Assembly: GCA_964016885.1 (NCBI GenBank)
Contig: OZ024741.1
Span: forward strand, 21,886,001 to 21,950,000
Direction: 5' to 3'
Length of the DNA: 64,000 bases
DNA from: Eledone cirrhosa
Taxonomy: Eukaryota
The notes beneath the pieces were generated by a model. The model made no database searches. It saw only the letters and a program-made list of their open reading frames with translations, and was not told where the DNA came from. Positions 1 to 64,000 of this stretch are shown piece after piece. How positions within the stretch are numbered: the first letter of the stretch is position 1; each line of letters starts with the position of its first letter. A program made the position numbers and the translations under genes.

Positions 1-525
1 TACCGAGACTGCCAATCTACCGACCTTACAAAGCATGGTGTCCGACCCTCTACCGATACTGCCAATCCACCACCCTTACAAAGCATGGTGTCTGACCCTC
101 TACCGAGACTGCCAATCTACCACCCTTACAAAGCATGGTGTCCGACCCTCTACCGATACTGCCAATCTACCACCCTTACAAAGCATGGTGTCCGACCCAC
201 TACCGATACATCCAATCCACCACCCTAGCATGGTGTTCGACCCTCTACCAAGACTGCCAATCCACCACCCTAGCATGGTGTCCCACCCTCTACCAAGACT
301 GACAATCCACCACCCTAGCATGGTGTCCGACCCTCTACCGAGACTGCCAATCCACCACCCTAGCATGGTGTCCCACCCTCTACCGAGACTGCCAATCCAC
401 CACCCTAGCATGGTGTCCGACCCTCTACCTACACTGCCAATCCACCACCCTAGCATGGTGTCCCACCCTCTACCTGTACTATTAATCCACCACCCTAGCA
501 TGGTGTCCCACCCTCTACCGAGACT
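1..525. repeat. Minisatellite (4 x 50-bp then ~7 x 45-bp units) derived from the head of the local tRNA-SINE
   Basis: The tacc(g/a/t) anchor recurs at 1, 51, 101, 151, 201, then 246, 291 ... 516. The unit agcatggtgtccgaccctctaccgatactgccaatccaccaccc matches the SINE ends at ~51213-51257 and ~56203-56248. Confidence 0.9.
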
Positions 526-835
526 GTATGTGTGTATATGTGTGTATATGTGTATATGTGTGTATATATGTGTATATATGTGTATATGTGTATATGTGTA
601 TATGTGTATGTGTGTATAAGTATATAAGTGAGTATATGTGTGTATATATCTACATGTGTATATGGGTATATGTGTGTATATATGTGTATGTGTGTATGTG
701 TGTATAAGTGTACATGTGTGTATATATGTGTATATATTTGTGTATATGTGTGTATATGTGTGTGTATATGTGTGTATATATGTGTGTATATATGTGTATA
801 TATGTGAATATGTGTTTATATGTGTATGTGTGTAT
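526..835. repeat. Compound (TA/TG) microsatellite
   Basis: Direct reading: degenerate tatgtg/tatatg repeats. Confidence 0.95.
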
Positions 836-3800
836 CACTTCTTCCGGTTGCCTTTCGATATGATGGATGGACTAGGGAATTCTGGAGAGTCTGAAAAATC
901 TGGACACTCAGTGACAATGCCAAAGATAAAGACAAATTCACCTCTTGCTGCCGGACGAAAAGGCAAGGACTCCTCTTCGTTTCGGCCGCGGATGGCCAAC
1001 ATAACCACAACCCCAGCCCCCTCACCCCTCCCCGCGCCCCACCGTTCCCACCCACCAAACGCAATCCAAAACTTCAGAGTTGGTAACATTAATGTAGGCA
1101 TCTTAAAAGGTCGCTCTAACGAAGTTGTAGAAATGCTTGAACGTAAGGAGGTCGATGTTTGTTGTATCCAAGAGACCAGGTGGAGGGGTGGGTCTGCTAG
1201 ATTCATTGTGGGTAAAAAACGATGCTATAATCTTTTCTGGGTGGGAAATGACAATGGGCTGGGTGTGGTAGGAATCATGTTAGCAGAAAAATGGGTAGAT
1301 AAGATAATAGACGTAAATAGAGTGAACGAGAGAATAATTAAAATAAGACTTGTCCTAAATAGAACTACTGTGACAGTAATATCTGCGTACGCACCCCAAT
1401 CCGGACTGCCTGGCGTTATAAAAGACAGGTCCTATGAGATATTGATGCTCACTACCTCCCAAATAACCGACAGTGACTACATAATTATTGCTGGCGACCT
1501 AAATGGTCACGTTGGACAACATTGTGATGGCTATGACGGAATCCATGGAGGCTATGGGTTTGGTACTAGAAATGAGGAAGGCTCCAGAATCCTGGAATTC
1601 TGTGACGCAAATAACCTAACTGTCTGTAACACTAACTTCAAAAAACGAGACAATCACTTGATCACCTATAGATCAGGGGAACACGCCAGTCAGATAGATT
1701 ATATCCTTACCAGAAGACGTGATATAGTGTCCTCCATGAAGAATGCACCTCCCAACATAGACTCAAACTCAGCGACCTTGTAGTCAGGACAAAACGTACT
1801 CGACAACAGTGGAGGACTATCCTCAGGAGAAAAATATGGAAGCTAAAGGACCCCACAGCCAGTAATAACTTTAAAAGCATATTACTTGATGCTTTTGACA
1901 GTAAGGAAGAGCAATTAGAGTCGTACAATATAGAGGAACAGTGGGAATTCCTGAAAGCTAACCTGCTGAAGGCGGCATATGATGTCTGTGGCTGGAGCAG
2001 GCCTATAGGCAGGAGGAGAGTAACGTGGTGGTGGAACAGTAAGGTGGAGGAGTCAATTAAGGCCAAAAAGCAGGCTTGGAAAGTATGGCGGGATGGGGGA
2101 AGTAGAGAAGACTATCAAGTGGCCAGGGGGGAAGCTAGGAGACAAGTGTACTTCGCAAGAAGGGAAGCAGAGGAAAGAAAGTTCAAGCATGTTCTACAAC
2201 GCGAGGACCAAAAACTTGAGGTGTTCAGGATTGCTAGGCAATGTATCAAGGAAAACAGTGATATTGTCGGGCAGAAGTGTGTCCTTAATGATGATGGTGT
2301 ACTTGCCATCACTGACGCTGATAAGAAGGTAGCTTGGAAGTGTCACTACGAAAGGCTACTAAATGAGGAGAATAATTGGGAGAAAGACAGTCTCCCCCAC
2401 ATCGATCCAATAGAGGGACCAGAAGTGCTAGTTGAAGGTAGTATAATAATTAAGGCAATCAAAGATATGAAGACGGGTAAGGCGGCTGGGCCTTGGAAAT
2501 AGTTGCTGAAATGCTGAAAGCATCTGGAACGGTGGGACACACTATGGTCACCCGGATAGTAAACCAAGTCATACAGAATAGGGTCGTTCCGAAGGACTGG
2601 CGTAGCAGCATCATCATTAACTGCTACACGGGTGAAGGAGATGCCCTAGATAGGGGTAACTATAGAGGCATTAAATTAATAGATCGGGTCATGAAGGTTA
2701 CAGAAAAAGTAATAGCGCAACTAATCAGAGAGCGAATTGATCTAGATGAAATGCAGTTCGGGTTTGTGTCGCTCTTTTCATTGTACGACAACTACAGGAG
2801 AAGTACCTAGCTAAAAGTACACCCCTATACTTAGCTTTTGTTGACTTGGAGAAAGCCTTTGACAGAGTCCCCTGCTCCATTATCTGGTGGGCTCTTAGAA
2901 AACTAGGTGTTGATGAATGGCTTGTGAGAGCTATACAAGTCATGTATAAAGAAAGAGTCAGCAAGGTTAGAATTAACAACGAATATAGTGAAGAGTTTAG
3001 CGTAAAAGTTGGTGTTCATCAGGGCTCCGTTCTTAGCCCCCTACTATTTATTATTGCCCTTCAGGCTATAACAGAGGAGTTCAAGACCGGCTGCCCATGG
3101 GAACTCCTATATGCAGATGATCTAACGCTCATAGCTGAGTCAATGGCTGAACTAGAGAAGAAATTCCAAACATGGAAGCATGGCCTAGAATCAAAAGGCC
3201 TTAAAGTTAACTTGTCTAAGACTAAAGTTCTAGTTTGTAGGAAGGAAAATAGGGCACCGGTCCCATCTGGGAAATGGCCATGCTCAGTGTGTAGGAAAGG
3301 AGTAGGCAGAAACTCCATTTTATGTCCCAAATGCAAAGTATGGGTGCATAAAAGATGTAGTGGGATCACAGGTAAGCTAACTAAGAATATAGATTTTATA
3401 TGTGGCCGGTGCTCTGGTGCAATAAGTAGCAGCAAGTGCTCACAGAATACTAGCTCATTCCATTGCACAGATGGTTCTATAGAAATAGTGGACACCTTCC
3501 GTTACCTGAGTGACAAAATCAGCAGTGGGGGAGGGTGCTCTGAAAGTACAGTAGCTAGAGTCAGAACGGGATGGAAAAAGTTCAGAGAGCTTATACCACT
3601 ATTGGCCGCTAAAGGGTTCTCTCTAAAAATGAAAGGCAGGCTGTATGATGCCTGCATACGAACAGCAATGTTGCATGGCAGTGAGGCCTGGGCATTGTGT
3701 GCAGAGGACATACGCAGATTGGAGAGGAACGAAGCTTGCATGCTCCGCTGGATGTGTAATAGTAATATACGTGAACGGCAAAGCATAAACGAACTAAGGG

Positions 3801-4456
3801 AGAAATTAGGAATAAGAGGATCAGATGTTGTTTACTCGAGAGAAGACTACGTTGGTACGGTCACGTGATGCGCATGAAAGACGACAGCTGTATAAAAAAG
3901 TGCAGGGCGATAAAAATAGACGGTAGCCACGGAGTAGGCAGACCCAGAAAAACCTGGGATGACTTGATAAATTCCGACCTCACACACTTACACCTCTCTA
4001 AGACAATATCACTGGACCGAGATCTTTGGCGCTACACAGTAATACAGAAGACCCGCCTTGCCTAAGTACAAAGCGAAACCTACAGTCAGTAGGCACCTCT
4101 AACAAAAATACACCCCGGCCCCACTACCCCACCCCATCCACTCCACCTCTTCCAATGTAAAGTTATGTTGGTACCACAACATCCAGTCCGAAACAAATGA
4201 GGTCGTGTAGGTGTCACGAAAAAAAAAAAAAACACACAATCCCCGCTGTAATGTGGCCGTGTAGGTAACACGGTAAAAACCTCCCAGTCCACACTGTAAA
4301 CGTGGTTGGTGCTAGGAAGGGCATCCAGCTGTAGAAAACCCGCCAGACAGTCCTGAGCAAGACAACCAATCTTGCCTCAAGTGGGAAAATTCCCGTCCAA
4401 ACCCATGTTAGCGTGGAAGATGGACGTTTAAACGATGATGATGATGATGATGATGA
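836..4456 (+). mobile_element. RTE-clade LINE, near full length, degenerate
   Basis: APE endonuclease motifs (GNINVG, CCIQETRW, SAYAPQ, AGDLNGHVG, QIDYIL), RT motifs (KAFDRV, GVHQGSVLSPLLF, LLYADD), RTE-type C-terminus (GRPRKTW) and a (GAT)n tail at ~4434-4456. Flanked on both sides by TATGTG microsatellite. Confidence 0.92.
860..4065 (+). pseudogene. RTE ORF (APE-RT with inserted PHD-like Cys finger), broken by frameshifts/deletions
   Basis: Consecutive ORF pieces 638-1783, 2044-2502, 2493-2810, 2846-3868 and 3865-4065 are colinear parts of one EN-RT protein. Confidence 0.88.
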
Positions 4457-5082
4457 TAAGTGTATATAAGTGTATATGTGTGTATATGTGTATATGTATA
4501 TGTGTGTATATAAGTGTATATATGTGTATATGTGTATATATGTCTGTATATATGTGTATATGTGTATATGTGTGTATATGTGTATAGATGTGTATATGTG
4601 TGTATATGTGTGTATATATGTGTATATGTGTATATGTGTGTATATAAGTGTATATGTGTGTATATGTGTATATATGTGTGTATATATGTGTATATGTGTG
4701 TATATGTGTATATATGTGTATATGTTTGTATATATGTGTATATATGTGTGTATATATGTGTTTATGTGTATATGTGTGTATATGTGTATATATATATGTA
4801 TATATATGTGTATATATGTGTATATGTGTGTATATGTGTGTATGTGTGTATATGTGTGTATATATGTGTATATATGTGTATACATGTGTGTATATATGTG
4901 TTTATGTGTATATGTGTGTATATGTGGCCTCAGCCGGATGGCTGAAACAGGTAAAAGAGTAAAAGAGTCTATATGTGTATATAAGTCTATATGTGTGTAT
5001 ATGTGTATATATATGTGTATATATGTGTATATGTGTGTATATGTGTGTATATATGTGTGTATATGTGTATATGTGTGTATAT
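4457..5082. repeat. Compound (TA/TG) microsatellite with a short embedded SINE-tail-like fragment (~4925-4968)
   Basis: Direct reading. Confidence 0.9.
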
Positions 5083-5374
5083 GACGAATTGTCAGATTCG
5101 TTAGAACGTCAGAGAGAATGTTTTGTGGCTCCCTACTTTCTCTGTTCAAATCCACGTGGAACAATCAGAGAAATTATGAGAGTAAACAGAGTAGAAAGTA
5201 ATATTGAGAGAGATTTGACTGCTATTTCTAGCAAGAGGAACAATCCTCTGAAGGCAGAGTAATGTATGAGAGTTGTTTAGAGAAACTAGCCGAACTGTTT
5301 CTGGCTTGGTTTCTATGGCTGGATGCCCTTCCTAATGCCAACCACACAGTCAGGAATCACATTTACAGTGGTTT

Positions 5375-5598
5375 GGCTAAATGTCAGTGAAATTCATCCC
5401 CAATGTGCCAGTGAAGCAGCAGAAGCAACTCCGCTTTGAAATTGCTTGGGACATGTTGCACTGTGCAAACGACGACCCATACTTTATTAAGACCATCACC
5501 AAGGGTGATGAGACATGGTTTGTGGTTATGACTCAGAAAACAAGTTCCAGTCCGCCCAATGGAAGCATTTGTCTTGACCAAGGCCCCCAAAAGCACGA
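5375..5598 (+). pseudogene. mariner/Tc1 transposase fragment
   Basis: SVKFIP...QQKQLRFEIAWDML...DDPYFIKTITKGDETW matches the mariner linker and first catalytic (T)GDETW motif. Confidence 0.75.
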
Positions 5599-5702
5599 TC
5601 AAGACAGATGCTTCCATTGGGCGGACTGGAACTTGTTTTCTGAGTCATAACCACAAACCATGTCTCATCACCCTTGGTGATGGTCTTAATAAAGTATGGG
5701 TC
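5474..5702. repeat. 104-bp inverted repeat (21-nt loop) inside 43-bp direct repeats
   Basis: Arms 5474-5577 and 5599-5702 are reverse complements with one mismatch. The direct repeat ctaatgccaacc...cagtggttt is at 5332-5374 and 5705-5747. Confidence 0.93.
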
Positions 5703-5944
5703 CTCTAATGCCAACCACACAGTCAGGAATCACATTTACAGTGGTTTACCTAAAAACCTTTCATCATAATTAATTACTTATATAACAAATTCTCTCTAAA
5801 ATATGTTAATTATTTTCAAAAGCATAATATCGTTCATTAGGAATATTTTAACAAAAATGTTAAATTTTAGCATTCGTATCAACCTCACCCTTTACAGCTA
5901 TATCCCATACTTGCATGGGTCAGGCAGGTTGTCACATTCTAGGA

Positions 5945-6082
5945 CAGAGGTTCTGAAACTTTTTGGACCACCGCCCCTCCTCATGGCCACGTTATATACC
6001 CCCAACCATATTTCCAGAGAGACCAACCTACATGCAAATTGTAAATCATATATAATAAATAAAATTGTTAGTTTATATATAA
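5945..6082. mobile_element. Possible hAT/Charlie-like non-autonomous element end
   Basis: cagaggttctgaaacttttt resembles Charlie-type TIRs; the partner TIR was not found. Confidence 0.35.
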
Positions 6083-6424
6083 TCTATATTACTAAAACAG
6101 AGAATGTCTGTTTCTCTGTCTGTACAATCACTAAAACTCGAGAACCACCCAACCGATTGTTTTCAAACTTTACACATGTAATACTTATGGTCCTATTGAG
6201 TGTTCTGAGCAAAACAAATTTCAAATTGTCAATGCCCTGGGGACCGCATTAGACGATTTAGCGATCTCTTTCTCTCTCTCTTAGTCTTTCTCTCTTTAGA
6301 TAGATACATAGATATTACGTTGCGCCCTTATAATATCTGTCTGCATGTCTAGCTGTCTGCATTACGTCATTATGACGCGGTGTGTGTGTGTGTGTGAGAG
6401 TGTGTGTGTGTGTGAGAGAGAGAG

Positions 6425-6482
<58 letters not shown>

Positions 6483-6863
6483 GTGTGTAACGTTTTTCGA
6501 AATATTTACTTCTGCATTCACAGATTTATTTTAGTTTCAGAAGATCCCGTTAAGGGTGAAAGCAGCGATTCTTTGCTTAAACTTTAATCTGTTATTTTAA
6601 TATATATATATATATATATATATAATTATATATTCGTGTACAGATATTTTTGCATACATATATAAACAAAAGTATTTATTTCGCGATAAAGTATTGATTT
6701 TCTTCGAACGGAAAAAAAACGCTGGTAATGTACGACGAACTTTTTTATAAGCACAAAATATAAACAAACGTATTTACTTCTCGAGGCTCGAGAAGGATAA
6801 ATATATTTCAAATATATAAGAACCCTAGAGCAAATCCCGAGCAACGCCGGGTCATTCTGCTAG
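6083..6863 (+). mobile_element. Non-autonomous Helitron
   Basis: 5' A|TCTATATTACTAAAA; 3' hairpin cccgagcaacgccggg followed 8 nt later by CTAG|T; inserted between A and T with no TSD. Confidence 0.8.
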
Positions 6864-7285
6864 TTATATATAAACTGCATTAGGAGAAAATTAGTGACGG
6901 AAATATATGAATGTTTATTTAAGCGATCGATAACCGGAAGTGTTGACATTTGAAAATTCTAAAGAAGTGAATCTTAAAATAACCAACAAAATTATTTATA
7001 TTTAATTAAGAATAACGAAATTTAGTAGATAAATTATGTAATATTCATTCATTATTTATTCAAAGTAATCCAACTTATTTTACAAACGGGATAAAAAATA
7101 TATATTCTGGACGCAGTCCCGCGCTCCTTTCTTTATTATAGTTAAGATTATCAGAGTAGACAGATTAGGAAGTGATATTGAGAGAGATTTGACTGCTATT
7201 TCTAGCAACTGGAAGAATTATCAGAGTAGACAGATAAGTCATTGGTGTGTACCTGATTCAGGTATCACGAAAGTAGGTTGGTCTT

Positions 7286-7616
7286 CACATACACATACAC
7301 ATACATACACACATACATACACATACACACACATACACACATACATACACACACAACAGACACACGTATATACCCCCCCCCCCCCCCACACACACACACA
7401 ACACACTACCCAACCCCCACAACACACTACCCAACCCCCACAACACACTACCACCCCACCCCAACATATGAAACAGAAGACAAAGCTGCTGTACTGTCTT
7501 CATTGCTTACACACACACACATATATATATATAGATACACACATATAAATGCACACACACACACATATATATATATGCACGCACACACCTATATATACAC
7601 ACACATATACACACAC

Positions 7617-7649
<33 letters not shown>

Positions 7650-8045
7650 CAAACACACACACACACACACACACACACAGATATATATATATATACACAT
7701 GCACACATATATATACATACACACATATGTATATATTTATATATGTTTCTTTCTTTTTCTACACCTGTATTATCTCACACCATCCATTTCACACTCTCCC
7801 TTTCTCACATATTCTACTAATTTTTAGCATTCTTTTCTGTTTCCCCTACAGCCATACTTTATATATATATATATATGTGTGTGTGTGTATATATATATAT
7901 ATCTATATATCTATATATCTATATATCTATATCTATATATAGATATATATATATACACACACACACACATATATATATATATACACATATGTATATATAC
8001 ATATACAGTATATATATACATATATAAATAAATATATATATATAT
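7286..8045. repeat. Mixed (CA)n/(TA)n microsatellite region
   Basis: Direct reading. Confidence 0.85.
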
Positions 8046-8258
8046 ATTGAGCACCTCCGGGATATTCGTCTCGGGGGTAGTTCCCCCATCGCCCGCCACT
8101 TTGGTGGCCCTGGACATTCCGCACGCCATCTCACAGTCTGTGGCCTACTCCAGTGCCACGGAACACCCGCCAATCGCCTTAGAGTCGAACAAAGAACTAT
8201 CTTCATCTTACAGACCCACACTCCCCCCGGCCTGAACTCCCCACCCTTATTCCTTTAG
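8046..8258 (+). pseudogene. Penelope-like GIY-YIG endonuclease C-terminal fragment
   Basis: Frame not in the ORF track: IEHLRDIRLGGSSPIARHFGGPGHSARHLTVCGLLQCHGTPANRLRVEQRTIFILQTHTPPGLNSPPLFL*. EH...PIARHF...H and EQ..I..L.T..P.GLN are PLE GIY-YIG hallmarks. Confidence 0.82.
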
Positions 8259-9770
8259 CGTTCGACCGGCCCCCCCCACACACACACTTATCCCCCACTA
8301 ACACCACTAACACACCCCTCCTTTTTACCGCCCACCCCACAACTAACAATACTAACACCTCCACTCCACCCCTCATCTGACCACCCTTCCCCAACTAACA
8401 TACTAACATCCCTCCCTTCTTCTCCTCCTCCCCCCTCCTTATCCCACGCACACACCCACCGGCACATATATACACGCGCTCACACTAAACACACACCCTA
8501 CTACCACCACTAACCCTCAACCCCACATCTCTCACCCCCACACCTCCATCCCACCACCCCGCAACTAACCTCACTAACACCCGCTGACCCCAAGCACACG
8601 AACACACGCACCCACTTACACCACCCACCCCACACGCAACTAACATCACTAACACCCCCCCAACCCCACGCACACGTACCCACACACCCTCGTACACCAC
8701 CAACTCTACACACCCTACCACCACTAACCCCCACCCACACCTGCATTCAACCCCTCCCCACCTCCCGTATACTAACACCCACTAACACCCCTTCATCAAA
8801 CTACACACACACCAGTACACCACACTCCCTCCATAGAACTACACACACCCTTCTCTCCCCGCTCCACCCACACCCTCGTTCCACACTCACTCATCCCACT
8901 AACACCTCTACTAATACACACACACACACCCTCCTCACTCCAGCTTTCACACCTACCCATCCTCGCCCCTTTACCATTCCATCGACTGCTGCTATGCCCT
9001 CTGAGCACCTCCCAGCACAAACAGACACACAGCACTCCCACTGCTTGACCACTTCCTGTTGCGCGTGCACCCCACATCTCTCCTCTTCCGACCATCGCTT
9101 CATGGAATACTCGTACGGAGAACTTGACCAGCACAGAATCCACTAAACATCATCGGATTTTACCAACTTTTCAACCATCCTCTTACGTAATCACCTATAT
9201 AACTCACCCACACACACACACCCCCAAATTTTTTTTTTCTCCACACGCCACCTACACCCACAACACGCTTAAACCCCACACATACGTGCTTTCCACCACA
9301 TATTTACACCCTCAGCCTCCTGATTCCTCTCCCCCCACCCCTCTATCCACACACGCACAGACACTCCGACCTACAACCCCCCATACACACACACCTCTTC
9401 CTGAACATGCAACCCCGTTCTTCCCCCAACCCTTACTTTCACATACACACACACACACACACACGTACACCTACACACACACACCACCTTCAGCCCTCCC
9501 CGCTCGGACACCCCGTCTCCCTCTCCCCACTCCACCCGCCACCACCCCTACACACCCCACACCCTTCCACCACCTGTTTTACCCCCCTTTTAATTTCAGT
9601 TTATTTTGATCATGCTTTTATATTTAAATTTATTTCATTCCTTGTATTTTGATCATGCTTTATTTTTATTTTTATTTTTATTTTTAATTTCATTCGCACC
9701 GTTTCCTTTCGCTATATGTCTCTCCACCACTCCCCTACACACCCTTTGAACTCTGTTCCCACACACTTCT

Positions 9771-9804
9771 CACCTGATGAAGGGCTTATGCCCGAAACGT
9801 CGTT
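9771..9804 (+). ncRNA. Minimal type I hammerhead ribozyme motif (helix I weak)
   Basis: CTGATGA-a-GGGC-ttat-GCCC-GAAA-CG-TC; palindromic ACGT helix III; only 2 bp of helix I. Confidence 0.65.
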
Positions 9805-9891
9805 CCCCACCAACACCCCACTCTCCAGAGCGTGAAATTAATAAACATTCGTTGTACTGCCTCTCTGTTTTGTTCCTGTTCAAATTTTTCC

Positions 9892-9933
<42 letters not shown>

Positions 9934-9962
9934 CACACACACACATATATATATATATTTTT

Positions 9963-10360
9963 TTTTAGTCCAGAATTAACCGTCGAAACGGCTTGAGCTC
10001 AGCCGTCGGGGTCTTACTGGTTCCTATTACCCACTCTACTACCCTAAGTATTGAGTACTTTGGTGCGTTATGGTCCACCTGGTTCCTTACCACATTTCCT
10101 TCGTTATATATATATATAACAAAGGAATTGTGATAAGGAATCAGATGGACCATAACGCACCAGAGTACTCAATACTTACGGTAGTAGACTGGGAAATAGG
10201 AAAAAGTATGATCCCGACAGCAGAGCTCAAGCCGTTTCGATGGCTATTTCTGGACTAAATTAGAATTTTTAGCCTGGATTTCACCAGGCTAAAAATTCTA
10301 ATTTAGTCTAGAAATAGCCATCGAAACGGCTTGAGCTCTGCCGTCGGGGTCATACTTTTT

Positions 10361-10423
<63 letters not shown>

Positions 10424-10620
10424 CGAAGGAAATGTGGTAAGGAACCAGGTGGACCATAACGCACCAAAGTACTCAATACTTAGGGTAGTAGAGTGGGTAA
10501 TAGGAACCAGTAAGACCCCGACGGCTGAGCTCAAGCCGTTTCGACGGCTAATTCTGGACTAAAATGTCCAGAATTAGCCGTCGAAACGGCTTGAGCTCAG
10601 CCGTCGGGGTCTTACTGGTT

Positions 10621-10624
<4 letters not shown>
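9963..10624. mobile_element. Three copies of a (TA)n-flanked ~140-bp element, two with foldback arms; carries the 3' half of a hammerhead (probable PLE pLTR remnants)
   Basis: Copy 9963-10106 (+); copy 10117-10364 with 81-bp arms around atttca; copy 10421-10624 with 59-bp arms around taaaat. Motif GAAA-CGGCT-tgagctc-AGCCG-TC-gggg. Confidence 0.75.
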
Positions 10625-10698
<74 letters not shown>

Positions 10699-10705
10699 TA
10701 TATAT

Positions 10706-11691
<986 letters not shown>

Positions 11692-11692
11692 G

Positions 11693-11723
<31 letters not shown>

Positions 11724-11724
<1 letters not shown>

Positions 11725-12502
11725 AAGATTTACATATATATATATAAAGTCATAGATATATATGTGTTTTGCAACCGGTCACGTTGTGGCTCAATGAGAA
11801 ATTAATAAATTAAATAAAATAATCAGAGCTATATATCATAAAATATGTCTTTAGAATCACTAGATATAATATATACCATTTCCTCTCCCAATTAGTATAA
11901 TTAACCATATAAAAAATCAATTAGACCAAGCTATAAGAATAAAGGCTCCTATGAAGAAATCTTCGACAAATAACCGAAAGCAGCCTCTTCGCGGTGGCTA
12001 CAATAGATTATTTATCTAACATTTCGACATCATGTAAATCGACCAGATATACAGTCAACTAAACACAATTAGGTGTAAAATTGAACTTAGAAGAATTGCG
12101 TACATACCAAATTACCTCTACCATGGTTTCATCCGTATTTTAAGACATCCGATAACAAGGTATGTCCAGAGCTTCGGAATCATCAGGAGCGAGCTCAAAA
12201 TAAGACATTTAATTTTCCAAAGTGATCGCGCCAAAAATACATTAAAAAATGGCTAAGAATCGTCACGTGGCAGCGGTCAAGTTAGAAAGGATGTGATTAG
12301 TTGCTTACGGCGGATAGTCTTATTGCTAGAAAGCGCAGCCTAATATCGCCGAATTGTATCTCAAGCTAACGGGAGATTATTACATATAAAGATTTACATA
12401 TATATATATATATAAAGTCATAGATATATATGTGTTTTGCAACCGGTCACATTGTGGCTCAATGAGAAATTAATAAATTAAATAAAATAAACAGAGCTAT
12501 AT
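11724..12502 (-). mobile_element. ~664-bp non-coding unit with ~110-bp terminal direct repeat and internal hammerhead (retrozyme/PLE-pLTR-like)
   Basis: aaagatttaca...cagagctatat at ~11724-11834 and ~12388-12502; hammerhead on the minus strand. Confidence 0.65.
12116..12189 (-). ncRNA. Minimal type I hammerhead ribozyme
   Basis: Minus strand: ctc-CTGATGA-ttccg...cggat-GAAA-CCATGG-TA-gag. Helix I ctc/gag, helix II tccg/cgga, palindromic ACCATGGT helix III. Confidence 0.8.
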
Positions 12503-13420
12503 AGAGGCACTGCACCTCAGTAAATTTACTGAAAGGTGGGTGAATGAAGCGAAAATGGCCCGAGTGATTGGGCCTTCTCTGTTTATAAGCCTGTAGGTTG
12601 AGGAAGAGAGCAAAAGGAAGAAAGGAGCACTTGCACAACACGCTCCTTGAGTTGAGGGTTGTTCTATCGATGGGGTATTAAACAACCCATTTGTGGTGCC
12701 CCCCCCCCCCCCCCTATTGGGGATTTCGATTGTTGTAATTGTTTGTTTTTATATTTTTTACACAACTGTATGTAAAATCCCCGGCATGTCTTTGTATTGT
12801 CCCCTTTTCTTGTGCGCCCTTGTGGCTAATAAAGAAATATATCTATCTATCTATCTATCAGTTAAAAGGACTGAGGGCAAACACCTTTCTCTCCGGACAA
12901 CAACTCATCCCCTTCTTTAAGTACCACTTCAGAGGGAAGGTGAGAGTGGAGAGAGAGGTGCTACACCCCAATAAATTCGCTGAAAGGTGGGTGAATGTGG
13001 CAAAAATGGCCCGAGTGAATGGGCCTTCCCTGTATATAAACCTGTAGGTTGAGGAAGATAAACAGAGGGAAGACAGGAACACCTACAAAACGTGTTCCTG
13101 GTGTTGAGGGTTGTTCTATCCACGGGGTGTAAAACAACCCTGCAGTAACGTTCCCTCCTAATGGGAATTTCAATTGTTAAAGTTATTTTTATGTAAAACC
13201 CCCGCCGTCACGTCTTGTAATGTCCCATTTTTGTACGCCCCTGTGGCAAATAAAGAAAGATATCTATCTATCTATCTGCCTCTCCTTATTGAGGACGCCT
13301 TGTTATGTAAACTCCCCCCATTGTACTTGTCCCACTTTTTGATGCCCTGGTGGCAAATAAAAAGAAAATTATCTATCTACCCACCTACCTACCTATCTAT
13401 CTATCTACCCACCTACCTAC

Positions 13421-13451
<31 letters not shown>

Positions 13452-13742
13452 CCCACCTATCTATCTATCTATCTATGGGCCTTCTCTCCATATCAGCCTG
13501 TAGGTTGAGGAAAAGGAGGAGGAGAGGAAAGGAGTACAAGCTCTTCGTACTCCTGGAGATGAGGGTTGCACATTTTTTTCGGGGGTCTGTGTTACCCATA
13601 TAAACTGTCTCCCTCTATTGGGGAAAATCGACTAACTTTTAAATTCCATCTGTGATAACATTTTACACGTTTTTATTGTATGTAAACTTCCCCCTTTGTA
13701 TTTGTCCCCTTCTTTTGTGCCCCTGTGGCTAATAAAGAAATA

Positions 13743-13796
<54 letters not shown>

Positions 13797-13801
13797 CCCA
13801 C

Positions 13802-13846
<45 letters not shown>

Positions 13847-14808
13847 AGGCGCTCGCCGCCCTCTGGCAGGCGGATCCGGTTATCAGTGGAGACTCCACCG
13901 CAACATTCTATAGAGGGCTGGTACGCAGCAGGTGCGACGACGCCCTCGGAGAAGCCCTAGACATGGAGGAGGACGAACTGGCCAGCCTGTTCGGTAGGAC
14001 ATTCAGCCCGGGACCTATGGACAATTTCCAGAAGTCCCTGGCCTGGCAGTGCTACCGAGGGGCTTTACCCGTTCGAGAAAGGCTCTACAGACACGGGCGT
14101 CCGGGTAGGGACCCCGCCAAAAAGATCTGTCCCAGATGCGTGTGCGACGAGGAAACCGTTGCACACGCATTGGTACACTGCTCGGGCGTAGCCGATCTGT
14201 GGGGCTATGTCGAACAACTGCTGTCAAGGGTGGGACCGATCCGGTTGACCACCGAGTCTATTGTAATGATCAAGCCGCCTCCCCCCTTCAAAGATGAAGC
14301 AGAGGCGGTGTTTCTGTGCGTAATAGCCATGGCGAAAGAGGTTGTATGGTGGACGCGTCTGAAAGGACTGAGGTCAGGCACCTTTCTCTCTGGCCAACAA
14401 CTGGTCCGTTTCTTCCGATATCATTTCGGAAGAAGGATCAGGATGGAGAGAGAGGTGCTGCACCCCAGCCGTTTCTATGAAAGATGGGTGAAAGTGGCGA
14501 GAATGGCCCGTGTGAATGGGCCTTCACTCTACATCAGACTATAGGTGAGGAAGATGAAAGACCAAGGGAGCACCCCTTCTCTGTGCTCCTGAGGAGAAGG
14601 GTTGCACACTTTTTTCGGGGGTGTGTGCGACCCCCCAAGGCGCCTCCTCTCTATTGAGGATTTTGTTAAAAATTTTATTTTTTGTTATATCTTATTTTAT
14701 TTTTATATTTTGTTATTGCCTCCTCCTTATTGAGGACGCCTTTTTGTGTAAACTCCCCCCTTTGTACTTGTCCCACTTTTGATGCCCTAGTGGCAAATAA
14801 AAGAAACA

Positions 14809-14855
<47 letters not shown>

Positions 14856-15491
14856 TTATCTATCTATCTATTAGAGAGGTGCTTGGCCACAGGCAGTTTT
14901 ATGAAAGGTGGGTGATAGTGGCGAGAATGGCTCGTGTAAATGGGCCTTCTCTGTATACCATCCTGTAGGTAAAGAAGTGAAGGAGAGGGGAGCACCTTCT
15001 CCATGTGCTCCCCGGGAAAAGGATTGCACACTTTTTCGGGGCTGTGTGCAACCCCCATCACGTCCCCTCCCTTTTGAGGTTGTTTTCGATTATTTTCATG
15101 TCTCCGGACAACAATTGATTCCCTTCTTTAAGTATCACTTTAGAAGGAGAATCAGGGTGGAGAGAGAGGCACTGCACCCCAGTAAATTTACTGAAAGGTG
15201 GGTGAATGAAGCGAAAATGGCCCGAGTGATTGGGCCTTCTCTGTTTATAAGCCTGTAGGTTGAGGAAGAGAGCAAAAGGAAGAAAGGAGCACTTGCACAA
15301 CACGCTCCTTGAGTTGAGGGTTGTTCTATCGACGGGGTATTAAACAACCCATTTGTGGCGCCTCCCCCCTATTGGGGATTTCGATTGTTGAAATTGTTTG
15401 TTTTTATATTTTTTACACGACTGTATGTAAAATCCCCGGCATGTCTTTGTATTGTCCCCTTTCTTGTTGCGCCCTTGTGGCTAATAAAGAA

Positions 15492-15571
<80 letters not shown>

Positions 15572-15580
15572 CTCTTTCTG
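12503..15580 (+). mobile_element. Chain of seven 5'-truncated Tx1-clade 3' ends, mostly separated by (TATC)n
   Basis: Fragments start at ~12503, 12860, 13278, 13475, 13846, 14872 and 15101. All but the 14872 piece end gtggc(t/a)aataaa(a)gaaa..(tatc)n. Most encode the ORF2 C-terminus (ERWV..A.MARV.GPSL). Confidence 0.9.
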
Positions 15581-15788
15581 TCTAACGTGTGGAATATCGC
15601 CGGTAAGTTTTTTGTTAATTTCTATGCAAAAAACCGATCTAATTGTTGGAAAAAAATACAACACTTTGTAGATTAACCCCCAAGCTGAATTGTCAGCTGG
15701 GTGGTAATCCCATTTTTCGCCCCTGTAGGGGCGAACATTTTATTTAAAAGTTTGTTTTAAAATATCAAATTTTACAAAGTAAAAAAAC

Positions 15789-17667
15789 TTGAGCAACACT
15801 AGCACGCTGGAGAACGTTAATAGAGAAAAGAGAGAGAAAGAGGCAGATATTAACGTTATATCTGCTTCTGCTGCTATGGACGTTGCCATAGATACTGTCA
15901 CAAAAGAAAAAAATATATCAACATTTGAAAATGTTACAATTTCTACCGCCGAAGCGGAGAAAAATGACAATAACACACGGGAAAACACGGCAAAAAAACC
16001 CATTGACATACATACACATGAAAAAGACATCAACAACTCTACAGATACATCTACACATAAAATTTCCAACAACGATAACATCATTATTAACAACAACATC
16101 ACACAAAAAAAGAAAATGTCTTTTGCTGACACAGTCAACAAGAAACAAGATTTTATAAATCTTGATATCTCCAACGCAAGAGATATGCTCCAGCAAGGGA
16201 GAAAATTTGTAACTTTCGAAGAAAGAGGTGGGTTTAGAATTAACTCACCCCTTGAAATAAAGGAAGACACAAACCGCCGATCAGTCACTTTTAGGACTGT
16301 GTCAAATTCGTCAAGAAAACCGACATTTGTTAATCAGTCAGATATAGAAGATTCTTTCAAGGAGATTCTAGGAAATGTCGATTTTCTCCAGCGAGGAAAA
16401 CAGTACGGAAGTGTTTCCGTACTGTTTAAAAGCGAGGCACTGGCCCCAAAAAACTCTGTGACACCAGTAGTGTCAAAAGCATACACCTTTTTCCCTACAT
16501 ACATGGGGAAAAGGACACAAAAAATAAAAATAAAAAACATACCTCCAAGCATTAACATCTGGTGGATCTTGGCTGGCTTCGTAGAGCCAGAAACAGACAT
16601 AATACTTTCGATACGAAAATCCATTCGACAAAGGTGGGCGGGCACCGATTTGGAGATTCTGTTGCAAATGAAACCGGAGAGAATCTCCAAAATGCCCGAA
16701 AGAGTCGTTATTGATAATAACAACAAAATAAACATTTCGGTAGAAGGAAGAAAATTTCACTGCTTTCGCTGTGGTAGCACATCTCACCTAAAAGCCCCTT
16801 GTCCACAAACACACAACAGCAACATCATAAAAAAAAACGCTATTACCAACACCAACACCAAAACAACCACCACCACCACCACAAGTACAACGACAGACGA
16901 AACGAGCAACCACACCAAAACAAACAGACACTCAACCAACAACAACAGAAAAAACAGAGACAACACCCCTGAAGAACACATCCCCACTCCATCCCACTCC
17001 ATCAAACACTACCACAAACACACATACCGAAACACCACCACCACCACACAACATACCCTTACCCCACACACCTGACGATGATTATTCATCGACGGATGAA
17101 GCTGCTTCTCCTTCTTTAAGTGAAGAAGAGGGAGAACCGCGGAAATCCCCAAAACAAAAAAAGAGACACCACAAAACCCCCAAAACTCCAATCACCAACA
17201 CCAACACACAACCACAGACACAAACAACAACACAAACAACACCACAGTCAAATATCCCCCTATCAGCAAAACCAGCACCAACACCACCCCAAACACAAGC
17301 ACCCACCATAAAAAGAAAACTCCCGGATGAACAACAAACTAAAACAATACAACAAAAACACAAACAACAATACGCATACATCAACACAAACAACAAGAGT
17401 TTGATGGAGGTCATCTCCCAAAACCCCAAGGTGGAGACGGAGGGCAAAACTTTCGTCAAGGCAGAATCGTCTCCACACCTTAAACTTATAAGGGTTTCTA
17501 TGGAAACCTATAAAGACCTGAAAATTAAATTTTCACAGGACGTGGGCAACCCCTGCCACAAACCCATCAACCGCGTCCTGTTGAAAGGTTTCCCCACCCC
17601 ACCCAACACCCCATCCAGCACCCAAATGGAGATTGAACAACCCGATCTCCAGGAAACGAAAAGGTAA
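15789..17667 (+). pseudogene. Tx1 A ORF1 (gag-like, CFRCGSTSHLKAPC knuckle), frameshifted in the low-complexity linker
   Basis: ORFs 15789-17075 and 17401-17667 align with the intact ORF1 at 38602-40434. Confidence 0.85.
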
Positions 17668-17708
17668 GTGCACCTTTCGTCCTTTTTCTCCAACTTTTCT
17701 TCACCAAC

Positions 17709-20700
17709 ATGGCTGGTTTACGAGTTGGAACCGTGAATGTGCGTGGCCTAGGGATGCCCTGGAAACAGGGCCAACTTTTAAACGACCTTAGGTCACACAG
17801 TATGGATGTGATAGCCATCACCGAGTCCAGAATCCACAACAGGCAGCAACTAACCCCCATCTTCGACGACTTTGAGATCTACGCATCTCTCTGTCAGCCA
17901 GGAGGTGGAGGTGGAGGGGCTGTTATGTTTCGGAAGAACCTGGACGTCGGAGTACAGCAAGTACACTTGGACCCGGAGGGTAGACTGGTAGTCCTAGACG
18001 TGAACAGTATCGGAGGTGGAGCCTTCAGACTGGTGGCCGTTTATGCCCCGACCGGGCAATCGCAATCACGGCCAGACTTCTTTAAGCGTCTAGAGTCTTT
18101 TCTGGGAACGTCTCGCTCCTTACTTTTAGTGGGGGACTGGAATGGTATCCTAGATGCACGATGGGACTATGTGGGAGCATGTCCCAGTAGAGCGGGGTGC
18201 AACAGCCTCAAAACTTTAATCGGCCAATTCCAACTGGCCGATAGGTATCGACTGGATTTCCCGACTGCACCACAGTGGACGTGGGTAAACCGCAGTGGGA
18301 CATCTAGATCGTATTTAGATAGGTTCTTCATTAGAGAAAGGGACAAGGATATGTTAAGCTGTCCACGAATGCACATGGTTGCCTATTCAGATCACAAGTT
18401 AGTCGTCTGCTTAGTCAACCGTGATAGAATACATAGACAGGGTCCCGGATACTGGAAGCTGAACGTGTCGTTGCCGGCACGTAAAGCTTACAGTGAACGG
18501 ATAAGTAAACTAGTCAAGCAACGGTTAACGGGAGCCATCGTCAACAATAGATGGTGGTACTCTCTCAAGAAAGCAATTTGAATAGAATCGATAGGGTATA
18601 GCAGAGAGTTAGCCTTAGAGAAAAACAGAATAGAAAGAGAACTAGTAGCCAAGGTAGAGGAGGCACTTAGAAGTGGCAACGCGGCTAGAGTGTTAGCGTC
18701 GAGAACGGCACTGGACCAGTTCTTCGATGCGAAACACGAAGGCTGCGTGGTCAGAAGCAAAACACGTGCTCTAGGAAACGAAGGAGCGAAAGCTGTCAGC
18801 TGGGCCCGAGTGGCGGAGGCAAAAAGTGGCAACAAGTCCACGATTCGGTCTTTGAAAGACCAAAACGGACGCGTGCTACTTGACCCCAAGCAAATGTGCG
18901 CGGCCTTTCAGCGGCACTTTGCGCGACTGTTTGAGCAGAACGACGGTGAGCCGAACGGGGCAATGGACTTTAGTTCATACCTCGACGGCCTGCCGCGTCT
19001 CTCGAACACGGACGCCGAGTTCTGCGAAAGACCGATCACGGACACTGAGATACGGGACGCTCTGGGCCGCTGCGGGAAACGCAAGTCACCCGGTCTAGAT
19101 GGTCTACCCTACGAATTTTACATAGGCATGCCGGACTTGTTCTCTGGCGTCCTCGAAGCCGTCTACTGCAATTGGCAGCAGAACGGGAGAATTCCCAGTT
19201 CTGCAAGCAAGGGCGTAGTAACGCTGATCAGGAAAGACGAGAACAAGGGGGACGAAATTAACAACTTCAGGCCCATAACTCTGCTCAACACAGAGTTAAA
19301 GATTTTGGCCAAGGTGCTAGCGACGAGGTTGGCGCTTGTCGTCGAGAACCTGGTAGGGAAAGCGCAAACGTGTGCAATCCCGACCAGGTCCATACACGAC
19401 AACTTCCACCTCATGCGATACATCATAGAGAGGGTAGGTAGTAAACCCGGCTTCGGTGGGGCTCTGATCAACTTGGATCAGTCTAAGGCATTCGATAGGG
19501 TCGACCATCGATACTTGGAAGCGGTTCTCAAGGCGGCCGGTTTCGGTCCCGTGTTCAGAGGATGGATCGAGGCGATGCACACCAGCATCTGCTCGAGGGT
19601 CAAGGTGAACGGCTACCTATCGGAGCCGTTCGCAATCACGCGTTCCATTCGACAGGGATGCCCTCTCTCCTCCATTCTGTATGTATTGACTACTGCGGAA
19701 ATTGGAGCTGTTGCAGGGCATCCCCCTAGAACCGGGACTGCGCAAAGCGGCGTCGGCTTATGCCGACGACGTAACGGTAATGGTGTCGAGCACCTCGGAA
19801 ATCGGGGTGATCGGCAACATACTGAAAGAATACGAAACGCTGACGGGAGCAAAACTAAACCCAGACAAGTCTGTCGGTTTGCAACTCGGTACGTGGAGAG
19901 GCAAACCGATGACATCCGACAGCATCGTTGGACGCTGGACGGACGGACCGGTGAAATTGCTCGGGGTCTGGTTCGGTCCAGACCTCCAGGTGGAGAAAAA
20001 CTGGAACGAGGTCACGGCCAAGGTGTTTGCACTCACTCAGAAGTGGGCAGAGTGCAAACTGTCCTTGAAAGGTCGAGCGGAGGTGGCGAACACTTTCATA
20101 GCGTCCGTCATCTACTACCGCTTGACTGTCGTGCCTTGTCCCCGTGAACACCTCGCCAAGATGGAACGCATGCTCTTCCAGTTTCTGTGGAAGAAGCAGG
20201 CTCCGCTGGTGAGGAGATCCGTCTGCTGTCAGCACCCTTCCAACGGAGGGCTGGGAATGCCGTGGCTCATGATGCGCAAACATGCGCTGAGGCTGCGGCA
20301 TCTCCAGGTATTCCTCACCGACCCCCAACCGGTGTGGGCACCGTTTGTGAGACAGGCTTTCCCACAGCTCGTCTCGCTAACGGAGCTGCAGTCCTGGGTG
20401 AAGAAAAGACCGAAAACGATGGGCGCCTGGCACATTGAATGCGCTCAGGCGCTCACAGTCCTCTGGCAAGCGGGCGCAGCAATCAGTGGAGACTCCACTT
20501 CGACATTCTATAGAGGGATTGTACGTTACAAGGGCGACGACGTGCTCGGAGAGACTCTGGGCGTCGAAGACGATGAGCTCACCAGTATGTTTGGTAGGAC
20601 TTTCCGCCCGGGACCTATGGACAACTTCCAGAGGTCCCTGGCCTGGCAGTGCTACCGAGGAGCTCTACCGGTTCGTTACAAGATCTACAGGCACGGACGC

Positions 20701-21144
20701 CCTGGCAGGGATCCTTCCAAGAGGACGTATCCAAGATGTGCGCAGGACATTGAAACAGTTCTGCACGCAATTGTACACTGCCCGGGCGTAAGCGACCTGT
20801 GGAACTATGCAGAACAACTGCTGTCGCGTATGGGACAAATACAGTTGACTGCCGAGTCCATAGTAAGGATCAAACCGCCAGACTCTTTCAAAAACGAAAG
20901 AGAGGCGGTTTTCCTCTGTACGGTGGCTATGGTGAAAGAAGTTATATGGTGGACGAGGTTGAGAGGACTGAGGACAGATGCCTTTCTCTCCGGACAACAA
21001 TTGATTCCCTTCTTTAAGTATCACTTTAGAAGGAGAATCAGGGTGGAGAGAGAGGCACTGCACCCCAGTAAATTTACTGAAAGGTGGGTGAATGAAGCGA
21101 AAGTGGCCCGAGTGATTGGGCCTTCTCTGTTTATAAGCCTGTAG
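17709..21144 (+). pseudogene. Tx1 A ORF2 (APE-RT-Cys), one stop and one frameshift
   Basis: ORF pieces 17709-18581, 18690-~19690 and 19702-21144. Confidence 0.9.
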
Positions 21145-21408
21145 GTTGAGGAAGAGAGCAAAGGGAAGAAAGGAGCACTTGCACAACACGCTCCTCGAGT
21201 TGAGGGTTGTTCTATCGACGGGGTATTAAACAACCCATTTGTGGCGCCTCCCCCCTATTGTGGATTTCGATTGTTGAAATTGTTTGTTTTTATATTTTTT
21301 ACACGACTGTATGTAAAACCCCCGGAATGTCTTTGTATTGTCCCCTTTCTTGTTGCGCCCTTGTGGCTAATAAAGAAATCTATCTATCTATCTCTCTCTC
21401 TCTCTATC

Positions 21409-24400
21409 AGACGTGTGGAATTTCGCGGAGAAGTTTCCGTTAATTTATGTAAGAAAAAAACATGAGTTTTTAGTTAAATTTTATATCATTGTGTAACTTG
21501 ACCACCCGTCTGGACCTTCAGGTGGTGGGTCAACTCATTTTCGCCCCTACAGGGGCGGAATATCCATTTAAATATTTTTCTCCATCGAATCTTGGAAAAA
21601 ATATTGTAAAATTTTGATTACGTTATGAACGCTGCGTCCAACGATAATGGTGGTGGAGAGGCGGTAAGACTACAAAGCTCGCAGTCAACAACGTCTTCTT
21701 CACTAGATACTATAGAGATGGAAAGACGAAATGAAAATGTAAAAACGAATTCGTATCCAAACAACACAAATGACACCAAACAGTTCAATGACAACAAAAA
21801 TAACAGCAACACCAATAATGATGATAAAATCAACAATGATAACAACAACAAAGAAAAAAATAAAGACAACACCAATAACACCAGCATCAAAGACAACAAC
21901 AACACCAAGGAAAATACGAACAATACCAACATCGGTGACAACAAGAATAACAACAAGAATAACAACAATAATGACAACACCACCAATACGGATTCCACAA
22001 AGAAACCAAAAATCTCCTTTGCAGAGAAAGTTCAAAAAAAGGAAGAATTGATATATCTCGACATAACAAATGCTGAACAACTTTTAAAGGACGCTCAGAG
22101 ATATGTTAGTTTCGAAAAAAATGGTGCTTTCAGCATCAATTCTCCGGTAGAAATTCGCAAGGAAACTGCTCTCAAAACGATAGTTTTTAGGACAGTTACC
22201 AATTCTACCTGAAAACCAGTCCAATTGTCACAGAAAGAAATTGAACTGGTTTTCAAAAATTCAATGAATGATATTGCATTCATTCAAAGAAGCAAACTTT
22301 TTGGGAGTATTTCGGTACTCATGAAGGATCAATTGACGGCCCAAAATTACTCTGTGTCGCCAATTGTATCCAACCTGTACACCTTTTTCCCTACATACAT
22401 GGGAAAAAGGACACAAAAGATCAGAATCACGAGTGTCACACCAAAGGTGAACATATGGTGGATACTGTGCGGCTTCATCAATTTTGATGAAGACAGAATA
22501 CTGTCAGTAGGAAAGTCCCCCAGAGATGTATTCAATGGGACTAGCATTGAAGTTCTGGTGCAAATGAGCCCAGAGCGAATAGCTATGATCCCACAGCGTG
22601 TACTCCTGGACGGACTCACCTACATAAACCTTTCGGTTGAGGGTAGGCGGCCTTCATGTTACCATTGCTTTAGCAGGGGTCACCTGAGGGCTTCCTGTCC
22701 TAAACTAATGAACCAAAAAAAGGCTCTGCTGCCGACACCCATCAAAACAACACAACCACCAACACCACCACAACAACAACAACACCAACACACAAAAATA
22801 ACCACAACAAACACAGTCCCACCCAACCCCACTCCACCTAAAACCACTGCAAAATCACATACAGACACAACAGCTCCCCAAGACATACCCCTCCCCAATC
22901 ACACAGACGATACAACAGATGAGGCTATCTCGCCATCACCCAGTGAAGACGAGGGAGAACCCCATCGATCGAAAAGAAAGAAAAAACATCACAAAAGCAA
23001 AAAACCAGTAAACACTACCACAAACATACACCCACCAACACAAACAACAAAAATATCACAAACAAAACCCCCACCTCCTGAAAACAAAATACCTACAACA
23101 AAACGAAAGCACACACAAGAACTACAGACAAAAACAAACACAACACAAGAAAATTACACTTACACTTACATAAACACTGAAAACAAAACACTAATGGAGA
23201 CCATCACGAACGACCCTTCGGTGAAAACCGAAGGGAAAACTTTCGCCCACTCTATTAAAAATAGCAAAAAACTGAACCTAAAACTGATTAGGGTCCCTAT
23301 ACAAACTTATAGGTCCCTAAAAGAAACATTTAAGAAGGATGTCGGGAATTCCTGCGTGAAACCACTCAACCGCGTCCTTCTCAAATGTCTCCCCACCACA
23401 GACACCCCCATCCCACCAGACCCCACCCCACCAAACATCTCCGTCCCCACCCCGCCGGAAACCACCACCCATCCAGACAACCCCTCCAACACCCCCATGG
23501 AAATCGTGCGGCCTGGTCCCCAGGAGACGAAGGGTGAGTGATCTCTTTTCCTCTTTTAACTTTTCAGCACCAACATGGCCAATATAAGAGTTGGATGTGT
23601 GAACGTACGCGGCCTGGGGATGCCCTGGAAACAGGGCAAACTCTTAAACGACCTCAGGTCGCACAGTATGGATGTGGTAGCCATTTGCGAGTCCAGGATC
23701 CACAGCGAGCGACAGCTAGCCCCCATCTTCGATGACTTTGAGATCTACGCATCTCTCTGTCAACTGTTGGGGCGGAGTTGCCGTTTTGCTGCGGAAACAC
23801 CTGGGCCTCGTAACACAGACGGTACATCTGGACCCGGAGGGTCGACTGGTGGTCCTAGACGTTGACGGTAGTGAAGGTGGAGCCTTCAGGCTGGTGGCCG
23901 CATATGCCCCATCCGGGACACCGCGGCCAGACTTCTTCAAACGTCTAGAGACTTTTCTGGGAACGTCCCGCTCCTTGCTTTTAGTGGGGGACTGGAATGG
24001 AATCCTAGATGCACGTTGGGACTATGTGGGAGCATGTCCCGATAAAGGGGGGTGTAACAGCCTCAAACAGTTAATCGACCGATTTGACCTGGCTGATAGA
24101 TATCGACTAGATTTTCCGACTGCGCCACTGTAGACGTGGAGTAATCGTAGCGGAACATCTAGATCGTACCTAGATAGGGTTCTAGTTAGAGATAAGGATA
24201 GGGACATGTTAAGCTGTCCACAAATGTTCATAGTTGCCTATTCAGATCACAAACTAGTGACCTGCATGGCCAACCTTGATAGAACCCATAGACAAGGACC
24301 CGGCTACTGGAAGCTGAACTTGTCGTTACCGACAAGCAAAGCCTACAGTAGACGGATTAGCACTTTAGTTAAACAGCACTTGACAGGGGCCATTGTCAAC

Positions 24401-27226
24401 AACAGATGGTGGTACTCTCGCAAGAGGGCTGTTAGATTAGACTCGATAGTTTTTAGTAAAGAATTAGCGTTAGATAGAAATAGAACCGAGAAGGAACTGG
24501 TAGATAAAGTAGAAGAGGCAATTAGAAGTGGCAACGTAGCCAGCGTGCTAGCAACGAGAACGGCCTTGGACCAGTTCTTCGACGCAAAGCACGAGGGCTG
24601 CGTTGTCAGAAGCAAAATACGTGCTCTGGGAAACGAGGGAGCCAAAGCTGTTAGCTGGGCCCGAGTGACGGAGGCAAAAAGTGGCAACAAGTCCACGATT
24701 CGGTCTTTGAAGGATCAAAACGGACGCGTGATACGTGAGCCGAAGCAGATGTGTGCGGCTTTTCAGCGGCACTTTGCTCAGCTGTTCGGGGGGGGGGGGG
24801 GCGTGAGAGGCTATAGATTTCGGTCCATACCTCGACGGCCTACCGCGACTCTCGGACAGCGAGGCAAAGTTCTGCGAAAAGCCGATTTCAGCCACTGAGA
24901 TAGGGGACGCGCTGAGCCAATGCGGCAAACGCAAATCTCCAGGTCTCGACGGTCTACCCTACGAATTTTACGTAGCAATGCCGGACTTATTCTCCGGTCT
25001 CCTGGAAGCGGTCTACTGCAACTGGCAACAGAACGGGAGAATTCCCAGTTCTGTAACCGGGGGCGTGGTCACGTTAGTCAGGAAGGACGAGAATAAGGGG
25101 AATGACATAGGCAACTTCCGGCCCATAACTCTGCTAAACACAGAGTTACAGATTTTGGCCAAGGTGTTGGCAAAGAGGCTGGCGCTTGTCGTCGAAAACC
25201 TGGTGTGAGAAGCGCAGACATGCGCAATCCCGACCTGGTCCATACACGACAACCTCCACCTCATGCGATACATCATAGAGAGGGTAGGGTGTAAACCCGA
25301 CTTCGGTGGGGCCCTGATCAACTTGGATCAGTCTAAGGCTTTCGATAGGGTTGACCATCGTTACCTGGATGCGGTGCTCGAGGGGGCAGGCTTCGGTCCC
25401 GTGTTCAAGGGCTGGATTGCTGCAATGCACAACAGCAACATCTGCTCAAGGGTCAAGGTGAATGGCTACCTCTCAGAGCCGTTCCATATTACGCGATCCA
25501 TTCGACAGGGATGCCCTCTCTCCTCCCTTCTGTACGTACTGACTCTCAAGCCACTACTGCGGAAGTTGGAGCTATTGCAGGGCATCCCTTTGGAACCGGG
25601 ACTGCGGAAAGCGGCGTCGGCCTACGCCGACGACGTGACAGTAATGGTGTCGAGCGTCTCGCAAATCGAGGAAGTCGCCACCTTACTGAAAGAATACGAA
25701 AGTTTCACAGGAGCGAAGCTGAACCGGGACAAATCCATCGGTTTGCAACTCGGATCGTGGAGAGGCAAACCGATGCCTTCTGATGGCGTCGTCGGACGCT
25801 GGACGGAAGGACCGGTAAAGCTGCTCGCGGTCTGGTTTGGTCCGGACGTCCAGGTGGAGAAGAACTGGAACGAAGTGACGGCCAAGGTGTTTGCACTTAC
25901 CCAGAAGTGGGCCGAGTGCAAACTATCCTTGAAAGGTCGAGCGGAGGTGGCGAACACTTTTATAGCGTCCGCCATCTACTACCGCTTGACCGTCGTGCCT
26001 TGTCCAGCCAAAACGCTCGCCAAAATGGAACGCGCGCTCTTCCGATTCCTTTGGAAGAGGCGGGCTCCTTTGGTGAGAAGATCCATCTGCTGCCAACACC
26101 CTTCTAACGGAGGGCTGGGGATGCCGTGGTTGACGATGCGCAAACACGCGCTCAGGCTGCGGCATCTCTACGTATTCCTCACCGGACAACCGGTGTGGGC
26201 CCCGTTCGTGAGGCGAGCCTTCCCACGACTCGTCTCGCTGACCGAGCTGCAGTCTTGGGTCAAGCAAAGACCGAGGAAAATGGGCGACTGGCACATCGAA
26301 TGTGCTCAGGCGCTCACAGCCCTCTGGCAGGCGGACCCGGCGATCAGCGGAGACTCCACTTCGTCATTCTATAGAGGGTTGATCCGCTGCATGTGCGACG
26401 ACGCGCTCGGTGAAACTCTAGGCGTAGAGGAAGATGAACTGGCCAGTCTGTTCGGTAGGACCTTCCGCCCGGGACCGATGGACAACTTCCAAAAGTTCCT
26501 GGCCTGGCAGTGCTACCGAGGAGCTCTACAGACATGGGCGCCCGGGCAGGGACCCTGCAAAAAAGATCTGTCCGAGGTGCGTGCGAGACGAAGAAACCGT
26601 CGCGCACGCATTCATACACTGCCCGGGCGTCACTGACCTGTGGGGCTATGTAGAACGACTATTGTCGCGGGTGGGACCAATCCAGTTGACCACCGAGCCC
26701 ATTGTCATGATCAAACCGCCACCCTCCTTCAAAATCGAAGGAGAGGCGGTTTTCCTTTGTGTGATAGCTATGGCGAAAGAGGTTGTATGGTGGACAAGGT
26801 TGAAAGGGCTGAGGTCAGACACCTTTCTCTCCGGCCAACAACTGATTCTTTTTTTCAAATACTACTTTGGAAGAAGAATCAGGATGGAGAGAGAGGTGCT
26901 GTACCCCAGCAAGTTTTATGAAAGGTGGGTGAAAGTGGCGAGAATGGCCCGAGTGAATGGGCCTTCTCTCTATATTAGCCTGTAGGTTGAGGAAAAGGAG
27001 GAGGAGAGGAAAGGAGTACAAACTCTTCGTACTCGTGGAGATGAGGGTTGCACATTTTTTTTCGGGGTTATGTGTTACCCATATAAACTGTCTCCCTCTA
27101 TTGGGGAAAATCGACTAACTTTTTAAATTCCATTTGTGATAACATTTTACACGTTTTTATTGTATGTAAACTTCCCCCTTTGTATTTGTCCCCTTCTTTT
27201 GTGCCCCTGTGGCTAATAAAGAAACA
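21409..27226 (+). mobile_element. Full-length Tx1-clade element, subfamily B (degenerate)
   Basis: ORF1 21625-23541 (internal stop at 22210-22212; CYHCFSRGHLRASC); ORF2 23575-26985 in several pieces; long (TATC)n at 27227-27295. Confidence 0.92.
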
Positions 27227-27295
<69 letters not shown>

Positions 27296-30200
27296 GGGAT
27301 GGACACACGCGTGTAACTTGCTGAATAAGTTCTGCTTAAATTTCTATAAAAATTCTTGACTGTAAACTTTAATTTTTGTACCATTTTATAGAGGTACTGC
27401 CAGGTCAAATTTTGATCTGGTCAGTCTCTCAAAATATTCTACGCCTTTAGGCGAAATAGTTAACAAAAAGTTTTTTGGGTTTGAAAAGTTAACATTTTTT
27501 AAAAATGGCTGAAGCTTCTTCACCAAAATTCGAAGGAGGAAAGGGGAAGATAAGCTTACAGCTTCCCCCTGCCACTGTCACAGTAGCAGAGGTTAAAGAC
27601 AAAGGTCAGCCAGAGAAAGGATTTTCTCCACCTGCTGACCGACAACTTGACGTTGCCATGGCAACAAACCAAACAACCAGCGGCACCAGCAAAAACAATG
27701 CTACGGACGAAAACAACACCAACAACAATAGCAATAACAACAACAACAAGACCAATAACTGTGATAACAACAACAATGATAACAACAACACCACCAACTA
27801 CAACAGCAACCCAAACAAGGAAAAGTCTCCTTCGCCCAGACGGCAAGGAAAACCCTCGACTATCTGCCAGTAGATATAACCAAAGCGAAGGAGCTACTGG
27901 CAGATGCCAAAAAATACATAATGTACGGGGAAAATGGTGCATTTTCGATCCATTCCCCCCCCCCCCGGAACTAAAAAGCCAGAGACTTCTAAACACTGTC
28001 ATGTTTAGGACAATCTCAAATAAAAGCAAAAAAAACAGCTCAACCATCACAGAGTGAGATAGAGCTGATTTTAAAAGACGTCATGAAAGACATCATATTC
28101 ATTCAGAAGGATAGACTCTACGGGAGTCTATCCATTCTCATGAAGGACAGGGACACAGCAGTGAAACTGTCCATAAAACCAATTACATCCACCGCATACA
28201 CCTTCTACCCTACGTACATGGGTAGAAGGACACAAAAAATAAAAATCCACACCATCCTGCCGATTATGGACATATGGTGGGTTTTGACAGGTTTCCTGAA
28301 CCTAGATGATGACACGCTGGTGTCCATGGGAAAGGCATCGGGTGACGCGTTCAGTGGAACGAGCCTCGAACTTGTAGTTCAAATGAGGCCCGAAAGGATC
28401 GCCCAGATCCCTGAACGCGTCATACTGGATGATCAAACTTTTATCAACATTACCGTTGAGGGTAGGTGACCCTCGTGTTACCTCTGTGGAACCAGAGGTC
28501 ACCTGAGGGTTGTCTGTCCTCAACTTAATAAGAAAACCCCAATCCCGCCTACACCACCAACAACTGCACAACCAACACAATCACCACAACCACTTTTACC
28601 AACACCACAAATAACAACACAACCACCACCACCACCACCACCACCACCACCACGACAACAAGAAAAAACAACAGAGAACACCATCCCAACCAACTCTTCC
28701 CCACCCAAAACAAATACAAAAACACACACAGACACTACAGAACCCCAAAACATACCCCTACCCATCAACACGGATGAGGAACCCCTATCGACGGCACCCA
28801 GCGGCGATGAGGAGGAACCCTTCCAACCCGTGAAAAGAATAAAAAGAAAGAACCGCATGAACAAAAACGAAACAAACACACAAACACCAGCACAAACAGC
28901 ACAAAAATCACAAACAAAAGTTCCCCCTCCCGAAAACAAAACACCTACAACAAAGAGAAAACACATGCAGGAACCGCAGACAAAAACAAACACAACACAG
29001 GAAAAGTACACATACACTTATTTAAACGTAGAAAATAGAAAACTGATGGAGACCATCAGATACAACCCTTTGGTCAAAACCGAAGGGAAAACTTTGGATA
29101 GCTCCAACAAAAACAAAAAAATGAACCTAAAACTGATCAGGGTCCCTATAGGAACTTATAGATCCCTAAAAGAAACATTTGTAGAGGACGTGGGGAATTC
29201 CTGCGTGAAACCAATCAACCGCGTCCTCTACAAAGGCCTCCCCACCACAGGCACCCCCACCTAAGTCATCCCCATCCCACCAGACACCCCTTCCCCACCA
29301 AACATCTCCGTCCCCACCCCGCCAGAAACCACCACCCCACCCAACAACCCATCCCCCACCCTCATGGAAATTGTGCAGCCCGATACCCGGGACGCAGAGA
29401 GGTAAGTGCCTTTTCTCTTCACCACCAACATGGCTATGCTAAGAGTAGGCTGTTTAAATGCGCGTGGCCTGGGCTCAACTTGGAAGCAAGCAATGCTTCT
29501 AAATGACCTCAGGGCACAACGTATAGATGTGATGGTTATTTGCGAGGCCCGGATCAGCAACGTGCGACAGCTGGCCCCCACCTTTGATGACTTTGAGATG
29601 CACGCATCTCTCTGTCAGCCCGGAGGTGGGGGTGGGGTTGTCGTTCTGCTGCAAAAACATCTGGGTCTCGCAACACAGACGGTATATTTGGACTCGGAGG
29701 GTCGACTAGTGGTTCTGGACCTTGGCAGTGGTGAAGGCGGAGCGTTTAGGTTGGTAGCCGCCTACGGCCCTTTCGGGTCAATGCGGCTGGACTTCTTCCA
29801 TCGTCTGGAGACTTTTCTAGGGACGTCCCGCTCCTTGCTATTAGTGGGGGACTGGAATGGTATCATAGATGCACGCTGGGACTACGTAGGGGCCTGTCCC
29901 GATAGAGAGGGGTGTAATAGCCTCAAAGGGTTAATCGGTCGATTTGACCTGGCCGATAGATATCGACTAGATTTTCCGACTGCGCCAACCTGGACTTGGG
30001 CAAATCGCAGCGGATCATCTAGGTCGTACCTAGATAGGTTCTTAGTTAGAAATAAGGATAAGGACTTTTTAAGTTGTCCAAAAATGAGCATGGTTGGCTA
30101 TTCAGACCACAAGTTAGTGAGCTGCATGGTCAACCTTGACAGAACGCATAGACAGGGACCCGGTTACTGGAAGCTCAACTTGTCCTTACCGGCAAGTAAG

Positions 30201-32830
30201 GCTTACAGGGACCGGATTAGCACTTTAGTTAAGGAGCGGTTGACGGGCGCCATCGTCAACAGCAGGTGGTGGGGGATCTCTCAAAAGAGAGATTAGAGTA
30301 GTCTCTATAGAATTTAGTAAGGAGTTAGCCTCAAATAGAAATAGGAAGGAAAGGGAGTTGGTAGATAGTGTAGAAGAGGCAATTAGAAGCGGCGACCTGG
30401 CCAGAGTGCTAGCGTCGAGAACGGCCCTGGGCCAGTTCTTCGACGCGAAACACGAAGGCTGCATCGTCCGAAGCAAAATACGTGATCTGGGAAACGAGGG
30501 GACCAAAGTTGTCAGTTGGGCCCGCGTGACAGAAGCCAAAATGCTGAACCAATGCGGCAAACGCAAATCTCCAGGTCTCGACGGTCTACCCTACGAATTT
30601 ACGTAGCAATGCCGGACTTGTTCTCCGGTCTCCTGGAAGCGGTCTACTGCAACTGGCAGCAGAACGGAAGAATTCCCAGTTCTGTGACCAAGCGCGTAAT
30701 CACGTTAGTCAGGAAGGACGAGAATAAGGGGGATGACATAGGCAACCTCCGGCCCATAACTCTGCTAAACACAGAGTTACAGATTTTGGCCAAGGTGTTG
30801 GCAAAGAGGCTGGCGCTTGTCGTCGAAAACCTGGTGGGAGAAGCGCAGACATGCGCAATCCCGACCTGGTCCATACACGACAACCTCCACCTCATGCGAT
30901 ACATCATAGAGAGGGTAGGGTGTAAACCCGACTTCGGTGGGGCCCTGATCAACTTGGATCAGTCTAAGGCTTTCGATAGGGTTGACCATCGTTACCTGGA
31001 TGCGGTGCTCGAGGGGGCAGGCTTCGGTCCCGTGTTCAGGGGCTGGATTGCTGCAATGCACAACAGCAACATCTGCTCAAGGGTCAAGGTGAACGGCTAC
31101 CTCTCAGAGCCGTTCCATATCACGCGATCCATCCGACAGGGATGCCCTCTCTCCTCCCTTCTGTACTCTCGAGCCACAACTGCGTAAGTTGGAGCTATTG
31201 CAGGGCATCCCTCTGGAACCGGGACTGCGAAAAGCGGCGTCGGCCTATGTCGACGACGTGACAGTGATGGTGTCGAGCGCCTCGCAAATCGGGGAGATCG
31301 GCACCTTACTGGAGGAATACGAAAGGTTCACAGGAGCGAAGCTGAACCGGGACAAATCCGTCGGTTTGCAACTCGGAACGTGGAGAGTCAAACCGATGGC
31401 CTTCCGATGACGTCGTCGGACGCTGGACGGAAGGACCAGTAAAGCTGCTCGGAGTCTGGTTTGGTCCTGATCTCCAGGTGGTGAAGAACTGGAACGAGGT
31501 GACGGCCAAGGTGTTTGCGCTCACCCAGAAGTGGGCCTAGTGCAAACTATTCTTGAAAGGTCGAGCGGAGGTGGCAAACACTTTTATAGCGTTCGTCATC
31601 TAATACCGCTTGACCGTTGTGCCTTGTCCAGCCAAAAGCTCACCAAAATGGAGCGCGCGCTCTTCCAATTCCTTTGGAAGAAACGAGCTCCTTTGGTGAG
31701 AAGATCCATCTGCTGCCAACACCTTTCAAACGGAGTGCTGGGGATGCCGTGGCTGACGATGCGCAAACACGCGCTCAGGCTGCGGCATCTCTACGTATTC
31801 CTCACCAGACAACAGGTTCGTGAGGCGAGCCTTCCCACGACTCGTCTCGCTGACTGAGCTGCAGTCCTGGGTCAATCAAAGACCGGGAAAATGGGCGACT
31901 GGTACATCGAATGTGCTCAGGTGCTCACAGTCCTCTGGCAAATGGACCCGGCGATCAGTGGAGACTCCACTTCGACATTCTATAGAGGGTTGGTCCGCAG
32001 CAAGTGCGACGACACGCTCGGAGAAACTCTAGGCGTAGAGGAGGACGAACTGGCCAGTCTGTTCGGTAGGACATTCCGCCCGGGACCAATGGACAACTTC
32101 CAAAAGTCCCTGGCCTGGCAGTGCTACCGAGGAGCTCTACCAGTTCGAGACAAGCTCTACAGACACGGGCGCCCGGGTAAGGACCCTTCGAAAAAGATCT
32201 GTCCGAGATGCGTGCGCGACGAGGAAACCATCGCACACGCATTTGTACACTGCCCAGGCGTTACCGACCTGTGGGGCTATGTAGAACGACTATTGTTGCG
32301 GGTGGGACCAATCCAGTTGACCACCGAGTCCATTGTCATGATCAAACCGCCACCCTCCTTCAAAAACGAGGGAGGGGCGGTTTGCCTATGTGTTATGGCT
32401 ATGGTGAAAGAGGTAAAAAGGGCTGAGGTCAGACACCTTTCTCTCCAGCGAGCAGCTGATTCGTTTTTTCAAATATCATTTTGGAAGAAGAATCAGGATG
32501 GACAGAGAGGTGCTTTACCCCAGCAAATTTTATAAAAGGTGGGTGAATGTGGAAAAGATGGCCCGAGTGGTTGAGTCTTCTCTCTATATAAGCCTGTAGG
32601 TTGAGGAAAAAGAGGAAGAGAGGAAGGGAGTACTCACTCTTGGTGCTCCTGGAGATGAGGGTTGTACATTTTTTCGGCGTGTGTACAACCCCTGTGTAAC
32701 ACCTCCCCCCTATTGGGGATTTCAATTGTTATTTGTTATTGTATTAATAGTTTTATTTTCATATACCTGTATGTAAACTCCCCATTTGTATTTGTCCCCT
32801 TCTTTTGTGCCCTTGTGGCTAATAAAGAAA
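27296..32830 (+). mobile_element. Full-length Tx1-clade element, subfamily C (degenerate, internal deletion near 30540)
   Basis: ORF1 pieces 27505-29405; ORF2 from ATG 29430 to TAG 32599 with many disruptions; same 3' terminal motif. Confidence 0.9.
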
Positions 32831-33097
32831 TATATATACTACTAAAGCTCTGTGATTGTGTCATGTAATTTAATACAGCGAAAACGGCGCATAATGGGAA
32901 AATACTTTGAAAGCAAGTTGCCCCTCAAATGGGAATAGAAATGGAATAAAACAAATTTTCTGTAAATCGGAGCACGGGTTTCCGAAATACGGGGTTTTTC
33001 AGAGTACCTTCATAGAGAGAGAAATATAGAGAGAAAGAGATAGAGGTTGTGAGAGAGTAGACTGAAAGAGAGACATAGAGAGATGTAGACAGGGAAG

Positions 33098-33099
<2 letters not shown>

Positions 33100-33172
<73 letters not shown>

Positions 33173-33847
33173 GGTGGTGTTGTTGAATGAAATTATAACA
33201 GGTGACTTCAAAGAATCGTATACAGCATTACTGTATCTAACTCAAATTTGCTGACTGAATATTAAGTTATATGTATCATATAACTTGTTAGATTTCCTGC
33301 TAAATAGGAATGGTTTCTTAGTGTGTGTGTGTGTATATATATATGTTTGTGTGTGTATATATGTGTGTGTGTGTGTCTATGACCAGTGTATATAGGTCAC
33401 AGATACCCCCCCCCCAATCTATATATATATATATACATATGTATGTATGTATGTATGTATGTGTGTGTGTGTATATATGTATACATACAGAAACAGGTAA
33501 TGACGTAACCACTACCATGCTAATCGATATTCCGCGATCAATCAACACTCTGAAATTACCGTAAACAATGAACAATTAACTGCCTATCTCTGACTTGTTT
33601 TGTTTTCATTGTTCTATATACACACACACATATACACACACAAACACACACACACATGTACACACACAAACACATACACACCTATACACACACAAACACA
33701 CACACAGATACGCATACAAACACACACACAGATACGCACACAAACACACACACAGAAACACACACAAACACACAGAGATACACACACAAACATACACATA
33801 GATACACACACAAAGACACACATAGATTCCCACACAAGCACACACAC
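33100..33847. repeat. (GA)n, (TG/TA)n and (CA)n microsatellites
   Basis: Direct reading. Confidence 0.85.
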
Positions 33848-34022
33848 AGAGTGTCAACTCTGGATGTCGATGAGCATGTCCAGCTAACCTCAGTCTCCTC
33901 TGTGCTACTCTCGAGCTGACTTTTGGGAGGCTCCCGTACAGCTCTGAGTTCTTCATCCTCAGTGTACACTGATTAATGTTCACAGCCATCCTCAGCCTTC
34001 TCGTGTAGCACCCATCCACCAT
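33848..34022 (-). pseudogene. RTE-type LINE C-terminal fragment
   Basis: DGCYTRRLRMAVNI...NSELYGSLPKVSSRVAQRRLRLAGHAHRHPE. Confidence 0.75.
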
Positions 34023-34201
34023 CTGTAGTGGAGTCTCTATATATATATGGTTAATATAAAGAACTATGTGCTCATGTACGGAAATGCGATAAATTAGGGA
34101 GAAGTCCCTTCAAAGACAGAAAAAAGTTGCCATCTGCCGCCATGAAGTATTGAACCCTATATTTCTCTGGTACCGGCTGGCTTCTTTTAACCATTATTCA
34201 A

Positions 34202-34338
34202 AGGTGAATTGGCAGTATCGGTAGAGTTCAAATCCCGTCGAGGTTAACTTTGCCTTTCATCCTTACGGAGTCGATAAAATAAAGTACCAGTAATGTACTG
34301 GGTATTTGCTGGCCTTGTGCCAAAAGTAGAAACAATTA
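34202..34338 (+). mobile_element. tRNA-derived SINE with internal deletion between A and B boxes
   Basis: tggcagtatcggta directly followed by gagttcaaatcc; the body matches the other copies. Confidence 0.8.
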
Positions 34339-34762
34339 TACAAAGGAACTGTGACAACTCTTACCATCTTAAATTAGGTGATAGCTGTATATCTGTGTAT
34401 GTGTGTGTGTATGGAAGTGTGTGTATGTGTATGTGTGTGTGTATGTGAGTGTGTATGTGTATGGGTGTGTATGTGTGTGTATATGTGTGTGTATATGAGT
34501 GTGTGCATGTGTATGTGTGTGTATGTATGTATGTGTGTATATGTGTTAGTATATATACCCTACATACTAAATAAAACTACAGTAGGGCATCACACAGTTT
34601 TATTTATGTAGGGAACATCTTTACTTACAAACCTGTTATATGGTAAACACGACTGGCTTTCAGTTGGATAATTTATATTAAGGTGTTTTCTTATTTACTT
34701 ATTGGTTACTTAGCCTTAGTTCGGAACACACACACACACCCACACACACCCACACACGCGCG

Positions 34763-34850
<88 letters not shown>

Positions 34851-35166
34851 CGTTCTCTCTCTCTCTCACACACACATACACACACACTCACGCACAGATA
34901 TATGTGTGTGTGAGTGAGTGTGAGATGGATAGATAAATTTCTATTTATTTGCCACGAGGGCACAAAAGAAGGGGACAAATACACAGTGGGGGAGTTTACA
35001 TAAATCGAGTAAAGAAAAAGGAATAACAATAATAATATAATAATAAAAAGTCCTCAAAAGGGAGGGGGCGTGTTGGGGATTGCACATACCCCCGAAAAGT
35101 GTGCAACCCTTTTCGCGGGGGAAGCCCAGAGAGGAGGCGCTCCCCCTTTCCTCTTCACTTCTTCAC

Positions 35167-38100
35167 CTACAGAACAATGTAGAGAGAAGGCCCATTTACA
35201 CGAGCCATTCTCGCTTCTTTCACCCACCTTTCATAAAACTGTCTGGGGCCAAGCACTTCTCTCTCCATCCTGATCCTTCTTCCGAAGTGGTATCGGAAGA
35301 AGTAAACCAGGTGATGGCCGGAGAGAAAGTCACCCGACCTCAGACCTTTCAGGCGCGTCCACCACACAACCTCTTTCATCATGGCTATTACGCACAGAAA
35401 GACCGCCTCTGCTTCGTTTCTGAAGGGAGGAGGCGGCTTGATGTTCACCACAGACTCGGCGGTTAATCGAATCGGCGCCACACGCGACAGCAGTCGTTCG
35501 ACGTAGCCCCACAGATCGGCAACGCCCGGGCAGTGTACCAGTGCATGCGCAACGGTTTCCTCGTCGCGCACGCATCTGGGATAGATCTTTTTCGCGGGAT
35601 CCCTGCCCGGGCGCCCGTGTCTGTAGAGCTTTTCTCGAACGGGCAGAGCCCCCCGGTAACACTGCCAGGCTAGGGACCTCTGGAAGTTGTCCATGGGTCC
35701 CGGGCCGAAAGTTCTACCGAACAGGCTGGCCAGTTCGTCCTCCTCCATGCCTAGCGACTCTCCAAGGGTGTCGTCGCCCCTGCTAGCCACCAACCCTCTA
35801 TAGAATGTCGAGGTGGATTCTCCACTGACAGTCGGGTCCGCTTGCCAGATAGCCGTGAGCGCCTGGGCACACTCGGTGTGCCAGTTGCCCAGTTTTCTCG
35901 GTCTTTGCTTCACCCAGGATTGCAGTTCGGTGAGCGAGACGAGCTGTGGGAAGGCTCGCCTCACAAACGGGGCCCACACCGGCTGACCGTTGAGGAATAC
36001 CTGTAGATGCCGTAGCCTCAATGCGTGCCTACGCATCAACAGCCACGGCATACCCAGCCCTCCTTTCGAAGGGTGCTGGCAGCAGATGGATCTCCTCACC
36101 ATGGGAGGCCGCTTCTTCCAGAGGAACTGGAAGAGCATGCGTTCCATGATGGTGAGCTTTTCCTTGGGGCAAGGCACGACGGTCAGGCGGTAGTAGATGA
36201 CGGACGCTATGTAAGCGTTCGTCACCTCCGCCCGACCTTTCAGTGATAGTTTGCACTTGGCCCACTTCTGGGTCAGCGCAAACACCCTGCTCGTCACCTC
36301 GCCCCAATTCTTCTCCACCTGGAGGTCCGGTCCGAACCAGACCCCGAGCAGCTTCACCGGGCCCTCCGTCCACCGCCCGACGACACCGTCTAACGGCATC
36401 GGTTTGCCCCTCCACGTTCCGAGTTGCAAACCGACTGACTTGTCCTGGTTCAGCTTAGCCCCCGTCAGCCTTTCGTATTCCTCCAGTAGGGTGGCGATCG
36501 CCCCGATTTCCGAGGCGTCCGCCACCATTACTGTTACGTCGTCGGCATAGGCCGAGACCGCTTTGTGCAATCCCGGTTCCAGGGGTATGCCCCGCAGCAA
36601 CTCCAACTTCCGCAGCAGTGGCTCGAGAGTCAATACGTACAGAAGGGAGGAGAGGGGGCACCCCTGTCTGATGGATCGGGTGATTTGAAACGGCTCCGAG
36701 AGGTAGCCGTTTACTTTAATCCTAGAGTAGATGTTGCCACTGTGCATGGCAGAAATCCAGCCCCTGAAAACGGGTCCGAAGCCCGCCGCCGCTAGCACCG
36801 CATCCAGGTAACCATGGTCGACCCTATCGAACGCCTTAGATTGATCCAAGTTGATCAGGGCCCCACCAAAGCCGGGTTCGTAGCCAACCCTCTCTATGAT
36901 GTATCGCATGAGGTGGAGGTTGTCGTGAATGGACCTGGACGGGATAGCGCATGTCTGCGCGTCTCCCACCAAACCACCCACCACAAGCGCCAACCTCTTC
37001 GCCAACACCTTGGCCAAAATCTGTAACTCTGCATTCAGCAGAGTTATGGGCCTAAAGTTACTTAAGTCGTCCCCCTTGCTCTCGTCCTTCCTCACTAGCG
37101 TGACCACGCCCTTGGTCACAGAACAGGGAATTCTCCCGTTCTGTTGCCAGTTGCAATAGACAGCCTCGAGGAGTTCGGAGAACAAGACCGGCATAGCTAA
37201 ATAAAGTTCGTATGGTAGACCATCGAGACCCGGGGATTTGCGTCTGCTGCATTGGCTGAGCGCTTCCCCGATTTCAGTGGCTGTGATTGGCCTTTCGCAG
37301 CACTCCGCTTCGCCGCTCGAAAGACGCGGTAGACCGTCGAGGTATGGACCGAAGTCCACATCCCCGTCCGGCCCCCCGCCACCTCCGAACAGTCGAGCAA
37401 AGTGCCTTTGAAAGGCCTCGCACATTCGCTCAGGTTCAAGGATCACCCGTCCATCCTGGTCTCGCAAAGACCGAATGGTGGATTTAATCCCACTCTTGGC
37501 TTCTGTCACGCGGGCCCAGCTAACAGCTTTGGTCCCCTCGTTTCCTAAAGCACGTATTTTACTTCGGACAACGCAGCCTTCGTGCTTCGCGTCAAAGAAC
37601 TGGCTCAACGCCGTTCTCGCCGCTAACACTCTGGCTACGTCTCCGCTCCTAATCGCCTCTTCTAGTTTATCTGTTAACTCCCTTTCCTTCCTATTTCTAT
37701 TCGCCGCTAGTTCCTTACTGTAACCTATCGAACTTACTCTAATCTCTCTCTTTAGAGATACCCACCACCTACTGTTGACGATCGCTCCCGTCAACCGCAT
37801 CTTAACTAAGCTACTAATCCGGTTTCTGTAATCTTTCTTTGTCGGCAAGGACAAGTTCATCTTCCAGTAACCGGGACCCTGTCTATACGTTCTATCAAGG
37901 TTGACCACGCAGGTCACTAATTTGTGATCTGAATAGCCAACCATGATCAGTTCTGGACAACTAAATACGTCCCTATCCTTACTCCTAACCAAAAACCTAT
38001 CTAGGTACGATCTAGATTGTCCACTGCGGTTTGCCCAGGTCCAGGTTGGCGCAGTTGGACAATCTAGTCGAAATCTATCGACCAGGTCGAATCGATCGAG

Positions 38101-38605
38101 TAACCCCTTGAGGCTGCTACACCCCCCTCTATCGAGACATGCCCCTGCATAGTCCCAACGCGCATCTAGGATTCCATTCCAGTCCCCCACTAAAAGCAGG
38201 GAACGCGACGTTCCTAGAAAAGTCTCCAGACGCTGGAAGAAGTCGGCTCTTTCCGCCCCGAAGGGAGCATAAAGACCGACCAGTCTGAAAGCCCCGCCTT
38301 CACCGCCTCCGACGTCCAGCACCAGTAATCGACCCCCCGGGTCCGAGTGAACAATCTGTACGTCGAGAGTCAGACGTTTATCCAGCAGTACGGCAACTCC
38401 CCACCCCGCCTCCGGGTTGACAGAGAGATGCGTGCATCCCAAAGTCATCGAAGGCGGGCGCCAGCTGTCTCACGCTGCTGATCCGACTCTCGCAAACAAC
38501 CATCACATCTATACTTTGTGACCTGAGGTCACTTAGAAGCTTTGCTTGCTTCCAAGCTGAGCTCAGGTCACGCGCGTTCAAACAGCCAACTCTCAATTGA
38601 TCTAT
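35167..38605 (-). pseudogene. Tx1 G ORF2 (APE-RT-Cys); one frameshift near 38400 and ATA at the start position
   Basis: ORFs 38378-38596 (N-terminus) and 35167-38448 (remainder). Confidence 0.85.
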
Positions 38606-40434
38606 TTTGGTGTTGAAAGTGAAGAAAGAAAAGCACTTACCTCTCCGGGTTGCGTAATTTCCATGGCATCAGGTGTGTTGGGTGGAGGGATGTTTTGTGG
38701 TAGTGTGGGGGTACACGTGTGTGGTGGGGTTGGGGTATTTGGAGTTGTGTCAGGGAGAGGGGCGGTTATGGGGAAATCTTTCAAGAGGACGCGATTCAAC
38801 GGTTTTAAACAGGGGGGGCTCACGTCCCGTCTAAATTGTTCTTTTAAGGAACGATAAAGGTCCAGAGGGACCTTTATCATTTTTAAATGGGTGAAGTTCT
38901 CTGTTGAGATAAAGTTTGGCCCTTCGGTCTGCACCATAAGGTTATTGTTTATTAATTTAACCAGTTTTTTGTTTTCTTTATTTATATATGTGTATTGCAA
39001 CGTCTTTTTTTGTGATGCTGTCAATGTTTCGGAGAGGGGAGGCGCAGATTTATTTTTGTTTGTTGAGGGTGGGGTGTTTTTGATTGGAGTTGGTGTTTGT
39101 GTGTGGGTTATTTGTGGTGTGCTGGGTGTGTGTTTTCTTTTTTTTCTTTTAACTTGTCTGAAGGCTTCTCCTCCTTCTTCTTCAGAAGTTGGGGGAAACT
39201 CTTCAGCGCTAGGTGGGAGGGACATGTTGTGTGGTTGTTTTTTTTTTGCGGGAGGGGTAGATTTGTTACTGTTTTTTTTATTATTTGTTTGGAATGGGTT
39301 TTGTGGTGGTGGTGGTAATGTTTGTGTCGTGCTTGTGGTTGGTGATGGTGGTGGTGATGTTTGTGTTGTGGTTGGTGGTGGTGATTTTTGTGTCGTGCTT
39401 GTGTTTGGTGCTGGTGGTGGTGATGTTTGTGTTGTGTTTGTGGTTGGTGGTGTCTGTATTTTGTTTGCTGTGTGTGGTATTAGTGTATTTTTGGAGGTGG
39501 GTGGTGTTGGTGTACTGTTTGTGGTGGGTGTGGGCAATAGTCCTTTTTGGGGGATACGTTTCGGGCAGTTAGCCTTAACGTGTCCCCTTTCCATGCATAA
39601 ATAGCATGCTGGTCTTCTCCCCTCTACAATTATGTCTATTGGGGTAAGGTCATCCAGCCAGATGCGATCCGGGATTTGTGCTATTCTTTCGGGCCTCATT
39701 TGGACTAGTATGTCGAGGCCCATTCCCAGGAACGCATCTCCAGTTGCCTTCCCCATTGACAGCATTGTGTCTTCGCCCATATCTATGAAGCCAGCAATAG
39801 CCCACCAGAAGTCCATTGTGGGCAGCATTGTTTTTACTTTTACTCTCTGTGTTCTTCTACCCATGTAGGAGGGATAGAAGCTGTATGTTGTCGATGAGAG
39901 TGGGCTTAGGGAAAGCTTCTCCGCCGTTTCCTTGTCTCTTGTTAGGACCGAAATGCTGCCATAGAGTCGCTCCTTTCGTATGAAGAGAATATTCTTCATA
40001 TAGTCTTTTAGGACTAACTCTATTTCCATTTGGCTGGGCTGTGCTGGCTTTCTTGTCTGGTTCAGTATAGTTCTGAAGAGAACTGTGCTTTCTGTTCTGG
40101 CTTTCTTGAATTCTGGGGGGGAGTTAATGGAAAACATTCCGTTCTCCCCCAAAACAATGTGTTTCTTTGCTTCGGCCAGTTTTTCTCTGGCGGCAGTTAG
40201 GTCAATTGGTGTGTATGTAATGGATTGTTTTGTTTTCTGGGCGAAAGTTGCCCTGTCGTTATTTGTATTATTTTCTGTTTGTTTGTTTTCTGTTTGCTCA
40301 TTTTCCTTAACATTTGTTTTTTCATTTTGTTTGTTTGTTTCAATGTCTAGTTTTGTTGTAATTATTTTTTGTTCTTCAGACTTGGGGGGCGTGGCAGAGC
40401 TAATGGCAGACATGTCTGCCATCTTTTCCGCCAT
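38602..40434 (-). CDS. Tx1 G ORF1 protein (CYLCMERGHVKANC knuckle, P/T-rich linker, conserved C-terminal domain)
   Basis: Uninterrupted 610-aa ORF homologous to the other ORF1s in the window. Confidence 0.88.
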   Translation of the reverse strand: MAEKMADMSAISSATPPKSEEQKIITTKLDIETNKQNEKTNVKENEQTENKQTENNTNNDRATFAQKTKQSITYTPIDLTAAREKLAEAKKHIVLGENGMFSINSPPEFKKARTESTVLFRTILNQTRKPAQPSQMEIELVLKDYMKNILFIRKERLYGSISVLTRDKETAEKLSLSPLSSTTYSFYPSYMGRRTQRVKVKTMLPTMDFWWAIAGFIDMGEDTMLSMGKATGDAFLGMGLDILVQMRPERIAQIPDRIWLDDLTPIDIIVEGRRPACYLCMERGHVKANCPKRIPQKGLLPTPTTNSTPTPPTSKNTLIPHTANKIQTPPTTNTTQTSPPPAPNTSTTQKSPPPTTTQTSPPPSPTTSTTQTLPPPPQNPFQTNNKKNSNKSTPPAKKKQPHNMSLPPSAEEFPPTSEEEGGEAFRQVKRKKRKHTPSTPQITHTQTPTPIKNTPPSTNKNKSAPPLSETLTASQKKTLQYTYINKENKKLVKLINNNLMVQTEGPNFISTENFTHLKMIKVPLDLYRSLKEQFRRDVSPPCLKPLNRVLLKDFPITAPLPDTTPNTPTPPHTCTPTLPQNIPPPNTPDAMEITQPGEVSAFLSSLSTPK

Positions 40435-40644
40435 GCTGCCAAGAAAGAAATTTTCGGCAAAAATAGATATTTATTTTACCCCCTAAAAAGGGGGTAAATG
40501 CAAAAATGTTTCCCTAAATAACAGGGGTTAGTGTTCCAAATGTGTTGCACTGAAAAATTTATCCGGTACTTACAATAGTAAGGGTAAATCCCGATGGAAT
40601 AGCGGAGCCGATGTGAAGCGTGTCTTACTCTATCAAGATAGATA

Positions 40645-43600
40645 AATTTCTATTTATTTGCCACGAGGGCACAAAAGAAGGGGACATTTACACAGTGGGG
40701 GAGTTTACATAAATCGAGTAAAGAAAAAAGGAATAACAATAATAATATAACAATAAAAAGTCCTCAAAAGGGAGGGGGCGTGTTGGGGATTGCACATACC
40801 CCCGAAAAGTGTGCAACTCTTTTCGCGGGGGAAGCCCAGAGAGGAGGCGCTCCCCCTTTCCTCTTCACTTCTTCACCTACAGAACAATGTAGAGAGAAGG
40901 CCCATTTACACGGGCCATTCTCGCTTCTTTCACCCACCTTTCATAAAACTGTCTGGGACCAAGCACTTCTCTCTCCATCCTGATTCTTCTTCCGAAGTGG
41001 TATCGGAAGAAGTAAACCAGGTGATGGCCGGAGAGAAAGTCACCCGACCTCAGACCTTTCAGGCGCGTCCACCACACAACCTCTTTCATCATGGCTATTA
41101 CGCACAGAAAGACCGCCTCTGCTTCATTTCTGAAGGGAGGAGGCGGCTTGGTGTTCACCACAGACTCGGCGGTTAATCGAATCGGCGCCACACGCGACAG
41201 CAGTCGTTCGACGTAGCCCCACAGATCGGCAACGCCCGGGCAGTGTACCAGTGCATGCGCAACGGTTTCCTCGTCGCGCACGCATCTGGGACAGATCTTT
41301 TTCGCGGGATCCCTGCCCGGGCGCCCGTGTCTGTAGAGCTTTTCTCGAACGGGCAGAGCCCCCCGGTAACACTGCCAGGCTAGGGACCTCTGGAAGTTGT
41401 CCATGGGTCCCGGGCCGAAAGTTCTACCGAACAGGCTGGCCAGTTCGTCTTCCTCCATGCCTAGCGACTCTCCAAGGGTGTCGTCGCCCCTGCTAGCCAC
41501 CAACCCTCTATAGAATGTCGAGGTGGATTCTCCACTGACAGTCGGGTCCGCTTGCCAGATAGCCGTGAGCGCCTGGGCACACTCAGTGTGCCAGTTGCCC
41601 AGTTTTCTCGGTCTTTGCTTCACCCAGGATTGCAGTTCGGTGAGCGAGACGAGCTGTGGGAAGGCTCGCCTCACAAACGGGGCCTACACCGGCTGACCGT
41701 TGAGGAATACCTGTAGATGCCGTAGCCTCAATGCGTGCCTACGCATCAACAGCCACGGCATACCCAGCCCTCCTTTCGAAGGGTGCTGGCAGCAGATGGA
41801 TCTCCTCACCATGGGAGGCCGCTTCTTCCAGAGGAACTGGAAGAGCATGCGTTCCATGATGGTGAGCTTTTCCTTGGGGCAAGGCACGACGGTCAGGCGG
41901 TAGTAGATGACGGACGCTATGTAAGCGTTCGTCACCTCCGCCCGACCTTTCAGTGATAGTTTGCACTTGGCCCACTTCTGGGTCAGCGCAAACACCCTGC
42001 TCGTCACCTCGCCCCAATTCTTCTCCACCTGGAGGTCCGGTCCGAACCAGACCCCGAGCAGCTTCACCGGGCCCTCCGTCCACCGCCCGACGACACCGTC
42101 TAACGGCATCGGTTTGCCCCTCCACGTTCCGAGTTGCAAACCGACTGACTTGTCCTGGTTCAGCCTAGCCCCCGTCAGCCTTTCGTATTCCTCCAGTAGG
42201 GTGGCGATCGCCCCGATTTCCGAGGCGTCCGCCACCATTACTGTTACGTCGTCGGCATAGGCCGAGACCGCTTTGTGCAATCCCGGTTCCAGGGGTATGC
42301 CCCGCAGCAACTCCAACTTCCGCAGCAGTGGCTCGAGAGTCAATACGTACAGAAGGGAGGAGAGGGGGCACCCCTGTCTGATGGATCGGGTGATTTGAAA
42401 CGGCTCCGAGAGGTAGCCGTTTACTTTAATCCTAGAGTAGATGTTGCCACTGTGCATGGCAGAAATCCAGCCCCTGAAAACGGGTCCGAAGCCCGCCGCC
42501 GCTAGCACCGCATCCAGGTAACCATGGTCGACCCTATCGAACGCCTTAGATTGATCCAAGTTGATCAGGGCCCCACCAAAGCCGGGTTCGTAGCCAACCC
42601 TCTCTATGATGTATCGCATGAGGTGGAGGTTGTCGTGAATGGACCTGGACGGGATAGCGCATGTCTGCGCGTCTCCCACCAAACCACCCACCACAAGCGC
42701 CAACCTCTTCGCCAACACCTTGGCCAAAATCTGTAACTCTGCATTCAGCAGAGTTATGGGCCTAAAGTTACTTAAGTCGTCCCCCTTGCTCTCGTCCTTC
42801 CTCACTAGCGTGACCACGCCCTTGGTCACAGAACAGGGAATTCTCCCGTTCTGTTGCCAGTTGCAATAGACAGCCTCGAGGAGTTCGGAGAACAAGACCG
42901 GCATAGCTAAATAAAGTTCGTATGGTAGACCATCGAGACCCGGGGATTTGCGTCTGCTGCATTGGCTGAGCGCTTCCCCGATTTCAGTGGCTGTGATTGG
43001 CCTTTCGCAGCACTCCGCTTCGCCGCTCGAAAGACGCGGTAGACCGTCGAGGTATGGACCGAAGTCCACATCCCCGTCCGGCCCCCCGCCACCTCCGAAC
43101 AGTCGAGCAAAGTGCCTTTGAAAGGTCTCGCACATTCGCTCAGGTTCAAGGATCACCCGTCCATCCTGGTCTCGCAAAGACCGAATGGTGGATTTAATCC
43201 CACTCTTGGCTTCTGTCACGCGGGCCCAGCTAACAGCTTTGGTCCCCTCGTTTCCTAAAGCACGTATTTTACTTCGGACAACGCAGCCTTCGTGCTTCGC
43301 GTCAAAGAACTGGCTCAATGCCGTTCTCGTCGCTAACACTCTGGCTACGTCTCCGCTCCTAATCGCCTCTTCTAGTTTATCTGTTAACTCCCTTTCCCTC
43401 CTATTTCTATTCGCCGCTAGTTCCTTACTGTAACCTATCGAACTTACTCTAATCTCTCTCTTTAGAGATATCCACCACCTACTGTTGACGATCGCTCCCG
43501 TCAACTGCATCTTAACTAAGCTACTAATCCGGTTTCTGTAATCTTTCTTTGTCGGTAAGGACAAGTTCATCTTCCAGTAACCGGGACCCTGTCTATGCGT

Positions 43601-46351
43601 TCTATCAAGGTTGACCACGCAGGTCACTAATTTGTGATCTGAATAGCCAACCATGATCAGTTCTGGACAACTAAATACGTCCCTATCCTTACTCCTAACC
43701 AAAAACCTATCTAGGTACGATCTAGATTGTCCACTGCGGTTTGCCCAGGTCCAGGTTGGCGCAGTTGGACAATCTAGTCGAAATCTATCGACCAGGTCGA
43801 ATCGATCGAGTAACCACTTGAGGCTGCTACACCCCCCTCTATCGAGACATGCCCCTGCATAGTCCCAACGCGCATCTAGGATTCCATTCCAGTCCCCCAC
43901 TAAAAGCAGGGAACGCGACGTTCCTAGAAAAGTCTCCAGACGTTGGAAGAAGTCGGCTCTTTCCGCCCCGAAGGGAGCATAAAGACCGACCAGTCTGAAA
44001 GCCCCGCCTTCACCGCCTCCGACGTCCAGCACCAGTAATCGACCCCCCGGGTCCGAGTGAACAATCTGTACGTCGAGAGTCAGACGTTTATCCAGCAGTA
44101 CGGCAACTCCCCCCCCCCCCCCCGCCTCCGGGTTGACAGAGAGATGCGTGCATCTCAAAGTCATCGAAGGCGGGCGCCAGCTGTCTCACGCTGCTGATCC
44201 GACTCTCGCAAACAACCATCACATCTATACTTTGTGACCTGAGGTCACTTAGAAGCTTTGCTTGCTTCCAAGCTGAGCCCAGGCCACGCGCGTTCAAACA
44301 GCCAACTCTCAATTGATCTATTTTGGTGTTGAAAGTGAAGAAAGAAAAGCACTTACCTCTCCGGGTTGCGTAATTTCCATGGCATCAGGTGTGTTGGGTG
44401 GAGGGATGTTTTGTGGTGGTGTGGGGGTACACGTGTGTGGTGGGGTTGGGGTATTTGGAGTTGTGTCAGGGAGAGGGGCGGTTATGGGGAAATCTTTCAA
44501 GAGGACGCGATTCAACGGTTTTAAACAGGGGGGGCTCACGTCCCGTCTAAATTGTTCTTTTAAGGAACGATAAAGGTCCAGAGGGACCTTTATCATTTTT
44601 AAATGGGTGAAGTTCTCTGTTGAGATAAAGTTTGGCCCTTCGGTCTGCACCATAGGGTTATTGTTTATTAATTTAACCAGTTTTTTGTTTTCTTTATTTA
44701 TATATGTGTATTGCAACGTCTTTTTTTGTGATGCTGTCAATGTTTCGGAGAGGGGAGGCGCAGATTTATTTTTGTTTGTTGAGGGTGGGGTGTTTTTGAT
44801 TGGAGTTGGTGTTTGTGTGTGGGTTATTTGTGGTGTGCTGGGTGTGTGTTTTCTTTTTTTTCTTTTAACTTGTCTGAAGGCTTCTCCTCCTTCTTCTTCA
44901 GAAGTTGGGGGAAACTCTTCAGCGCTAGGTGGGAGGGACGTGTTGTGTGGTTGTTTTTTTTTGCGGGAGGGGTAGATTTGTTACTGTTTTTTTTATTATT
45001 TGTTTGGAATGGGTTTTGTGGTGGTGGTGGTAATGTTTGTGTCGTGCTTGTGGTTGGTGATGGTGGTGGTGATGTTTGTGTTGTGGTTGGTGGTGGTGAT
45101 TTTTGTGTCGTGCTTGTGTTTGGTGCTGGTGGTGGTGATGTTTGTGTTGTGTTTGTGGTTGGTGGTGTCTGTATTTTGTTTGCTGTGTGTGGTATTAGTG
45201 TATTTTTGGAGGTGGGTGGTGTTGGTGTACTGTTTGTGGTGGGTGTGGGCAATAGTCCTTTTTGGGGGATACGTTTCGGGCAGTTAGCCTTAACGTGTCC
45301 CCTTTCCATGCATAAATAGCATGCTGGTCTTCTCCCCTCTACAATTATGTCTATTGGGGTAAGGTCATCCAGCCAGATGCGATCCGGGATTTGTGCTATT
45401 CTTTCGGGCCTCATTTGGACTAGTATGTCGAGGCCCATTCCCAGGAACGCATCTCCAGTTGCCTTCCCCATTGACAGCATTGTGTCTTCGCCCATATCAA
45501 TGAAGCCAGCAATAGCCCACCAGAAGTCCATTGTGGGCAGCATTGTTTTTACTTTTACTCTCTGTGTTCTTCTACCCATGTAGGAGGGATAGAAGCTATA
45601 TGTTGTCGACGAGAGTGGGCTTAGGGAAAGCTTCTCCGCCGTTTCTTTGTCTCTTGTTAGGACCGAAATGCTGCCATAGAGTCGGTCCTTTCGTATGAAG
45701 AGAATATTCTTCATATAGTCTTTTAGGACTAACTCTATTTCCATTTGGCTGGGCTGTGCTGGCTTTCTTGTCTGGTTCAGTATAGTTCTGTAGAGAACTG
45801 TGTTTTCTGCTCTGGCTTTCTTGAATTCTGGGGGGGAGTTAATGGAAAACATTCCGTTCTCCCCTAAAACAATGTGTTTCTTTGCTTCGGCCAGTTTTTC
45901 TCTGGCGGCAGTTAGGTCAATTGGTGTGTATGTAATGGATTGTTTTGTTTTCTGGGCGAAAGTTGCCCTGTCGTTATTTGTATTATTTTCTGTTTGTTTG
46001 TTTTCTGTTTGCTCATTTTCCTTAACATTTGTTTTTTCATTTTGTTTGTTTGTTTCAATGTCTAATTTTGTTGTAATTATTTTTTGTTCTTCAGACTTGG
46101 GGGGCGTGGAAGAGCTAATGGCAGACATGTCTGCCATCTTTTCCGCCATGCTGCCAAGAAAGAAATTTTTCGGCAAAAATAGATATTTATTTTACCCCCT
46201 AAAAAGGGGGTAAATGCAAAAATGTTTCCCTAAATAACAGGGGTTAGTGTTCCAAATGTGTTGCACTAAAAAATTTATCCGGTACTTACAATAGTAAGGG
46301 TAAATCCCGATGGAATAGCGGAGCCGATGCGAAGCGTGTCTTACTCTATCA
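40645..46351 (-). mobile_element. Full-length Tx1-clade element, subfamily G, copy 2
   Basis: Near-identical to copy 1 at an offset of ~5710 bp; ORF1 frameshift in an A run (~44960), ORF2 G-run frameshift and a stop at 41684. Confidence 0.95.
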
Positions 46352-46384
46352 AGATAGATAGATAGATAGATAGCTAGATAGATA

Positions 46385-47375
46385 TATTTCTTTATTTGCC
46401 ACAAGGGCGCACAAGAAAAGGGGACAATACAAAGACATGCCGGGGATTTTACATACAGTCGTGTAAAAAATATAAAAACAAACAATTACAACAATCGAAA
46501 TCCCCAATAGGGGGGAGGCGCCACAAATGGGTTGTTTAATACCCCGTCGATAGAACAACCCTCAACTCCAGGAGCGTGTTGTGCAAGTGCTCCTTTCTTC
46601 CTTTTGCTCTCTCCCTCAACCTACAGGCTTATAAACAGAGAAGGCCCAATCACTCGGGCCATTTTCGCTTCATTCACCCACCTTTCAGTAAATTTACTGG
46701 GGTGCAGTGCCTCTCTCTCCACTCTGATTCTCCTTCTAAAGTGATACTTAAAGAAGGGAATCAATTGTTGTCCGGAGAGAAAGGCATCTGTCCTCAGTCC
46801 TCTCAACCTCGTCCACCATATAACTTCTTTCACCATAGCCACCGTACAGAGGAAAACCGCCTCTCTTTCGTTTGTCCCAGTTGTTCTGCATAGTTCCACA
46901 GGTCGCTTACGCCCGGGCAGTGTACAATTGCGTGCAGGACTGTTTCAATGTCCTGCGCACATCTTGGACACGTCCTCTTGGAAGGATCCCTGCCGGGGCG
47001 TCCGTGCCTGTAGATCTTGTCACGAACCGGTAGAGCTCCTCGGTAGCACTGCCAGGCCAGGGACCTCTGGAAGTTGTCCATAGGTCCCGGGCAGAAAGTC
47101 CTACCAAACAGACTGGTGAGCTCATCGTCTTCGACGCCCAGAGTCTCCCCGAGCACGTCGTCGCCCTTGTAACGTACAATCCCTCTATAGAATGTCGAAG
47201 TGGAGTCTCCACTGATTGCTGTGCCCGCTTGCCAGAGGACTGTGAGCGCCTGAGCGCATTCAATGTGCCAGGCGCTCATCGTTTTCGGTCTTTTCTTCAC
47301 CCAGGACTGCAGCTCCGTCAGCGAGATGAGCTGTGGGAAAGCCTGTCTCACAAACGGTTGGGGGTCGGTGAGGAA
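46385..47375 (-). mobile_element. 5'-truncated Tx1 subfamily A copy with internal deletions, between (GATA)n tracts
   Basis: Reverse complement of ~20310-21378; (GATA)n at 46352-46384 and 47376-47420. Confidence 0.9.
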
Positions 47376-47445
47376 AGATAGATATATAGATAGATAGATA
47401 GATAGATAGGGATAGATAGGAAGAGAGAGTGACAGGATATATATA

Positions 47446-47605
47446 TAGGAAAATGTTCAAGACCCCGACGGCAGAGCTCAAGCCGTCGGGGTTACAGCTC
47501 TGCCGTCGGGGTCTTGAACATTTTCCTATAACCCACTCTACTACCCTAAGTATTTAGTACTCTGGTGCGTTATGGTCCACCTGGTTCCTTACCACACTTC
47601 CTTCG

Positions 47606-47608
<3 letters not shown>
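47446..47608 (+). mobile_element. Fourth copy of the (TA)n-flanked foldback/hammerhead-half element
   Basis: Matches 9990-10106; 5' inverted arm taggaaaatgttcaagaccccgacggcagagct. Confidence 0.8.
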
Positions 47609-47672
<64 letters not shown>

Positions 47673-48148
47673 CAGGTGGTCAGGAAATCATTTAATTAAG
47701 ATTAATTAATTTGTAATGTTTGTTGTACGTGACAATTTTCTGCTGACGACTCCATTAAGACATGCACCACCATAGAAGTCATGTAAGAATTGGTGAGAAG
47801 CAGACGATTTCCGGGAACATGGCGATTTTGTTCTTGATAACCAGGAAAAAGAAGTGAAAACTATGGACATATGCCAATTAAATTAAACAAATAACTAACA
47901 CATATTTGAAGGGAGTCAGTATATTTTTTCAGAAAGCTCAGAATATATCGTATTGTTAAGACTTTATCTGTTTCACCGAATACAAAACTTTGTAAGCAAT
48001 CCCTCAGCATCTTTCTATTTCTCTTTCATCTCTTAATATGAAGATGGGGATGGAGTGATGGAGCCGTAACAAAATACTTCTTTAGATATTGCAGAGATCA
48101 AAGAGCGAGTTATAAGAAGAAACGGGAAAAATCGTGTGAAAATGTAAG

Positions 48149-48320
48149 ATGGCGATGATACGTCCGTCATCTGCGACTATAGCAAGTCTCTATATTACAT
48201 TCCTGGCTTTTGTCTTGCTCTGTATTTACAGTTTCACTCCAATCAATGACCGCTTTATCGTGGAGAATGTTAACTATGGAGTCGGCTTCCTTCTTTTATC
48301 AGCTTTCATTTTAGTTTCTG
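48149..48320 (+). CDS. Candidate first coding exon of a host membrane protein (two hydrophobic segments)
   Basis: aagATGGCG start context, open frame MAMIRPSSATIASLYITFLAFVLLCIYSFTPINDRFIVENVNYGVGFLLLSAFILVS, ending at a consensus donor CTG|GTAAGT; non-repetitive sequence. Confidence 0.55.
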
Positions 48321-49206
48321 GTAAGTAGAATATCGTCTGGAGTTATTTCTCTCTCTTTCTTCATTCACCCCTCTGTCTGTTTCTTTGTTAATCTGTTTAT
48401 ATGTATGTTGTTGACCAGTGTAGGTTTGTTATATGCTGTAAATGGCAAGATAAAATTATGTATTGGATATCATCCCTCAGATACTGTATGGACAAAGATC
48501 TCTGTTGAAAGATCTCTAGTTGGAAGGGTTATTTTTCTGTAGGCTTTTAATTTTAATTCTAATTTTAATTTCCTTAGAACCCTGGCTTGGAGAGATTGAA
48601 TGATATTTGAGAAAATCGTAAAAGAAACTTCTGTACATCATGGATTAGAGTGGCAAACACTTGTACAACGTGAGTACCACTCTTGAAGTCTCAGTGGTTA
48701 TTATCTGATGACAACCCTAAACAGCATGACCAGTAATCATGTAAACTGCAGGTTTCACTCCAGAGTATCCTTGTCTTAGAAGAATACCTTAATAACAGTT
48801 CGGGCTCCTTCACTCCCAGGGGACATACTGCGCTCCCTGTCACTAACTAGGGAGATTTCTAAGTTCCCACGCACAATTAGGTTTCATGTTTATGACTAAG
48901 GAATCTCATTAACCCCGACTGACTGTCATCCAAGGCTGACGAGTTCTGTCTATCCGGAGAAACTAGTTTTAAGGGCCAGTAACTCGCTTTTGTCTCTTCT
49001 TGTCAGTTACAAACATCTCCACCACAGGAAGGCCAAGAGCTTGGTTTCGGTTGTCAGAGGCTACGAGACAATCTTTTTGGGGTATTTTTGTAGAGAGTAG
49101 ATTCTCAGGCCTACTTCCTTCCCGGCAATGACAACCTTAGGAAATACATATGTACATATATACATACATATGTACATATATACATACATATGTACATATA
49201 TACATA

Positions 49207-49793
49207 CATGATGATGGCTTCCCCCTCGTTATTGAGTATGGCCATTGCACGATATACCATTATTAATAATTATTAATTAATTATATCGTGCAATGCCTGG
49301 GCGTGAAGATATTTTTCAAAGTGAGGAAAGACTGTGCACTGAGCCAATCCCACTCTCTGACAGTAGCTATAACTCGAAAAGAAGAAAAGATCAACATCAT
49401 CGGTAACTACTGAGCCGCAGGTTTTATGTCGGAGTTATCTCAGTTTCCTGAGCTGCTTTCTCCTAGAAGAAGGACCTAACAAAGGCTAGAGGTCCTTCAC
49501 TCCCAGTGGTTTAACCGCACGATCGGGTATCCAGCCCGACTATTTCTTTGTCCCCGCGCATATACATACACATACATATGTATATACATATTTACACATT
49601 TTTGGATGGTCGTTGACTATCATGAGTTATTCCGCCCTTTGTCAGGTTTCGTTTTTTGTCCTGCAGGGTGTCCAAAATCACCCTCCTCACCATGTAAACT
49701 TGGTGGGGTTGCCGGTTTAGTCGCCAACGACCCGACCATGCGACAGGTTGTACTGGGTTACATGGTACCAGTAGCACTCAAGAGTGACCCGAC
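49207..49793 (-). mobile_element. Non-autonomous RTE-derived element (5' part joined to 3' tail)
   Basis: ~49600-49720 is the reverse complement of ~62915-63035; the tail tggccatactc..cgag..gcca resembles 63418-63450. Confidence 0.6.
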
Positions 49794-49861
49794 ATAAATA
49801 CACATATATACACATATACACATATATACATACATATATATACACACACACATATACATAC

Positions 49862-49956
<95 letters not shown>

Positions 49957-50053
49957 CATTTAGACATACATATTCACACGTATATACATATACACATACA
50001 TATATACGCACACACATATGCACATACATACATACACTGATATATATACATAT

Positions 50054-50099
<46 letters not shown>

Positions 50100-50150
50100 C
50101 TGTTAGCTTCTCGCTAAAACAATTTCTATACCTTTCATTTATATATATAT

Positions 50151-50185
<35 letters not shown>

Positions 50186-51070
50186 CAAATATCAAGCAAA
50201 CAAACCAAACCAATCCGAGAGATAAGTGATTAGTTAAGAGATAAATATATGTAATCAAACATTTGTTTTTGTTATACATACATACATAACAGTCAGTCAA
50301 CGCGATCAGTCGCATATTTTGGCGTGGGAGACTATTTATTAAATTTAAGATGAATACTATCTCCGACAGTAATGCCACAACTACAGTCGTGTTGTATAAC
50401 TGGTTATTCTTCTAACTACCCCTTCTGAAGACACCTTTTATTCGAATTCGTAGAGATATCCGACTAAATACATAATTCATTTTACAAGGATTTGCTACAA
50501 ACAGCATGGCTGAACACAACATCAACAAAAAAATTAAGGAAGTATCGAAGACAAATAACAAGGAAGGTAATCAAACTTTATTCAGTTGTAGCTACAGAAG
50601 AAACCGAAATTATAAATCGCATTTCTCTTGGAGTTGCGAACTTAATAATGATTTATTTAATTGTTATAAAATGGCAAAAAACAATCCCTCCATTGGCTAT
50701 ATGAATAGAATGAAGCTACACTGGGACGAAATGCACCCAGAGCTAAATTATTTCACAGCGAAACAATTACGCCAACAAGCGACGTTTGTTGAACGTAAAT
50801 ATAAGATAAATATTATTAATTGTAAGTCCCCCACAACAAACATGGAATCAACACGTGCTACAGGTCGCCATGCTACTAGACTTCCTAGCAGCCAGGTCGA
50901 ACAGCGCCTTGAAACAACTATGCCTGTAAGAAACTTGACACCACCTGTACCATCTAAGTCTACCTCGAATACTGGGGAAAACACTATCGATAATAATAAT
51001 AATCGAATAAATGTGACACCACGTATACCATCCGAGTCTACCTCGACTGTTGTGGAAAATACTATCGATA

Positions 51071-51257
51071 ATTGTTTCTACTTTAGGCACAAGGCCAGCA
51101 ATTACCCAGTGCATTACTGGTACTTTATTTTATCGACCCCGTAAGGATGAAAGGCAAAGTCAACCTCGGCGGGATTTGAACTCAGATCGTAAAGGGACGT
51201 AACTATGCTGGAAAGCATGGCGTCCGACCCTCTACCGATACTGCCAATCCACCACCC
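51071..51257 (-). mobile_element. tRNA-derived SINE
   Basis: Minus strand A box TGGCAGTATCGG and B box GAGTTCAAATCC; multiple homologous copies in the window. Confidence 0.85.
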
Positions 51258-51260
51258 TTT

Positions 51261-53292
51261 CACTGTGAAAATAATAACATCATCACAGATGAACAAGCAG
51301 CTGGAAAGAACGGGGTTTGGGGATGTGCTGAACAACTCCTAATCAACAAAACTGCGATGTCGGAGGTGCGACAACTTAGGAGGAATATGACTACAGTCTG
51401 GCTGGACTACAGGAAAGCTTTCGATTCTGTTCCCCACTCTTGGATGATAGAAGCCCTCCAACTTGCTAAAGTCCCAGACATTATTGTCAGAGCCATAGAG
51501 AGGCAGTCTTCTTCTTGGGCTACTATCCTAAGGTTAAGACGGAGAGGGAGGACTCTATTTTCACTGATAAAATAAAATATTGCAGGGGTATATTTCAGGA
51601 GGACAGTCTCTCTGTGATATTGTTCATCTTGTCATTAAACCCCTTGTCCTTTCTGCTCAAGAAATGTGAGGGATACATCATAGGCTCACAGGAGGACAGA
51701 AACACGAACCTAACCCATAATTTCTTTGTGGACGATCTGAAACTCTATGCCAAGAACATGGATGGGATGAAGAAAAATCTCGACCTAGTTACAACGTTCT
51801 CAAAGGATATAGGAATGGAGTTTGGCCAAGATAAATGCTCATACATGACTGTAAAGCGGGGAAAAACAACAACCCAATCTAGCAACATTGTCATCAATGG
51901 TCTAACTGTTTCACCGATATCTGATGATGACTGCTACAGATACCTGGGGATAGATGAGAACATATCCTATAATGGTATCTGTAATAAAGAACGCGTAACC
52001 AGGGAATACTACACCCGATTAAGAAAGATCTGGTCATCGGAACTCTCTGCGCAAAACAAAACAGTGGCTCACAATGTGTTTGCTGTGCCTGTCCTAACAC
52101 CAACGTTTGGAATACTCAATTGGACGATAGACGAAATCCGAGCAGTTGATGTTGGAACTCGAAAAATACTGAACAACACCGGAAACTTCCACATCAACAG
52201 TGACATAGACCGCCTTACTTGAAACGTAAGCAGGGCGGCAGAGGTCTAACATCAGTCCAGACAGCATTTGAATGTCGCATCATATCTCTCCGACAACATC
52301 TACGAACCTCGAAGCGTAGGAGCCCGTTTCTCGAGCAAGTCTATCTGAATGAAACAGATAAGATCATGAGAGTTGGGAAGGAACCCCTTGAGAGATATTC
52401 CCTGTGTGATAATCAAAAACTCACACCCAGGGATGTCGCTCAGCAGTATCGCAGTGAATCCATGGATGAAAAACTGCATGCTTATCATCAAAAAATCATG
52501 CATAGATATGTTGCCAGGAAGCTCCAGAGTGAGAGTAATATTGATAAGGAAAGTAGTCTATCTTGGACCAACAACCGCTATATTGGCTCCCACTTTGAAG
52601 GATACGCTTTTGCAATCCAGGAACAGGAGATTAGCACGAAATACCTGATTCACAAAAGAGATAGAAATGCAGGCAAAACACCTAGATGTGATAACAAGTG
52701 CAGACTCTGCAGAACTAACATTGAGGATATCACCCATGTCATCAGAAGCTGTCCAAGGATGTCATCGCGGTACTATCTACCTATGAGGCATGATGTAGTG
52801 TCCAAAACACTGTACAATGGAGTTCATATGAAAGATAGCCCCGATAATAAACACATTAAAAGCTACAACAATGTGGAAGACATCCATGTACATAATATGA
52901 AAGAGTACTGGTGGAATGTTCCAGTAAAAACCCCAATAAAATGCAGGCATAACAGACCAGATATTATGATATGGGACAGGGAGAAGAAAACATGCACAGT
53001 AGTGGAAATTAGCTGCCCAGCAGATGCCAATATAATATCAAAGATTAGTGAAAAGGAGAATATTTATGCAGAACTGATGAGAAATCTGCAGATACTCCAC
53101 CCTGATTACACCTTCAGATTTATGCCTGTGATTATTGGGGCACTGGGATATGTTAGTAACTGCCTCAATACAAATCTCGAGAAGCTAGGCTTCACAGGAA
53201 CAGAAAGAACACAAGTAGTTAGGAAATTACAAGTACAATCCATTAATGGAACAGTAAAAATATGTAAAACATTCCAAAAATGTTGCATCTAA
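51261..53292 (+). pseudogene. RT-RLE ORF of the R4-like element, frameshifted
   Basis: Pieces 51357-51575, 51515-52222 and 52219-53292 are colinear. Confidence 0.85.
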
Positions 53293-53803
53293 TAACTGCA
53301 TATACACATGTACAGATACAAAGCATATACACATGCACACATACAACTCAAAACATACACATCCACACATACAATAACATCCATATCTACCTACACATGC
53401 ATGCATACATACATATCTACCTAGTTGATGTTGTGTAAATTCCAATGAGAGAGTCTTGTGTCTATGTTAGAAACCGACTCTTTCTCTATTAGTAAAACTT
53501 TGTGAAATTATAAAACCAGAAGAACATACATACATACATACATATGGCGTGAGAGACTCTTCATTAAATTTAATATAGAAACTATCTCCCAAAGTTAATA
53601 CTACAACTATCAGTCTTGTTAAATAGTTGAATATTCTTTTATTACATTCATTGAAGTTTTTATTCCAAATCGTAGAAATATCCGCCTCAAAGTTGGAATC
53701 ACCAAACAAGGATCTGCTACAAACAGCTTGACTCAACAACAACAGCAGTAGCTGATGTTGTCTAAATTCCAATGAATAAGTTGTTTCTGTGTTAAGAAAC
53801 CGG

Positions 53804-53845
<42 letters not shown>

Positions 53846-54203
53846 CTCTCTCTCTCTCACACACACACTCACACATACTCTCCTTCTTACACACATATAT
53901 ACCCTCTCTCTCACACACACTATCTCTCTTCTTTACATCCACACCCCTCTCTCTCTCATACAAACACACTCTCTCTCTCACACAACACACACGCACACTC
54001 ACTCTTTCACACACACTCTCTTTCTCTCTCTCTCTTTCTCTCTCTCACAAACACATGCTGTTACTCTTTCACACGCACACACACACACAGATACACACAC
54101 ACTCTTTCTGTCTCTCTCACACACACTCGTTTTCTCTCTCTCAATCACATACTCGCTCTCTCTCTCAACCACAGACACACTCTCTGTCTCTCACGCACAC
54201 ACA

Positions 54204-54245
<42 letters not shown>

Positions 54246-54375
54246 CTCTCACACACACTCTCTCTCACACACACATTCGCTCTCTCACACACACAAACTC
54301 TCTCTCACACACACACTCTCTCTCTCACACACACACACTCACTCTCTCTCTATCTTTCACACACACAAACTCTCT
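53804..54375. repeat. (TTTC)n and (CT/CA)n microsatellites
   Basis: Direct reading. Confidence 0.9.
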
Positions 54376-54680
54376 ATTGGTAATAAATTAATCAATAAAA
54401 TAATATATGATCTTCTTCTTATCTAGAGGTGTCTTAGATTGCAGTTAATGGCGCCAGTGTTTTCCGCCATCTTTGATACTATAGAGAGCAGTCACATATT
54501 AGTAGAACCAATTGGTTAAACGATGTCACGTGATGTCTTTGGTCGTGTGTGGAGGAATAGAAGAGTTCTGTTGGAAAGAAAGGAGGGAGGGAGAGCCGGA
54601 GAGGTCCTGCTCTGAATGGTTGGGTTCCATTAACGTCATACGAGCACCAAGTGCTGATGTTAAAACAGATGACGAATTAA

Positions 54681-55083
54681 CCCTTTACCATTTCCATTAC
54701 TCTATATTTACTATTGCGGTGGTTTGGCGGTATCGGTAGAGCGTCAGACACCATACTTTGCAGCATAGAGTTATGGCCCTTTGTGTTCTGAGTTCAAATC
54801 CACCAAGGTTAACTTTGCCTTTCATCCTTAGGAGGTCGATAAAATAAAGTACCAGCGATGCACTGGGGTAATCGCTGGCCTTGTGCCAAAAGTAGAAACT
54901 TATATTTACTATTGTATTTTTGTGGTAAAAGTTTTATCTCACATAATATCGAATCTATGAGATTTTGATATTTATTTTGTAAACAATACCTTAACATAAG
55001 TATGAGTGGCCAGTTAGGGCCGGTTTGAACAGAGAGAAGTGAGAGAATTCTGGCCGGATATATCCGGCTTAAATGCTAAAGGG
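54681..55083. mobile_element. piggyBac-like (TTAA) MITE containing a SINE
   Basis: TTAA|CCCTTTACCATTT ... AAATGCTAAAGGG|TTAA: 12/13-bp TIR with TTAA TSD. Confidence 0.78.
54716..54900 (+). mobile_element. tRNA-derived SINE
   Basis: A box tggcggtatcgg, B box gagttcaaatcc and the shared body. Confidence 0.85.
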
Positions 55084-55324
55084 TTAAGTCTATCATCTCT
55101 TTGCTCAAGTATTTACTACCTTAGTGTTATTATCCTCTGAGGATTGCTGAAGTATAGATAAACTCTCCACAACCTCGTCCTATCTCTCGCTTTTTCAATA
55201 AACTTCTAAAGAAGAGGCAGACATCATTAGCTTCATGCTAATCTGAAGAAACCATTTTGTTTTCAATGTTACAATATCAATTAGAATATCCCAAGAAAGA
55301 ATCGCTGGATAGATTTTACGAGCA

Positions 55325-55472
55325 AAACTAATCGATAGGAGACCCAGGGGTAGACCTCAAGCAAGATGGTTGGATACCATCCATGAGATTGGTTAGTCTT
55401 GCTTGGGGATCCAGTCAGATCAGTTCGAAACGGTTGCTTCTGACAGAACCTGCTGGAAGGAGTGTTTGAGGA
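55325..55472 (+). pseudogene. RTE-type LINE C-terminal fragment
   Basis: RRPRGRPQARWLDTI...ASDRTCWKECLR. Confidence 0.6.
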
Positions 55473-55480
55473 CCCCCCCC

Positions 55481-55724
55481 CTGTCTGAGATGGTTTACGA
55501 GGAGCCTAGCTTGATCTGCCTGTGATGGTTTACGAGGAGGCTAGCTTGATCTGTCTGAGATGGTTTACGAGGAGGCTAGCTTGATCTGTCTGTGATGGTT
55601 TACGAGGAGGCTAGCTTGATCTGCCTGTGATGGTTTACGAGGAGGCTAGCTTGATCTGCCTATGATGGTTTACGAGGAGCCTAGCTTGATCTGCCTGTGA
55701 TGGTTTACGAGGAGGCTAGCTTGA
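55481..55724. repeat. 35-bp minisatellite, ~7 copies
   Basis: gatggtttacgaggaggctagcttgatctgcctgt at 55489, 55524, 55559 ... 55699. Confidence 0.95.
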
Positions 55725-55800
55725 ATACATTTAGGGATTGTTTTAATAGTGGAAGGAATCGAGAGTCGTGAGTCAGTAAACTTACGTTTAATGTTTAGCA

Positions 55801-55803
55801 ATG
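55801..55803 (+). CDS. Candidate start codon at an exon end (ATG|GTAAGT) of a host gene
   Basis: gcaATG|gtaagt with in-frame upstream stops; phase 0 matches the acceptor at 56370. Confidence 0.45.
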
Positions 55804-56058
55804 GTAAGTGACGTAGTTAGGGTTTTAAACCAGTAAACTCAGTTCTATAAAATTGAGAGCCCTTCTATTGGTATGAAGAGGTAGATTAAAGCAGTGGCTT
55901 GTCCAAAATCTTAGTGACACCAATGACAGACCGGCTCGGTCATACGGCTTTTCTATTTAGATACAGAAAGAAAAAAAACTAGAAAATAAAAACAATCCGA
56001 ACGAAGTAGATTGTAATAAACACTAGATGTAGATAGTAATGTAGATATCTCATGAATA

Positions 56059-56248
56059 ATTGATTCTACTTTTGGCACAAGGCCAGCAATTACCCAGTGC
56101 ATTACTGGTACTTTATTTTATTGACCCTGTAAGGATAAAAGGCAAAGTTAACCTCGGCGGGATTTGAACTCAGAATGGCAAGGGCCGTAACTCTATGCGT
56201 CAAAGCATGGTGTCCGACCCTCTACCGATACTGCCAACCCACCGCCCT
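56059..56248 (-). mobile_element. tRNA-derived SINE
   Basis: Closely similar to 51071-51257. Confidence 0.85.
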
Positions 56249-56365
56249 CATCTCATAAATAATATGGTTCTTTTTAGACTTCTTTTATTTTCAACAATTA
56301 AGATAAACTGCAATTTTCAAAGATTGCATCAAGAATGAGGACAAGTTGTATTTAATTTCTGCTTT

Positions 56366-59300
56366 TATAGCCAGTATATGGAGGTAATATAGCCAGTATA
56401 TGGAGGTAATATAGCCAGTATATGGAGGTAATATAGCCAGTATATGGAGGTAATATAGCAGGTATATGGAGGTAATATAGCCAGTATATGGAGGTGATAT
56501 AGCCAGTATAAGGAGGTAATATAGCAAGTATATGGGGGTAATATAGCCAGTATATGGAGGTAATATAGCCAGTATATGGAGGTAATATAGCCAGTATATG
56601 GAGGTAATATAGCAGGTATATGGAGGTAATATAGCCAGTATATGGAGGTAATATAGCAGGTATATGGAGGTAATATAGCCAGTATATGGGGGTAATATAG
56701 CCAGTATATGGAGGTAATATAGCAGGTATATGGAGGTAATATAGCCAGTATATGGAGGTAATATAGCCAGTATATGGAGGTAATATAGCCAGTATATGGA
56801 GGTAATATAGCCAGTATATGGAGGTAATATAGCCAGTATATGGAGGTAATATAGCCAGTATATGGAGGTAATATAGCCAGTATATGGAGGTAATATAGCC
56901 AGTATATGGAGGTAATATAGCCAGTATATGGAGGTAATATAGCCAGTATATGGGGGTAATATAGCCAGTATATGGAGGTAATATAGCCAGTATATGGAGG
57001 TAATATAGCCAGTATATGGGGGTAATATAGCCAGTATATGGGGGTAATATAGCAAGTATATGGAGGTAATATAGCAAGTATATGGAGGTAATATAGCCAG
57101 TATATGGAGGTAATATAGCCAGTATATGGAGGTAATATAGCCAGTATATGGAGGTAATATAGCCAGTATATGGAGGTAATATAGCCAGTATATGGAGGTA
57201 ATATAGCCAGTATATGGAGGTAATATAGCCAGTATATGGAGGTAATATAGCAGGTATATGGAGGTAATATAGCCAGTATATGGAGGTAATATAGCCAGTA
57301 TATGGAGGTAATATAGCCAGTATATGGAGGTAATATAGCCAGTATATGGAGGTAATATAGCCAGTATATGGAGGTAATATAGCCAGTATATGGAGGTAAT
57401 ATAGCAGGTATATGGAGGTAATATAGCCAGTATATGGAGGTAATATAGCAGGTATATGGAGGTAATATAGCCAGTATATGGAGGTAATATAGCAGGTATA
57501 TGGAGGTAATATAGCCAGTATATGGAGGTAATATAGCCAGTATATGGAGGTAATATAGCCAGTATATGGGGGTAATATAGCCAGTATATGGAGGTAATAT
57601 AGCAGGTATATGGGGGTAATATAGCCAGTATATGGAGGTAATATAGCAGGTATATGGAGGTAATATAGCCAGTATATGGGGGTAATATAGCCAGTATATG
57701 GAGGTAATATAGCCAGTATATGGAGGTAATATAGCAGGTATATGGAGGTAATATAGCCAGTATATGGGGGTAATATAGCAAGTATATGGAGGTAATATAG
57801 CCAGTATATGGAGGTAATATAGCCAGTATATGGGGGTAATATAGCCAGTATATGGAGGTAATATAGCCAGTATATGGAGGTAATATAGCCAGTATATGGA
57901 GGTAATATAGCCAGTATATGGAGGTAATATAGCCAGTATATGGAGGTAATATAGCAGGTATATGGAGGTAATATAGCCAGTATATGGAGGTAATATAGCA
58001 GGTATATGGAGGTAATATAGCCAGTATATGGAGGTAATATAGCAAGTATATGGAGGTAATATAGCCAGTATATGGAGGTAATATAGCCAGTATATGGAGG
58101 TAATATAGCAGGTATATGGAGGTAATATAGCAGGTATATGGAGGTAATATAGCCAGTATATGGAGGTAATATAGCCAGTATATGGAGGTAATATAGCAGG
58201 TATATGGAGGTAATATAGCCAGTATATGGAGGTAATATAGCAGGTATATGGAGGTAATATAGCAGGTATATGGAGGTAATATAGCCAGTATATGGAGGTA
58301 ATATAGCAGGTATATGGAGGTAATATAGCAGATATATGGAGGTAATATAGCCAGTATATGGAGGTAATATAGCCAGTATATGGAGGTAATATAGCAGGTA
58401 TATGGAGGTAATATAGCCAGTATATGGAGGTAATATAGCAGGTATATGGAGGTAATATAGCCAGTATATGGAGGTAATATAGCCAGTATATGGAGGTAAT
58501 ATAGTAGGTATATGGAGGTAATATAGCCAGTATATGGAGGTAATATAGCAGGTATATGGAGGTAATATAGCCAGTATATGGAGGTAATATAGCAGGTATA
58601 TGGAGGTAATATAGCAGGTATATGGAGGTAATATAGCCAGTATATGGAGGTAATATAGCCAGTATATGGGGGTAATATAGCCAGTATATGGAGGTAATAT
58701 AGCAGGTATATGGAGGTAATATAGCCAGTATATGGAGGTAATATAGCAGGTATATGGAGGTAATATAGCCAGTATATGGAGGTAATATAGCCAGTATATG
58801 GGGGTAATATAGCCAGTATATGGAGGTAATATAGCAGGTATATGGAGGTAATATAGCCAGTATATGGAGGTAATATAGCAGGTATATGAAGGTAATATAG
58901 CCAGTATATGGAGGTAATATAGCCAGTATATGGAGGTAATATAGCCAGTATATGGAGGTAATATAGCCAGTATATGGAGGTAATATAGCAGGTATATGGA
59001 GGTAATATAGCCAGTATATGGAGGTAATATAGCAGGTATATGGAGGTAATATAGCCAGTATATGGAGGTAATATAGCCAGTATATGGAGGTAATATAGCA
59101 GGTATATGGGGGTAATATAGCCAGTATATGGAGGTAATATAGCAGGTATATGGGAGGTAATATAGCCAGTATATGGAGGTAATATAGCCAGTATATGGAG
59201 GTAATATAGCCAGTATATGGAGGTAATAGAGCCAGTATATGGAGGTAATATAGCCAGTATATGGAGGTAATATAGCAGGTATATGGAGGTAATATAGCAG

Positions 59301-61601
59301 GTATATGGAGGTAATATAGCCAGTATATGGAGGTAATATAGCAGGTATATGGAGGTAATATAGCCAGTATATGGAGGTAATATAGCAGGTATATGGAGGT
59401 AATATAGCCAGTATATGGGGGTAATATAACCAGTATATGGAGGTAATATAGCCAGTATATGGGGGTAATATAGCCAGTATATTGGGGTAATATAGCCAGT
59501 ATATGGGGGTAATATAGCCAGTATATGGAGGTAATATAGCCAGTATATGGAGGTAATATAGCCAGTATATGGAGGTAATATAGCAGGTATATGGAGGTAA
59601 TATAGCAGGTATATGGAGGTAATATAGCAGGTATATGGAGGTAATATAGCCAGTATATGGAGGTAATATAGCAAGTATATGGGGGTAATATAGCCAGTAT
59701 ATGGAGGTAATATAGCCAGTATATGGAGGTAATATAGCAGGTATATGGAGGTAATATAGCCAGTATATGGGGGGTAATATAGCCAGTATATGGAGGTAAT
59801 ATAGCCAGTATATGGGGGTAATATAGCCAGTATATGGGGGTAATATAGCCAGTATATGGAGGTAATATAGCAAGTATATGGAGGTAATATAGCAGGTATA
59901 TGGAGGTAATATAGCAGGTATATGGAGGTAATATAGCAGGTATATGGAGGTAATATAGCCAGTATATGGAGGTAATATAGCAAGTATATGGGGGTAATAT
60001 AGCCAGTATATGGAGGTAATATAGCAAGTATATGGAGGTAATATAGCAAGTATATGGAGGTAATATAGCAAGTATATGGAGGTAATATAGCCAGTATATG
60101 GAGGTAATATAGCCAGTATATGGAGGTAATATAGCAAGTATATGGAGGTAATATAGCAAGTATATGGAGGTAATATAGCCAGTATATGGAGGTAATATAG
60201 CCAGTATATGGAGGTAATAGAGCCAGTATATGGAGGTAATATAGCAAGTATATGGAGGTAATATAGCCAGTATATGGAGGTAATATAGCCAGTATATGGA
60301 GGTAATATAGCCAGTATATGGAGGTAATATAGCCAGTATATGGAGGTAATATAGCAGGTATATGGAGGTAATATAGCAAGTATATGGAGGTAATATAGCA
60401 GGTATATGGAGGTAATATAGCAGGTATATGGAGGTAATATAGCCAGTATATGGAGGTAATATAGCCAGTATATGGAGGTAATATAGCCAGTATATGGGGG
60501 TAATATAGCCAGTATATGGAGGTAATATAGCAGGTATATGGAGGTAATATAGCCAGTATATGGAGGTAATATAGCAGGTATATGGAGGTAATATAGCCAG
60601 TATATGGAGGTAATATAGCAGGTATATGGAGGTAATATAGCAGGTATATGGAGGTAATATAGCCAGTATATGGAGGTAATATAGCAGGTATATGGGGGTA
60701 ATATAGCCAGTATATGGAGGTAATATAGCCAGTATATGGAGGTAATATAGCCAGTATATGGAGGTAATATAGCCAGTATATGGAGGTAATATAGCAGGTA
60801 TATGGAGGTAATATAGCCAGTATATGGAGGTAATATAGCCAGTATATGGAGGTAATATAGCAAGTATATGGAGGTAATATAGCAGGTATATGGAGGTAAT
60901 ATAGCCAGTATATGGGGGTAATATAACCAGTATATGGAGGTAATATAGCCAGTATATGGGGGTAATATAGCCAGTATATTGGGGTAATATAGCAGGTATA
61001 TGGAGGTAATATAGCCAGTATATGGGGATAATATAGCCAGTATATGGAGGTAATATAGCAAGTATATGGGGGTAATATAGCCAGTATATGGAGGTAATAT
61101 AGCCAGTATATGGAGGTAATATAGCAGGTATATGGAGGTAATATAGCCAGTATATGGGGATAATATAGCCAGTATATGGAGGTAATATAGCAAGTATATG
61201 GGGGTAATATAGCCAGTATATGGAGGTAATATAGCCAGTATATGGAGGTAATATAGCCAGTATATGGAGGTAATATAGCAGGTATATGGAGGTAATATAG
61301 CCAGTATATGGAGGTAATATAGCAGGTATATGGGGGTAATATAGCCAGTATATGGAGGTAATATAGCCAGTATATGGAGGTAATATAGCCAGTATATGGA
61401 GGTAATATAGCCAGTATATGGAGGTAATATAGCAGGTATATGGAGGTAATATAGCAGGTATATGGAGGTAATATAGCCAGTATATGGAGGTAATATAGCC
61501 AGTATATGGAGGTAATATAGCAGGTATATGGAGGTAATATAGCAGGTATATGGAGGTAATATAGCCAGTATATGGGGGTAATATAGCCAGTATATGGAGG
61601 T
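56366..61601. repeat. 22-bp minisatellite, ~238 units (ccagtatatggaggtaatatag) with variant units
   Basis: Direct reading; variants ccag/caag/cagg and ggagg/ggggg. Confidence 0.98.
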
Positions 61602-61713
61602 GTTTATCCCCACCTCCGAGTTGTAATGCATGTAATTGAAAAAAAACTGCATTATTTATGGGATGAACCAGTAGATGGTCTAATGACATGGTATGGTCCC
61701 TTAACTCCTGAAG
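61587..61713 (+). CDS. Candidate host coding exon starting in the last satellite unit
   Basis: Open frame PVYGGVYPHLRVVMHVIEKKLHYLWDEPVDGLMTWYGPLTPE; donor candidates AAG|GTAGGG (61714) or ATG|GTATGG (61691). Confidence 0.45.
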
Positions 61714-61859
61714 GTAGGGGCACCATACTGACAGTGTTTCTAGGGTATTTCTAAACATTGTGGAGCCTATTTCCTCTCTAAACCTGAATACAGCAGATTT
61801 CTTCCAGAATAGGATAGAGAGAATGAGAGAATAGAAGTGAGAAAGAGATAGAGGGGAAG

Positions 61860-62327
61860 AATCGACCCCAGTACTAGACTGGTACTTTTTTTATCGACCT
61901 CAAAAGGATGAAAAGCAAAGTTGACCTCGGCGGGATTTGAACTCAGGGAGCAGAGAGCCGAAACAAACACCACAAATTATTCTATCTGACGTTCTAACGA
62001 CTCTGTCAATTTACCACCTAAGATAGTTTAATCATCATCATCATCATAGTCCCATAACTCCTGATGGAGTCGTAGGGGCGCCATATTGAAATACGACGTT
62101 CCAAGGACATTGTATAACCTGAGAAGTTATAGAGGGTGAGAGACTGGAAGTGAGAGATATTAGAAGAATCCTTCCCAGTACTAGACTGCTACTTTTTTAT
62201 CGACCTCGAATTGATGAAAAGCAAAGTTGACCTCGGTGGGATTTGAACTCAGAGACCAGAAAGCCGAAACAAATACCGCAAAGGATTCTATCCGACATTC
62301 TAACGACTCTACCAACTTTCCGCCTTA
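61860..62327 (-). mobile_element. Two diverged SINE copies (61860-62020, 62167-62327) within an old ~350-bp tandem duplication
   Basis: cagtactagactg.tac..tttatcgacctc...gatttgaactcag occurs twice, with similar upstream flanks. Confidence 0.75.
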
Positions 62328-62510
62328 GATAGTTTAATAGCAATGATTAAAAAGGCAAAAATCAAACGAAATATGATTAAATAGTTAAAATACTCGGTCG
62401 TTTATAGCCATACTAATGAAACAGTTATGTAAATATACAGTGATAAGCAAGCGATTACAGAGTTAAGCAGTTGTAACTAGACGATCATAGACGGCAACAT
62501 ACAACATTAG

Positions 62511-62764
62511 CCCCTTAGATAACAAACCACCTGAAACCGCCCTGGATTTATGATACAAAACTACTCATGTTAAAATGTTTATCTTTATATTAAAACATTT
62601 TATCATAATTTTATTTTAGAAATTTTTCTGAAGTAATATTCTAAATATCCCCTTACTAATGAAAACTTAATTATATTATTAAATTCTGTCTAATGTTTAG
62701 TTATTTTCAAAATTAATTGAAGCATATAAACATTGTATTTCATTAGCAAGAAGTAATGAAAGGG
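62511..62764. mobile_element. Degenerate TTAA-type MITE
   Basis: ttag|ccccttagataac ... gtaatgaaaggg|ttaa. Confidence 0.45.
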
Positions 62765-62914
62765 TTAAACTTAGGATAACATTCTTGTATAATATCTACA
62801 GCAGGATATTTGGTTAATTTATGAAGTTGAAGTTGGAAATGTGTAGAATCGAAGGAACATTATGTATAATGTATTTTGGTCCAACTCTCCCGCTTATTCA
62901 ATGTATGTATGTAT

Positions 62915-63450
62915 GTAAACTGGCAACCCCACCAAGGTTTCTTGGTGAGGAGGGTGACTTTGGACATCCTGCAGGACTAAAAACAAAACCTGTCAAAGGG
63001 CAAAGGAGCTCTTAAGAGTCAATGGCCATCCAAAATCACCGGGAGAGATGACCCCTTAGCCTTTGTCAAGGCAGAATTCTAGGTGAAGGAAAACTCTGAT
63101 ATAACACCTGCAACCCTGATGGTATCCAATGATGTTGACTTGTTCTTCTTTTTGGTAAATATCATCTTGGTTAAGAGTGTGGGACTGGCTTTGTGCAGTG
63201 CCTTTGCTCACTATAAAAGCTTCACGGCACAGGCATTGCTTTATATCTGGAGATCTCTCTGCACTTGTCGTCACATGGTACCATGGGCCCAGCACTATGT
63301 GTCAACAATTGTCACAAGTGTAGTGTTTGTACCAGAGTTTTCAAGTCGCTGGCTGGACTAAAAAGTCACACTCGTTCAGCGCATCGGTAGGGATTCTCCT
63401 ACATGGATATAAAGTAGTGGCCGTACTCGAAAACGAGTTGGCAGCCACCA
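62915..63450 (+). mobile_element. Non-autonomous RTE-derived element ending in a C2H2-finger remnant and (ATGT)n
   Basis: 63301-63390 translates VNNCHKCSVCTRVFKSLAGLKSHTRSAHR*; the 5' part is homologous to 49600-49720. Confidence 0.65.
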
Positions 63451-63480
63451 TGTATGTATGTATGTATGTATGTAAGTTTG

Positions 63481-63892
63481 TTCTTCTGGTTTTATAATTT
63501 CACAAATTTTTACCAATAGAGAGTCAATTTCTTACATAGACACAAGACTCTCTTATTGGGATTTACACAACATCAACTAGGTAGATATGTATGTATGTGT
63601 GGATGTGTGCATGTGTAGATATGGATGTTATTGTATGTGTGGATGTGTATGTTTTGAGTGTATGTGTGCATGTGTATACGCTTTGTATCTGTACATGTGT
63701 ATATGCAGTTATTAGATGCACAATTTTTGGAATGTTTTACATATTTTTACTGTTCCATAAATGGATTGTACTTGTAATTTCGTAACTAGTTGTGTTCTTT
63801 CTGTTCCTGTGAAGCCCAGCTTCTCAAGATTTGTATTGAGGCAGTTACTAACATATCCCAGTGCCCCAATAATCACAGGCATAAATCTGAAA

Positions 63893-63893
<1 letters not shown>
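63481..63893 (-). mobile_element. 5'-truncated 3' end of the R4-like element
   Basis: Reverse complement of ~53110-53524; ends next to (CATA)n. Confidence 0.88.
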
Positions 63894-63944
<51 letters not shown>

Positions 63945-64000
63945 CACAAGAATCAAAGCTATGTTCAAAGCATAGCTTTGATCCTTGTGAATTCTATATA

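Follow-up and report, generated by a model that had tools for sequence, protein, structure and literature searches.

Arrays of TATC-targeting LINEs in Eledone cirrhosa and a possible role of the RNA 3' end in target choice

Several LINE families of the Tx1 clade occupy microsatellites, i.e. Kibi is found in (TC)n, Koshi in (TTC)n, and crocodilian families in (TTCC)n or (TTTC)n, according to the available portions of two reports (PMC4494074, PMC3812793). How APE-type LINEs target microsatellites is described as poorly understood and is believed to be mainly a matter of the endonuclease (PMC3812793, a review available in part). In Octopus vulgaris, 13 recently active families of L1-Tx1 elements with 421 insertions have been reported (PMC13282606, available in part). 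The word "target" does not occur in the main text of that paper.

The window analysed here is a 64-kb stretch of DNA from Eledone cirrhosa. Self-BLAST and junction tables reveal 13 related LINE pieces in two arrays, each of which is co-oriented: a plus array of 10 pieces (12503-32838) and a minus array of 3 pieces (34912-47420), separated by 2 kb of unrelated repeats. By best-HSP identity the pieces fall into seven groups, A (4 copies), B (2), C, D, G (2), H and E (2), with 94-99% identity inside the groups and 68-90% across them. A sequence-only reading of the same DNA had counted 13 copies of about seven subfamilies in a plus and a minus array, and the present inventory agrees with it. The features are:

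12503..12838, plus strand: e1, family A, 5'-truncated 3' end; its 5' junction is at TATATA in another repeat, not at TATC
12860..13259, plus strand: e2, family D, 5'-truncated
13278..13369, plus strand: e3, family G, 92-bp 3' end
13370..13476, plus strand: degenerate (TATC/TACC)n tract of 27 units
13477..13740, plus strand: e4, family B, 5'-truncated
13847..14807, plus strand: e5, family G, 5'-truncated, zf-RVT region
14873..15100, plus strand: e6, family H fragment (83% to E), without its own 3' end, fused to e7
15101..15493, plus strand: e7, family A, 5'-truncated
15470..15497, plus strand: example of the shared 3' signature, i.e. GCC-N5-GGC hairpin, AATAAA, GAAA, two subfamily letters and TATC
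15585..21379, plus strand: e8, family A, full length; ORF1 and APE-RT ORF2 with stops and frameshifts
21409..27225, plus strand: e9, family B, full length, broken ORFs
27296..32830, plus strand: e10, family C, full length, broken ORFs
34936..40630, minus strand: e13, family E, full length
35167-38469, minus strand: ORF2 frame of e13, 1100 aa open, N-terminus out of frame
38602-40470, minus strand: ORF1 frame of e13, 622 aa, CCHC knuckle
40650..46345, minus strand: e12, family E, full length, 99% identical to e13, broken ORFs
46384..47375, minus strand: e11, family A, 5'-truncated, internal deletion
47376..47420, minus strand: TATC tract upstream of the minus array with no element before it (pre-existing target)

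Twelve of the 13 pieces have their own 3' end, the exception being the piece at 14873-15100, which is fused to the next one. At 11 of these 12 ends the sequence runs AATAAA..GAAA-NN-TATC without poly(A), where NN are letters of the subfamily. The last piece of the plus array (e10) ends in GAAA-TATATATAC, where another repeat begins with a TATCTATAC-like sequence, and has no TATC tract. The earlier description of the junctions as AATAAA-GAAA followed directly by (TATC)n, without poly(A), is accurate for 11 of the 12 ends, except that two subfamily letters intervene; the remaining end differs. On the 5' side, a TATC tract on the same strand precedes 11 of the 13 junctions, and the two others are at 12503 (after TATATA) and at 15101 (the fusion). 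The window contains 14 TATC/GATA runs of at least three units, all of them inside the arrays. At neither outer end of the plus array is there a long microsatellite; each end coincides with one TATATC/TATCTATA motif, the two motifs belonging to different common repeats, so the array does not occupy one clean insertion site. We looked for one empty site corresponding to the plus array and found none, the flanks being two different repeats. Given these outer ends, the long tracts inside the array may have grown after insertion. The frames are broken in all five full-length copies of the window, and open ORF2s of 1148 aa are found elsewhere in the genome.

This ORF2 consists of an APE endonuclease, a reverse transcriptase and a C-terminal zinc-binding region (Pfam PF03372, PF00078 and PF13966), and its best PDB match is human L1 ORF2p (E 2e-55 over aa 5-857; R2 gives 1e-22). 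The two-ORF layout (ORF1 and an APE-RT-zf-RVT ORF2), the 5' truncation and the variable target-site duplications are as in APE non-LTR retrotransposons of the L1 group. ORF1 proteins with RNA-binding domains and a ZCCHC3-like CCHC knuckle are linked to the Tx1 clade. Here, ORF1 resembles a ZCCHC3-RBD cluster in the Atlas (0.91, 164 features); its zf-CCHC match is weak and below the cut-off (E 0.005-0.15), and PF23057 and PF23058 were not found in ORF1 by the Pfam search. Among named proteins, the closest comes from Argonauta hians, with 66% identity. In a tree of 38 RT rows, a single clade (100/99) comprises the TATC families, the Argonauta protein and a sister group with (ATT)n tails. The elements are L1-group LINEs and likely members of the Tx1 clade. 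Homologue searches and a cluster look-up gave no named Tx1 reference (Tx1L, Kibi, Koshi, Keno), and the tree contains none.

Genome-wide, 3'-end matches amount to at least 2011 for family A, at least 6076 for B and at least 768 for E, i.e. at least 8,800 copies together. A search with the family G end, of a type that may skip repeats, gave no match. Among the first 100 position-ordered ends of each of these families, with the classes counted by eye, GAAA is followed by NN-TATC in 272 of 300 cases (A 87, B 89, E 96), and an A-run is present at one of the 300. The 5' side was surveyed in 120 full-length copies, i.e. the 30 best matches of each of four families, four of them being the window's own copies. 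TATCTATC lies within 45 nt upstream in 116 of the 120 (background 0.21%), and the same motif is seen on the 5' side, on the same strand, in 62 of 65 solitary full-length copies, which have no sister ahead. We rejected full-length 5' flanks as the sole proof of a target, as their leader is partly element-borne; for the same reason it is the truncated copies that put the target to the test. Among 145 distinct copies collected, 95 have a TATC tail; 29 of these are full length, 51 are truncated, 9 are chimeric and 6 run off the locus, the last two classes being set aside from the count of 5' junctions. TATCTATC is present at the 5' junction of 34 of the 51 truncated copies and at least one unit in 38, while the chance values in 400 kb of random genome are 0.08% for TATCTATC within 20 nt upstream and 2.9% for at least one unit. 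Imperfect TATC units are repeated on both sides of the element as duplications (L144, L166, L187, L189). The target duplications are mostly 7-20 bp long, and 13 of the 51 truncated copies have none. The minimal target is short, as single TATCT sites with duplications are also found (L254, L255, L258).

TATC is both the insertion target and an element-borne tail, and part of the TATC at both element ends is element-borne. The 5' flanks are neither mostly non-TATC nor random in orientation, which supports the proposal of the sequence-only reading that a TATC-oriented lineage inserts at TATC. The lineage is wider than the (TATC/GATA)n-specific one envisaged there, since an (ATT)n sister group belongs to the same clade, and the target is confirmed as TATC with the qualification that short single TATCT sites suffice in place of (TATC)n.

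Seven of the first 100 listed ends of family A read GAAATC-AATA instead of GAAATC-TATC, i.e. the unbiased share is about 7%; in the first set of 37 family A copies, ten had this ending. By deliberate enrichment 43 AATA-tailed copies were gathered, three pairs of which look like segmental duplicates. These copies occupy (C/T)AATAT sites. TATCTATC was found at the 5' side of none of the 40 truncated AATA-tailed copies. A duplication of at least 7 nt starting with AATA is present in 25 of the 40, always after C (16) or T (9), which has a chance probability of about 1e-8; a duplication is absent in the other 15. Position 5 is T in 39 of the 43 copies (expected 37%), and positions 5-7 at these junctions are biased above background. 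As the duplications start with AATA and position 5 is T, AATAT is part of the target and not merely of the tail. No comparable offshoot was found among the first 100 ends of family B or of family E.

The AATA-tailed and TATC-tailed members of family A are 0.9% apart, the same distance as inside each class, and open ORF2s occur in both, four AATA-tailed copies having the whole ORF2 open. Within the APE (residues 1-240), no fixed difference was found between 6 AATA-tailed and 8 TATC-tailed copies, and the APE of 3 of the 6 is identical to the TATC majority. In ORF2, one change alone reaches a majority, namely D932Y near the C-terminal side of the protein (14/18 AATA-tailed vs 1/12 TATC-tailed copies); in ORF1, Q480R is seen in 5/5 vs 0/8 copies. 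The AATA tail occurs on two haplotypes. One is a star-shaped group of 9 copies, whose bootstrap is low (66); the other is the pair L368 and L387 (93), which is sister to the TATC-tailed copy L226 (86) and lacks D932Y. This pair either gained its tail in a second origin or acquired it through a swap within the last 500 nt. The first tail unit looks template-inherited, because two copies (L386 and L350) have four private SNPs in common and both carry AATC as this unit; one short AATC-tailed copy duplicated an AATC site. The full-length AATA-tailed copies have a 13-bp duplication and, following it, a CTATCTATC-like leader, as read by eye. A search for longer flanks that match sub-branches of the AATA-tailed copies gave no clear signal.

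As to the growth of the arrays, a sister's 3' end lies no more than 230 nt ahead of the start in 55 of the 120 full-length copies, which supports the head-to-tail growth that had been suggested from the sequence. None of 7 tracts of at least three units in 400 kb of random genome lies at an element end. Element tails are favoured landing pads, for which tract purity, context or survival may be the cause. Arrays grow because each insertion again leaves TATC downstream of a new 3' end, and such tail-behind-tail insertion would explain the pile-up of at least 8,800 copies in arrays. The 99% identical E dimer (e12 and e13) could also be a template jump or a crossover.

We think it fairly probable, judging from the genomic junctions, that a loosely specific APE makes the nick and that pairing of the end of a read-through RNA selects the site. 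Transcription would read past the element end into the flank letters of the parent's landing site, and this read-through is likely as the poly(A) signal AATAAA sits only about 6 nt before the element end. ORF2p would bind the 3' end of this RNA, perhaps at the small GCC-N5-GGC hairpin, which is a weak prediction (4 of 6 ends, weak folding with z -0.8 to -2.3). The APE would nick A/T-rich DNA loosely, and a nick at a T^purine step would be compatible with each of the three target classes; reverse transcription would be primed only if the freed 3' end pairs with the letters after GAAA-NN. ORF2p would act in cis, and an off-target copy would hand its new flank to its descendants, so that one off-target landing could reprogram a lineage. 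With respect to pairing, the accessible text of PMC3649969 states that L1 priming requires 4 matching nt, and that of PMC7265360 that accurate priming rose from 36% to 76% when SART1Bm RNA was given an additional AGG. Somewhat short of an even chance, in our estimate, is the broader proposal of an APE-type LINE lineage whose natural programme consists of about 5-7 nt, which lie at the RNA 3' end and are copied from the last landing site. One off-target insertion would then found a heritable target class without protein change, and the TATC, ATT and AATAT classes would have begun so, the endonuclease adapting later.

The sequence-only reading had called the APE site-specific. The offshoot uses another target without a fixed APE change and weakens this; specificity residing in the APE seems not to be supported, because the two target classes lack a fixed APE difference. 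A way to retain it is to assume that the APE alone sets the TATC target and that the AATA-tailed copies were moved in trans, e.g. by ORF2p of the (ATT)n group. The last 23 nt are common to family A and this sister group, and the APE of the TATC and ATT groups differs (53-64% identity), so that target and APE co-vary between the old groups. In addition, the haplotype of a truncated copy identifies the RNA it came from but says nothing of the protein behind its insertion. Specific endonucleases are also known, at least from the parts available of two papers: in vitro, Tx1L-EN by itself nicks hardly any site other than its target (PMC1950540), and EN swaps shift the target of TRAS1/SART1 (PMC1919474). 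We nevertheless regard movement in trans as unlikely, since (ATT)n follows none of 49 family A ends with a first letter other than T (43 AATA, 4 AATC, 2 CATC), even though AAT tracts outnumber AGAT tracts in random DNA by 30 to 10. Moreover, the whole open ORF2 was kept in 4 AATA-tailed copies, and even movement in trans would need the tail to direct site choice.

Improbable to a higher degree is a shift of target by a protein change outside the APE (ORF2 D932Y or ORF1 Q480R), with the new tail as a consequence. Most AATA-tailed copies do carry these changes (14/18 and 5/5), and ORF1 is thought to help localise SART1, according to the portion available of PMC1919474. However, D932Y is missing from four AATA-tailed copies, three of them independent, and present in one TATC-tailed copy, the stretch around Q480R is T/Q-rich and of low complexity, and L368 and L387 derive from another haplotype. 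We give very little credence to the idea that TATC is only a tail made by the element and that the arrays arose via template jumping, unequal crossover or passive survival. The leader and the first tail unit are element-borne, two TATC units link e12 to e13, which share 99% identity, long tracts are missing at the outer boundaries of the plus array, and there are 9 chimeric junctions. But TATCTATC upstream of 34 of the 51 truncated copies largely refutes this idea, imperfect units are duplicated on both sides (L144, L166, L187, L189), and array neighbours belong to different subfamilies. Such routes may still explain single same-family dimers.

The arrays are real, and TATC is a new target for a known habit, i.e. 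that of microsatellite-targeting LINEs. In the literature on Tx1 targets, cephalopod LINEs, read-through, retargeting and Tx1L we found neither a TATC-targeting Tx1 element nor natural tail-driven retargeting, though Repbase/Dfam may list such families. The added value lies in the AATAT offshoot, which serves as a natural tail-swap control on the question of endonuclease versus RNA: family A holds near-identical elements (0.9% apart) that differ in few tail letters and in target, and it suggests an explanation for the frequent target switches of Tx1 elements. If insertion does follow the tail, RNA alone could be enough to bias an APE-type gene writer.

Like Kibi, Koshi and the crocodilian Tx1 families, the elements are APE-RT LINEs of the L1/Tx1 group that lie in microsatellites in a fixed orientation, and Kojima's bar of more than 20% target-flanked copies on both sides is far exceeded (116/120, 34/51 and 272/300). 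Unlike those families they live in an invertebrate host; TATC, ATT and AATAT are absent from the targets described in the parts available of PMC4494074 and PMC3812793, and the within-family change of target with an unchanged APE sets them apart from the accounts of Kibi and Koshi given there. The L1-Tx1 elements of Octopus vulgaris are probably the same class in a related host. The help of RNA-end pairing in site choice would be shared with human L1 at T-tracts (PMC3649969) and with SART1Bm/R1Bm (PMC7265360). In these systems, as far as the accessible text of both papers goes, the tail is poly(A) or a fixed copy of the target and the evidence comes from constructs, whereas here the tail changed in nature and the genomic target followed. 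A similar redirection of target-primed reverse transcription by RNA homology is described for STITCHR, i.e. R2 with homology arms (PMC13708176, available in part). That system is engineered, of the RLE type, and uses 50-nt arms and a Cas9 nickase; the one proposed here would be natural, of the APE type, and would rely on about 5-7 nt.

The lineage extends beyond the TATC-tailed LINE families to a related group with (ATT)n tails, whose ORF2 shares 60-70% identity with that of family A (L357, L367, L372, L382 and L383; random loci L295, L301 and L316) and which supplied most of the lineage matches in the random genome sample. Both this sister group and family A have the 3' end CCCTTGTGGCTAATAAAGAAA-TC, which in the sister group is followed by (ATT)n. 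ATT tracts are also present at several of its 5' junctions, and its copies, too, are stacked head to tail. Families A and C and the ATT group carry AGGTAAG, which resembles a splice donor, where ORF1 stops directly ahead of ORF2 (window 17662-17670 and 29400-29408; also L357 and L383), and CTGTAG where ORF2 stops.

Some family A copies end in AATA rather than TATC, and several of these, one of full length, lie in a single satellite (G000:C1, 35.25 Mb: L324, L351, L352; 36.18 Mb: L353). This satellite, in whose unit AATATTAACC adjoins CTATC, is a candidate birthplace of the offshoot. An inverted tract junction was seen at L184, where the (TATC)n tail of a family B copy adjoins a (GATA)n run.

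The plus array is bordered by two abundant repeats, and the window contains further elements and tandem arrays:

1-526, 45-bp array
632-3868, separate broken APE-RT LINE, with a PHD-finger match downstream of the RT (PF00628, E 6e-6)
11727-12502, abundant repeat with internal duplication, 3022 candidates
32836-33000, start of abundant repeat beginning TCTATATACTACTAAA, 2321 candidates
50476-53292, plus strand, further broken RT-bearing element
55481-55724, 35-bp array
56366-61601, minisatellite of 238 22-bp copies (94% matches) with a strong G skew

The repeat at 11727-12502 is truncated where the array begins. The first bases of the repeat at 32836-33000, which we take to be Helitron-like, are the insertion point of the last, full-length family C element (27296..32830, plus strand).

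A large group of unnamed proteins from ENA (P0003-P0037, about 1150 aa, 39-44% identity) forms the sister clade of the lineage (support 100/100).

Follow-up and report, generated by a model that had tools for sequence, protein, structure and literature searches.

A U1-type donor site at the ORF1 end and a predicted RNA helix closing ORF2 in an L1/Tx1-like retrotransposon family of Eledone cirrhosa

In Ty1/Copia elements (Drosophila copia and Arabidopsis EVD, with its shGAG RNA), the structural gene ends with a conserved U1-type donor, and U1 is reported both to allow formation of a Gag-only RNA and to protect the full-length RNA, providing a precedent for a retroelement donor which permits splicing and also guards the full-length transcript (PMC5580714). 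Functional splice sites are likewise described in LINE RNA, namely in the SpIREs and SpORF2 of human L1, whose spliced RNA can leave genomic copies (PMC5860796, PMC2896524). LINEs which retain ORF1 and a 3′ end without ORF2 are represented by HAL1, HeT-A, and Ag-Sponge (PMC5786205), and RNA structure near the stop/start junction is described as governing second-ORF translation in the termination-reinitiation systems of SART1, L1, and the caliciviruses (PMC5972666). In their architecture, the elements considered here resemble the microsatellite-targeting Tx1 elements (Kibi, Koshi, and crocodilian Tx1), which possess two ORFs, a CCHC motif in ORF1, and an APE endonuclease, a reverse transcriptase, and a zinc-binding end in ORF2, and for which the criterion of microsatellite targeting is one target type in >20% of flanks (PMC4494074); in Octopus vulgaris, recent activity is also listed for L1-Tx1 families (PMC13282606). 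It is a standing question by what means bicistronic LINE RNAs yield much protein from ORF1 but little from ORF2, and by what means they escape the splicing and surveillance of the host; no description of an ORF1-end donor or an ORF2-closing helix in such elements was found in the open-access literature.

The window analyzed here, a stretch of 64,000 nucleotides of E. cirrhosa DNA, harbors copies of a very abundant L1/Tx1-like non-LTR retrotransposon family, which comprises many lineages and thousands of full-length copies. ORF2 encodes an APE-type endonuclease followed by a reverse transcriptase (PF03372 and PF00078, matched on the ORF2 of copies G1 and G2), with a zinc-binding C-terminal region represented by PF13966 on two 3′ fragments, slightly below the cutoff, and on the closest homologs. 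Domain searches of the window copies returned no RNase H match in ORF2 and no Pfam match for ORF1, which is separate from and upstream of ORF2, harbors a CCHC knuckle read from sequence, and, in copy G1, has family-level atlas look-alikes with zf-CCHC at 0.90 to 0.91, taken here as a lead only. Named protein relatives are those of Argonauta hians (63%), Ciona (a pol-like protein, 27%), and Trametes (a protein labeled Transposon TX1, 26%). TATC units are located directly 3′ of 30/30 A-type 3′ ends, on which side a repeat tail is still conceivable, and (ATCT)n is present at the 5′ side of copy A; these flanks agree with the microsatellite-targeting criterion given above.

Copy A (forward strand, 15585 to 21380, ends approximate) is a full-length element flanked by (TATC)n microsatellites, the ORFs of which are broken. 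Its ORF1 (15783 to 17667), with two open pieces (15783 to 17075 and 16831 to 17667), a CCHC knuckle, and a long low-complexity tail, ends in TAA at 17665 to 17667, while its interrupted ORF2 (17709 to 21144) is followed by an AATAAA poly(A) signal at 21369 to 21374 and then by (TATC)n. Copy B and the chimeric copy C are also on the forward strand, as is a stack of 5′-truncated 3′ ends of several lineages, with (TATC)n between them, at 12500 to 15520, to which the ORF2 stops at 13047, 14544, and 14968 belong; copies G1 and G2, which are 99% identical, are on the reverse strand.

An initial annotation had proposed that ORF2 of these elements lies exactly inside an intron. The donors on which this proposal was based were confirmed: aag/GTAAGT at 17664 in copy A (17661 to 17669, the ORF1 stop lying inside it), agg/GTGAGT at 23534 in copy B, gag/GTAAGT at 29402 in copy C, and gag/GTAAGT at 38640 and 44356 in copies G1 and G2, each being followed by a pyrimidine (U-rich) tract. 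G/GTRRGT was present within 81 nt upstream of the ORF2 start in 28/30 loci chosen solely by an ORF2-start motif, against a background of 1 to 3 sites per 3.3 kb of ORF2, and the putative donor, as judged from sequence, is a family-wide feature above chance. It overlaps the ORF1 stop or sits just 5′ of it in every lineage examined, and it is retained in ORF1 phases 0, 1, and 2 with ORF1s only about 30% identical. Positions −1, +1, +2, +5, and +6 were invariant in 15 representatives, an invariance which partly reflects how they were chosen, as the 11 members from outside the window were located via the donor motif; no column from −20 to −2 was invariant, and invariant 4-fold sites of ORF2 numbered 18/78 in a similar set of 15. 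Variation at +3/+4 also fits the three stop codons. In a small A-type sample (40 scored of 1,615 candidates, one being the window itself), all of the 30 best matches to the A ORF1 end run on into the spacer. Among 80 distant metagenome relatives (23 to 43% identical), 51 had a long ORF and 32 a locatable ORF2 start, and a GTRRGT donor was found in 1 of these 32; 6/45 closed ORFs in these relatives ended in TAG.

The second boundary of the proposed intron, the ORF2 stop, was recovered as TAG/GT at 21144, 26985, 32599, 35167, 40877, 14544, 13047, and 14968, the last having been placed one base off (~14967). Its extension to a family rule fails, as lineage K ends ORF2 with TAA (7/7 loci with both ends) while keeping the donor, and a conserved acceptor at the ORF2 stop is not a property of the family as a whole. 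K is a large lineage, with 3,120 ORF1 ends counted compared to 3,536 for lineages A, B, C, and G together, so that stop codon identity, the free variation of which had been named as evidence against the intron, does vary in part. TAA also closes ORF2 in 5/30 loci chosen solely by an ORF2 C-terminal motif and in 20 of 100 listed rows among ORF2 ends (counted by eye), and further lineages possess TAG/TT, TAG/GC, or TAG/AT. The description of the flanking sequence as otherwise divergent was overstated, as the copies are 67 to 97% identical over ORF2 and the tract resembling an acceptor encodes G-P-S-L-Y/F-I.

Regular splicing from the ORF1-end donor to the AG of the ORF2 stop, which would produce an ORF1-only mRNA and set the ORF1:ORF2 ratio, with the helix described below merely tuning the spliced fraction, is possible on sequence grounds but doubtful. 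It is favored by a strong donor which always overlaps the ORF1 stop or closely precedes it, by the copia and EVD precedent (PMC5580714), and by the 20 nt upstream of the stop AG, which are the most pyrimidine rich among 98 to 118 YAG sites in 6 of the 7 A/B/C/G/I/J clade copies (A ranking second), a single shared ancestry; these tracts, however, rank only 6th to 19th in lineages H and Lt, and in lineage K, which lacks an AG at the stop, the following AG, part of an AAG, has a weak tract (10/20 Y). The weak branch point and upstream AG, raised as caveats from the outset, were both borne out (YTRAY in just 2/15 copies and a competing AG 7 nt upstream in 5/15). ORF1 would end within 1 to 3 codons past the junction in 8/12 native pairs, compared to about 4.7 expected for random phase, although the threshold is post hoc and the lineages are related; the predicted tails are nonetheless unconserved, at 1 to 44 codons. 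As anticipated, the predicted tail is basic in A and C but short in B and G; the C tail, however, belongs to a chimeric copy, and the usual 3′ partner of the native C lineage gives an immediate stop after the predicted junction.

Spliced genomic copies were sought against denominators of 3,536 plus 3,120 intact ORF1 ends and 15,624 ORF2 ends. Neither retrotransposed copies lacking exactly the donor-to-stop interval, which had been suggested as a check, nor an ORF1-only (HAL1-like) element joining ORF1 to the 3′ end was found in the combinations searched (J/B3, Lt, and H-to-K lying outside the search), a result which argues against regular splicing. The predicted junction itself returned 0 matches in two genome searches and, in another, 14 matches compared to 10 for the control, none at the element junction, and no spliced junction occurred among two sets of donor-deviant copies (24 and 12). 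Twelve copies which seemed to carry a new junction belong to a recombinant lineage, the donor of which is located 23 nt downstream. Contigs of four runs from one study (kind unrecorded), placed on positions 15600 to 27150, included none joining 17663 to 21145 among 15 listed joints of 403; as contigs drop rare forms, this result weighs neither for nor against splicing. A conserved hairpin, predicted in 12/12 folded 3′ ends (21105 to 21122 in the last ORF2 codons of copy A), lies inside the would-be intron and may serve reverse transcriptase recognition; its removal could account for a failure of spliced RNA to be reverse transcribed. The proposal that ORF2 lies exactly inside an intron stands in part: the donor is real, its conservation extends over different reading frames, and in the clade of the window it could be spliced to the stop codon AG, but the acceptor is not universal and no junction copy was found in the combinations searched.

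A predicted pairing partner for the donor lies in the element itself. The ORF1-ORF2 spacer is complementary to the first 45 to 50 bases 3′ of the ORF2 stop, 3.5 kb apart. In copy A, the 5′ arm of the predicted helix extends from 17664 to 17709 (the donor and the pyrimidine spacer, as far as the ORF2 ATG at 17709) and the 3′ arm from 21140 to 21182 (ORF2 stop TAG at 21142 to 21144 and the purine-rich 3′ untranslated region [UTR] start, the terminal stretch of which is complementary to the donor), so that the closed loop corresponds to the formerly proposed intron. The corresponding arms are at 23528 to 23575 (donor in ORF1 phase 1) and 26981 to 27029 (ORF2 stop at 26985) in copy B and, on the reverse strand, at 38609 to 38646 (donor in ORF1 phase 0) and 35128 to 35167 (ORF2 stop at 35167) in copy G1; in copy G2, the donor is at 44356 and the ORF2 stop at 40877. 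Predicted energies ranged from −32 to −50 kcal/mol across 16 native 5′/3′ pairs, and the donor was paired at ≥5 of 9 positions in all 16 helices, in a register which differs between lineages. When the entire copy A stretch (3,846 nt) was folded, the minimum-energy structure contained the donor half (17664 to 17686 with 21160 to 21182), while the lower half had a competing partner.

It is improbable that this complementarity lacks an RNA-level function and arose from a bias in composition, from template switching, or from conversion between the two ends, with motifs persisting by descent. Pyrimidine and purine tracts do pair readily, swapped pairs averaging −32.7, but cognate pairs averaged −40.5 (0 of 100,000 permutations, relatedness still being included in the test), and pairing is lineage matched over 67 to 90% identity; centered energies were −7.3 for cognate, −5.3 for same-clade, and +1.3 for other-clade pairs. 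Composition-keeping dinucleotide shuffles paired less stably, ≤2/300 being equally stable in 13/16 native pairs, with three weaker exceptions (10, 14, and 47 of 300), and G-U pairs were present in 15/16 helices. The post-stop window was the best partner of about 460 to 500 windows in 9/10 elements, the best partner of the remaining one lying elsewhere. Compatible with a lack of function are the sense and antisense stabilities, which gave no separation of cognate and swapped pairs, and the insertion of two chimeric copies with mismatched arms, namely copy C of the window (29402 to 32599 from donor to ORF2 stop; C-type 5′ part, 74% identical to B, and B-like 3′ part, 89%) and a second copy, L270. 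Lineage-matched pairing is, in turn, favored by the poor fit of the arms in the two chimeric copies, which rank 17th and 16th of 18 partners, with 65 and 21 of 300 shuffles equally stable, neither pairing better than shuffles. Column covariation was modest: among 128 pair columns, changes on both sides numbered 8 and those on one side 32, and 36/419 cells were broken, in alignments fitted to the prediction. Against a lack of function also stands the donor, which is invariant inside a hypervariable region.

The spacer and post-stop arms co-vary between lineages and are predicted to close the RNA into a loop which contains ORF2 and nothing else, and which would bury the donor. The purine-rich segment formerly described as enhancer-like and the U-rich tract are better explained as the arms of this co-evolving, putatively donor-masking helix, which is also predicted in lineage K, where the acceptor AG is lost, and which accounts for most of the TAG/GT conservation. 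The helix would conceal the donor rather than present it, a further point against regular splicing.

A purely translational role, in which the helix would keep the start of ORF2 next to its stop and block or channel reinitiation, the donor look-alike being Arg plus stop plus G fixed by pairing and descent, is unlikely but has several points in its favor. The helix terminates at the ORF2 start and stop codons, bases around the stop being predicted to pair with the CCAACA start context; in lineage G, ATA replaces ATG in 11/11 copies read and overlaps the ORF1 stop, as in copy G1, with the ORF2 start open in 3, which fits coupled reinitiation; a role of RNA structure is described for the coupling in SART1, and a looped L1 spacer has been proposed (PMC5972666). 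GTAA, GTGA, and GTAG moreover correspond to G plus the three stop codons in phase-2 lineages. The donor is, however, identical letter by letter in phase-1 and phase-0 lineages, in which those bases are not the stop, and +5/+6 are conserved although noncoding in phase-2 lineages; pairing alone would permit covariation, yet the donor pairs in different registers by lineage.

Highly implausible is a mini-intron of 50 to 60 nt which would run from this donor to an AG shortly after the ORF2 start and fuse ORF1 to ORF2. A pyrimidine tract precedes AGs in the first ORF2 codons, and several lineages have an in-frame AG, but A, A2, and G do not. Cis copying would be expected of such RNA, as ORF2 is retained, yet copies lacking the spacer numbered only 12 (K and Lt outside the search), with scattered breakpoints, and one of these 12 breaks at donor and AG, out of frame.

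We instead propose, with a probability of roughly 0.4, that a U1-type donor is combined with a zipper which masks it after full ORF2 transcription, and that this may protect the finished full-length RNA from splicing. U1 would bind the donor during ORF2 transcription and be displaced by the 3′ arm once the latter is transcribed, the predicted helix being worth about −40 kcal/mol compared to about −10 kcal/mol for the 9-nt donor duplex. Only RNA extending past the ORF2 stop would escape splicing or U1-linked retention, and would then receive its poly(A) tail about 220 nt downstream before being exported and copied. In TAG/G lineages, a fraction of transcripts could splice before zipper closure, giving an ORF1-only mRNA, and in the cytoplasm the helix would lie across the path from ORF1 stop to ORF2 start, probably throttling ORF2 translation also. 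A more elaborate version, which we regard as rather speculative, is a cotranscriptional race: the acceptor and the U1-mimicking 3′ arm would emerge together at the ORF2 stop, after U1 loading at the ORF1 end, with splicing leading to ORF1-only mRNA and zipping to protected genomic RNA with ORF2 looped and start and stop codons touching, an arrangement not known to be described for non-LTR elements. Suppression of internal poly(A) sites by U1 was considered as the main role and is weak: canonical signals within ORF2 were absent in 6/15 copies, 2 more having one only at the stop, and because such signals are scarce, and not shared, U1 would have little to suppress. An ORF2 circle formed by back-splicing was also considered, as several 3′ UTRs start donor-like, and was set aside, an AG before the ORF2 start being present only in B-type lineages.

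The many lineages and thousands of full-length copies constitute a natural covariation series for a predicted helix of 45 bp, and because the arms are exchangeable between lineages, its function is directly testable. A note of caution also follows, in that RNA pairing can by itself leave behind an acceptor-like TAG/GT and tracts which resemble enhancers.

Compared to the described systems, the present family shares the microsatellite insertion of Kibi, Koshi, and crocodilian Tx1 (PMC4494074), the target here being (TATC)n. The Ty1/Copia elements are LTR elements whose splicing is shown by RNA data and for which, as far as that account extends, no donor-masking end-to-end helix is described (PMC5580714), whereas the present element is a LINE, its splicing is hypothetical, and its acceptor is not universal. 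In human L1, splicing removes the 5′ UTR or ORF1 and keeps ORF2, and SpIRE97/622 accounts for about 1.8% of full-length insertions (PMC5860796, PMC2896524), whereas no spliced copy was found here. HAL1, HeT-A, and Ag-Sponge equal the proposed splice product in content but are genomic families which arose via internal deletion (PMC5786205), and no counterpart was found in the combinations searched. Finally, the structural elements described for SART1, L1, and the caliciviruses are local (PMC5972666), whereas in the present family the predicted partner strand is 3.5 kb distant, past the stop of the second ORF.

All five U1-type 5′ splice-donor-like sites that the initial annotation had placed at the ORF1 ends of the LINE copies were found in the window. 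A genome search keyed solely on the ORF2 start (4,470 matches; 30 loci fetched) identified G|GTRRGT within 81 nt upstream of that start in 28 of the 30 loci, versus one to three occurrences per 3.3 kb inside ORF2. Across 15 representatives, 11 of which were located via the motif itself, donor positions -1, +1, +2, +5, and +6 were constant and +3 and +4 were only A or G, and none of the columns from -20 to -2 was invariant; as a neutral yardstick, 18 of 78 four-fold sites were invariant. The donor lies in phase 2 of ORF1 in lineages A, C, I, J, B2, B3, and K, phase 1 in B, H, and Lt, and phase 0 in G, and is common to lineages whose ORF1s are only about 30% identical. Because the motif is kept in three phases and across such divergent ORF1s, its conservation is, on sequence grounds, one which acts on nucleotides. 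It is no general L1/Tx1 trait, as just 1 of 32 distant metagenomic relatives carried it. A mini-intron fusing ORF1 to ORF2 is unsupported in the copies examined and is considered highly improbable. A second donor-like motif directly follows the ORF2 stop in several 3′ UTRs (AG|GTAGGT, AG|GTGAGG, and AG|GTAAAG; locus L273, 5677 to 5690; window, 14545 to 14550 and 14969 to 14974), those of A, B, E, and K being without it.

The initial annotation held that ORF2 is removed as an exact intron, from this donor to the AG of the ORF2 stop, a reading with which the conserved donor agrees; the acceptor, however, proved non-universal, and no spliced genomic copy was found. The eight annotated TAG|GT ORF2 ends are all present in the window, one of them a single nucleotide from its assigned position. 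A search keyed solely on the ORF2 C terminus returned 15,624 matches; at 30 loci, the ORF2 ends comprised 20 TAG|GT, 5 TAA|AT, 3 TAG followed by other bases, and 2 with point changes, and a TAA stop was present in 20 of 100 of the ORF2-end matches listed. A TAG stop as a family-wide rule fails, in that the large lineage K (3,120 ORF1 ends in the genome, versus 3,536 for A, B, C, and G combined) uses TAA yet keeps the donor (7/7 loci having both ends). Within the clade of the window copies, the pyrimidine tract before the stop AG ranked first of 98 to 111 YAG sites in the element in six of seven copies and second of 118 in A; its rank was 6 to 19 in A2, H, and Lt, while K is without a stop AG. 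Among 12 native pairs, the predicted splice would bring ORF1 to a stop in three codons or fewer in 8, approximately 4.7 being expected by our own arithmetic, and would extend it by 8 to 44 codons in the remaining 4; this excess is suggestive at most as a sign of splicing. The basic ORF1 tail expected from the splice is not conserved across lineages.

Searches for retrotransposed copies missing exactly the ORF2 interval, covering junctions other than J/B3, Lt, and H-to-K, found none: the genome held no A/B donor-to-acceptor junction and no H or I junction, and the 14 matches obtained, versus 10 for a reversed control, included no element junction. All 24 copies deviating just past the A, B2, or C donor continue into ORF2; of 12 such K copies, 10 continue, 1 has a local inversion, and 1 is joined to unrelated DNA. 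The absence of spliced copies weighs against abundant germ-line splicing without being decisive, because LINE proteins favor their own RNA (PMC5860796) and because a hairpin predicted in the final ORF2 codons, which may be relevant to reverse transcriptase (RT) recognition, falls within the would-be intron. Regular splicing yielding an ORF1-only RNA is judged rather unlikely. The hairpin (window, 21105 to 21122, and equivalents) is predicted in 12/12 ends; both arms are altered together in locus L300 (C-G to U-A, with two amino acid changes), and one side only in L299. In one K copy (L328, 1518 onward), the donor position is followed by unrelated sequence starting with GT, for which truncation, insertion, and a spliced chimera are candidates.

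The spacer between the donor and the ORF2 start is predicted to pair with the ORF2 stop and the next 45 to 50 nt. Energies for the 16 native pairs (two chimeric copies excluded) span -32 to -50 kcal/mol; in 13 of these pairs, no more than 2 of 300 dinucleotide shuffles were equally stable. Mean energy was -40.5 for cognate and -32.7 for swapped arms, with centered values of -7.3 (cognate), -5.3 (same clade), and +1.3 (other clade), and 0 of 100,000 permutations reached the cognate value, in a statistic which ignores relatedness. Among approximately 460 to 500 windows per element, the post-stop window was the best partner in 9 of 10 copies, and when copy A is folded globally, the donor half of the helix forms and the lower half pairs elsewhere. 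In the two chimeric copies, the own partner ranked 16th and 17th of 18, with stability like that of shuffles. The helix is present in lineage K, where ATTAAA, a poly(A)-signal variant, also directly follows the ORF2 stop inside the helix arm (L292, 6135 to 6145). The base of the helix joins ACA, upstream of the ORF2 ATG, to the UGU preceding the stop, and the start-context CC to the TAG G plus the G after it, both sides being changed in K. Such pairing explains most of why TAG|GT is conserved, with no need to invoke splicing. Explicit covariation stays modest: across 128 columns, 8 changes are both-sided and 32 one-sided, with 36 broken cells out of 419. Comparing the stability of sense and antisense strands gave no separation of cognate from swapped arms. 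The predicted complementarity is lineage matched, extends over the donor, and flanks ORF2 precisely; the helix is probably a genuine selected RNA structure, complementarity without function being quite improbable.

A predicted zipper which closes ORF2 over a U1-type site is better supported than the intron reading. We propose, with a probability of roughly 0.42, that U1 would bind the donor while transcription proceeds and that the 3′ arm, on emerging, would displace it, such that the finished RNA would stay unspliced. An unused donor is able to retain RNA in the nucleus. That the helix serves translation purely is deemed unlikely; some translational role is favored by lineage G, in which ATA replaces ATG at the ORF2 start in 11/11 copies read (window, 38600 to 38608 and 44316 to 44324, both minus strand; L082, L085, and L098) and overlaps the ORF1 TAG, which ORF1 reaches by extending 12 codons beyond the donor. 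Translation of this ORF2 would call for reinitiation at a non-AUG codon or for slippage by -1 at the A run. A G-rich, poly-Gly-coding run near the ORF2 start (window, 38430 to 38470, minus strand, and G-type loci) differs in length among G copies, shifting the frame in 7 of 11.

The related LINE copies are stacked at 12.5 to 47.4 kb of the window, with (TATC)n between copies, in a 3.0-Gb animal assembly. Window copy C is a chimera, and eight of nine C-type starts carry a D-type end, in a by-eye count of starts with a 3′ end listed approximately 3.45 kb away. A recombinant lineage (L106, L109, L112, and nine more; 12 copies) combines the ORF1 end of B2 type with an end of C type; it retains a donor 23 nt further on. 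The window also contains a broken LINE of another sort (632 to 3868; endonuclease, RT, and then a PHD finger), a two-piece A-type 3′ fragment seemingly duplicating part of ORF2 (46350 to 47375, minus strand), and a 5.5-kb tandem array, probably a minisatellite (56290 to 61900; unit of approximately 22 nt), with three open minus-strand frames.

Searches of the open-access literature turned up no LINE described as having a splice donor at its ORF1 end or a helix that closes ORF2. In EVD, U1 is described as having a double role (PMC5580714). The element itself is of a kind already known: its ORF2 carries APE endonuclease and RT domains, with the nearest named homolog in Argonauta hians (63%), which makes an octopod host likely; TATC units, the probable microsatellite target, follow 30/30 A-type 3′ ends; and the Tx1 label of the initial annotation, as a provisional assignment, fits both this architecture and the microsatellite target.
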